From: Auanema rhodensis
Lineage: Eukaryota; Animalia; Nematoda
NCBI GenBank assembly: GCA_964057225.1
Contig: OZ059898.1
Location: 4,960,001 to 5,024,000 of the forward strand
Direction: 5' to 3'
Length of the DNA stretch: 64,000 bases
The notes beneath the pieces are model-generated. The model had not been told where the DNA came from. It searched no databases and worked only from the letters and a program-made list of their open reading frames with translations. The translations under genes and the position numbers were made by a program. This document shows, in pieces, positions 1 to 64,000 of the stretch; the stretch's first letter is position 1; every line of letters starts with the position of its first letter.

Positions 1-847
1 TTATTTACAACAGAAAAAGACATAATGAAAGTGGTTATTAGAAAAAATCTTTTTTTTTCTTCCACTTTTTAATTTCAATTTTATGAAAGAAAGAAATGAC
101 ATGAACAAATCTGAATATAGTGTAAAGAGAGGAATAGATTGCTATTGAATGGATAAGACATGAGTATAAATCATTTGTGTCTTACTGATCTGATGTTCAA
201 TGATTCAGAAAAACAAATCTATAATAGAGTGTATGCCACATCAGAAAATTGGAAAAGAAAAAATAAAGATAAGTGATACACATTTATACATATGAACAAT
301 ATTTATATATTAAATCTGGACAGATACTCAATGACTAGAAAGATAAGCAGAACTTTAAGAACATTTTTTCTTCATAAAGCTAACTTAAATGATTTATGAG
401 AACTGAATTAACTTTTAAAAAATAAGAACAAATATATCAAAATAAGGCATAAAAACATATGATCTTACATGAAAAAAATTAAAGGAGAGCACTCTTGCAC
501 ACAAGTCAATATATCCAAGGAATTAAAGCTTGAGTGACATGAAAGGAATCACCATATGATGTGTTCATTATCTGCTTTTCCGTATCGTAATTAGGATGTG
601 ATGTCTAAGTAAAGCAGGGTTAACGAACCCAACAGTGTAGCCGCATTCAGATGGCTAGAAAGAGATAAGCAACATCTCTGTTTCAGATTTAAGAAGATTA
701 TAGGCTCATTAAAATGCTATTCGACTTCACTTAGTTTGAAAGTAAAAAAATATTTTAACCAAAAGTGAATAAAATTAATAGAAACCATAGTTTAGTAAGA
801 CATTTAAAACGTTTAAAAAGTTTATAATACACATCAACCTAATTACA

Positions 848-850
<3 letters not shown>

Positions 851-894
<44 letters not shown>
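851..894. repeat. (TA)n microsatellite
   Basis: About 22 perfect TA units. Confidence 0.95.
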
Positions 895-896
<2 letters not shown>

Positions 897-1850
897 TGTA
901 CAAGTTTTATGCAAAATTATGTGAATGTCTGCGTGTGAGTGTATGAGTGTCTTGCTTAGTATGTGTAACATTTCGCTTCAAGGTGTAGACTAATGGACAT
1001 ATGGTGAGCTTCCATCACTACATCTATAGTTCAGTGAATCATACAATTCTCCGAAGAAAATCCAAAGTAATAAAACCCAACATTACATCGTGGAAAAGAC
1101 AATATGAAACGAAAATCCTTGGATATGATTTATCTAGTAAGTGTCTGAAGTGTCAATATCGATACAATTTAAAAATATAATTAACTAAATAAAGATTTAT
1201 AAACAACATGATATGAAAATATTGCTTAATATTTCTAAATATCAATATCTCTCAGATGTCAATTGAATTATATTTTAGTTGACCAAGCGTACTAATCTTA
1301 TATTGAATCCTTTTTGAGTTAAAACATTGCCGACAACCCCCCGATTGAAATGCCAACTCAATTGCCATTTACGAATTTAAGTAGGTGATTTATAAATTTT
1401 AAGAAGACATTATTCTTCAAAGCTTCCCCGAGTCCTTGAATTTCCCCAAAATTAACCTAAAGTCGTAATAAGCTTCAAATATCCAATTGCTTGCTTTTCA
1501 CAGTATTAATAGCAGAAGCATGGGTCGAAACAACTCAAAAATCCTTTTTGAAAACATAGTCCAATATATCAATGTATTGTGTTTTATTTATTATTCATTA
1601 TTCATTATTCAGTCATTTTATCAATTCAAATCAAATTTTATTTTGTCAAGAACAACCAATGGAAATGAGCAACATTGTTAAACGAGACTTTAGGCAAAGT
1701 TGAGGCATCAAAAAAGTGACCAATCTTTTTTGAGCCAGCAACAAAGAGACAAAGAAAAAGGCATTTTAGATTCTACATGCACAGTTTATATGGTATAGAG
1801 AAGTTTGTTAATCAATTATGTTTGATTTGCCAATGTTCATGGCAAATTGA

Positions 1851-2106
1851 CTAACACCGTCTACAGGTGAAAGCACATTGAGTCCTAGCAGTTTCCATTT
1901 CGTTAGGATCGTTACAACTGATGGAAAAGATTCGGCAAATGGATTCTGAAATTAAACTTAACACTTTAAAAAATAAACGACAAGGAGTCACCTCCGGCTA
2001 AATCAAAGCAGGTCTCTGTTGGAACTCGGATTTCTTCAGTAGAAGAAGTATCAGTTTGGGCAGAAGTAAGGACAGCCAAGGCGAGAAAAACGTATACAGC
2101 GATCAT
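1851..2106 (-). CDS. Small secreted single ShK (ShKT) domain peptide, 69 aa, 2 exons (2106-1992, 1945-1851)
   Basis: Spliced translation MIAVYVFLALAVLTSAQTDTSSTEEIRVPTETCFDLAG/ESICRIFSISCNDPNEMETARTQCAFTCRRC*. It has a signal peptide, C-x8-C-x6-C-x12-C-x3-C-x2-C spacing, a 46-nt GT-AG intron, and TTTTCCAG immediately before the ATG. Confidence 0.88.
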
Positions 2107-2192
2107 TCTGGAAAAAAAATCGACTAGTTCATAATATGTTTTACATAAAAATATAAAAACGAATAATTGAAGAATGTTTGCATGTGAATCTA

Positions 2193-2200
2193 CTTATATA
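2193..2200 (-). promoter_or_regulatory. Candidate TATA box of the ShK peptide gene
   Basis: TATATAAG about 90 nt upstream of the ATG at 2106. Confidence 0.3.
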
Positions 2201-2711
2201 CTAATCAATTTTATGTACGACAACTTTTATTGATATAGCTTGCCTTTGTACATTTTTTTTGCCATCAAATATTCTAAAGCTGTTTAAACGTTCTATTTTC
2301 CATTAGCTCCCAACTCGTGATTCAATGTATAATTATTGCCTTCTGAAAGATAAGTGGTTTTATTTCATTAATTATTTTGAACAGAAAAACTTGTATTATG
2401 AATAGATATTTATATAATTTCCGAGTCAAGCTTATTTTTTAAATCGACAGTAAAGAATAATTATATATATTCACTAAAGTGTCTGTACAATCGCACTTGA
2501 TTGGATTTCTTTTCAAACTAGCCTCATGACCTGATATAGTTTCTAATTTTAAATAAACATTGCAAGATATCTTTGATTTTGGCAGTAAAAAAGTTTGAAC
2601 AGATGATTGTCACGTCATACTGTATTACAAAGCTTAAATATTCATGTTCTATTATATTGCATACAAAAACTAAAGAAGATCATACCAAACGTATATATAT
2701 ATATATACTTA

Positions 2712-2717
2712 TTTATT
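2712..2717 (-). promoter_or_regulatory. Candidate polyadenylation signal (AATAAA) for dig-1
   Basis: The plus strand reads tttatt ~220 nt past the stop codon. The AT-rich context makes a chance match possible. Confidence 0.4.
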
Positions 2718-2935
2718 AGTTCAACTACGTTTATAAGACATTATAGATGAAAACATTGTGTACACACTTTTAGAATCGAATTTGGGGAAACCGGTAGGAT
2801 CAGTGCACCCAATACAGCTTACAGAAAAAAAGAAGAAATAAAATGCAATTATTATACTTATGAAAAACTGTGATCACATGAATTTGTTGATATCTTGCAC
2901 ACAGAATTTGGGATCGACATTGGAAACCGGTAGAT

Positions 2936-5900
2936 TTAGTGCGCTTGAGGAGGAATCTGAACACTGCTAAGGTCACGGATCTTAGCATGTGCCAAATACT
3001 GTCCTAAGAGCTGAGCAATTCGATCAAATCTGAAAAAAAAAATTACCCTCAAATCTTCAAAATTTCGATATAATCTTACGAATGAGACGGATCAATGCAA
3101 GCTGTTGGGTTCAATGGATCTCTAGCCATACCGTATGGGCAAGCACAATAGAATGATCCTGGGGTATTGACACAGCCGTGAGAACATCCACCATTATTAA
3201 TTTGACATTCATCAATATCTGTTAAATAAACAGTAATAATATACAGTTCAATAAAAAAATAATACCATAACATTGTCTATTCTTAAAGTGATATCCAAAA
3301 GGACACCGACCACTGTGTGGCTGCACCTAGAATATAAAAAAAGGTGAAAAAAGTTGTTTAACTTCAATTACCTTGCATGGGCACTCCTCAGTCGTTGCCG
3401 GAGGAAGAGTGCTTACTGGACGGAAAGGATCAGTAATTAAGTCGCACGCCGGTCTCAGGACAGCTTCTCCGCCATTACACTGACAGTTGCATGGTGCAAT
3501 TGTTGGGGCTTCAAAATTAGCAGGTGGAGTAGTATCTAAATAACACAAAGCATATATTTCAAAAGTTTGAAAATAAACTGACCTATGGTTAACTGAATAA
3601 CATCGCAATTATTTTCCTCACGAATGGCAGATTCATTAGAGGCTTGTTGTGAAGTCAGTACACAAACTGTGTACTCGTGTCCAGTTTGCAAGTTCTGGAA
3701 GAAACTCAGTAAAAAAAGCATTTAACAATTTTACAATACTTCTATTATGGTACCAAAACTATCGCGGCATGTAGCTTGCATTTTATTCCAATTCTTTTTG
3801 TTGATTTTCTTATTATGAGTATAAAGAATAGTATAATTCTAAAAGAAGAAGAAAATTATTCAGATATGGTAAAGAAATCATACTGATTTATTATTGGTGC
3901 AGCAAGTCCATGACACACTGAACTTATTAGGACCAAGACCAATGAGTTCGACATTTGAGGGCTGTATAGAAGTTGGTGCTTTGGCTAAAAAAATAATAAG
4001 ATGCTTTGAATATGCATTATCCAAATTACTTGTTGTCTTTGGCATTCTAGTAGTAGCCTTAGTCGATCGCAGTTTAGGTGTTTTACTCGATGTGGTATAA
4101 TCACAAATGACATATGAAAGCCAATTGGAAAATAGATCAGTAGTACCCCAATCATCCAGATGAATAACTCTGAAAACAATTTTTTATTATTAAATGTCTA
4201 TTAATAAAAATTACCTAGTAGCAACTGCTCCGCTTAATCTAGACAGAAGATCAGATCCCGGTTTTCGAATGGAAATACTTACAACATTCATTAAGTATTC
4301 AGAACTAGCAATTTCTGCGGCAGGAGCAGCTTCGTCGCTAAAACATTCGTTGAGGAGAAAAAGCATCAAATCAAGATTATACCTGCTTGTACCATCAGAA
4401 CTGATAAGAAGAAGAATTCGAATACATCCTGGGATATGATTACCATTTGAAATATCTACCATGGTGTCAATTGCTTTACCGAGTTTAGGAGAAACAGTAT
4501 CTTCGCTGAAAATTAGAAAAAATATAGAGCCAGTTTAAATAGCTAACCTTTCTTGTGATATATCTCTGATTATGTGCTCAATTTCTGATACACGAATTCC
4601 ATGATACAATTCAACTACTTTATCACTATTCACAGTAATAATATTTATGCTATAAAATATTAATATATTATATGTTTGAAAAAACTAATACTGTATACCT
4701 GATAAATTCATCATCCATTTCAAACCTGGAATAAAAGAATTGGACCAATTGATCCAAAACTTGACGGAAGACCTAAATAATTACTTCAGCAAGTTACTTT
4801 TAATTAGTTTGAATACCATAGTTTCAGATCTGCTTGTAACATCAACAACTATATTAAATTGATAAGGACGACGAATCCCATCTTTGCATAAAGCTTGAGC
4901 ACGCAAGGCACGGGTGGTCCGAATAAGAGATGGAGTTGTTAGCCTGAATGCAGAATATTGCCATATTTATAATTTTTCAAAACCCTTACTTATCATACAC
5001 TTCTCTCTTTGTAGTTTTCGATGAGGTGCTACTGAAAGATGGAGTACTATAACCACAAAGATGTCTTCCAATAGCCTGAGCCTTGTTTTCAATATCATTA
5101 ATTGAAGACAATTCAAAAACTCTGTCTTCTAAACCAGGTCCTGAAATTAATTAGTTAAGGTATACAATTATTAAAGAATCTTAATTAACCTGTAATCCTT
5201 TTTAATGAACTTAATTGATCCTGATTTGAACCAACGGCCAAAACAAATAACTCAACACCATATGTTTCCCGCAAGTCGCCAGCAACTCCCGCAGCATTTC
5301 CTCTGAAGAAATAGTTTATAAGTTAATAATGCGAAAAAAAATTAAAACAGAATAAAAATCTCATGATTAAAAACGATAACGGTTCACTGTTACATTTTGT
5401 TATAAAGTAATTTTTAAGAAATGAAGGAAAATAAATTAATAATGTGCTCTATTTCATTATGTTACGCTCCATATCGAATCTGTTTATTTATTTATCAATT
5501 ATTTCATTTAAATCTTACCGATTTTTTCCATTTGTAATCATTATTACAATACGTGTAGCATTTTCTCTGCCGTGAAGCTATAGTACAATGTAATTTATTT
5601 ATAATCAAGCTTTATAGAAATACCTGGAACTGTTGACGTGCCGCATTCATTCCATATAGAGCTATAGCTACTCCATCATTAATCTTCTGTGATGATGAAA
5701 TTTTTTCAATCAGCTCAATCCTATCGTCATAATGTCCTAATGCAACCGGAACTGCTACCTTATCACTGTAAGAAAAAATTAAATTAGATTTTTTCAATAT
5801 TTTACCTGTAGATAACGAAACCAATTCGAACAACATCTGGTGCCAAATCAAAGCTCTCATCAACAAGTGCAGCAACACTTTCCTTCATACTATCAAAATC

Positions 5901-6331
5901 GAGAGGTGAGAAATTTTCTGAGGAATCCATCATAATAATCACATCGGCCTGTTAATATTCATATTTTAATTTCAATTGAAGTACCAAAAATTATTACTTC
6001 GTAGTCGATTTTTTCACATGCTCTAGGACTATTAAAGGAATTAGTGGTTTTCCTAGGAACCCATGTCATTTGTGTTGTTGGAGTATTTGGGAATTTCTAT
6101 AACAACGTTGAATGTATTAAATTAACATGTTTCATTCTTACTTGACAAATAATATCCGCAATTGGGCCAAGTTTTTCGGAATCGGTGCCTCTCCATTTGT
6201 CGATGAGAAGAATGTTTGATGATTGTGTTATTTTGGAGTTTTCAGCCCTACTGAGTTCATCACCTGCGTCGACAATGAAAATTTCTGCATTAATATCTTT
6301 CAATGCTTTGACAGCTTCATCCACTTCATCT
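2936..6331 (-). CDS. dig-1: dig-1 C-terminal exons: end of VWA2, VWA3, VWA4, FN3-like module, Cys-rich segment, EGF_CA, tail
   Basis: Examples: 6331-6142, 6096-5998, 5948-5806 ([13 protein letters not shown]...VRIGFVIYS), VWA4 start [19 protein letters not shown] exon ~3218-3080, last exon 3029-2936 ([30 protein letters not shown]). Confidence 0.85.
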
Positions 6332-9300
6332 CTACAAAACATATGTTGACTGTTACAATTGAAAATATTAAACATACATAGATTTTCCATTTTTCATTAT
6401 TATGACAACTTTATTCATTCCTTGACTTCCCGAAAGAGCAAATTCTCCTGCAGTTTCTCTAAGCGCTGAACCAAGATAAGGTTTTCCTTTAAGTCTTCTT
6501 GTTTCACTTATAATGGTGACCAATTGTTCAGTCGAACCATAGTCTCCTAATGAAATAGGAATTTCCGCATTTTCACCGTATTTCACCAAGCCGACTCGTA
6601 CGCGGTTTATTCCCAGGTTAAAATGCTCGAGAAGAAAACTTTTAATGATCTCTTTCATTATTCTATAATCTAAGACTTTCACACTGTTGGATGTATCCAT
6701 TACAATGATTAATTCTAAACTAGAAGAGACTCTGCAGAAAGACGAAGGTTTACGGTATACATATCTATCAGTACTATCTGTAGAAAGTATTTCTCCATTC
6801 ATAGAGTCAAGAGGTAGGCCATCACTATTAGTTGGAATTAAAGTACCATCGGATTGTGTATATGCGCCAGTTGAATCTGTTGGAAGATTTATTCCATCAG
6901 AGCCAACAACCACATAATACGGACGACTAGTAGTTACCATGCTATTATAAATAAAAAAGCCATTTTTATCCAAAGGAAGAATGTTCCCATCAGCTCCTAA
7001 TGGTTTGCCATTTTGATCTCTTGCTATTGGCAACCCGTCAGTACCAACATGTTGACCAGAAACATCAGTTGGAAGTGGGTTTCCATCTGGACTGACAACT
7101 GGGTAGATAACATTTCCTGATTCGTCAGTTGGTAATCCCTTAGTAGTTGATTCTTCGGAATCTGGTGAGCTGGATGGGTAGATGTAGTTTCCTGTAGCAT
7201 CAGTTGGTAGAACTTCTCCATCAGGTCCCAGTGGTTTTCCTTCATCGTCAGTTGGAACGATTGAACCATCAGCAGCAACATGTTGACCAGAAGCATCAGT
7301 TGGAAGTGGACTTCCATCTGGTCCAATAACAGGGTAGATAACATTTCCTGATTCGTCAGTTGGTAATTGCTTCGTTGTGGATTCTTCGGAATCTGGTGAG
7401 CTGGATGGGTAGATGTAGTTACCGGAAGCATCAGTTGGTAGAACTTCTCCATTAGGTCCGAGTGGTTTTCCTTCTTCGTCAGTTGGAACGATTGAACCGT
7501 CAACAGCAACATGTTGACGAGAAGCATCAGTTGGAAGTGGACTTCCATCTGGACCAATAACTGGGTAGATAACATTTCCGGATTCATCAGTTGGTAATTG
7601 CTTAGTTGTGGATTCTTCGGAATCTGGTGAGCTGGATGGGTAGATGTAGTTACCGGAAGCATCAGTTGGTAGAACTTCTCCATCAGGTCCGAGTGGTTTT
7701 CCTTCTTCGTCAGTTGGAACGATTGAACCGTCAACAGCAACATGTTGACGAGAAGCATCAGTTGGAAGTGGACTTCCATCTGGACCAATAACAGGGTAGA
7801 TAACATTTCCGGATTCATCAGTTGGTAATTGCTTCGTTGTGGATTCTTCGGAATCTGGTGAACTGGATGGGTAGATATAGTTTCCTGTAGCATCAGTTGG
7901 TAGAACTTCTCCATCAGGTCCAAGTGGTTTTCCTTCGTCGTCAGTTGGAACGATTGAACCGTCAGCAGCAACATGTTGACCAGAATCATCAGTTGGAAGT
8001 GGACTTCCATCTGGTCCAATAACTGGGTAGATAACATTTCCTGATTCGTCAGTTGGTAATCCCTTAGTAGTTGATTCTTCGGAATCTGGTGAACTGGGTG
8101 GATAGATGTAATTTCCGGAAGCATCAGTTGGGAGAACTTCTCCATCAGGTCCGAGTGGTTTTCCTTCATCATCAGTTGGAACGATTGAACCATCAGCAGC
8201 AACATGTTGACCAGAAGCATCAGTTGGAAGTAGACTTCCATCTGGACCAATGACTGGGTAGATAACATTTCCTGATTCATCAGTTGGTAATTGCTTAGTT
8301 GTGGATTCTTCCGAATCTGGTGAGCTGGATGGGTGGATGTAGTTTCCGGAAGCATCAGTAGGGAGAACTTCTCCATCAGGTCCGAGTGGTTTTCCTTCAT
8401 CATCAGTTAAAACGATTGAACCATCAGCAGCAACATGTTGACCAGAAGCATCAGTTGGAAGTGGACTTCCATCTGGACCAATGACTGGGTAGATAACATT
8501 TCCTGATTCGTCAGTTGGTAATTCCTTAGTTGTGGATTCTTCGGAATCTGGTGAACTGGATGGGTGGATGTAGTTTCCGGAAGCATCAGTAGGGAGAACT
8601 TCTCCATCAGGTCCGAGCGGCTTTCCTTCATCATCAGTTGGAACGATTGAACCATCAGCAGCAACATGTTGACCAGAAGCATCAGTTGGAAGTGGACTTC
8701 CATCTGGACCAATGACTGGGTAGATAACATTTCCTGATTCGTCAGTTGGTAATTCCTTAGTAGTTGATTCTTCGGAGTCTAGTGAGCTGGATGGGTAGAT
8801 GTAGTTACCGGAAGCATCAGTAGGGAGAACTTCACCATCAGGTCCCAGTGGTTTTCCTTCATCGTCAGTTAAAACGATTGAACCGTCAGCAGCAACATGT
8901 TGACCAGAATCATCAGTTGGAAGTGGACTTCCATCTGGACCAATAACTGGGTAGATAACATTTCCGGATTCATCAGTTGGTAATTGCTTAGTTGTAGATT
9001 CTTCCGAATCTGGTGAGCTGGATGGGTAGATGTAGTTACCGGAAGCATCAGTTGGGAGAACTTCTCCATCCGGTCCGAGTGGTTTTCCTTCTTCGTCAGT
9101 TGGAACGATTGAACCGTCAGCAGCAACATGTTGACCAGAAGTATCAGTTGGAAGTGGACTTCCATCTGGACCAATAACTGGGTAGATAACATTTCCGGAT
9201 TCATCAGTTGGTAATTCCTTAGTTGTGGATTCTTCGGAATCTGGGGAACTGGATGGGTAAATGTAGTTTCCGGAAGAATCAGTAGGGAGAACTTCTCCAT

Positions 9301-12300
9301 CAGGTCCGAGTGGTTTTCCTTCGTCGTCAGTTGGAACGATTGAACCGTCAGCAGCAACATGTTGACCAGAATCATCAGTTGGAAGTGGACTTCCATCTGG
9401 ACCAATAACTGGGTAGATAACATTTCCGGATTCATCAGTTGGTAATTGCTTAGTTGTGGATTCTTCCGAATCTGGTGAGCTGGATGGGTAGATGTAGTTA
9501 CCGGAAGCATCAGTTGGGAGAACTTCTCCATCAGGTCCGAGTGGTTTTCCTTCTTCTTCAGTTGGAACGGTTGAACCGTCAGCAGCAACATGTTGACCAG
9601 AAGTATCAGTTGGAAGTGGACTTCCATCTGGACCAATAACTGGGTAGATAACATTTCCGGATTCATCAGTTGGTAATTGCTTAGTTGTAGATTCTTCCGA
9701 ATCTGGTGAGCTGGATGGGTAGATGTAGTTACCGGAAGCATCAGTAGGGAGAACTTCACCATCAGGTCCCAGTGGTTTTCCTTCATCGTCAGTTAAAACG
9801 ATTGAACCGTCAGCAGCAACATGTTGACCAGAATCATCAGTTGGAAGTGGACTTCCATCTGGACCAATAACTGGGTAGATAACATTTCCGGATTCATCAG
9901 TTGGTAATTGCTTAGTTGTAGATTCTTCCGAATCTGGTGAGCTGGATGGGTAGATGTAGTTACCGGAAGCATCAGTTGGGAGAACTTCTCCATCCGGTCC
10001 GAGTGGTTTTCCTTCTTCGTCAGTTGGAACGATTGAACCGTCAGCAGCAACATGTTGACCAGAAGTATCAGTTGGAAGTGGACTTCCATCTGGACCAATA
10101 ACTGGGTAGATAACATTTCCGGATTCATCAGTTGGTAATTCCTTAGTTGTGGATTCTTCGGAATCTGGGGAACTGGATGGGTAAATGTAGTTTCCGGAAG
10201 AATCAGTTGGGAGAACTTCACCATCAGGTCCGAGTGGTTTTCCTTCGTCGTCAGTTGGAACGATTGAACCGTCAGCAGCAACATGTTGACCAGAATCATC
10301 AGTTGGAAGTGGACTTCCATCTGGACCAATAACTGGGTAGATAACATTTCCGGATTCATCAGTTGGTAATTGCTTAGTTGTGGATTCTTCGGAATCTGGG
10401 GAACTGGATGGGTAAATGTAGTTTCCTGTAGCATCAGTTGGGAGAACTTCTCCATCAGGTCCGAATGGTTTTCCTTCGTCGTCAGTTGGAACGATTGAAC
10501 CATCAGCAGCAACATGTTGACCAGAAGCATCAGTTGGAAGTGGACTTCCATCTGGACCAATAACTGGGTAGATAACATTTCCGGATTCATCAGTTGGTAA
10601 TTCCTTTGCTTCGTTGATATCTTCCAATGGTACGTTAACATAACGTCCAGAATTATCTGTAGGGAGAGGTGAACCATCTTCACCCAGTGGGTGACCAGTA
10701 GCATCAGTAGGAATAACTTGGCCATCAGGACCTATATAAGCTCCACTATCATCTGTTGGAAGTGGAGTACCGTCTGGTCCCACTACAGCAATAGGTGCTG
10801 TTTCCGTAACTTCGGCTTTTTCGGCTTCGGAATCTGGTGAACTGGATGGGTAGATGTAGTTTCCGGAAGCATCAGTTGGGAGAACTTCACCATCAGGTCC
10901 GAGTGGTTTTCCTTCTTCGTCAGTTGGAACGATTGAACCGTCAGCAGCAACATGTTGACCAGAAGTATCAGTTGGAAGTGGACTTCCATCTGGACCAATA
11001 ACTGGGTAGATAACATTTCCGGATTCATCAGTTGGTAATTCCTTAGTTGTGGATTCTTCGGAATCTGGGGAACTGGATGGGTAGATGTAGTTTCCGGAAG
11101 CATCAGTAGGGAGAACTTCTCCATCAGGTCCGAGCGGCTTTCCTTCATCATCAGTTGGAACGATTGAACCATCAGCAGCAACATGTTGACCAGAAGCATC
11201 AGTTGGAAGTGGACTTCCGTCTGGACCCACAACTGGGTAGATAACATTTCCTGATTCGTCAGTTGGTAATTCCTTAGTACTTGATTCTTCGGAATCTGGT
11301 GAACTGGATGGGTAGATGTAGTTTCCGGAAGCATCAGTTGGGAGAACTTCACCATTAGATCCGAGTGGTTTTCCTTCATCGTCAGTTGGAACGATTGAAC
11401 CATCAGCAGCAACATGTTGACCAGAAGCATCAGTTGGAAGTGGACTGCCATCTGGGCCAATGACTGGGTAGATAACATTTCCTGATTCGTCGGTTGGTAA
11501 TTCCTTTGCTTTAGTGATATCTTCCATTGGTACATTAACATAACGTCCAGAATTATCTGTAGGGAGAGGTGAACCATCTTCACCCAGTGGGTGACCACTA
11601 GCATCAGTAGGAATAACTTGGCCATCAGGACCTATATAAGCTCCACTATCATCTGTTGGAAGTGGAGTACCGTCTGGTCCCACTATAGCAATAGGTGCTG
11701 TTTCCGTAACTTCGGCTTTTTCGGCTTCGGAATCTGGTGAACTGGATGGGTAGATGTAGTTTCCGGAAGCATCAGTTGGGAGAACTTCACCATCAGGTCC
11801 GAGTGGTTTTCCTTCGTCGTCAGTTGGAATGATTGAACCATCAGCAGCAACATGTTGACCAGAAGCATCAGTTGGAAGTGGACTTCCGTCTGGACCCACA
11901 ACTGGGTAGATAACATTTCCTGATTCGTCAGTTGGTAATTCCTTAGTACTTGATTCTTCGGAATCTGGTGAACTGGATGGGTAGATGTAGTTTCCGGAAG
12001 CATCAGTTGGGAGAACTTCACCATCAGGTCCGAGTGGTTTTCCTTCGTCGTCAGTTGGAATGATTGAACCATCAGCAGCAACATGTTGACCAGAAGCATC
12101 AGTTGGAAGTGGACTTCCGTCTGGACCCACAACTGGGTAGATAACATTTCCGGATTCATCAGTTGGTAATTGCTTAGTTGTGGATTCTTCGGAATCTGGG
12201 GAACTGGATGGGTAAATGTAGTTTCCTGTAGCATCAGTTGGGAGAACTTCTCCATCAGGTCCGAATGGTTTTCCTTCGTCGTCAGTTGGAACGATTGAAC

Positions 12301-15300
12301 CATCAGCAGCAACATGTTGACCAGAAGCATCAGTTGGAAGTGGACTTCCATCTGGACCAATAACTGGGTAGATAACATTTCCGGATTCATCAGTTGGTAA
12401 TTCCTTTGCTTCGTTGATATCTTCCAATGGTACGTTAACATAACGTCCAGAATTATCTGTAGGGAGAGGTGAACCATCTTCACCCAGTGGGTGACCAGTA
12501 GCATCAGTAGGAATAACTTGGCCATCAGGACCTATATAAGCTTCACTATCATCTGTTGGAAGTGGAGTACCGTCTGGTCCCACTACAGCAATAGGTGCTG
12601 TTTCCGTAACTTCGGCTTTTTCGGCTTCGGAATCTGGTGAACTGGATGGGTAGATGTAGTTTCCGGAAGCATCAGTTGGGAGAACTTCACCATCAGGTCC
12701 GAGTGGTTTTCCTTCTTCGTCAGTTGGAACGATTGAACCGTCAGCAGCAACATGTTGACCAGAAGTATCAGTTGGAAGTGGACTTCCATCTGGACCAATA
12801 ACTGGGTAGATAACATTTCCGGATTCATCAGTTGGTAATTCCTTAGTTGTGGATTCTTCGGAATCTGGGGAACTGGATGGGTAGATGTAGTTTCCGGAAG
12901 CATCAGTAGGGAGAACTTCTCCATCAGGTCCGAGCGGCTTTCCTTCATCATCAGTTGGAACGATTGAACCATCAGCAGCAACATGTTGACCAGAAGCATC
13001 AGTTGGAAGTGGACTTCCGTCTGGACCCACAACTGGGTAGATAACATTTCCTGATTCGTCAGTTGGTAATTCCTTAGTACTTGATTCTTCGGAATCTGGT
13101 GAACTGGATGGGTAGATGTAGTTTCCGGAAGCATCAGTTGGGAGAACTTCACCATTAGATCCGAGTGGTTTTCCTTCATCGTCAGTTGGAACGATTGAAC
13201 CATCAGCAGCAACATGTTGACCAGAAGCATCAGTTGGAAGTGGACTGCCATCTGGGCCAATGACTGGGTAGATAACATTTCCTGATTCGTCGGTTGGTAA
13301 TTCCTTTGCTTTAGTGATATCTTCCATTGGTACATTAACATAACGTCCAGAATTATCTGTAGGGAGAGGTGAACCATCTTCACCCAGTGGGTGACCACTA
13401 GCATCAGTAGGAATAACTTGGCCATCAGGACCTATATAAGCTCCACTATCATCTGTTGGAAGTGGAGTACCGTCTGGTCCCACTATAGCAATAGGTGCTG
13501 TTTCCGTAACTTCGGCTTTTTCGGCTTCGGAATCTGGTGAACTGGATGGGTAGATGTAGTTTCCGGAAGCATCAGTTGGGAGAACTTCACCATCAGGTCC
13601 GAGTGGTTTTCCTTCGTCGTCAGTTGGAATGATTGAACCATCAGCAGCAACATGTTGACCAGAAGCATCAGTTGGAAGTGGACTTCCGTCTGGACCCACA
13701 ACTGGGTAGATAACATTTCCTGATTCGTCAGTTGGTAATTCCTTAGTACTTGATTCTTCGGAATCTGGTGAACTGGATGGGTAGATGTAGTTTCCGGAAG
13801 CATCAGTTGGGAGAACTTCACCATCAGGTCCGAGTGGTTTTCCTTCGTCGTCAGTTGGAACGATTGAACCATCAGCAGCAACATGTTGACCAGAAGCATC
13901 AGTTGGAAGTGGACTTCCGTCTGGACCCACAACTGGGTAGATAACATTTCCTGATTCGTCAGTTGGTAATTCCTTAGTACTTGATTCTTCGGAATCTGGT
14001 GAACTGGATGGGTAGATGTAGTTTCCGGAAGCATCAGTTGGGAGAACTTCACCATCAGGTCCGAGTGGTTTTCCTTCGTCGTCAGTTGGAACGATTGAAC
14101 CATCAGCAGCAACATGTTGACCAGAAGCATCAGTTGGAAGTGGACTTCCGTCTGGACCCACAACTGGGTAGATAACATTTCCTGATTCGTCAGTTGGTAA
14201 TTCCTTAGTACTTGATTCTTCGGAATCTGGTGAACTGGATGGGTAGATGTAGTTTCCGGAAGCATCAGTTGGGAGAACTTCACCATCAGGTCCGAGTGGT
14301 TTTCCTTCGTCGTCAGTTGGAACGATTGAACCATCAGCAGCAACATGTTGACCAGAAGCATCAGTTGGAAGTGGACTTCCGTCTGGACCCACAACTGGGT
14401 AGATAACATTTCCTGATTCGTCAGTTGGTAATTCCTTAGTACTTGATTCTTCGGAATCTGGTGAACTGGATGGGTAGATGTAGTTTCCGGAAGCATCAGT
14501 TGGGAGAACTTCACCATCAGGTCCGACTGGTTTTCCTTCGTCGTCAGTTGGAACGATTGAACCATCAGCAGCAACATGTTGACCAGAAGCATCAGTTGGA
14601 AGTGGACTTCCGTCTGGACCCACAACTGGGTAGATAACATTTCCTGATTCGTCGGTTGGTAATTCCTTTGCTTCAGTGATATCTTCCATTGGTACATTAA
14701 CATAACGTCCAGAATTATCTGTAGGGAGAGGTGAACCATCTTCACCCAGTGGGTGACCACTAGCATCAGTAGGAATAACTTGGCCATCAGGACCTATATA
14801 AGCTCCACTATCATCTGTTGGAAGTGGAGTACCGTCTGGTCCCACTACAGCAATAGGTGCTGTTTCCGTAACCTCGGCTTTTTCGGCTTCGGAATCTGGT
14901 GAACTGGATGGGTAGATGTAGTTTCCGGAAGCATCAGTTGGGAGAACTTCTCCATCAGGTCCGAGTGGTTTTCCTTCGTCGTCAGTTGGAACGATTGAAC
15001 CATCAGCAGCAACATGTTGACGAGAAGCATCAGTTGGAAGTGGACTTCCGTCTGGACCCACAACTGGGTAGATAACATTTCCTGATTCGTCAGTTGGTAA
15101 TTCCTTAGTACTTGATTCTTCGGAATCTGGTGAACTGGATGGGTAGATGTAGTTTCCGGAAGCATCAGTTGGGAGAACTTCACCATCAGGTCCGAGTGGT
15201 TTTCCTTCGTCGTCAGTTGGAACGATTGAACCATCAGCAGCAACATGTTGACCAGAAGCATCAGTTGGAAGTGGACTTCCGTCTGGACCCACAACTGGGT

Positions 15301-18300
15301 AGATAACATTTCCTGATTCATCAGTTGGTAATTCCTTAGTACTTGATTCTTCGGAATCTGGTGAACTGGATGGGTAGATGTAGTTTCCGGAAGCATCAGT
15401 TGGGAGAACTTCACCATCAGGTCCGAGTGGTTTTCCTTCGTCGTCAGTTCGAACGATTGAACCATCAGCAGCAACATGTTGACCAGAAGCATCAGTTGGA
15501 AGTGGTCTTCCGTCTGGATCCACAACTGGGTAGATAACATTTCCTGATTCGTCAGTTGGTAATTCCTTTGCTTCAGTGATATCTTCCATTGGTACATTAA
15601 CATAACGTCCAGAATTATCTGTAGGGAGAGGTGAACCATCTTCACCCAGTGGGTGACCACTAGCATCAGTAGGAATAACTTGGCCATCAGGACCTATATA
15701 AGCTCCACTATCATCTGTTGGAAGTGGAGTACCGTCTGGTCCCACTACAGCAATAGGTGCTGTTTCCGTAACTTCGGCTTTTTCAGCTTCGGAATCTGGT
15801 GAACTGGATGGGTAGATGTAGTTTCCGGAAGCATCAGTTGGGAGAACTTCACCATCAGGTCCGAGTGGTTTTCCTTCATCGTCAGTTGGAACGATTGAAC
15901 CATCAGCAGCAACATGTTGACCAGAAGCATCAGTTGGAAGTGGACTGCCATCTGGGCCAATGACTGGGTAGATAACATTTCCTGATTCGTCAGTTGGTAA
16001 TTCCTTTGTTTCGTTGATATCTTCCAATGGTACGTTAACATAACGTCCAGAATTATCTGTAGGGAGAGGTGAACCATCTTCACCCAGTGGGTGACCACTA
16101 GCATCAGTAGGAATAACTTGGCCATCAGGACCTATATAAGCTCCACTATCATCTGTTGGAAGGGGAGTACCGTCTGGTCCCAATACAGCAATAGGTGCTG
16201 TTTCCGTAACTTCGCCTTTTTCGGCTTCGGAATCTGGTGAACTGGATGGGTAGATGTAGTTTCCGGAAGCATCAGTTGGGAGAACTTCTCCATCAGGTCC
16301 GAGTGGTTTTCCTTCGTCGTCAGTTGGAACGATTGAACCATCAGCAGCAACATGTTGACCAGAAGCATCAGTTGGAAGTGGACTTCCGTCTGGACCCACA
16401 ACTGGGTAGATAACATTTCCTGATTCGTCAGTTGGTAATTCCTTAGTACTTGATTCTTCGGAATCTGGTGAACTGGATGGGTAGATGTAGTTTCCGGAAG
16501 CATCAGTTGGGAGAACTTCACCATCAGGTCCGACTGGTTTTCCTTCGTCGTCAGTTGGAACGATTGAACCATCAGCAGCAACATGTTGACCAGAAGCATC
16601 AGTTGGAAGTGGACTTCCGTCTGGACCCACAACTGGGTAGATAACATTTCCTGATTCGTCAGTTGGTAATTCCTTAGTACTTGATTCTTCGGAATCTGGT
16701 GAACTGGATGGGTAGATGTAGTTTCCGGAAGCATCAGTTGGGAGAACTTCTCCATCAGGTCCGAGCGGCTTTCCTTCATCATCAGTTGGAACGATTGAAC
16801 CATCAGCAGCAACATGTTGACCAGAAGCATCAGTTGGAAGTGGACTTCCGTCTGGACCCACAACTGGGTAGATAACATTTCGTGATTCGTCAGTTGGTGA
16901 TTCCTTCGTAGTTGATTCTTCGGAATCTGATGAACCGGATGGGTAGATGTAGTTTCCGGAAGCATCAGTTGGGAGAACTTCACCATCAGGTCCGAGTGGT
17001 TTTCCTTCGTCGTCAGTTGGAACGATTGAACCATCAGCAGCAACATGTTGACCAGAAGCATCAGTTGGAAGTGGACTTCCGTCTGGACCCACAACTGGGT
17101 AGATAACATTTCCTGATTCATCAGTTGGTAATTCCTTAGTACTTGATTCTTCGGAATCTGGTGAACTGGATGGGTAGATGTAGTTTCCGGAAGCATCAGT
17201 TGGGAGAACTTCACCATCAGGTCCGAGTGGTTTTCCTTCGTCGTCAGTTCGAACGATTGAACCATCAGCAGCAACATGTTGACCAGAATCATCAGTTGGA
17301 AGTGGACTTCCGTCTGGACCCACAACTGGGTAGATAACATTTCCTGATTCGTCAGTTGGTAATTCCTTTGCTTCAGTGATACCTTCCATTGGTACATTAA
17401 CATAACGTCCAGAATTATCTGTAGGGAGAGGTGAACCATCTTCACCCAGTGGGTGACCACTAGCATCAGTAGGAATAACTTGGCCATCAGGACCTATATA
17501 AGCTCCACTATCATCTGTTGGAAGTGGAGTACCGTCTGGTCCCACTACAGCAATAGGTGCTGTGTCCGTAACTTCGGCTTTTTCGGCTTCGGAATCTGGT
17601 GAACTGGATGGGTAGATGTAGTTTCCGGAAGCATCAGTTGGGAGAACTTCACCATCAGATCCGAGTGGTTTTCCTTCATCGTCAGTTGGAACGATTGAAC
17701 CATCAGCAGCAACATGTTGACCAGACGCATCAGTTGGAAGTGGACTGCCATCTGGGCCAATGACTGGGTAGATAACATTTCCTGATTCGTCAGTTGGTAA
17801 TTCCTTTGCTTCGTTGATATCTTCCAATGGTACGTTAACATAACGTCCAGAATTATCTGTAGGGAGAGGTGAACCATCTTCACCCAGTGGGTGACCACTA
17901 GCATCAGTAGGAATAACTTGGTCATCACGACCTATATAAGCTCCACTATCATCTGTTGGAAGTGGAGTACCGTCTGGTCCCACTACAGCAATAGGTGCTG
18001 TTTCCGTAACTTCGGCTTTTTCGGCTTCGGAATCTGGTGAACTGGATGGGTAGATGTAGTTTCCGGAAGCATCAGTTGGGAGAACTTCACCATCAGGTCC
18101 GAGTGGTTTTCCTTCGTCGTCAGTTGGAACGATTGAACCATCAGCAGTAACATGTTGACCAGAAGCATCAGTTGGAAGTGGACTTCCATCTGGTCCAACA
18201 ACTGGGTAGATAACATTTCCTGATTCGTCAGTTGGTAATTCCTTAGTACTTGATTCTTCGGAATCTGGTGAACTGGATGGGTAGATGTAGTTTCCGGAAG

Positions 18301-21300
18301 CATCAGTTGGGAGAACTTCTCCATCAGGTCCGAGCGGCTTTCCTTCATCATCAGTTGGAACGATTGAACCATCAGCAGCAACATGTTGACCAGAAGCATC
18401 AGTTGGAAGTGGACTTCCGTCTGGACCCACAACTGGGTAGATAACAATTCCTGATTCGTCAGTTGGTAATTCCTTAGTACTTGATTCTTCGGAATCTGGT
18501 GAACTGGATGGGTAGATGTAGTTTCCGGAAGCATCAGTTGGGAGAACTTCTCCATCAGGTCCGAGCGGCTTTCCTTCATCATTAGTTGGAACGATTGAAC
18601 CATCAGCAGCAACATGTTGACCAGAAGCATCAGTTGGAAGTGGACTTCCATCTGGACCAATAACTGGGTAGATAACATTTCCTGATTCGTCAGTTGGTAA
18701 TTCCTTAGTACTTGATTCTTCGGAATCTGGTGAACTGGATGGGTAGATGTAGTTTCCGGAAGCATCAGTTGGGAGAACTTCTCCATCAGGTCCGAGCGGC
18801 TTTCCTTCATCATCAGTTGGAACGATTGAACCATCAGCAGCAACATGTTGACCAGAAGCATCAGTTGGAAGTGGACTTCCGTCTGGACCCACAACTGGGT
18901 AGATAACATTTCCTGATTCGTCAGTTGGTAATTCCTTAGTACTTGATTCTTCGGAATCTGGTGAACTGGATGGGTAGATGTAGTTTCCGGAAGCATCAGT
19001 TGGGAGAACTTCACCATCAGGTCCGAGTGGTTTTCCTTCGTCGTCAGTTGGAACGATTGAACCATCAGCAGCAACATGTTGACCAGAAGCATCAGTTGGA
19101 AGTGGACTTCCGTCTGGACCCACAACTGGGTAGATAACATTTCCTGATTCGTCAGTTGGTAATTCCTTAGTACTTGATTCTTCGGAATCTGGTGAACTGG
19201 ATGGGTAGATGTAGTTTCCGGAAGCATCAGTTGGGAGAACATCACCATCAGATCCGAGTGGTTTTCCTTCATCGTCAGTTGGAACGATTGAACCATCAGC
19301 AGCAACATGTTGACCAGAAGCATCAGTTGGAAGTGGACTTCCATCTGGACCAATAACTGGGTAGATAACATTTCCTGATTCGTCAGTTGGTAATTCCTTA
19401 GTACTTGATTCTTCGGAATCTGGTGAACTGGATGGGTAGATGTAGTTTCCGGAAGCATCAGTTGGGAGAACTTCTCCATCAGGTCCGAGCGGCTTTCCTT
19501 CATCATCAGTTGGAACGATTGAACCATCAGCAGCAACATGTTGACCAGAAGCATCAGTTGGAAGTGGACTTCCATCTGGACCAATAACTGGGTAGATAAC
19601 ATTTCCTGATTCGTCAGTTGGTAATTCCTTAGTACTTGATTCTTCGGAATCTGGTGAACTGGATGGGTAGATGTAGTTTCCGGAAGCATCAGTTGGGAGA
19701 ACTTCTCCATCAGGTCCGAGCGGCTTTCCTTCATCATCAGTTGGAACGATTGAACCATCAGCAGCAACATGTTGACCAGAAGCATCAGTTGGAAGTGGAC
19801 TTCCGTCTGGACCCACAACTGGGTAGATAACATTTCCTGATTCGTCAGTTGGTAATTCCTTAGTACTTGATTCTTCGGAATCTGGTGAACTGGATGGGTA
19901 GATGTAGTTTCCGGAAGCATCAGTTGGGAGAACTTCACCATCAGGTCCGAGTGGTTTTCCTTCGTCGTCAGTTGGAACGATTGAACTATCAGCAGCAACA
20001 TGTTGACCAGAAGCATCAGTTGGAAGTGGACTTCCGTCTGGACCCACAACTGGGTAGATAACATTTCCTGATTCGTCAGTTGGTAATTCCTTAGTACTTG
20101 ATTCTTCGGAATCTGGTGAACTGGATGGGTAGATGTAGTTTCCGGAAGCATCAGTTGGGAGAACTTCTCCATCAGGTCCGAGCGGCTTTCCTTCATCATC
20201 AGTTGGAACGATTGAACCATCAGCAGCAACATGTTGACCAGAAGCATCAGTTGGAAGTGGACTTCCGTCTGGACCCACAACTGGGTAGATAACATTTCCT
20301 GATTCGTCAGTTGGTGATTCCTTCGTAGTTGATTCTTCGGAATCTGGTGAACTGGATGGGTAGATGTAGTTTCCGGAAGCATCAGTTGGGAGAACTTCAC
20401 CATCAGGTCCGAGTGGTTTTCCTTCGTCGTCAGTTGGAACGATTGAACCATCAGCAGCAACATGTTGACCAGAAGCATCAGTTGGAAGTGGACTTCCGTC
20501 TGGACCCACAACTGGGTAGATAACATTTCCTGATTCGTCAGTTGGTAATTCCTTTGCTTCAGTGATATCTTCCATTGGTACATTAACATAACGTCCAGAA
20601 TTATCTGTAGGGAGAGGTGAACCATCTTCACCCAGTGGGTGACCACTAGCATCAGTAGGAATAACTTGGCCATCAGGACCTATATAAGCTCCACTATCAT
20701 CTGTTGGAAGTGGAGTACCGTCTGGTCCCACTACAGCAATAGGTGCTGTTTCCGTAACTTCGGCTTTTTCGGCTTCGGAATCTGGTGAACTGGATGGGTA
20801 GATGTAGTTTCCGGAAGCATCAGTTGGGAGAACATCACCATCAGATCCGAGTGGTTTTCCTTCATCGTCAGTTGGAACGATTGAACCATCAGCAGCAACA
20901 TGTTGACCAGAAGCATCAGTTGGAAGTGGACTTCCATCTGGACCAATAACTGGGTAGATAACATTTCCTGATTCGTCAGTTGGTAATTCCTTAGTACTTG
21001 ATTCTTCGGAATCTGGTGAACTGGATGGGTAGATGTAGTTTCCGGAAGCATCAGTTGGGAGAACTTCACCATCAGGTCCGAGTGGTTTTCCTTCGTCGTC
21101 AGTTGGAACGATTGAACCATCAGCAGCAACATGTTGACCAGAAGCATCAGTTGGAAGTGGACTTCCGTCTGGTCCAACAACTGGGTAGATAACATTTCCT
21201 GATTCGTCAGTTGGTAATTCCTTAGTACTTGATTCTTCGGAATCTGGTGAACTGGATGGGTAGATGTAGTTTCCGGAAGCATCAGTTGGGAGAACTTCAC

Positions 21301-24300
21301 CATCAGGTCCGAGTGGTTTTCCTTCGTCGTCAGTTGGAACGATTGAACCATCAGCAGCAACATGTTGACCAGAAGCATCAGTTGGAAGTGGACTTCCGTC
21401 TGGACCCACAACTGGGTAGATAACATTTCCTGATTCGTCAGTTGGTGATTCCTTCGTAGTTGATTCTTCGGAATCTGGTGAACTGGATGGGTAGATGTAG
21501 TTTCCGGAAGCATCAGTTGGGAGAACTTCACCATCAGGTCCGAGTGGTTTTCCTTCGTCGTCAGTTGGAACGATTGAACCATCAGCAGCAACATGTTGAC
21601 CAGAAGCATCAGTTGGAAGTGGACTTCCATCTGGACCAATAACTGGGTAGATAACATTTCCTGATTCGTCAGTTGGTAATTCCTTAGTACTTGATTCTTC
21701 GGAATCTGGTGAACTGGATGGGTAGATGTAGTTTCCGGAAGCATCAGTTGGGAGAACTTCTCCATCAGGTCCGAGCGGCTTTCCTTCATCATCAGTTGGA
21801 ACGATTGAACCATCAGCAGCAACATGTTGACCAGAAGCATCAGTTGGAAGTGGACTTCCATCTGGACCAATAACTGGGTAGATAACATTTCCTGATTCGT
21901 CAGTTGGTAATTCCTTAGTACTTGATTCTTCGGAATCTGGTGAACTGGATGGGTAGATGTAGTTTCCGGAAGCATCAGTTGGGAGAACTTCTCCATCAGG
22001 TCCGAGCGGCTTTCCTTCATCATCAGTTGAAACGATTGAACCATCAGCAGCAACATGTTGACCAGAAGCATCAGTTGGAAGTGGACTTCCGTCTGGACCC
22101 ACAACTGGGTAGATAACATTTCCTGATTCGTCAGTTGGTAATTCCTTAGTACTTGATTCTTCGGAATCTGGTGAACTGGATGGGTAGATGTAGTTTCCGG
22201 AAGCATCAGTTGGGAGAACTTCTCCATCAGGTCCGAGCGGCTTTCCTTCATCATCAGTTGGAACGATTGAACCATCAGCAGCAACATGTTGACCAGAAGC
22301 ATCAGTTGGAAGTGGACTTCCGTCTGGACCCACAACTGGGTAGATAACATTTCCTGATTCGTCAGTTGGTGATTCCTTCGTAGTTGATTCTTCGGAATCT
22401 GGTGAACTGGATGGGTAGATGTAGTTTCCGGAAGCATCAGTTGGGAGAACTTCACCATCAGGTCCGAGTGGTTTTCCTTCGTCGTCAGTTGGAACGATTG
22501 AACCATCAGCAGCAACATGTTGACCAGAAGCATCAGTTGGAAGTGGACTTCCGTCTGGACCCACAACTGGGTAGATAACATTTCCTGATTCGTCAGTTGG
22601 TAATTCCTTTGCTTCAGTGATATCTTCCATTGGTACATTAACATAACGTCCAGAATTATCTGTAGGGAGAGGTGAACCATCTTCACCCAGTGGGTGACCA
22701 CTAGCATCAGTAGGAATAACTTGGCCATCAGGACCTATATAAGCTCCACTATCATCTGTTGGAAGTGGAGTACCGTCTGGTCCCACTACAGCAATAGGTG
22801 CTGTTTCCGTAACTTTGGCTTTTTCGGCTTCGGAATCTGGTGAACTGGATGGGTAAATGTAGTTTCCGGAAGCATCAGTTGGGAGAACTTCACCATCAGG
22901 TCCGAGTGGTTTTCCTTCGTCGTCAGTTGGAACGATTGAACCATCAGCAGCAACATGTTGACCAGAAGCATCAGTTGGAAGTGGACTTCCGTCTGGACCC
23001 ACAACTGGGTAGATAACATTTCCTGATTCGTCAGTTGGTAATTCCTTTGCTTCAGTGATATCTTCCATTGGTACATTAACATAACGTCCAGAATTATCTG
23101 TAGGGAGAGGTGAACCATCTTCACCCAGTGGGTGACCACTAGCATCAGTAGGAATAACTTGGCCATCAGGACCTATATAAGCTCCACTATCATCTGTTGG
23201 AAGTGGAGTACCGTCTGGTCCCACTACAGCAATAGGTGCTGTTTCCGTAACTTCGGCTTTTTCGGCTTCGGAATCTGGTGAACTGGATGGGTAGATGTAG
23301 TTTCCGGAAGCATCAGTTGGGAGAACATCACCATCAGATCCGAGTGGTTTTCCTTCATCGTCAGTTGGAACGATTGAACCATCAGCAGCAACATGTTGAC
23401 CAGAAGCATCAGTTGGAAGTGGACTTCCATCTGGACCAATAACTGGGTAGATAACATTTCCTGATTCGTCAGTTGGTAATTCCTTAGTACTTGATTCTTC
23501 GGAATCTGGTGAACTGGATGGGTAGATGTAGTTTCCGGAAGCATCAGTTGAGAGAACTTCACCATCAGGTCCGAGTGGTTTTCCTTCGTCGTCAGTTGGA
23601 ACGATTGAACCATCAGCAGCAACATGTTGACCAGAAGCATCAGTTGGAAGTGGACTTCCATCTGGTCGAACAACTGGGTAGATAACATTTCCTGATTCGT
23701 CAGTTGGTAATTCCTTAGTACTTGATTCTTCGGAATCTGGTGAACTGGATGGGTAGATGTAGTTTCCGGAAGCATCAGTTGGGAGAACTTCACCATCAGG
23801 TCCGAGTGGTTTTCCTTCGTCGTCAGTTGGAACGATTGAACCATCAGCAGCAACATGTTGACCAGAAGCATCAGTTGGAAGTGGACTTCCGTCTGGACCC
23901 ACAACTGGGTAGATAACATTTCCTGATTCGTCAGTTGGTAATTCCTTATCACTTGATTCTTCGGAATCTGGTGAACTGGATGGGTAGATGTAGTTTCCGG
24001 AAGCATCCGTTGGGAGAACTTCACCATCAGGTCCGAGTGGTTTTCCTTCGTCGTCAGTTGGAACGATTGAACCATCAGCAGCAACATGTTGACCAGAAGC
24101 ATCAGTTGGAAGTGGACTTCCATCTGGACCCACAACTGGGTAGATAACATTTCCTGATTCATCAGTTGGTAATTCCTTTGCTTCAGTGATATCTTCCATT
24201 GGTACATTAACATAACGTCCAGAATTATCTGTAGGGAGAGGTGAACCATCTTCACCCAGTGGGTGACCACTAGCATCAGTAGGAATAACTTGGCCATCAG

Positions 24301-27300
24301 GACCTATATAAGCTCCACTATCATCTGTTGGAAGTGGAGTACCGTCTGGTCCCACTACAGCAATAGGTGCTGTTTCCGTAACTTCGGCTTTTTCGGCTTC
24401 GGAATCTGGTGAACTGGATGGGTAGATGTAGTTTCCGGAAGCATCAGTTGGGAGAACTTCACCATCAGGTCCGAGTGGTTTTCCTTCGTCGTCAGTTGGA
24501 ACGATTGAACCATCAGCAGCAACATGTTGACCAGAAGCATCAGTTGGAAGTGGACTTCCATCTGGACCCACAACTGGGTAGATGACATTTCCGGATTCGT
24601 CTGTAGGCAATTGCTCAGTAGCAGATTCGACAGAATCTGGTGAACTGGATGGGTAGATATAGTTACCCAAAGCATCGGTAGGGAGCACTTCTCCATCAGG
24701 TCCGAGCGGCTTTCCTTCATCATCAGTTGGAACGATTGAACCATCAGCAGCAACATGTTGACCAGAAGCATCAGTTGGAAGTGGACTTCCATCTGGTCCA
24801 ACAACTGGGTAGATAACATTTCCTGATTCGTCAGTTGGTAATTCCTTAGTACTTGATTCTTCGGAATCTGGTGAACTGGATGGGTAGATGTAGTTTCCGG
24901 AAGCATCAGTTGAGAGAACTTCACCATCAGGTCCGAGTGGTTTTCCTTCGTCGTCAGTTGGAACGATTGAACCATCAGCAGCAACATGTTGACCAGAAGC
25001 ATCAGTTGGAAGTGGACTTCCATCTGGTCCAACAACTGGGTAGATAACATTTCCTGATTCATCAGTTGGTAATTCCTTAGTACTTGATTCTTCGGAATCT
25101 GGTGAACTGGATGGGTAGATGTAGTTTCCGGAAGCATCAGTTGGGAGAACTTCACCATCAGGTCCGAGTGGTTTTCTTTCGTCGTCAGTTGGAACGATTG
25201 AACCATCAGCAGCAACATGTTGACCAGAAGCATCAGTTGGAAGTGGACTTCCGTCTGGACCCACAACTGGGTAGATAACATTTCCTGATTCATCAGTTGG
25301 TAATTCCTTAGTACTTGATTCTTCGGAATCTGGTGAACTGGATGGGTAGATGTAGTTTCCGGAAGCATCAGTTGGGAGAACTTCACCATCAGGTCCGAGT
25401 GGTTTTCCTTCGTCGTCAGTTGGAACGATTGAACCATCAGCAGCAACATGTTGACCAGAAGCATCAGTTGGAAGTGGACTTCCATCTGGTCCAACAACTG
25501 GGTAGATAACATTTCCTGATTCATCAGTTGGTAATTCCTTAGTACTTGATTCTTCGGAATCTGGTGAACTGGATGGGTAGATGTAGTTTCCGGAAGCATC
25601 AGTTGGGAGAACTTCACCATCAGGTCCGAGTGGTTTTCCTTCGTCGTCAGTTGGAACGATTGAACCATCAGCAGCAACATGTTGACCAGAAGCATCAGTT
25701 GGAAGTGGACTTCCATCTGGTCCAACAACTGGGTAGATAACATTTCCTGATTCATCAGTTGGTAATTCCTTAGTACTTGATTCTTCGGAATCTGGTGAAC
25801 TGGATGGGTAGATGTAGTTTCCGGAAGCATCAGTTGGGAGAACTTCACCATCAGGTCCGAGTGGTTTTCTTTCGTCGTCAGTAGGAACGATTGAACCATC
25901 AGCAGCAACATGTTGACCAGAAGCATCAGTTGGAAGTGGACTTCCGTCTGGACCCACAACTGGGTAGATAACATTTCCTGATTCATCAGTTGGTAATTCC
26001 TTAGTACTTGATTCTTCGGAATCTGGTGAACTGGATGGGTAGATGTAGTTTCCGGAAGCATCAGTTGGGAGAACTTCACCATCAGGTCCGAGTGGTTTTC
26101 CTTCGTCGTCAGTTGGAACGATTGAACCATCAGCAGCAACATGTTGACCAGAAGCATCAGTTGGAAGTGGACTTCCATCTGGTCCAACAACTGGGTAGAT
26201 AACATTTCCTGATTCATCAGTTGGTAATTCCTTAGTACTTGATTCTTCGGAATCTGGTGAACTGGATGGGTAGATGTAGTTTCCGGAAGCATCAGTTGGG
26301 AGAACTTCACCATCAGGTCCGAGTGGTTTTCCTTCGTCGTCAGTTGGAACGATTGAACCATCAGCAGCAACATGTTGACCAGAAGCATCAGTTGGAAGTG
26401 GACTTCCATCTGGTCCAACAACTGGGTAGATAACATTTCCTGATTCATCAGTTGGTAATTCCTTTGCTTCAGTGATATCTTCCATTGGTACATTAACATA
26501 ACGTCCAGAATTATCTGTAGGGAGAGGTGAACCATCTTGACCAAGTGGGTGACCACTAGCATCAGTAGGAATAACTTGGCCATCAGGACCTATATAAGCT
26601 CCACTATCATCTGTTGGAAGTGGAGTACCGTCTGGTCCCACTACAGCAATAGGTGCTGTTTCCGTAACTTCGGCTTTTTCGGCTTCGGAATCTGGTGAAC
26701 TGGATGGGTAGATGTAGTTTCCGGAAGCATCAGTTGGGAGAACTTCACCATCAGGTCCGAGTGGTTTTCCTTCGTCGTCAGTTGGAACGATTGAACCATC
26801 AGCAGCAACATGTTGACCAGAAGCATCAGTTGGAAGTGGACTTCCGTCTGGACCCACAACTGGGTAGATAACATTTCCTGATTCATCAGTTGGTAATTCC
26901 TTAGTACTTGATTCTTCGGAATCTGGTGAACTGGATGGGTAGATGTAGTTTCCGGAAGCATCAGTTGGGAGAACTTCACCATCAGGTCCGAGTGGTTTTC
27001 CTTCGTCGTCAGTTGGAACGATTGAACCATCAGCAGCAACATGTTGACCAGAAGCATCAGTTGGAAGTGGACTCCCATCTGGTCCAACAACTGGGTAGAT
27101 AACATTTCCTGATTCATCAGTTGGTAATTCCTTAGTACTTGATTCTTCGGAATCTGGTGAACTGGATGGGTAGATGTAGTTTCCGGAAGCATCAGTTGGG
27201 AGAACTTCACCATCAGGTCCGAGTGGTTTTCCTTCGTCGTCAGTTGGAACGATTGAACCATCAGCAGCAACATGTTGACCAGAAGCATCAGTTGGAAGTG

Positions 27301-30300
27301 GACTCCCATCTGGTCCAACAACTGGGTAGATAACATTTCCTGATTCATCAGTTGGTAATTCCTTAGTACTTGATTCTTCGGAATCTGGTGAACTGGATGG
27401 GTAGATGTAGTTTCCGGAAGCATCAGTTGGGAGAACTTCACCATCAGGTCCGAGTGGTTTTCCTTCGTCGTCAGTTGGAACGATTGAACCATCAGCAGCA
27501 ACATGTTGACCAGAAGCATCAGTTGGAAGTGGACTTCCGTCTGGACCCACAACTGGGTAGATAACATTTCCTGATTCGTCAGTTGGTAATTCCTTAGTAC
27601 TTGATTCTTCGGAATCTGGTGAACTGGATGGGTAGATGTAGTTTCCGGAAGCATCAGTTGGGAGAACTTCACCATCAGGTCCGAGTGGTTTTCCTTCGTC
27701 GTCAGTCGGAACGATTGAACCATCAGCAGCAACATGTTGACCAGAAGCATCAGTTGGAAGTGGACTTCCATCTGGTCCAACAACTGGGTAGATAACATTT
27801 CCTGATTCATCAGTTGGTAATTCCTTTGTTTCAGTGATATCTTCCATTGGTACATTAACATAACGTCCAGAATTATCTGTAGGGAGAGGTGAACCATCTT
27901 GACCAAGTGGGTGACCACTAGCATCAGTAGGAATAACTTGGCCATCAGGACCTAGGTAAGCTCCACTATCATCTGTTGGAAGTGGAGTACCGTCTGGTCC
28001 AAGCACACTCATTTTAGGGTAAGATTCTGATTGTTTTTCTTGTTCATGTGATTGGTTCGTTGTTGGTTGATGTACAGTTTGTTCCTTTATTCTTTCAAAA
28101 ACTAGTCCTTGTCTTTTGCATATTTCAATCATTTTATCTCTGATTGCGTTTTCTTGTTTCACTTCAGAGATCAGCATAGTAATGGTATTAGAAATATGCA
28201 TTTGTATCCTAAAATTACATAGATTGCTGGCATTGCCATGAAAAATCAAAAAATACTCACCTAGGTGTTTGTTGTGTTAAGAAGATTACAATCCTCTGAC
28301 AATCTGCACGCTTGAAAGTGCTGAATTGCTGCATTACTGCTCCTTCGATTTCAGTTTCTTTTGATTCAGTTCTTGGTCTAAATTCACTTTCACCTGCTAG
28401 AATAGATTTAAGGTGTTCTTTCTCTTGATATCCGCCCAGAGGTAAAGGCACAATTATTTGGTCGCCGACCAACAGAACACCTAGTCGAGTCACATCCGGC
28501 GAAAGATCCAGTTGACCAGTAAGTTTTCGAATAGCTTTTAAGGAACTTTTATAGAAAGCTTCATCCAATCCATTATCAACAACAACAATTATATCAGCTT
28601 TCATTCCCTTTATATCACATTCATCCGTTGCCAATGAATTGGTTTCTTGCTCATTTGTTATGGTTCCAACAGCAGGATAGTTGTACTTTCCGGACATATC
28701 CGTGGGGAGAACTTCTCCATCAGCTCCGAGTGGCTTTCCTTCATCGTCTGTGGGAACGATAGAACCGTCAGCAGCAACATGTTGACCAGAAGCATCAGTT
28801 GGAAGTGGACTTCCATCTGGACCAATAACTGGGTAGATGACATTTCCGGATTCGTCTGTAGGCAATTCCTTAGTCGTGGATTCTTCGGAATCTGGTGTAC
28901 TGGATGGGTAGATATAGTTTCCGGAAGCATCCGTTGGGAGAACTTCTCCATCAGGTCCGAGTGGCTTTCCTTCATCGTCAGTTGGAACGATAGAACCGTC
29001 AGCAGCAACATGTTGACCAGAAGCATCAGTTGGAAGTGGACTTCCATCTGGTCCAACAACTGGGTAGATAACATTTCCGGATTCGTCTGTAGGCAATTGC
29101 TCAGTAGCAGATTCGACAGAATCTGGTGAACTGGATGGGTATATATAGTTACCCGAAGCATCGATAGGGAGCACTTCTCCATCAGGTCCGAGTGGTTTTC
29201 CTTCGTCGTCAGTTGGAACGATTGAACCATCAGCAGCAACATGTTGACCAGAAGTATCAGTTGGAAGTGGACTTCCATCTGGACCCACAACTGGGTAGAT
29301 GACATTTCCGGATTCATCAGTTGGTAATTCCTTTGCTTCGGTGATATCTTCCATTGGTACATTAACATAACGTCCAGTATTATCTGTAGGGAGAGGTGAA
29401 CCATCTTGACCAAGTGGGTGACCACTAGCATCAGTAGGAATTACTTGGCCATCAGGTCCAAGGTAAGCTCCACTATCATCTGTTGGAAGTGCAGTACCGT
29501 CTGGTCCCACTACAGCAAAAGGTGTTGTCTGCGTGACTTCTGTCTTTTCGGCTTCGGAATCTCGTGAACTAGATGGGTAGATGTAGTTTCCGGAAGCATC
29601 CGTTGGGAGCACTTCTCCATCAGGTCCGAGTGGTTTTCCATCGTCGTCAGTTGGAACGATTGAACCGTCAGCAGCGACATGTTGACCAGAAGCCTCAGTT
29701 GGAAGTGGACTTCCATCTGGTCCAACAACTGGGTAGATAACATTTCCTGATTCATCAGTTGGTAATTCCTTAGATGTGGATTCTTCTGAATCTGGTGAGC
29801 TGGATGGGTAGATGTAGTTTCCGGAAGCATCAGTTGGGAGCACTTCTCCATCAGGTCCGATTGGCTTTCCGTCATCGTCAGTTGGAACGATTGAACCGTC
29901 AGCAGCGACATGTTGACCAGAAGCATCAGTTGGAAGTGGACTTCCATCTGGTCCAACAACTGGGTAGATAACATTTCCGGATTCGTCTGTAGGCGATTGC
30001 TCAGTAGCAGATTCGACAGAATCTGGTGAACTGGATGGGTAGATATAGTTACCCAAAGCATCAGTTGGGAGAACTTCTCCATCAGGTCCGAGTGGTTTTC
30101 CTTCGTCGTCAGTTGGAACGATTGAACCGTCAGCAGTGACATGTTGTCCAGAAGCATCAGTTGGAAGTGGACTTCCATCAGGTCCAACAACTGGGTAGAT
30201 AACATTTCCTGAATCATCAGTTGGTAATTCCTTTGCTTCGGTGATATCTTCCATTGGTACATGAACATAACGTCCAGTATTATCTGTAGGGAGAAGTGAA

Positions 30301-33300
30301 CCATCTTGACCAAGTGGGTGACCACTAGCATCAGTAGGAATTACTTGGCCATCAGGACCAAGGTAAGCTCCACTATCATCTGTTGGAAGTGCAGTACCGT
30401 CTGGTCCCACTACAGCAAAAGGTGTTGTCTGCGTGACTTCTGTCTTTTCGGCTTCGGAATCTGGTGAACTAGATGGGTAGATGTAGTTTCCGGAAGCATC
30501 CGTTGGGAGCACTTCTCCATCAGGTCCGAGTGGTTTTCCTTCGTCGTCAGTTGGAACGATTGAACCGTCAGCAGCGACATGTTGACCAGAAGCATCAGTT
30601 GGAAGTGGACTTCCATCTGGTCCAACAACTGGGTAAATAACATTTCCTGATTCATCAGTTGGTAATTGCTTAGTTGTGGATTCTTCGGAATCTGGTGAGC
30701 TGGATGGGTAGATGTAGTTTCCGGAAGCATCAGTTGGGAGAACTTCACCATCAGGTCCGAGTGGTTTTCCTTCGTCGTCAGTTGGAACGATTGAACCATC
30801 AGCAGCAACATGTTGACCAGAAGCATCAGTTGGAAGTGGACTTCCATCTGGACCCACAACTGGGTAGATGACATTTCCGGATTCGTCTGTAGGCAATTGC
30901 TCAGTAGCAGATTCGACAGAATCTGGTGAACTGGATGGGTAGATGTAGTTTCCGGAAGCATCAGTTGGGAGCACTTCTCCATCAGGTCCGAGTGGTTTTC
31001 CTTCGTCGTCAGTTGGAACGATTGAACCATCAGCAGCAACATGTTGACCAGAAGCATCAGTTGGAAGTGGACTTCCATCTGGTCCAACAACTGGGTAGAT
31101 AACATTTCCTGATTCATCAGTTGGTAATTCCTTAGTTGTGGATTCTTCGGAATCTGGTGAACTAGATGGGTAGATGTAATTTCCGGAAGCATCAGTTGGG
31201 AGCACTTCTCCATCAGGTCCGAGCGGCTTTCCTTCATCATCAGTTGGAACGATTGAACCATCAGCAGCAACATGTTGACCAGAAGCATCAGTTGGAAGTG
31301 GACTTCCATCTGGTCCAACAACTGGGTAGATAACATTTCCTGATTCATCAGTTGGTAATTCCTTAGTTGTGGATTCTTCGGAATCTGGTGAGCTGGATGG
31401 GTAGATGTAGTTTCCGGAAGCATCAGTTGGGAGCACTTCTCCATCAGGTCCGAGTGGTTTTCCTTCGTCGTCAGTTGGAACGATTGAACCGTCAGCAGCA
31501 ACATGTTGACCAGAAGCATCAGTTGGAAGTGGACTTCCATCTGGTCCAACAACTGGGTAGATAACATTTCCTGATTCATCAGTTGGTAATTCCTTAGTTG
31601 TGGATTCTTCGGAATCTGGTGAGCTGGATGGGTAGATGTAGTTTCCGGAAGCATCAGTTGGGAGCACTTCTCCATCAGATCCTAGTGGTTTTCCTTCGTC
31701 GTCAGTTGGAATATTTGAACCATCGGCAGCAACATGTTGACCAGAAGCATCAGTTGGAAGTGGACTTCCATCTGGTCCAACAACTGGGTAGATAACATTT
31801 CCTGATTCATCAGTTGGTAATTCCTTAGTTGTGGATTCTTCGGAATCTGGTGAACTAGATGGGTAGATGTAGTTTCCGGAAGCATCCGTTGGGAGAACTT
31901 CTCCATCAGGTCCGAGTGGTTTTCCTTCGTCGTCAGTTGGAACGATTGAACCGTCAGCAGTGACATGTTGTCCAGAAGCATCAGTTGGAAGTGGACTTCC
32001 ATCAGGTCCAACAACTGGGTAGATAACATTTCCTGATTCATCAGTTGGTAATTCTTTTGCTTCGGTGATATCTTCCATTGGTACATTAACATAACGTCCA
32101 GAATTATCTGTAGGGAGAGGTGAACCATCTTGACCAAGTGGGTGACCACTAGCATCAGTAGGAATTACTTGGCCATCAAGACCAAGGTAAGCTCCACTAT
32201 CATCTGTTGGAAGTGCAGTACCGTCTGGTCCCACTACAGCAAAAGGTGTTGTCTGCGTGACTTCTGTCTTTTCGGCTTCGGAATCTGGTGAACTAGATGG
32301 GTAGATGTAGTTTCCGGAAGCATCCGTTGGGAGCACTTCTCCATCAGGTCCAAGTGGTTTTCCTTCGTCGTCAGTTGGAATATTTGAACCATCGGCAGCA
32401 ACATGTTGACCAGAAGCATCAGTTGGAAGTGGACTTCCATCTGGTCCAACAACTGGGTAGATAACATTTCCTGATTCATCACTTGGTAATTCCTTAGATG
32501 TGGATTCTTCTGAATCTGGTGAGCTGGATGGGTAGATGTAGTTTCCGGAAGCATCAGTTGGGAGCACTTCTCCATCAGGTCCGAGTGGTTTTCCTTCGTC
32601 GTCAGTTGGAATATTTGAACCATCGGCAGCAACATGTTGACCAGAAGCATCAGTTGGATGTGGACTTCCATCTGGTCCAACAACTGGGTAGATAACATTT
32701 CCGGATTCATCAGTTGGTAATTCCTTAGTTGTGGATTCTTCGGAATCTGGTGAACTAGATGGGTAGATGTAGTTTCCGGAAGCATCCGTTGGGAGCACTT
32801 CTCCATCAGGTCCGAGTGGTTTTCCTTCGTCGTCAGTTGGAACGATAGAACCGTCAGCGGCGACATGTTGACCAGAAGCATCAGTTGGAAGTGGACTTCC
32901 ATCTGGACCCACAATTGGGTAGATGACATTTCCGGATTCATCAGTTGGTAATTCCTTAGTTGTGGATTCTTCGGAATCTGGTGAACTGGATGGGTAGATA
33001 TAGTTACCCAAAGCATCGGTAGGGAGCACTTCTCCATCAGGTCCGAGTGGTTTTCCTTCGTCGTCAGTCTGAACTATCGAACCGTCAACAGCAACATGTT
33101 GACCAGAAACATCAGTTGGAAGTGGACTTCCATCTGGTCCAACAACTGGGTAGACAACATTTCCTGATTCGTCTGTAGGCAATTGCTCAGTAGCAGATTC
33201 GACAGAATCTGGTGAACTGGATGGGTAGATGTAGTTACCCGAAGCATCGGTAGGGAGCACTTCTCCATCAGGTCCGAGTGGTTTTCCGTCGTCGTCAGTT

Positions 33301-36300
33301 GGAACGATAGAGCCGTCAGCAGCGACATGTTGACCAGAAGCATCAGTTGGAAGTGGACTTCCATCTGGTCCAACAACTGGGTAGATAACATTTCCTGATT
33401 CATCAGTTGGTAATTCCTTTGCTTCGGTGATATCTTCCATTGGTACATGAACATAACGTCCAGTATTATCTGTAGGGAGCGGTGAACCATCTTGACCAAG
33501 TGGGTGACCGTTAGCATCAATAGGAATTACTTGGCCATCAGGACCTAGGTAAGCTCCACTATCATCTGTTGGAAGTGGAGTACCGTCTGGTCCCACTACA
33601 GCAATAGGTGTTGTCTGCGTGACTTCTGCTTTTTTGGCTTCGGAATCTGGTGAACTAGATGGGTAGATGTAGTTTCCGGAAGCATCCGTTGGGAGAACTT
33701 CTCCATCAGGTCCGAGTGGTTTTCCTTCGTCGTCAGTTGGAACGATTGAACCGTCAGCAGCAACATGTTGACCAGAAGCATCAGTTGGAATTGGACTTCC
33801 ATCTGGTCCAACAACTGGGTAGATAACATTTCCTGATTCATCAGTTGGTAATTCCTTAGTTGTGGATTCTTCGGAATCTGGTGAACTGGATGGGTAGATG
33901 TAGTTTCCAGAAGCATCAGTTGGGAGAACTTCTCCATCAGGTCCGAGTGGTTTTCCTTCGTCGTCAGTTGGAACGATAGAACCGTCAGCAGCAACATGTT
34001 GACCAGAAGCATCAGTTGGAAGTGGACTTCCATCTGGTCCAACAACTGGGTAGACAACATTTCCTGATTCGTCTGTAGGCAATTCCTTAGATGTGGATTC
34101 TTCGGAATCTGGTGAACTGGATGGGTAGATGTAGTTTCCGGAAGCATCAGTTGGGAGAACTTCACCATCAGGTCCGAGTGGTTTTCCTTCGTCGTCAGTT
34201 GGAACGATCGAACCATCAGCAGCAACATGTTGACCAGAAGCATCAGTTGGAAGTGGACTTCCATCTGGTCCAACAACTGGGTAGATAACATTTCCTGATT
34301 CATCAGTTGGTAATTCCTTAGTTGTGGATTCTTCGGAATCTGGTGAACTGGATGGGTAGATGTAGTTTCCAGAAGCATCAGTTGGGAGAACTTCTCCATC
34401 AGGTCCGAGTGGTTTTCCTTCATCGTCAGTTGGAACGATTGAACCGTCAGCAGCAACATGTTGACCAGAAGCATCAGTTGGAAGTGGACTTCCATCTGGT
34501 CCAACAACTGGGTAGACAACATTTCCTGATTCGTCTGTAGGCAATTCCTTAGATGTGGATTCTTCGGAATCTGGTGAACTGGATGGGTAGATGTAGTTTC
34601 CGGAAGCATCAGTTGGGAGAACTTCACCATCAGGTCCGAGTGGTTTTCCTTCGTCGTCAGTTGGAACGATCGAACCATCAGCAGCAACATGTTGACCAGA
34701 AGCATCAGTTGGAAGTGGACTTCCATCTGGTCCAACAACTGGGTAGATAACATTTCCTGATTCATCAGTTGGTAATTCCTTAGTTGTGGATTCTTCGGAA
34801 TCTGGTGAACTGGATGGGTAGATGTAGTTTCCAGAAGCATCAGTTGGGAGAACTTCTCCATCAGGTCCGAGTGGTTTTCCTTCATCGTCAGTTGGAACGA
34901 TTGAACCGTCAGCAGCAACATGTTGACCAGAAGCATCAGTTGGAAGTGGACTTCCATCTGGTCCAACAACTGGGTAGATAACATTTCCTGATTCATCAGT
35001 TGGTAATTCCTTAGTTGTGGATTCTTCGGAATCTGGTGAACTGGATGGGTAGATGTAGTTTCCAGAAGCATCAGTTGGGAGAACTTCTCCATCAGGTCCG
35101 AGTGGTTTTCCTTCATCGTCAGTTGGAACGATTGAACCGTCAGCAGCAACATGTTGTCCAGAAGCATCAGTTGGAAGTGGACTTCCATCTGGTCCCACAA
35201 CTGGGTAGATAACATTTCCTGATTCGTCTGTAGGCAATTGTTCAGTAGCAGATTCACCAGAATCTGGCGAGACAGAGGGGTAGATGTAGTTTCCAGAAGC
35301 ATCAGTTGGGAGAACTTCTCCATCAGGTCCGAGTGGTTTTCCTTCGTCGTCAGTTGGAACGATTGAACCGTCAGCAGCAACATGTTGACCAGAAGCATCA
35401 GTTGGTAGTGGACTTCCATCTGGTCCCACAACTGGGTAGATAACATTTCCTGATTCGTCTGTAGGCAATTGTTCAGTAGCAGATTCACCAGAATCTGGCG
35501 AGACAGAGGGGTAGATGTAGTTTCCAGAAGCATCAGTTGGGAGAACTTCTCCATCAGGTCCGAGTGGTTTTCCTTCGTCGTCAGTTGGAACGATTGAACC
35601 GTCAGCAGCAACATGTTGACCAGAAGCATCAGTTGGTAGTGGACTTCCATCTGGTCCCACAACTGGGTAGATAACATTTCCTGATTCGTCTGTAGGCAAT
35701 TGTTCAGTAGCAGATTCACCAGAATCTGGTGAACTGGATGGGTAGATATAGTTACCCGAAGCATCGGTAGGGAGCACTTCTCCATCAGGTCCGAGTGGTT
35801 TTCCGTCGTCGTCAGTTGGAACGATAGAACCGTCAGCAGCGACATGTTGACCAGAAGCATCAGTTGGAAGTGGACTTCCATCTGGTCCAACAACTGGGTA
35901 GATAACATTTCCTGATTCGTCTGTAGGCAATTCCTTAGATGTGGATTCTTCGGAATCTGGTGAACTGGATGGGTAGATGTAGTTTCCGGAAGCATCAGTT
36001 GGGAGAACTTCACCATCAGGTCCGAGTGGTTTTCCTTCGTCGTCAGTTGGAACGATCGAACCATCAGCAGCAACATGTTGACCAGAAGCATCAGTTGGAA
36101 GTGGACTTCCATCTGGTCCAACAACTGGGTAGATAACATTTCCTGATTCATCAGTTGGTAATTCCTTAGTTGTGGATTCTTCGGAATCTGGTGAACTGGA
36201 TGGGTAGATGTAGTTTCCAGAAGCATCAGTTGGGAGAACTTCTCCATCAGGTCCGAGTGGTTTTCCTTCATCGTCAGTTGGAACGATTGAACCGTCAGCA

Positions 36301-39300
36301 GCAACATGTTGACCAGAAGCATCAGTTGGAAGTGGACTTCCATCTGGTCCAACAACTGGGTAGATAACATTTCCTGATTCATCAGTTGGTAATTCCTTAG
36401 TTGTGGATTCTTCGGAATCTGGTGAACTGGATGGGTAGATGTAGTTTCCAGAAGCATCAGTTGGGAGAACTTCTCCATCAGGTCCGAGTGGTTTTCCTTC
36501 ATCGTCAGTTGGAACGATTGAACCGTCAGCAGCAACATGTTGTCCAGAAGCATCAGTTGGAAGTGGACTTCCATCTGGTCCCACAACTGGGTAGATAACA
36601 TTTCCTGATTCGTCTGTAGGCAATTGTTCAGTAGCAGATTCACCAGAATCTGGCGAGACAGAGGGGTAGATGTAGTTTCCAGAAGCATCAGTTGGGAGAA
36701 CTTCTCCATCAGGTCCGAGTGGTTTTCCTTCGTCGTCAGTTGGAACGATTGAACCGTCAGCAGCAACATGTTGACCAGAAGCATCAGTTGGTAGTGGACT
36801 TCCATCTGGTCCCACAACTGGGTAGATAACATTTCCTGATTCGTCTGTAGGCAATTGTTCAGTAGCAGATTCACCAGAATCTGGCGAGACAGAGGGGTAG
36901 ATGTAGTTTCCAGAAGCATCAGTTGGGAGAACTTCTCCATCAGGTCCGAGTGGTTTTCCTTCGTCGTCAGTTGGAACGATTGAACCGTCAGCAGCAACAT
37001 GTTGACCAGAAGCATCAGTTGGTAGTGGACTTCCATCTGGTCCCACAACTGGGTAGATAACATTTCCTGATTCGTCTGTAGGCAATTGTTCAGTAGCAGA
37101 TTCACCAGAATCTGGTGAACTGGATGGGTAGATATAGTTACCCGAAGCATCGGTAGGGAGCACTTCTCCATCAGGTCCGAGTGGTTTTCCGTCGTCGTCA
37201 GTTGGAACGATAGAACCGTCAGCAGCGACATGTTGACCAGAAGCATCAGTTGGAAGTGGACTTCCATCTGGTCCAACAACTGGGTAGATAACATTTCCTG
37301 ATTCATCAGTTGGTAATTCCTTTGCTTCGGTGATATCTTCCATTGGTACATGAACATAACGTCCAGTATTATCTGTAGGGAGCGGTGAACCATCTTGACC
37401 AAGTGGGTGACCGTTAGCATCAGTAGGAATTACTTGGCCATCAGGACCTATATAAGCTCCACTATCATCTGTTGGAAGTGGAGTACCGTCTGGTCCCACT
37501 ACAGCAATAGGTGCTGTTTCCGTAACTTCGGCTTTTTCAGCTTCGGAATCTGGTGAACTAGATGGGTAGATGTAGTTTCCAGAAGCATTAGTTGGGAGAA
37601 CTTCTCCATCAGGTCCGAGTGGTTTTCCTTCGTCGTCAGTTGGAACGATTGAACCGTCAGCAGCAACATGTTGACCAGAAGCATCAGTTGGAAGTGGACT
37701 TCCATCTGGTCCCACAACTGGGTAGATAACATTTCCTGATTCGTCTGTAGGCAATTGTTCAGTAGCAGATTCACCAGAATCTGGCGAGACAGAGGGGTAG
37801 ATGTAGTTTCCAGAAGCATCAGTTGGGAGAACTTCTCCATCAGGCCCGAGTGGTTTTCCTTCGTCGTCAGTTGGAACGATTGAACCGTCAGCAGCAACAT
37901 GTTGACCAGAAGCATCAGTTGGAAGTGGGCTTCCATCTGGTCCAACAACTGGGTGGATAACATTTCCTGATTCGTCTGTAGGCAATTGTTCAGTAGCAGA
38001 TTTACCAGAATCTGGCGAGACAGAGGGGTAGATGTAGTTTCCAGAAGCATCAGTTGGGAGAACTTCTCCATCAGGTCCGAGTGGTTTTCCTTCGTCGTCA
38101 GTTGGAACGATTGAACCGTCAGCAGCAACATGTTGACCAGAAGCATCAGTTGGAAGTGGACTTCCATCTGGTCCAACAACTGGGTGGATAACATTTCCTG
38201 ATTCGTCTGTAGGCAGTTGTGCAGTAGCAGATTCACCAGAATCTGGCGAGACAGAGGGGTAGATGTAGTTTCCAGAAGCATCAGTTGGGAGAACTTCTCC
38301 ATCAGGTCCGAGTGGTTTTCCTTCGTCGTCAGTTGGAACGATTGAACCGTCAGCAGCAACATGTTGACCAGAAGCATCAGTTGGAAGTGGGCTTCCATCT
38401 GGTCCAACAACTGGGTAGATAACATTTCCTGATTCGTCTGTAGGCAATTCCTTAGTTGTGGATTCTTCGGAATCTGGCGAGACAGATGGGTAGATGTAGT
38501 TTCCAGAAGCATCAGTTGGGAGAACTTCTCCATCAGGTCCGAGTGGTTTTCCTTCGTCGTCAGTTGGAACGATTGAACCGTCAGCAGCAACATGTTGACC
38601 AGAAGCATCAGTTGGAAGTGGGCTTCCATCTGGTCCAACAACTGGGTAGATAACATTTCCTGATTCGTCTGTAGGCAATTCCTTAGTTGTGGATTCTTCG
38701 GAATCTGGCGAGACAGATGGGTAGATGTAGTTTCCAGAAGCATCAGTTGGGAGAACTTCTCCATCAGGTCCGAGTGGTTTTCCTTCGTCGTCAGTTGGAA
38801 CGATTGAACCGTCAGCAGCAACATGTTGACCAGAAGCATCAGTTGGTAGTGGACTTCCATCTGGTCCCACAACTGGGTAGATAACATTTCCTGATTCGTC
38901 TGTAGGCAATTGTTCAGTAGCAGATTCACCAGAATCTGGCGAGACAGAGGGGTAGATGTAGTTTCCAGCAGCATCAGTTGGGAGAACTTCTCCATCAGGT
39001 CCTAGTGGTTTTCCTTCGTCGTCCGTTGGAACGATTGAACCGTCAGCAGCAACATGTTGACCAGAAGCATCAGTTGGTAGTGGACTTCCATCTGGTCCCA
39101 CAACTGGGTAGATAACATTTCCTGATTCGTCTGTAGGCAATTGTTCAGTAGCAGATTCACCAGAATCTGGCGAGACAGAGGGGTAGATGTAGTTTCCAGA
39201 AGCATCAGTTGGGAGAACTTCTCCATCAGGTCCTAGTGGTTTTCCTTCGTCGTCAGTTGGAACGATTGAACCGTCAGCAGCAACATGTTGACCAGAAGCA

Positions 39301-42300
39301 TCAGTTGGTAGTGGACTTCCATCTGGTCCCACAACTGGGTAGATAACATTTCCTGATTCGTCTGTAGGCAATTGTTCAGTAGCAGATTCACCAGAATCTG
39401 GCGAGACAGAGGGGTAGATGTAGTTTCCAGAAGCATCAGTTGGGAGAACTTCTCCATCAGGTCCTAGTGGTTTTCCTTCGTCGTCAGTTGGAACGATTGA
39501 ACCGTCAGCAGCAACATGTTGACCAGAAGCATCAGTTGGTAGTGGACTTCCATCTGGTCCCACAACTGGGTAGATAACATTTCCTGATTCGTCTGTAGGC
39601 AATTGTTCAGTAGCAGATTCACCAGAATCTGGCGAGACAGAGGGGTAGATGTAGTTTCCAGAAGCATCAGTTGGGAGAACTTCTCCATCAGGTCCTAGTG
39701 GTTTTCCTTCGTCGTCAGTTGGAACGATTGAACCGTCAGCAGCAACATGTTGACCAGAAGCATCAGTTGGAAGTGGACTTCCATCTGGTCCCACAACTGG
39801 GTAGATAACATTTCCTGATTCGTCTGTAGGCAATTGTTCAGTAGCAGATTCACCAGAATCTGGCGAGACAGAGGGGTAGATGTAGTTTCCAGAAGCATCA
39901 GTTGGGAGAACTTCTCCATCAGGTCCTAGTGGTTTTCCTTCGTCGTCAGTTGGAACGATTGAACCGTCAGCAGCAACATGTTGACCAGAAGCATCAGTTG
40001 GAAGTGGACTTCCATCTGGTCCCACAACTGGGTAGATAACATTTCCTGATTCGTCTGTAGGCAATTGTTCAGTAGTAGATTCACCAGAATCTGGCGAGAG
40101 AGAGGGGTAGATGTAGTTTCCAGAAGCATCAGTTGGGAGAACTTCTCCATCAGGTCCGAGTGGTTTTCCTTCGTCGTCAGTTGGAACGATTGAACCGTCA
40201 GCAGCAACATGTTGACCAGAAGCATCAGTTGGAAGTGGACTTCCATCTGGTCCCACAACCGGGTAGATAACATTTCCTGATTCATCTGTAGGCAATTGTT
40301 CAGTAGTAGATTCACCAGAATCTGGCGAGAGAGAGGGGTAGATGTAGTTTCCAGAAGCATCAGTTGGGAGAACTTCTCCATCAGGTCCGAGTGGTTTTCC
40401 TTCGTCGTCAGTTGGAACGATTGAACCGTCAGCAGCAACATGTTGACCAGAAGCATCAGTTGGTAGTGGGTTTCCATCTGGTCCCACAACCGGGTAGATA
40501 ACATTTCCTGATTCGTCTGTAGGCAATTGTTCAGTAGCAGATTCACCAGAATCTGGCGAGACAGAGGGGTAGATGTAGTTTCCAGAAGCATCAGTTGGGA
40601 GAACTTCTCCATCAGGTCCGAGTGGTTTTCCTTCATCGTCAGTTGGAACGATTGAACCGTCAGCAGCAACATGTTGACCAGAAACATCAGTTGGAAGTGG
40701 GCTTCCATCTGGACCAAGAATTGAGTTGATCTGATTTCCTGATCCATCAGTTGGCAATGTCGTTTGTGATCCAGCTATGTTCGGTTTAACGTATTTTCCG
40801 TCTGCATTCTTCGATAATGGTGTACCATTGCGGTCTACGGGGAGCCCGTTTGCGTTTGTTTCATATGCATTCCCATCTGAATCAGTGAATATACCATCTT
40901 GCTCCTCTAGCGGTTCTCCATCTACAATAATGAAAGGAATGGACTGTTCGTCTGGTTTTTCTGTGATTTCTTCACCAGTGCCGATATCTTCAATGTTTAT
41001 CGTTCCGTCTTCATTTATTGCTATTGGCTGTCCTTTATGGTCCAAATATCTGCCCCATTCATCAGTGTTCAATATGTACCCATTTGTAATTATCTTTCCG
41101 TCATCGTTAGGTATATATGGACTGCCGTCTTTGTCCTGCACTGTTATGATTGGTTTCCCGTCGCTATCAGTAGGAATCGTATTTCCATGACTATCTATTA
41201 GTGGATAAATCCATTGGTTGTTCTCATTCTTTCGTAAAGGCAAGCCATCTGGCCCTTGTGGTATCCCATCTTCATTCAGTTGCACTGGATCACCATTCAT
41301 ATCGATACGTTGGTTATCACTGTTCAGCGGAAGCTTTTTACCATTTGGCCCTACAATGTTCGGAACTTCGAATCCTGTTGAATCAGTCATAGATAACTGT
41401 GTTTTTGGTTTTTCATCAGAATCAGTGTGTGATGATTCGATTTCCTCCTGGCTGATGCTCAAATCCGTTTCTGTAGGCATTTGTGTGGATAGTTCCTCTG
41501 GCGACTGCTCAGTAGTAATTACCGCAGGAGTAACCTATAATCTTTTTGGGTTTTTCTATACTATATGAAAGCCGTTTAGCCACCTGTACAACATTTGGAG
41601 AAGTTACTGTTTCATCTAAAGGAATGCATGATTTTCTGTCTTGGCCAAGTTCAAAGCCGTCGTTACAATAGCACTTTGGTACCATCTTTCCTTCCGAGTT
41701 TTCTTCAAACGTACACGCATGTTGACAATCACATTCAACGTCTTAAATTGGATTCTTAAGTAAGACTTATAAATTTTCTTTAATATACCTCGTGGTGGAG
41801 TATGAATGAGAACGGGCTCGCTAGGTAGGTCATCACCATCTTCAAACTCAGCAGATACCTATCAAATGTTTTTAAATGAAAACGTCTTAAAATAAAAACT
41901 AGATTACTTGAACATAATAGTCCGTATCAGGGACTAAACCTCCTACGATGACACCACTTGTTTCATCAGGTGATGCCTCAGTTATTTGCAAATCCGTTGC
42001 ATCTGAAGCTGGCCACACCTTTATGAAATATTTCTGGAAGTAGAAGATTCTCTATATATGAGTGAGTATTGTTATGGTACCTTTATTGGCTGCGATGTTT
42101 TAGCTGGCTTGAAATCAACAACAGTTTCATCGTTTATATTGGTACCTACTCGTATATCAGTTGGTGGCTCTTGAACAAATGGATTATCGTACATTCAATA
42201 CACAATACTACTCACTTGGAGTCATGATAACCAAAGTAGGAGTTTGAATTCCTTGATCTGGGCTATCAACAACCAAATAATAATATGTTCCAGGTTCCAT

Positions 42301-45300
42301 ATCAGGAACAACTATATGCGTTAAAGGTAATCCATCTGATGGTATTTGATGCCATTCATCTTTTGGCATATTCTCATCATCTGTATAGAGAAGTGTCCAA
42401 TCATTTTGCTAAATGTCATCATCGTTTTGAAATAAAAGTGAATACCGTTTGTAATACCTTCAAATAATCTGGAATATCATCGGAAAACGAGAGAGCTATT
42501 TCTCCATTTTCAAATTTTGAAACAACAAAATCATCGCGCCATTCTGGTTTCAACCCTGAAATTTATTTATTTTTCAGATTTAACTAGGATTCAAGCGAAC
42601 CATCAATGGTTTCAACATTAATTGTCCAATTAGCTTGACCTAAAGGATTTTGAGCAACACAGTTAAAAACAGTATCTTCTGTTATGTTAGCCACTTGAAG
42701 AGAAAACATAGCTGATGAATGAACAGCGTCAACCTATAAACAGTTTGATGCTTAGAATATTACTACAAATTAAATTGAAAACACTTACTGTGCTTGGATC
42801 AATCTCGTATGTGCCGGCTCGAATCCATTTTACTTGTGGTTGTGGCAATCCAGTTGCATTACATGAGACAGTGATCTGAGATCCAGGCAGCACATGAATA
42901 GTAGTACTTCCTTCAACACCATTATCACCAGTGGAAATTTGAATATAAGGAGCAATTCCTAAAGTAATATAGAACTTCCTCTGATAATTATTGACTTTCA
43001 TACCATCTGGTAATGTCTTCATAATACATGGCTCAGAAAATACGCTTGGGCCATCAGGATAAATTGCTCGAATTTTGAAAACATAGTCTGTGTCTGGTTG
43101 TAAGAGATTTTGAATTTTGTGTTGAAGCTTGCTTGGATCATCAATGGTAATCTTGATCCAATCGCTAACTATCTTGTCATCAGCATCAACATTTTTGTCT
43201 CCAGGCACATAATATATTTCATATCCAATCGGATTAATATCAATTCCCTCTGGTTGTTTCCAAGCAACTTGGGCAGATTTTTGTCCATCTGGTTGAACTC
43301 TTAAGTCTGATGGCGGTCCTTCTCGTGCTAAAATATAATAAAACATCCTTTATATATGAAACAAGTACTAAAATTAATACCTTTTGACATTGTTCGGATG
43401 GTATATTGGTTGGAATATGGCCCTGGTCCATCATTGTTAATTGCTTGAATAACAACCGCATATGATGTATCAGTATCGACAAAATCTTTAATATCAGCGA
43501 TTCGTGGCCCGTCATAGTCTGGCTTATCATGATAAGACATCCATTCATTAATTGGCTTTGATTGAACTTGTCCAATCTGATGCTCTACGTTCTGAACAAT
43601 TGTTTTTTTTTTTACTTGAACATGTTTTTTTAAAATTCTATACCTGATCATCAAGAGGTGTATAATAGATAATATATTTGGTAATATTACCATTTGGAAT
43701 AGTAGGTGGATCCCATTGAACTGTGATTGTATGTGGACGATCTGCTGATAATTGAATATTTTCTGGTGATGTCCCAGGACCTAAAGGTAATATTTATGTA
43801 TATATTGAATACAATGTTTTTCCAACCTGCAACAACAACACTAAAGTCTGTTTCTTGAAGGCCTCCACGGTTTTCAGCTAAACATTTAGCTTTGGTTGAA
43901 CGACGTACGTCGACAAGCTTCAGAACAGGACCATCAGTTAATTGCTTAAAATGAAAGAATAAATCATAAATATATAATAAAAACAAACATTTCCGCTCAT
44001 ATCTACCCAACGAATACTTGGTTGAGGGAATCCATTTGAAATACATGTAACAGCATAATCAGTTCCAGCTGGTACTCGAATTTCATTGTTCTCTGTATCA
44101 ACATTGAATTCTGGCTTAGATGGTGGGATAACTAAAAATTAATGATCTACATGTACTTGTAATTATCATGTTATACCTCCATCACCGGTTTGGAAAATTT
44201 GATCATCACTTGGCGCTCCATCTATTTCACCTCTTGGAATAATTTGAACGTGATATTTCTGCTCTGGTGAGAAATTTTCCCCATCAATCCAGATATTCTG
44301 AATAGTTGATAGTATGATTAAATAAAAAAAATGTATGACATACAACTTTATCATCAGTTGTATTTGGATCAGAATATTTCAATTCTCTCCATTCAGTTTC
44401 ATCACTAGGTGGATCCTCATCGGTATATTTGATTATATAATCTTTAATATTTTTTGTTGAATCTTCTGGATCTTTTGGAGGATCAAATTCAATATAAACA
44501 GTATTATTGTCATGAACTGTTAGCTTTGGATCTTTGACACTATCGGGAGCTAAAACGTACTCTATTTGTTAAAAATTTGAAGAGTTCAACATACCTAATG
44601 GCAGAGTTCGCATTATTTGAGCGTCTGAAACAACGCCTGGTCCACGGTCACTAACTGCTTGAATCTTAATAGCATAATTTTGTTTTGGCTCTAATCCCTT
44701 CAATTGATGATTAATCGAATCACTATCAACAGTAACTTGAGACCAATCACTTGGTTCATTATCTCCTAAAAAAGGTATATAAAATCATAGTATTCCTCTG
44801 AATGATGCCTTCATTAATTTTTCCATAATGAATAATATAATTAGTAAGTTGTCCATTTGGATCATCAGGTGAAGTCCATTCCACGTTAACACCTTGCTCA
44901 TTTGAGGGCAGAAGAACTATTTCGTTTGGAGGTGTACCAGGACCTTTGATTAAGATTGGAATAACCTCTTGATCCTTACCAGCCTTGTTCTCAGCTACAC
45001 AGGTTACAGTGGTATCCTGATTATGGAAACTTTACTTTTTATTTTGATAATATTTGAATTACTTTAATAAGATCTGTCATTTGTAATGTACGACCATTAA
45101 TTTCATCTCCATTTTCCAAAACCCATTTAACTTCTGGTTGAGGAATTCCAGTTGCAGTACATACAATGCTAATAGATCCTTTCGGTTCAATTGATACTGG
45201 ATTATCACTTGGTTCAATAGTGATTATAGGACTAATTTCTATAATTAATATTATGAGATTAAATATAAATATTTTGAATTTCTAACCTCCACTTCCTGTT

Positions 45301-48300
45301 TCAAAAATAACTTCATCGGATGGCGGACCTTCATTTTGGTCATTTGATGCAGTAATACGGACCTAATATGAGAATATATTTTTTCTATTTTTTTTCTAAA
45401 CTAAACAAAACCTTATATGGCATATTTGGTTGAATATCGAATTGTTCTTTTTCAAGAGTGTATGTACCTCCATTCTCATCTGTCGAGGGTACATCAACTC
45501 GTTGCCAACTTGTATAGTCATCATCAGCTGTTCCGTCATTTGGTGTGAAATATATAGTATATTTCTGAAATTATGAATCAGTTCAATGTGTATGATAGAT
45601 GAATTATACCTGAATTGGTCCATTTGGTTGTGCTGGACCAGACCATGACAAGTTTACATTATTTTCAACTGAAACGGTAGGTAAAATCTCACGTGGCTCA
45701 TCGATTGGAGCTGAAATGTGAGTGATTTGAGTATAACGTCAAAATTAATTATAAATACCTCCACTAACAGTACTGAAATTTGTTGGATCAGAATATACTC
45801 CTTCTCCATCCTCATTAACGGCACTAATTTTCACATAATATGGAGTATCGGCTTCTAATTCTCCTCGTTCAAATATCAATTTTGGATCCTAAGCATAGTG
45901 CATTAGAAGGTTTTCATAATCTTATTGCTTTACATCAATATCAGTAACATCAAACTTTTGCCATTTTTCAACTGGTTCAGATGGATCACCAGTGATGTAA
46001 ACATTATATTTCTTGAGTTCACCATTAGGATATTTAGGTGGCTGCCATGTAATAGTAACTCGATTATCGGGATCAACAATTGCATTAATATCTTTTGGCG
46101 CACTTCCAGGTTCTAAATTATTAATTTAAAATACAGATAATATGTTCTGAAGTAATTTACTATTAACAATAAATAAATGCCTATCTTCAACAGTTCCGTC
46201 AACGTTTCGGGCTTGACAAAGTAGAATTCTCTTAGTTGATGTAATAGAATAAACTTGAATAGATTTATAACGATGTCGCTGCTCAGGGTCAGCAGTAATA
46301 GGAATAGGGACCGGCTCCTGAATTCATATTTACATGAAGTTGATTAATAATTTGAATTTTACATCTCCGCCTTCAGTTATATTAATAGGAAGCCAACTGT
46401 ATGATACACTCGGCATTGGTCTACCGTTAACAACACATCTGAAGTGGATAGGTTGAGCTGGATCAACGATTGTTTCTTTTTGATTGTGAGCAATGAGTGG
46501 ATCAGCAATTTCCAAAAGTACAGTCAATGGCACTTCTTAAAAAAATTCATTTTCACAGCTAAATGTTGTTTGACTGACGTTTGCGACCAGTAGTAACTTC
46601 ATACGATTCTGATATTATTCCAGGGCCATCATCAGTACTGGCTTGTACTTTGACAACATACGGAGTATCTTCATCATCAACAGCAACCAATAGATTTCGA
46701 GTATCTCCGTTGACTGTTTGTGATTCCCAATCTGATATTGGGCTATCTGGGTTTTTGGTATAATAAATAACATAATTCTATAAAATATACAATTAGTTCA
46801 TATATAACGATGCTTAATATCTTATACCGTAATCTTTCCATTTGGTCGTTTTGGTGGTTGCCAATTAACATTGAAACCGGTGTTTGTTGGTGATGGATGA
46901 ATATTCATTGGAGCACTACCAGGTCCAAGTATCTTCACTTCTGTTTTTTTTTCATCAGATCCTTCACTATTCACAGCTTGACATGTTGCAGCACCGGTTC
47001 TTGTTGTGCTTTGAGCGATAAGCTTGCTCTTCGATCGATCTTGAGCATCAATTGGCGTTGTGTCATAAACTCGAAAATCATCCTGGAATAAATATAGTAA
47101 CTTCTACTGAATATTCTATAGATTTCAACTTTTCCATCTTCCACAAGTTGACCGCTCCATAACCAAATAATTTTGGGTCTAGGAACTCCTTCAGCTTCAC
47201 ATTCAAATGAGAGCTCGTTTTGAGACGGCTTTTCAGATAAAGTTCCTGACGGGGCGACGGTTACTGTGGGAGCACGAGCTAAAAATTTTATAATACAACA
47301 AAAATATTAATTAAAAAGTATGAAAAACCTCCAAGCCATGTTGTTGCTGTAAAAGGATTTGTTGATATGCCTGGTCCGAGTTTATTTCGTCCACGAATTA
47401 CAAAGGAATACTTGGTTTTTTCATTCAAGTCAGCAATTTTAGCTGTTCGATTTAATGGATCATCAACACGTAAAATCTTCAAAGTATATTCCATGAGAAT
47501 TAACTATTTATATAAATCTTACTTTCCACTCATCACGTGGTAGGGATGGATCATCTGTATATAAGATATCATATCCTTCCATCGGTCCATTGGTTATACG
47601 TGGCTCTTCCCATTGCAGATTTACACTATCGCCATCTACTTGATACCGTACTCGTTCAGGTGCAGAAGGTCCTTTATATACGAATTTGATTTATTTTTCA
47701 AAAAATGATTATCATACCCGTTACTGTGATATTGATTTGTTTTGTTGTAACACCAGCTTCATTTTCAGCTACACATGTGAAAACAGTATTTTCAAAAATT
47801 CCTCCATTTTTCATTGAGATTTGGCCACCAATTTCTCCTTTTGATAATGGACGCCCCCTATTAAGATAATAATCATTTTAATTATTCGAATAGTTTAATG
47901 AAAGATAACTAACTTGTGTTGCCATGATAGTGTTGGTAATGGATCAGCCTTGATCATATAGCATTCTAATGCAAATGGCTCTAATGGAGCAACGCGAATC
48001 TCATCTCCTTCTTTGATCGCAATGATAGGCTGAGTTGCTGGAGGGAATGTGGATATCATCATCTGATTTCCGAGTCGTCCCTGTCCCATAGCATCATTGG
48101 CACGTAATCGCATAGCATATGTTGTATTTGGACGTAACTCATGAATGACAACCTCACGTGTTGGTTCTTAACAGGGAAAAAAGAAAATAAGTTGAAATAA
48201 TTTCTGAATATCACCTTTAACTTCAATTTTTTTCCAATTAATGATTGGTTGATTAGCATTATTAGTATAATATATTGTATATGATGTAATCGGACGATTA

Positions 48301-51300
48301 ATAATATTTGGAGGATCCCATCTAGCAGATATAGATGTGCGTCCTTTTTCAATTGACCGAACAACAGGAGCTGATCCTGGTCCTAAAATAAGTTATTTAT
48401 ATTGTTTATATAATATTTTAAATAAATTGAGTGTTCTTACCAGTAATAACTATATTGATTGTGCGTTCAACATGTCCTAAAGTATTATTCGCATGACAAG
48501 TAAATTCCGAATTTTTGAATAGTTCTTTAATGATCAAAATTTGTTTGCTATTAACTGTTCCTTCTTTGAAAGATAAGCCATCAACAGGTTCATCACCTCT
48601 ATAATATTTTATATTAACTATGTTTAAAGTAGTTGCCTATCTATTATACCTTTGCCAAAATATGTTTGGAAATGGATAAGCTACAGCAGCACAAGATATA
48701 TTGATATTTCCTCCTGGTGGAATCTCGTATGGACCAGCCGGATCCACATATAATTTCGGTGATCCTTTCAATACTGAAAAATTCACAAATAATAAATTAG
48801 AAAACATTTGATTCAGTAGAATACAACCAATCACCATTGAATATTACATCCAAAATAAATATTGTTCATTCACATTTTACGTGGAAAACGTGAAAATGGA
48901 ATATTCGTGTATAGACTTACATAGACATTTAGTTCCTTTTGGACATGTACAGACATATTGAGTATCATCGTGAGAAGAGCATGAACATTGTGCAAGTGAT
49001 CGACAAAGGTTTTTGGGAATAGGCTCTGAATGATTAATAATTATATAATTAGAACAATAGAATTAATAATTACTGATACACGTCTTCTGGTTATTATCTA
49101 AAGTCAACCCGCTGGGACATTTACATTCAACTCGATTTTCATCATCAATCGAATGGCAGATATGTGAACATCCACCATTATCAGATTCACAAAGACCTAT
49201 GATAAGATATTATAATCATTTTATTTTAATAAATTGATCAATTTACCTGTTCCTCTGCAAAGTGGTAAGGTGCTAACCCATTTCTTTTGTTGACAGAATA
49301 ATGTATCAACTTCATCAACCATTTCATAACCAAATTCACATTGATATTTAACAAATAAAAATGATCTTAATGAAAATGTAGCATTTCGTGGTAATGGTTT
49401 TCCCTGTTGTCGATAATATTGTAGAATTAATCTTCTCAGATTATCTGGTGGAACAAAAGCCATTGCTCGAACTCTAGAATAAAAAAAAAAGAAATAATAT
49501 ATAAGTTACTTATTAGTTGTTGTTTGTAAAAACATACGTAGCATGAGGAATTGCTGGTGGTGCTATAAGACCTGATTTTTGGCCTGATACATCTGTACAA
49601 GATGTATCAAGATCATTATAGTTAGGATAACAAAGTTCACGTCCAGATGCCTGTATATTATATTATTTTATTAACTATTATTTATTATTCATACATACCC
49701 TGGAACGTATACATTTGCCTTCATCTGGTGGAGGTATAGGTGGTGCAGACACTGAAATCCATTCGGTTACAACAGAATTTATTTTGTTGATAAATAATTA
49801 ATAAGTCACAGAGCATAGTTGCTGCTAACTAAACAGTAGCTAGGTATACATGCATACTCATGCAACAGATTATAGTTATTGGTCAGATATATGTATATAT
49901 AAATAAATAAATATATATATATATAGACCAAAAAAAAATAAAATTCACAACAGTTAATAAACTGAAAACAGAGGTTTAGTTAGAGAAATAAGAAATGTTA
50001 GAAAAGGTTAATACTATACTAGTTATTTAAATAATTGTACTGTCGAGCCACATAAACTTATCCATGTTCCATATCTGTTATGACTGTCATGTGAGCAAAT
50101 GTTTTTGATTAATTATCATATATTAGATTAAGCATAATTAGATATATACAGACATTATTATACAGAGAAAGCTTTTGTAAATTGAATTTCTTCCAATCTC
50201 TCTTATGATGTATTATGCTGTACCACAGTCGTCTTAGTCGATTCATTACGTGTATTACCACATTGACATGTTAACATGACGTTTCTTGTTTAATTTCAAT
50301 TATAAAATCTGATTTAAGTTTAAATTTTCTAGAAACGAATATAAACAGAAACATTATGATCAGATTTTAACATCGAATTTCCTCAGAAAATCGTCATCTT
50401 CCATGAATATCACTGTCACTTCAAATACTATTACAAGGTACTGTCACGATCACGATAGTGACAACAACGACGATAACGACGATCATCTAACCTTCTTCCA
50501 TTCCACAATAGTGAGAAGCTCGATCAGCTGACAGGACACATTTACCCGTTCCATTTGCTGCTAATACAACAGCCGGGCGAGGTGTTGAATCTGATGTCAC
50601 ATCTTCAGAAGCCGGGTCGATCGTCATTTCATCATCATTTAAATCATTCTCATCATCTGAACCTTCTGACTTTGACTTTGGAGTCGAATCCGTACATCTA
50701 ACACCGGCACCTTCTAGAGAAATAAGAGAGAAAACAATGAGAGGAATGTGGGCCTATAGGACGTCAATGAGACAACAAAGAAAAGCTTGCGAAAAGGCAG
50801 ATCATGCTGCATCGTATAATAGTTATGCTTTAATCCATGTAATAATTAGCATATTATCACATAATCAACGATATATCGTCAAGTTATCATATAGAATAAG
50901 CAAAGCATTAAAATATATATATATATTACTCAAAATTGATGTTAAATAGAAATATATAGAGGCCGTATATAGAATGTTGCGTTTATAAACATGCCATTTG
51001 TTCTCAGTTTTCAGATTTTTATTCTGATTTAATTGAACAGAATGCAGTTGCGACGTGCTCTAAGAGACATTCATGCATTAGGCTGATAGTTAAAGCTGAT
51101 GAAGCTTATAGTTAACGGTTTTAGGTACATGTTGCTAAGCTGTTTGTAATGAGAATAAGAAAAATATGCTTCGCATTCAGTATATGACTGACCAAGTATG
51201 GGACAGTATTTCGCACGTTTATACCGTCGTCGAATCAATGGTTCTGGTTGATGAACCGAGGTGTGTTTATGAAAAACTGGTAAAGGGGATTTTTCTGGAT

Positions 51301-52732
51301 TAAATCCAGGAAGAACAACTATGATTGGCTGGATATCTAGAAGGAGTAGCGTGAAAAGAGATTAAAAGTAGAAGTTGAAAATCGAATGAGCTGTAAGAAA
51401 TCTGATGAAAGAGAGAGAGAGAGAGTTCTGAATAACAGCTTTCAAATGTAGATAAGCTTTGATAGTTTACCGTTTCAAGTTATTATACAATATTTTTATG
51501 ATTATAAATGAATAAATAATGATATATATATAATATTTTCATTAATAGTGAAAAAATATTAAAAAGAGTTAAAAAACTTATAAATTTACAAGTTTTTTAA
51601 ATATTGTGCAAAGAAGCAAAATAGCAAGAAGCAAAAATTCACACCATCATGCTTATGAAAAGTGAACTTCACATTTAGCTTTTTTATTGATAATTTGAAA
51701 AAACTTTTTCGATTTGTAAACAAATCCGAAGTTGATAACAAAATAGAACGAAAATTAAAATTTCTACACTTCAATATCTCAAGCAAACTTTTTTTTCTTG
51801 AAACGCAAGCAAAACATTAAAAAATCTTGAAAACAGTAATCAACAGCTTGATCACAGTTGAAGCAGCTCTCTACAATCCCATTAAAGTAAAAATTTAGAA
51901 AGAAATTTTTATAAAGAGAGAAAGAGTGAGAGAAAAAAAAGAAATAGAATAAAAGCAAAAGAGGCCTCTATGATCACCTGGTAATCTCCGATTTGCCGAC
52001 GATCTTATGGCACAACATTCTTTGATATTACCTATATAATATGCGAAAATATATGCTTATATATAAAAATAAAAGGAATATTCTTAAAAGAATATTTTTA
52101 TAGGAAATACTTAAAGAAAAAGTATAGTTTATGGTAAAAGAAGATAGTAATAGATAGATAATAGAGAAAATAATTAAGAAGATGATGAAAAATTAATTAA
52201 AAGAAGAAAAAATAGAAATAGAAATAGAAGAATGAAGGTTGAGCGGGTGAAAGATGAAAACGAATATTATAAACAATGACATGAAAAAAGTTTTTTTTTC
52301 AAAACTATTTTTCATGTCAATGTTATGCAATTTGAATAAAATTTGCGAAAAGTTCGTTCACACCATTCTTGACTTAAGCTGAATCGACAGATGTCCAGAA
52401 AATGTTCAAAAAGCTTTGTTTTTTTTTAATTTTTTTTTAAATATAAAATATATCCAAATATTGCTGAACAATCTGCCGATTCTATAGGCAATGTGCCATG
52501 CATATTGAAAACCTACTTCTAGTTGGAGCACGTTTCACTCGTCGTAATGTGCGCATCCATTCCTGAATTTGTAGATCATCACTGAGATCAAGCTCGATTG
52601 ATGTAGATATTGGATCGAGAAGTTCCTATAATAAGTTTTCTCTCTGCGCTTCAAGTATTTTATGCTGAAAACCTGTGCCCAGCATATGCTGATGAACAGC
52701 AATGCCAACAACAGTGGTGTTCGAGGGGTCAT
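2936..52732 (-). CDS. dig-1: Giant secreted Ig-superfamily extracellular matrix protein, DIG-1 ortholog (multi-exon, roughly 14,500 aa by estimate)
   Basis: ATG at 52732 begins a signal peptide ([20 protein letters not shown]). Exon phases were consistent at every junction I checked, through Sushi, EGF, alternating Ig/FN3, EGF, two giant exons of acidic GPDG/LPTD repeats, four VWA, FN3-like and EGF_CA ([16 protein letters not shown]), to TAA at 2938-2936 (...[10 protein letters not shown]). This domain order matches the known architecture of C. elegans DIG-1. Confidence 0.92.
6378..28208 (-). CDS. dig-1: dig-1 giant exon B (21,831 nt, 7,277 codons): end of VWA1, repeat array 2, N-terminal part of VWA2
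   Basis: Acceptor TTTTAG|G ATA CAA at 28208 follows a 52-nt intron. Donor TCT AT|GTATGT at 6378. It lies inside the 7293-aa ORF. VWA2 has an intact MIDAS DTSNS. Confidence 0.92.
7060..28010 (-). repeat. Coding tandem array 2: about 77 x 231-bp (77-aa) A units interspersed with 15 x 207-bp (69-aa) B units
   Basis: Spacings between B units are exact sums n*231+207 (1362, 2286, 1131, 438, 2055, 2748, 438, 1362, 438, 900, 1362, 900, 900, 900), followed by about 15 terminal A units. Confidence 0.95.
28261..41534 (-). CDS. dig-1: dig-1 giant exon A (13,274 nt): repeat array 1 plus N-terminal part of VWA1
   Basis: Acceptor TTATAG|GTT at 41534 is in frame with the 4407-aa ORF. Donor CCT AG|GTGAGT at 28261 (phase 2). 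Confidence 0.92.
28680..40760 (-). repeat. Coding tandem array 1: about 48 x 231-bp A units and 5 x 207-bp B units
   Basis: About 14 A units come first, then B-to-B spacings of 3903, 1362, 1824 and 900 nt (16, 5, 7 and 3 A units), then about 3 A units. Confidence 0.95.
41584..48773 (-). CDS. dig-1: dig-1 multi-exon Ig/FN3 region (about 7 Ig, about 11 FN3) ending in an EGF domain
   Basis: Ig motifs such as [32 protein letters not shown] and [17 protein letters not shown]3 motifs such as VAWKQPE...[20 protein letters not shown] and [23 protein letters not shown] (CDCQHAC...[16 protein letters not shown]) at ~41740-41625. Introns are mostly ~45-60 nt. Confidence 0.9.
48921..49751 (-). CDS. dig-1: dig-1 exons encoding a Cys-rich segment, Sushi/CCP and EGF-like domains (5 exons)
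   Basis: Exons 49751-49699, 49650-49538, 49473-49247 ([30 protein letters not shown], Sushi), 49196-49074 ([12 protein letters not shown]...[19 protein letters not shown]) and 49025-48921. All GT-AG with matching phases. Confidence 0.85.
50492..50713 (-). CDS. dig-1: dig-1 222-nt exon (phase 1-1), acidic and Cys-containing linker
   Basis: TCTCTAG|AA GGT GCC... translates [29 protein letters not shown]...[18 protein letters not shown]. Donor is G|GTTAGA. Confidence 0.8.
51193..51336 (-). CDS. dig-1: dig-1 144-nt exon (phase 1-1) with second furin-type site RRRYKR
   Basis: CTTCTAG|AT ATC CAG... translates [47 protein letters not shown]. Donor is G|GTCAGT. Confidence 0.72.
51978..52031 (-). 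CDS. dig-1: Putative 54-nt dig-1 cassette exon (phase 1-1)
   Basis: ATATAG|GT AAT ATC AAA GAA TGT TGT...CCA G|GTGATC. Open frame (S)[17 protein letters not shown] in a GC-richer island inside an AT-rich intron. Confidence 0.45.
52517..52625 (-). CDS. dig-1: dig-1 exon 2: pro-region with furin-type site RRVKR
   Basis: TATAG|GAA CTT CTC GAT... translates [36 protein letters not shown]. Donor is A|GTAGGT (phase 1). Confidence 0.8.
52673..52732 (-). CDS. dig-1: dig-1 first coding exon: signal peptide
   Basis: 60 nt encoding [20 protein letters not shown], followed by CAG|GT. A TTTATAG acceptor lies 28 nt upstream of the ATG. Confidence 0.85.
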
Positions 52733-52760
52733 AACCCTTCTATTTGATTATAATCAACTC

Positions 52761-52772
52761 CTATAAATTAAA
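52761..52772 (-). promoter_or_regulatory. 3' splice acceptor upstream of the dig-1 ATG (SL trans-splice site or 5' UTR intron)
   Basis: TTTAATTTATAG|GAG lies 28 nt upstream of the start codon, preceded by an AU-rich tract. Confidence 0.4.
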
Positions 52773-53359
52773 TTTTAAAAAAATAATTTGAATATTTGTG
52801 TGAATAAAGGAGTTTAGGAAAACTTCCTTGCCTGTATTGCTATAAGTCGACAATTTGTTCCATACAAAGCAAAAAATTGAGCTAAGTATTAGTCGTGTAT
52901 GGTTTACCACCTGTTGTATTATGTTGATTTCTATAATAAGAAATAAATGATATATGTATATATAGTTAAAGATTTCATTTGAATAAATATAAGAAATAAA
53001 TATATAAAATGAACTGATAATGATTATATAGAATGATTCGGGTTTTATCTTTTTGTTTTCTAGACTTGATATGACCAAATAAAGTAGTTAACATATGTTA
53101 AATAGTAAGGTCAATGTTGATCCAGAAAAAAAGCAAAAAGAGAGAGAGAGGGAGAGCGAACGTGGACATAGAGAGAGAAAGGTGAGATAAAGGTAGAGTA
53201 TGAGAATCTGAGATATTGAGAGGGCGGGAAGAGATATAAAGAGAGCAATAGTGATAGACAGAGGAGGAGAATGATTACGCAACAATTGATACCAACTAGT
53301 CAATTCCAGAAGTTTTAGCTTATCAACCAATGTCTATTCCTTTAAAAACCCCTTTATAG

Positions 53360-53364
<5 letters not shown>

Positions 53365-53406
<42 letters not shown>

Positions 53407-53420
53407 TGTGAGAGAGAGAG
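53365..53420. repeat. (GA)n microsatellite with a short GT interruption
   Basis: Visible agagag... run. Confidence 0.9.
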
Positions 53421-56400
53421 AAGGGATGAAGAGACAGAAGAGAATGGAGATATTCAGCAGCAACGATATCTCATTGAAAAGTAAAGATGAGGATAAGTGA
53501 AAGAAAAAAAAACGAAAGTGACATTCAAAGGGCAAAAAATCTGATTGGCTTAGTGACAACTTGATCACTTGATTAGGATCTCTGAATTGAATATAGAATT
53601 TTCAGCTCTTGCTCAGCCCCACTTTAGAGTTGTTAGCTTCCATCTTCCAACAACTGCTCTAGTTCCTTTCATTCTTCTCTTCATTTTCCCTTTCTTTTCT
53701 CTTTTCCATCTTATACTCTCTATACTAGATATTTAACAGCCGGATACTTTGCTAGCTTTCAAACCTTTTCATAGTCATAAAACAATAAAAAAGTAAATAT
53801 TATAAAGTTGCACAGAAGACAAGAAGAGAAGTTATGCTTAAGAATAAAAATATGAAACTCATGAGAGTCTATATTGAAGAGGAAGGATCACTGTCTTACC
53901 AATGAAGAACAATGTAGTAAGGAGTAACATGAATTGTTTGAAAATTCTTGTTTAATGTTGATCATTTACACAGCATTACTCAATACATTATTGAAACTTT
54001 ATATGAATATTTAATGAAATGAAGACATATTTTCTATTATGAGAAATGAAGATTTGACATTTCACCTATCTGATTATAGATTGAATATGAGTATTCTTTT
54101 AATTATTACTAATAATGTTAAATAACAAAATAATTAAAATAACTTGGGACTGTCAGCAATATTTCCCGCTTCTGATGGTTACTAAGACGGTAATGTCCGG
54201 ATGGTCAGCATATGTTGCCCCTCCTCTCACCCAGACTGAGTAACAGATACGAACAGATTAAAATGTATGTTATAAAAAATTAATTATAATATAATAATAT
54301 TTGTATATTATATAATAATTATATTTTTTAAATGAAAATGACTATGAATATGAATGAGATTTTTATGATTCATTCAGTTTTTTGCAAAGCAATACAGTAA
54401 GCACTAAGTGCAGAGAAATTTTTGGCAAAATTCTTAAACAAATGATTGAAAACGAAGATCTTACTTGTGGATTTGTAAAATCAAAAGACTCTCCTTCATG
54501 AATGTTCTTGAGAGTTATAGCATATGGAGAGAATAAAGACAGATGTGTATGAAAACGATATTAAGAACAAGATGATGTGTGAGCTATATACTTTGAAATT
54601 TAAAATGATAAACGTATATGATATAGTAAAATGATTAATGTAATAGTTAATATTGATATTTTCTTTAAATATATATTTATATAATTAAATTATCTTAAAT
54701 AGTAAAGAGATAAAGGAGAAGTTAGGATAAGAAGGTAAAGAGGATGAAGAAGAAGAAGGAAGAAACTAGGAGAGGGAAGACAAAGTTTTAGCAGTTGCCC
54801 ACTCATATCATTCGATATATTAAAAGGTCAGTAGCCAATGTATCTGCCGTTGGTTAGAATTTTTACCAGATTCTAACCATATATAGAGATATCAGGTTTC
54901 ATGGTATACAGAAGTTTAGACAACGTAATCAGTTAGTTTACATATACAATGTAATTGAATTTACTATACATTTTGATATTTACGGTATAATAACGTTATT
55001 TATTTTTTTTTTTTGAAATTTGAATAATTTGAAAATAATTTTCATTTTCCTTATAGTTTCTATATTACATGAAGAAATTAAGTTAATTTCTTGATATAAT
55101 AATTACAAAATATTGCATAATTTTAATAAAATATATAATAAATAAATGATATTTATAATAATTTATATTAAAATAGTTATTTAATAATTAGAAAAATATA
55201 ATAAAATGTTCTTAAATTAGTTTATTGAATTATGAACACGTGGATCATCACATATTATAAACTATTTTTTTTTGCAAAAACTATGAATAATGAACCAAAA
55301 AAAATGGTTGAAAGATGAGAAGAATAAACGAAAAAAATTAAATTGAAACCAACTCTTGGAGAAATTTAGAATTTTTTGAAGATATTGGTCAGAAGAAGAA
55401 TTGAGTTTAGGAATTAACACATCACATCTGTCTACAAACTATTTTTGATGAAAACAAAAGGAAAAAAATGAAAACGTGAGGTTCAAAGAAAAAGAAGAAA
55501 ATAGAAAAAGTAGAAATAAATATTATTTTTGCTTTGAAAATAATATTTATTGATGAATAATCAGAGAAAGGAAAAGAAATAGAATTCTGAATAAGATAGG
55601 ATTACTAGTTTATAAAGAAATGATGAATATATGTAGATGAAATGTTTTTTGTTTTCATAATTTGAACTGTTCATTTTTGATTTGAAAAAAACAGATGCTA
55701 AGCTGAGATTTATCCAATGAGCATGCTATGCCAGATCGTGATGTAAGGAGGAGCAGCAAGGGGGGCAGATAGGAGGAGTCACACGTCGGACAGAAGAATG
55801 AAAAGATGAGCGTTAGGAGGTAGATGAACGGATAGAAATATAAAGAGAAAAAGATATATATAGAGAGAGAGAAGAAGAAGAAACTATAGATAGAAAGAGA
55901 TTTAGAGAAATGATGATATGAAGAGATTAGAGGTAGGTGAGAGTGAGAAGATCCAAGACAACTGTGCCTTCGGATGGCAGGAAGAGGTCTACGTTGAGAC
56001 CTGTTAAGCAGACTGCGGAAGGACTCAGCTATCATGTTCACCTTTCAACTAATTGCTATGATTTATGCAATGAGAGGAGAAAAAGAAAAATCACTTTCAG
56101 AACAAAAAAAAAAGAATTCGAAAAAATCGTTTTTATGTATACGGATTTCAACGATTATTTAAACTTTTTTTTAAAACAAAAATATTAAAATTAAAAAATT
56201 GAGAATATATATAGAAAATTAACGTAGTTATATATAAATAACTTAACTATATATATATATGAAACTATATTAAAGATTGGCTTTTGTCTTTGACTGACAC
56301 TATACGTTATCGCCAATTTAATTTACTATAGTACCCTCAGGACACAAAATTCTTATTTAAGGTTGCATGTTGCGAAAACTTAATGAATTAGTTAACTTTA

Positions 56401-59050
56401 AGTTATAAAATGAATAAGAATGAAGAAAAGCTTTGGTATATTATAAACATTTTCTTTTCTTCTTTTTCAAAAAAATAATATTTTAATGAAAAACTAAATA
56501 TTATTATAATATTATAAATAAAATTATTATTGTTTTGTTCTAAATTAAAAAAAAAAAGCAAGAAAATGTTTTCCAATTTTAAAACTTAGAATAGTGCTCA
56601 CCAAGAAGAAAATGTAATCAAAAGCCGATTTATAACGGAAGAGGAAAGTTGAGAGAATGATTTGTACCAGATGTAGAGAATAACTATTGACACCAAATGT
56701 GTCTTTTCTTAAAAGATATTTAAATAGAAACTGTCTCTTAATGCTTAAATGATTGATAAATCGAAGAAGAAAAAAGAGAAAATAGGATAGAAGAATAAAG
56801 AAGGGAAAGAAGGAAAGCATAGGAGAGGTATGGATAAGATGAAGAAGGTTGTTTTGGAAAAAAAAACAACAAATTTGCCACGATATGGAATATGAAGAAG
56901 AATTTATGAAAATTTAATGACATTTTCAGTTAAAACTAGCCGATTACGTTATAAAATCATAACTGAAAGCAAGTAAAAGTTTTGATAAAATGAGAATATT
57001 TTAAAAAATAACCTCATAGTTAAATAATTTATAATCCTAATTTATATAATAAGTTGCTTATATATATATTTTATTTATCGTATAATATTTTATAGTTAAA
57101 ATATTTTAACTATATAAATTATAAATTATATATAATTATTTAAATGTTATTCAAACTTGAATTATTCTTCTCAAAATGCTACTCAACGGTTCAAACTGTT
57201 TTGGAGAATAAGAACTCTCAATGGGGGTCATCGTTCGGATTTTCGTAACGATTAGGTGAGATCACCGATGCTGAGTGGCGACAAGCTCGCATGTTTCAGT
57301 CATTTATGATGGATTGACGGCAGGAATGTAGAAAAGAAGAAAGACAGAGAGGGAAAAGCATAGAAAGAGATGCTTTTCATAGTTTACGGACTTCTTCCTA
57401 AGAAATAAGTAAAATTGTAAGAATACAATAATAAGTAAAGAAAAAATATTTATATTTATTATAATCTTTAGAAGAATTTATATTATTTTTATCGAAATTT
57501 TGTCGTTCAAAATACAGACTTAGTAGTACCATCTGTTGAAGTTTTTTTTTTCTTCTCTTCATAATTGTTCATTCGATATGTTTAGATGTAGCTTAGTTCA
57601 GATTTTGAAAAGTTTTTAACAAAAAAAAAAGGAAAAATGAAAGTAATTTATCATTTTTCTAAATAGTTTCAAGATATGTTTTTACATTATTTTCCTAACA
57701 GAAGGTTCAAACTTTCTTTCTTTAAAATCTTTAATAGATGATGATGTAATTTCATCTTAAAATATTTTTTTTTATAAATAATATACTTTTGATTTAGTTT
57801 TAATCATAAAAAATAAATATTTAAGGAGATTAAAAATACAATGCTTAGTAGTTATTAGATGATATTGATTAGATATTTCTTCTTTTTTTAAAATAATACT
57901 GACTGAAGTGATGAGGTAATATAATCAGAATAGTAAAGTATATGGAAAAGGATGAGGATGAGAGATATTATGTGGCAGTTTGATCGTAAATAATCTTTCA
58001 GTCAGACATTTCAGACAAATTACCTGATCAGAACTTGAGTGTGGGGATAAGATAAAGATAGTTGCGAAACAAAATGCCCTCAGGGCTGACCCTCCCCTGC
58101 TCCTTGCCTTTTCATTCTTGTCGATTATATGTATTTAAGTGTTCATTCTCTATATCTCTTTATCTTTATCTCTTTCTCTAGACAGTTTGAGTAGGTGGTG
58201 GCAAGAGAATACCTCAACGATAATGATTAGAAAGTAGATTTGAAGCAGTACCAATAATGAAACGACGAAAAGGTGATCAATCAAAGTAAAAAGATTGATT
58301 TAAAAGAATGACTAGAACTGTGTTATATTGTGAAAAAGAACAAAAAAAAATATTTGAAAATGAAATATTTGACAAATAAAAATTCTTCCAACTTTTTTTC
58401 TTTTTTGAATTGATTTGTCACTGTAAGAATTTTTCGGAAGAGGTCAAATTGACAACTCCAGTTGCCTCCCTCTTTCCAACCTCTTTGTACTCAAAAGAGA
58501 TGGTTGATTTCGTGCACCGTGGTAAATTAGAAAATGGAAGAAATATAGAGAGTATTAGGGAGAGAGCTTGAAAGAGATAGAAGCAAAGATGGAGAAAGAA
58601 GAGATGAAGAAAGGAAGACGATTGACGGTGACACTAACTAGGTGGCTCAGTGTAATTTATAACACTCATATGTATTGTTATTTCTGGAGCTCTACTGACT
58701 TTTCATCTCTTTCTCTCTATCTTTCTTTCTCTCTCTCTCTCTATCTCTCTTAGTATTTCTCTGTTACATATAACCACCTTACTTATTCATTTAGCTCCCA
58801 ATCTATCTTATAGCATCTCTTCATCTTTATTAACTATAACATGTTTAGAAAGATAGATATAAATTACTAAAACAGTTACAGAATTTGCTCTGAAGAATCT
58901 CAAATTTCTTCAAAAGCTTAATGCTAAGATAATCTATTTGATATCTTTATTTCACCTTTAACTGTAAATATTATAAAATACAAATAAATAAAGAACAAAA
59001 AATAAAATGACATATAATCCAAGGAAAAAAAGTTGGCAAGTTAAGGAGAA

Positions 59051-59054
<4 letters not shown>

Positions 59055-59101
<47 letters not shown>
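59055..59101. repeat. (TC)n microsatellite
   Basis: Visible tctctc... run with one tt interruption. Confidence 0.9.
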
Positions 59102-61514
59102 ATTATACACAATCATTCTTCATTTATCTCTTTTACAGATATGTTCAGTTGGTTTATTAACGTGGTGATCGTAATGCATATAGTGTTGCAAAAAGTTTAG
59201 CAAACTATTCAAAATTGAAATATAATAGAGTTGGATAAACTAAATAATCAAAATAAAACATTTCTGATGCTCTTTCCTGACTAATGACAAATGGACAATT
59301 ATAAAATTACAAACAATCATTTTCAATCAAAAAAAAAAAGAAAAAAAAGAGTTTCATTTTATAAATTAGTTTGGAAACAGACCCTTACAACTTTTTGAAA
59401 TAAATATACGAGAATGTTAAGATAAATTCCAATGATGATTACAAGATATTCCTAGTTTTAAGACAACAGGCACATTTGCCTTGCCATCAATTGACGATAA
59501 AAAGCTTGTTTGTATCTTTTTCAAAGGCAACCGAATACCTTGTTAAATTGTTCTTCTAAGATAATCAAGATATTTAGATTTAACTAATATAATTTAGTGA
59601 AAACAAGTATAAAAAACTATATATTATAAACAATTTTATATATGTATAGTTATAAAATTACTTATACATATATGTATTTTCTTATAAATATATTCATTTT
59701 TTTCAATTAAAACGTCATAGTTAAAAAAATTTGAATAAAGTTGCAACATGAAGATTTAATGATGTAATGCCGCGGTGGTGGTCTGGCTGAAGACGACAAG
59801 TGTTAGACGATGTCAGCATGGCACACTTCGAACGGCTGTTTCTTTATTTCCGTTCAAGAAATGAACAAAATTCAGATGACACATTCGGGCCCCGTTGTCT
59901 TTTCGTCCTCATCCTTGTTCATCAGCAACAAGATCGAGCACGATCCAAATTTGGCTTACAATCGACAATGTCGTTGTCGGATTTCATTTTTTCGTAAATC
60001 ACATCACCGACTTGCTCTTGGCATCATCTATCTCTAGTTCCCTTTGGCCTCCAGAAACAATGCTATACTAGCTGTCTATGTGGTTCATCTTGAACATCCG
60101 TAAATGAACTACGAAAGATATAGATTCGATTTTCCGCATCATTGAGCACTCATTTGGCTTTCAGATGCCTTTAACCTTATTTTTCAAGCAAATAATTTTA
60201 TTTTTTCTTATTATTTATAAATAAATATTTATATTAATAAGATATAGAAGGAGATAATTTCAAAATTTTCAAATAAAAATAAAAAATATAAATTCTTTGA
60301 ACTACAGTATGATGATCATATTATAAAGTTACAGTATACAGTAGAATAAATATATAATTTTATAGATTATTCATAGAAAATCAGACAATTCAATAAAAAA
60401 AAAGAAAAATTCAGTAGAAAAGTCATAGTAAATGTCATAATAACTGGAAGAAGAGGAGAATAGTGACCACAGCTCATAGTTTTTTTGTAAATTTTCTTCA
60501 TTTTCAAAAACAAATAATCAATATATCTATATATATCATAATATATAGATGTATATTTCTTTAAAACTTCTCAAATAACGGTTTAAATATTGACGGATAG
60601 CTACTTATCCTGCTTTTCATATTATATTGAAGTAATTCATCATAATGTTTCGACAGGCATTTCCAATCACTTATCTCGATTTGAAAAAAAACTGCAAAAC
60701 ATCGAACTTCATCCTCGATAATGGACTTATTCAGCCGAGGAAATATGTTGTAAGCAGAAGTCTTTTTCATTTATTCTGAGCATTTAGTGACAAAATTCTT
60801 TTGAAACTTCAATAATATAACTTCCATTACTTGAACTTTTCTTTTTCCTATTGTTTAAAATTTTTTTTAATTTAAAAAAAAAAAAAAATTCAAATATATA
60901 TTGTGATAAATTAAATTTTCTTTATTATATTTAAATAATATAAATAAACTTTTACATATAGTTTCTAATTTTAATTGGAAATCGTACAATATCAATCGTT
61001 CAACTTTAGTCATTAACCCTTGACACCTTTTACAACGTAGAATTGATGGGTAGGATCAAATTTAAAGTCAAGCAGATACATGACCAGGAAAAAGTGTTCT
61101 TTTTTATTTTTTTTTAAAAAACAACATGTGAACAACATACTATTTTAACTTACAAATATATTATATATATATATAGATATAGATATAGAGAGATATTATA
61201 GTTTTAAAATTTTAAAATTAACTAAACGATATCTTTAAAATATTTTGAAAAAATAAAATAAATATTTTATATAAAAGAAATTTTAAGAAATATATATATA
61301 TATATATTGAAACTATAATTTCATATCAAATACTATTTCAATATAATTTTTTCATAAAAAACGTCACGAAACTTTTTTTTTTTTTTTTGATTTTTTTCTG
61401 CTACCGTATGAATATCCTGGAAAGGAGATATGAGGATAAAGCACAAAGAATAGTTATGTTTGATTGTGTCTGGACAACGAATAACGTTTGTTCGTTCAAA
61501 CCTTAGTTGGTCTA

Positions 61515-61516
<2 letters not shown>

Positions 61517-61550
<34 letters not shown>
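61517..61550. repeat. (TC)n microsatellite
   Basis: About 17 TC units. Confidence 0.9.
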
Positions 61551-61552
<2 letters not shown>

Positions 61553-62909
61553 ATGATTATTAAATGATTTAAGAAAGATATATAAGTTGGAAAAAATCAG
61601 ATTTAAATTTTTAAAAAATAGTAAAATGGTCAATCACTCAATCTATCTTGAAATGGTTGTAAATATTCATATTTAACATCTATTCTTAGTTTGTTTATAA
61701 ATTTTATATTGAAAGTTTATTAATGTACAAATAAGATTTATATAGAATTTAAATTATATTTTATATAATTAAATATTATTATATAAATTATCAAAAAATA
61801 AAAAGATAAAGAGATGAAAATCTAAATTCTAAAATTTAAAAAAAAATAAAAGAAGAAAAGAAATGAAGAAATCTTTAAATTTGAGGAAGAAATTTCAAAA
61901 CTTAGTATCTTAAAAGCTTATTAGCATTAGATTTAAGAGAAACTTCTATTATATGAGCTCTTATATTATAAACTTTCAATGTAAATGGTTAGTTGTGGCA
62001 AAATAATTTTCAATGAAAAAGAATAATTGAAAAATAGAAATAAAGATATGATCTCAATGATTTAAACGTTTTAGAAATAATGATTATCATTGGATTATTC
62101 AAGTATTTATTCAAATTTGGAAAGAAGGATCGTAGTAAATTAGTTTTATGTTGATGAGGGATGATTGGGGGGGGGGGGGGTTCTGTACTAGAACTAGAGC
62201 TATGATCACATAGAAAGAAGGAGTAGGAAACAGAGAGCTCTCTCTGTTTATGTTTCGAATAAACTTAAATCTACTCATATTGAAAGAAATCTTATTGAGA
62301 AGGGATATTAGCTGAGAAATTAAAAGAGAGAAAGAGAGTGAAAGAGAAAGAGAGAGAGAAAGGGCAAGATAGTCTGGAAGAAGAAGCTCATGACACGATT
62401 TCGCATCTGCTATGATTTTTATGAAGAAAAAAACCAACAAATTTCATAATAGTATAGTTGTAGAATCTTCGAATAATAATATTAAAGAATAATTTGTTAG
62501 AAATTGATCGAAATTGTAAGACGATTGATGTATGAGAGTGAATTAAGCTAAAAAGATTTTATATTTCACCCTTCGTCTAGCTTACTCGTTCTTATTCTGT
62601 TTCCTGAGCTTTTCTTTCTCTTCTTCAGTTTCTGCCTTATATGACACTCTTGTGTGTACCAGCAATTGCACAGACAGCAAGTCTCTGATTCGCGAATATG
62701 CAGCAGGCTTCACGTGAAATCTGAGATGTGGAGACCGTCAGGCTATTTCAATGTGCTCAGCCGTTCCCACTCGTCGCTTTTTCCGTTGTCTTCTTTCCGT
62801 TTCAATCTTCCCAGTTAGCAAAATTCAAATACATATATGTTCATGGAATAGAATAGAAGTTGCTTAACATATAAATAGTAAGTTTATTCAAAAATGAATA
62901 AAGAAAGAT

Positions 62910-62913
<4 letters not shown>

Positions 62914-62948
<35 letters not shown>

Positions 62949-64000: not shown

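What the first reader, a model, noticed from the sequence alone, without database searches (positions are those of the whole stretch)
6378..28208. The 21.8-kb exon is a seamless cassette: skipping it would delete 7,277 aa and rebuild an intact chimeric VWA1/VWA2 domain
Seen: exon B is 21,831 nt (divisible by 3, phase 2-2), and both of its boundaries sit at the homologous VWA position. Joining donor 28261 to acceptor 6331 (or to 5302 or 4337) keeps the frame and completes a VWA fold. Inference: the gene structure permits a splicing-based length switch, giving roughly full-length versus half-length matrix tethers with different VWA/MIDAS complements. The sequence shows that this is possible, not that it occurs. 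The short (52- and 46-nt) flanking introns favour constitutive inclusion.
Basis: inference. Interest (0 to 1): 0.75.

Follow-up and report, generated by a model that had tools for sequence, protein, structure and literature searches.

The report
Giant repeat exon of nematode DIG-1
The 21.8-kb exon is real and could be skipped in frame, but that follows automatically from an old intron shared by all four VWA domains of this worm's DIG-1 (mesocentin) matrix gene, and nothing found here suggests it is ever skipped.

Summary
On the minus strand, exon B runs 28208..6378. It is 21,831 nt (7,277 codons), one open frame, phase 2 at both ends, flanked by canonical GT..AG introns of 52 and 46 nt. Both introns cut a VWA domain at the same column, about Pfam VWA position 115 of 174.

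The gene is the single-copy nematode orthologue of DIG-1/mesocentin. All four of its VWA domains carry a phase-2 intron at this column, five residues after the T of the 'TDG' motif. The VWA1 orthologue in Thelazia callipaeda has it too. So the in-frame "cassette" property is inherited from the ancestral VWA module and is not special to this exon.

Exon B encodes about 93 near-identical tandem units: 78 of 77 aa and 15 of a 69-aa variant. They are under purifying selection (pN/pS 0.25) and homogenised within each exon.

VWA1, a long spacer, then VWA2 is a conserved DIG-1 layout. The spacer is about 820–3,530 aa in other nematodes and about 7,100 aa here.

Brugia isoforms and an Ascaris cDNA all keep the spacer. 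VWA1 lacks a MIDAS motif and its N-half is only 26% identical to VWA2's, so an "intact" chimera is unproven.

Most likely this is a constitutive, length-variable spacer exon. No RNA data could be consulted. The scan had not reported this before on other DNA.

The parts
28261..41534 (-). Exon A (13,274 nt). It holds an N-terminal divergent PTD-type stretch, about 40 recognisable 77-aa units plus variant units, and then the N-half of VWA1.
   Evidence: ORF 28257..41480; acceptor TATAG|GTT read at 41535/41534; donor AG|GTGAGT at 28261/28260; unit count.
28262..28595 (-). VWA1 N-half. It has no MIDAS motif and is orthologous to the upstream lone VWA of other nematode DIG-1 proteins.
   Evidence: Pfam VWA profile 1-112, E 5.9e-05, 23.8 bits, which equals the gathering score. 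blastp to orthologues gives 27-36% identity at positions 820-3,530 aa upstream of their VWA2. Alignment.
28209..28260 (-). 52-nt phase-2 intron inside VWA1 (GTGAGT..TTTTAG).
   Evidence: Read. Same column and phase as the Thelazia callipaeda VWA1 intron (L001 28301-28461).
6378..28208 (-). Exon B: 21,831 nt, 7,277 codons, phase 2-2.
   Evidence: translation has no stop.
28070..28208 (-). VWA1 C-half. It is short (about 45 aa) and strongly diverged or eroded compared with orthologues.
   Evidence: No Pfam hit. No similarity to the VWA2 C-half. Alignment with 11 orthologues shows it about 15-20 aa shorter and lacking their conserved W-x-Q-L .. E-C motif.
7038..28006 (-). Tandem array inside exon B: 78 units of 77 aa (231 nt), 15 variant units of 69 aa, and degenerate terminal units.
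   Evidence: TRF reports period 231, 147 copies over 7038..40758 across both exons. Unit spacing, identities, pN/pS 0.25. Exact 1,317-nt duplicate at offset 1800 (10744-12060 and 12544-13860).
6378..6712 (-). VWA2 N-half, with a MIDAS-type D-T-S-N-S motif.
   Evidence: Pfam VWA profile 2-115, E 9.4e-15; 47-55% identical to VWA2 of DIG-1 orthologues.
6332..6377 (-). 46-nt phase-2 intron inside VWA2 (GTATGT..TTGTAG).
   Evidence: Read.
6142..6331 (-). Exon C: VWA2 C-half.
   Evidence: Read; blastp to orthologues, up to 50% identity.
5303..5518 (-). Phase-2 intron inside VWA3 at the same column (T-N-G-K-N, CG|GTAAGA .. TTCAG|A).
   Evidence: Read. The VWA3 exons are 61-84% identical to the Caenorhabditis tropicalis protein P0013.
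4338..4382 (-). 45-nt phase-2 intron inside VWA4 at the same column (S-D-G-T-S, AG|GTATAA .. TTTTAG|C).
   Evidence: Read.
3079..3273 (-). Calcium-binding EGF exon in the C-terminal part of the same gene.
   Evidence: Pfam EGF_CA 1.4e-07 and FXa_inhibition 1.5e-09.
42732..43346 (-). Upstream exon with FN3 and Ig domains (N-terminal adhesive region of the gene).
   Evidence: Pfam fn3 2.2e-09, ig 1.7e-06.

Best explanation
**What it is.** This is the DIG-1/mesocentin gene of a nematode, probably a clade V rhabditid. DIG-1 is a giant secreted matrix protein.

**Exon B.** It is a constitutively included exon. It encodes a roughly 7,100-aa spacer of near-identical 77-aa acidic units rich in Pro, Ser, Gly and Asp, lying between a lone, MIDAS-less VWA1 and the C-terminal VWA2-VWA3-VWA4-EGF block.

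**Why it looks like a cassette.** There are two ordinary causes.
1. The ancestral VWA module of this gene carried a phase-2 intron five residues after the T of the 'TDG' motif. All four paralogous VWA domains and the orthologues inherited it, so any stretch between two such introns is 2-2 symmetric.
2. The stretch between them is an in-frame tandem array. It grows and shrinks by whole 231-nt or 207-nt units through unequal recombination.

**Splicing (inferred).** The two minimal introns of 52 and 46 nt are each recognised and removed on their own (intron definition), so the exon is included.

**Function (inferred).** The array acts as a long extended tether, possibly glycosylated, whose length is free to vary between species.
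For: **DIG-1 orthology.**
- The best hits are annotated mesocentin or BMA-DIG-1.
- The gene is single-copy in its own 181-Mb genome.
- FN3 and Ig domains lie upstream and EGF_CA downstream.

**Same intron in all four VWA domains.**
- All four share column and phase (Pfam coordinates).
- Thelazia callipaeda VWA1 has the same intron: T-D-G-Q-D, then AT|GTAAGT..TTTTAG|A.

**Conserved layout with a hypervariable spacer.**
- VWA1-to-VWA2 distance is about 820 aa in Globodera, 947 in Brugia malayi, 2,033 in Ascaris, 2,838 in Strongyloides ratti and 3,533 in S. stercoralis. It is about 7,100 aa here.

**Array dynamics.**
- The nearest neighbour of a unit is almost always in the same exon, and many units are 100% identical.
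- Exact runs of 1,401 nt and 1,317 nt are duplicated.

**Real coding sequence.**
- pN/pS among 87 distinct units is 0.25.

**No skipping in relatives.**
- Brugia malayi P0011, P0014 and P0015 all have a VWA1-VWA2 offset of 1,063 aa.
- P0030 aligns colinearly with P0011 over its full length at 99.5% identity.
- Ascaris suum F1KPH3 contains VWA1, the spacer and VWA2.

**Small introns.**
- Nearly all introns read in the 3' part of the gene are 40-52 nt.

**C. elegans precedent.**
- C. elegans DIG-1 also has 'characteristic 70 amino acid repeats', and an in-frame exon-29 deletion there is viable (PMC4199693).
Against: - No transcript data for this species were available, so constitutive inclusion is inferred, not shown.
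- VWA1's own C-half looks eroded while its N-half is still recognisably conserved. The constitutive model does not explain this.
- The copy number of a 34-kb array of near-identical units may not be exact in the assembly.
Confidence: 0.8

Rival explanations
1. Exon B is a regulated cassette: in some cells or stages donor 28261 is spliced to 6331 (or 5302 or 4337). This removes 7,277 aa and yields a shorter DIG-1 with a chimeric VWA, much as versican drops its giant GAG exons.
For: - The frame is kept for every donor/acceptor pair.
- VWA1's native C-half is short and eroded while its N-half is conserved. That would fit VWA1's N-half being paired with another C-half.
- An in-frame deletion inside the repeat region is tolerated in C. 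elegans, with a separable phenotype (PMC4199693).
Against: - The symmetry is fully explained by the shared ancestral intron.
- The flanking introns are 52 and 46 nt and leave no room for regulatory elements.
- Skipping would create a 21,929-nt intron in a gene whose local introns are 40-216 nt.
- No orthologue model, isoform or cDNA in the set lacks the spacer.
- The VWA1 and VWA2 N-halves are only 26% identical, and the C-halves show no similarity.
Confidence: 0.07
2. The exon is real, but its stated size is partly an assembly product: the number of near-identical units has been collapsed or inflated, so '21,831 nt' is not the true length.
For: - Many units are 100% identical.
- Exact duplicates of 1.3-1.4 kb lie 1.4-1.8 kb apart.
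- The array spans 34 kb, which is longer than many reads.
Against: - The assembly is highly contiguous (181 Mb in 112 contigs).
- The frame is unbroken over 7,277 codons.
- Units show an ordered gradient of variants rather than one collapsed consensus.
- Any miscount would be by whole in-frame units, so the phase argument is unaffected.
Confidence: 0.12
3. Exon B is not one exon. Small introns inside the array remove some units, so the mature mRNA is shorter than the open frame suggests.
For: In C. elegans the repeat region is cut into smaller exons; exon 29 is 145 aa (PMC4199693).
Against: - There is no stop codon in 21.8 kb.
- Units are under purifying selection throughout.
- The unit sequence is repeated intact with no intron-like AT-rich inserts, and GC stays at 0.45-0.47 across the array against about 0.3 outside it.
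Confidence: 0.03

Closest known systems
C. elegans DIG-1 (K07E12.1; 'mesocentin'), and its annotated orthologues in Brugia, Ascaris, Toxocara and Strongyloides
   Same: - Giant secreted matrix protein with N-terminal Ig/FN3 domains and EGF domains.
- A huge, poorly conserved central region with roughly 70-aa repeats.
- A C-terminal VWA cluster plus EGF (PMC8544517, PMC1904197, PMC4199693).
- A lone VWA1 ahead of a long spacer is shared with clade III and IV orthologues.
   Different: - The repeats here are 77 aa and nearly identical. They are packed into two giant exons of 13.3 and 21.8 kb, whereas C. elegans exon 29 is 145 aa.
- The VWA1-VWA2 spacer is 2 to 8 times longer than in any orthologue seen here.
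- VWA1 has lost the T-D-G motif and part of its C-half.
Versican GAG-alpha and GAG-beta exons (own knowledge, not tested here)
   Same: Very large symmetric exons that encode an unstructured, glycosylated spacer between adhesive end domains of a matrix protein.
   Different: - Versican skipping is documented, and its exons sit between long introns and between whole domains.
- Here the introns are 46-52 nt, they cut through VWA domains, and no skipping is documented.
Central tandem-repeat exons of mucins such as MUC4 and MUC16 (own knowledge)
   Same: - A single exon of 10-22 kb made of in-frame tandem repeats rich in Ser, Thr and Pro.
- Copy number changes by unequal recombination.
- The exon is constitutively included.
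   Different: - The units here are acidic (Asp plus Glu 19%) and Gly/Pro-rich, with acidic-x-Ser-Gly motifs rather than classic Thr-rich mucin repeats.
- One low-confidence single-sequence model suggests small beta-hairpin modules.
Collagen VI alpha-3 N-terminal VWA modules (own knowledge)
   Same: A matrix protein with many VWA domains, in which symmetric exons allow in-frame module skipping.
   Different: There each VWA is a whole exon and skipping removes whole domains. Here the intron lies inside the domain, so skipping would create chimeras.

Membership tests
DIG-1 / mesocentin orthologue group (Nematoda) | Significant sequence similarity of the VWA2-VWA3 region to annotated DIG-1/mesocentin proteins | tested here: met
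   23 hits, all nematode, with names that include Mesocentin and BMA-DIG-1; the VWA2 N-half is 47-55% identical, and the VWA3 exons are up to 84% identical to C. tropicalis.
DIG-1 / mesocentin orthologue group (Nematoda) | Domain order Ig/FN3 - EGF - long central repeats - VWA cluster - EGF | tested here: met
   fn3 plus ig at 42732-43346 and EGF_CA at 3079-3273. An EGF-like Cys pattern was read at 41560-41750. Repeats. VWA. The far N-terminus lies beyond the window and was not examined.
DIG-1 / mesocentin orthologue group (Nematoda) | Single-copy giant gene (more than 10,000 aa in C. elegans) | tested here: met
   There is one match to the VWA2 N-half in the whole 181-Mb assembly. Exons A and B alone encode about 11,700 aa.
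DIG-1 / mesocentin orthologue group (Nematoda) | Role in keeping neurons and glia in position | not testable with these tools
   This is known for C. elegans only (PMC8544517, PMC4199693).
VWA domain (PF00092) - VWA1 | Match to the family profile at the curated score | tested here: inconclusive
   The N-half alone scores 23.8 bits, which equals the gathering score of 23.8 (E 5.9e-05). The C-half gives no hit. The spliced whole domain was not scored, because the joined step was left out.
VWA domain (PF00092) - VWA1 | MIDAS metal site (D-x-S-x-S, and a T-D-G-type loop) | tested here: not met
   VWA1 reads D-N-G-L-D and T-Q-Q-T-P. VWA2 has D-T-S-N-S and VWA3 has D-S-S-E-N.
Alternatively spliced cassette exon | Symmetric phase and length divisible by 3 | tested here: met
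   21,831 nt, phase 2-2.
Alternatively spliced cassette exon | Transcripts both with and without the exon | not testable with these tools
   No RNA data were available for this species. In relatives, every isoform, model or cDNA seen keeps the spacer.
Alternatively spliced cassette exon | Flanking introns long or conserved enough to hold regulatory elements | tested here: not met
   The introns are 52 and 46 nt, at the minimal size typical of this gene.

The most novel reading that the evidence does not exclude
In this lineage VWA1 has kept a conserved N-half but lost a working C-half, because VWA1's N-half is used as a splice partner. A minority isoform would join donor 28261 to a downstream VWA acceptor (6331, 5302 or 4337). 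This would drop the 7,277-aa spacer and complete VWA1's N-half with a foreign C-half, giving a half-length DIG-1 in the manner of versican.
Probability: 0.05. Interest if true: 0.65.

Novelty: new member of a known kind. Interest (0 to 1): 0.25.

Why it matters
If the exon were skipped under regulation, it would be the largest known cassette exon. It would also give a simple way to tune the reach of a matrix tether that holds neurons and glia in place. As it stands, the finding shows how a shared intron position in duplicated domains makes any intervening exon look like a designed cassette, and that alone should not be read as evidence of alternative splicing. The more solid points of interest are modest:
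- This is one of the largest coding exons I know of in an animal gene.
- The VWA1-VWA2 spacer of DIG-1 varies nearly ninefold in length among nematodes while its flanking domains and introns stay fixed.

Tried and rejected
**Searches that found nothing useful**
- Pfam on all of exon A and on both ends of exon B found no family for the 77-aa unit. All hits were below cut-off.
- A Foldseek search of the PDB with a single-sequence AlphaFold model of three units gave nothing at E <= 0.001. The weak top rows were beta-hairpin repeat proteins (choline-binding, glucan-binding, CROP and Rhs repeats) with TM-scores below 0.15, so they are not evidence.
- A word search with the VWA1 N-half (exon A, region 4260-4406) found nothing. 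It was meant to find clade V proteins that contain VWA1.
- Literature searches for K07E12.1 and mesocentin found no paper on DIG-1 isoforms that skip the central region.

Intron positions of VWA2-4 in other species could therefore not be mapped; only Thelazia VWA1 was.

- The big HMMER search was not used, as the operators advised. The claim does not rest on an absence of relatives.
- This applies to native VWA1, native VWA2 and the chimeric VWA1/VWA2. All tests were done exon by exon, by reference.

**Readings considered and rejected**
- That the long ORFs in the other minus-strand frames within the array are genes. They are a by-product of stop-free repeats.
- That the contig is anything other than nematode. 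It is not human.
Full report
**1. The observation**

The gene lies on the minus strand. Reading the sequence directly:
- Exon A ends at 28261, followed by GTGAGT.
- A 52-nt intron ends in TTTTAG at 28209.
- Exon B runs from 28208 to 6378, followed by GTATGT.
- A 46-nt intron ends in TTGTAG at 6332, and the next exon starts at 6331.

Exon B is 21,831 nt, which is 7,277 codons. Both introns fall after the second base of a codon (phase 2). The exon lies inside a single 7,293-codon open frame, and its translation has no stop. The coordinates and arithmetic of the finding are therefore correct.

**2. Do the boundaries sit at the homologous VWA position?**

Yes. In Pfam, the last 140 aa of exon A match VWA profile positions 1-112 at residues 30-137. 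The last 140 aa of exon B match positions 2-115 at residues 30-140. Both exons end at about profile column 115 of 174.

Read by eye, the four domains end their N-halves as follows, each followed by a codon split 2+1:
- VWA1: T-Q-Q-T-P
- VWA2: K-N-G-K-S
- VWA3: T-N-G-K-N
- VWA4: S-D-G-T-S

That is five residues after the first residue of the 'TDG' loop that follows strand beta-4. All four VWA domains of the gene carry the same intron, not only the two that flank exon B.

**3. What the gene is**

A word search with the end of exon B returned 23 proteins, all from nematodes. Their names include Mesocentin (Ascaris, Toxocara, Bursaphelenchus, Acanthocheilonema) and BMA-DIG-1.

Further support for the DIG-1 architecture described in PMC8544517 and PMC1904197:
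- An upstream exon has FN3 and Ig domains, and a downstream exon has a calcium-binding EGF.
- The VWA2 N-half occurs once in the 181-Mb assembly.

The VWA3 exons are 61-84% identical to a Caenorhabditis tropicalis protein and less similar to all others. The species is therefore probably a clade V rhabditid, but it was not identified.

**4. The lone VWA1 and the spacer are conserved; the spacer's length is not**

blastp of the exon-level pieces against the orthologues finds a VWA1 orthologue well upstream of VWA2 in clade III and clade IV species. The alignment confirms orthology of the N-half.

| Species | VWA1-to-VWA2 distance (aa) |
|---|---|
| Globodera | about 820 |
| Brugia | about 950 |
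| Ascaris / Parascaris | about 2,030-2,170 |
| Strongyloides ratti | 2,838 |
| S. stercoralis | 3,533 |
| This window | about 7,100 |

The spacers in these species are likewise Cys-poor and contain P-T-D-like motifs.

**5. The intron is old**

In the one orthologous locus I could fetch (Thelazia callipaeda, L001), the VWA1 coding sequence is interrupted after T-D-G-Q-D. The junction reads AT|GTAAGT, then 161 nt, then TTTTAG|A. That is the same column and the same phase 2.

The intron therefore predates the split between that clade III lineage and this species. Because all four paralogous VWAs have it, it most simply goes back to the ancestral VWA module that was duplicated within the gene. Any exon or run of exons between two such introns must be 2-2 symmetric, and any donor/acceptor pairing must keep the frame and juxtapose complementary domain halves. 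The 'seamless cassette' is a consequence of this, not an independent signal.

**6. What exon B encodes**

TRF sees one 231-nt array of about 147 copies from 7038 to 40758, spanning both giant exons.

- **Unit content.** Exon B holds 78 units of 77 aa, 15 interspersed variant units of 69 aa, and degenerate terminal units.
- **Homogenisation.** Units are homogenised within each exon. The nearest neighbour of a unit is almost always in the same exon, and many units are 100% identical. Mean identity is 0.93 within B, 0.91 within A and 0.895 between them.
- **Recent duplications.** There are exact higher-order duplicates of 1,317 nt (exon B) and 1,401 nt (exon A). This is the signature of recent unequal recombination.
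- **Selection.** pN/pS among the 87 distinct units is 0.25, so the protein sequence is under selection.
- **Composition.** Pro 14%, Ser 12%, Gly 12%, Asp 11%. There are only two Cys in 7,276 residues. Of 268 Ser-Gly dipeptides, 266 follow an acidic residue.
- **Fold.** A single-sequence AlphaFold model of three units gave about 62 moderately confident residues per unit, with regularly spaced beta bridges separated by 12-residue low-confidence Ser/Glu-rich linkers. Only one of five models was confident, and no fold match was found. I treat this as a hint only.

**7. Would the chimera be 'intact'?**

This could not be tested.

Exon-level evidence argues for caution:
- VWA1 has no MIDAS motif.
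- Its N-half is 26% identical to VWA2's over 72 aa.
- The two C-halves have no detectable similarity.

An oddity remains. VWA1's own C-half is about 15-20 aa shorter than in 11 orthologues and lacks their conserved W-x-Q-L .. E-C motif, while its N-half is still conserved.

**8. Does skipping happen?**

There are no RNA data for this species in the tools. Indirect evidence is against it:
- The two flanking introns are of minimal size, like almost all introns in the 3' part of the gene (40-52 nt, one of 216 nt). This is the regime in which each intron is recognised on its own. That reading rests on established knowledge of nematode splicing, not on a test here.
- Skipping would need a 21,929-nt intron.
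- Three Brugia malayi forms (P0011, isoform f P0014 and isoform e P0015) have the same 1,063-aa VWA1-VWA2 offset. P0030 is colinear with P0011 at 99.5% identity.
- Ascaris suum entry F1KPH3, which to my knowledge is transcript-derived, contains VWA1, the spacer and VWA2. A second entry, F1KPH7, differs by about 285 aa inside the spacer repeats, not by loss of the spacer.
- In C. elegans, an in-frame loss of exon 29 (145 aa of the '70 amino acid repeats') comes from a mutation, not from normal splicing, and is viable (PMC4199693).

**9. Verdict**

The inference that the frame permits skipping is correct but trivial, because the same holds for every pair of VWA introns in this gene and, for the VWA1 intron at least, in Thelazia as well.

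The best explanation is a constitutive, evolutionarily length-variable spacer exon in a DIG-1 orthologue (confidence about 0.8). A regulated length switch remains possible at about 5-7%.

Noticed in passing
window 28070-28208 (-): VWA1's C-terminal half is about 15-20 aa shorter than in 11 orthologues. It lacks their conserved W-x-Q-L .. E-C motif and gives no Pfam or BLAST signal, while the N-half of the same domain is still conserved. It may be a decaying domain, or a very divergent one.
   Followed up: partly
window 7038-28006 (-), and exon A 28700-40520 (-): Exon B has 268 Ser-Gly dipeptides, and 266 of them follow an acidic residue within two positions (about three per 77-aa unit). There are only 2 N-x-S/T sequons and 2 Cys. 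This looks like a dense set of glycosaminoglycan-attachment-type sites, so DIG-1 here may be a giant proteoglycan.
   Followed up: no
window 10744-12060 = 12544-13860; 34518-35918 = 35904-37304: There are exact higher-order duplications of 1,317 nt (offset 1,800) and 1,401 nt (offset 1,386) inside the arrays. They are either very recent unequal crossovers or places where the assembly's copy number should be checked.
   Followed up: partly
window 27125-27817 (-): A single-sequence AlphaFold model of three units predicts a roughly 62-residue module of regularly spaced short beta bridges (pLDDT about 80-87) plus a 12-residue disordered acidic linker per unit. Only one of five models was confident, and the weak Foldseek rows were beta-hairpin solenoid repeats. 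The unit may be a small undescribed folded repeat rather than pure disorder.
   Followed up: partly
window 7024-27945 and 30410-38995 (-), other frames: There are many ORFs of 300-1,270 aa in the two other minus-strand frames inside the array. They are stop-free by-products of the repeat, not genes.
   Followed up: yes
proteins P0002 and P0035 (Ascaris suum F1KPH3 / F1KPH7): Two Ascaris mesocentin entries differ by about 285 aa inside the VWA1-VWA2 repeat spacer. The cause could be repeat-number variation, partial splicing inside the array or a transcript-assembly artefact; this was not resolved.
   Followed up: partly
I did not examine it.
   Followed up: no
window 41560-41750 (-): The exon just upstream of exon A reads as an EGF-like Cys-rich module (C-D-C .. 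C .. C-Y-C .. C). It ends with a donor at about 41583, before a 48-nt intron.
   Followed up: no
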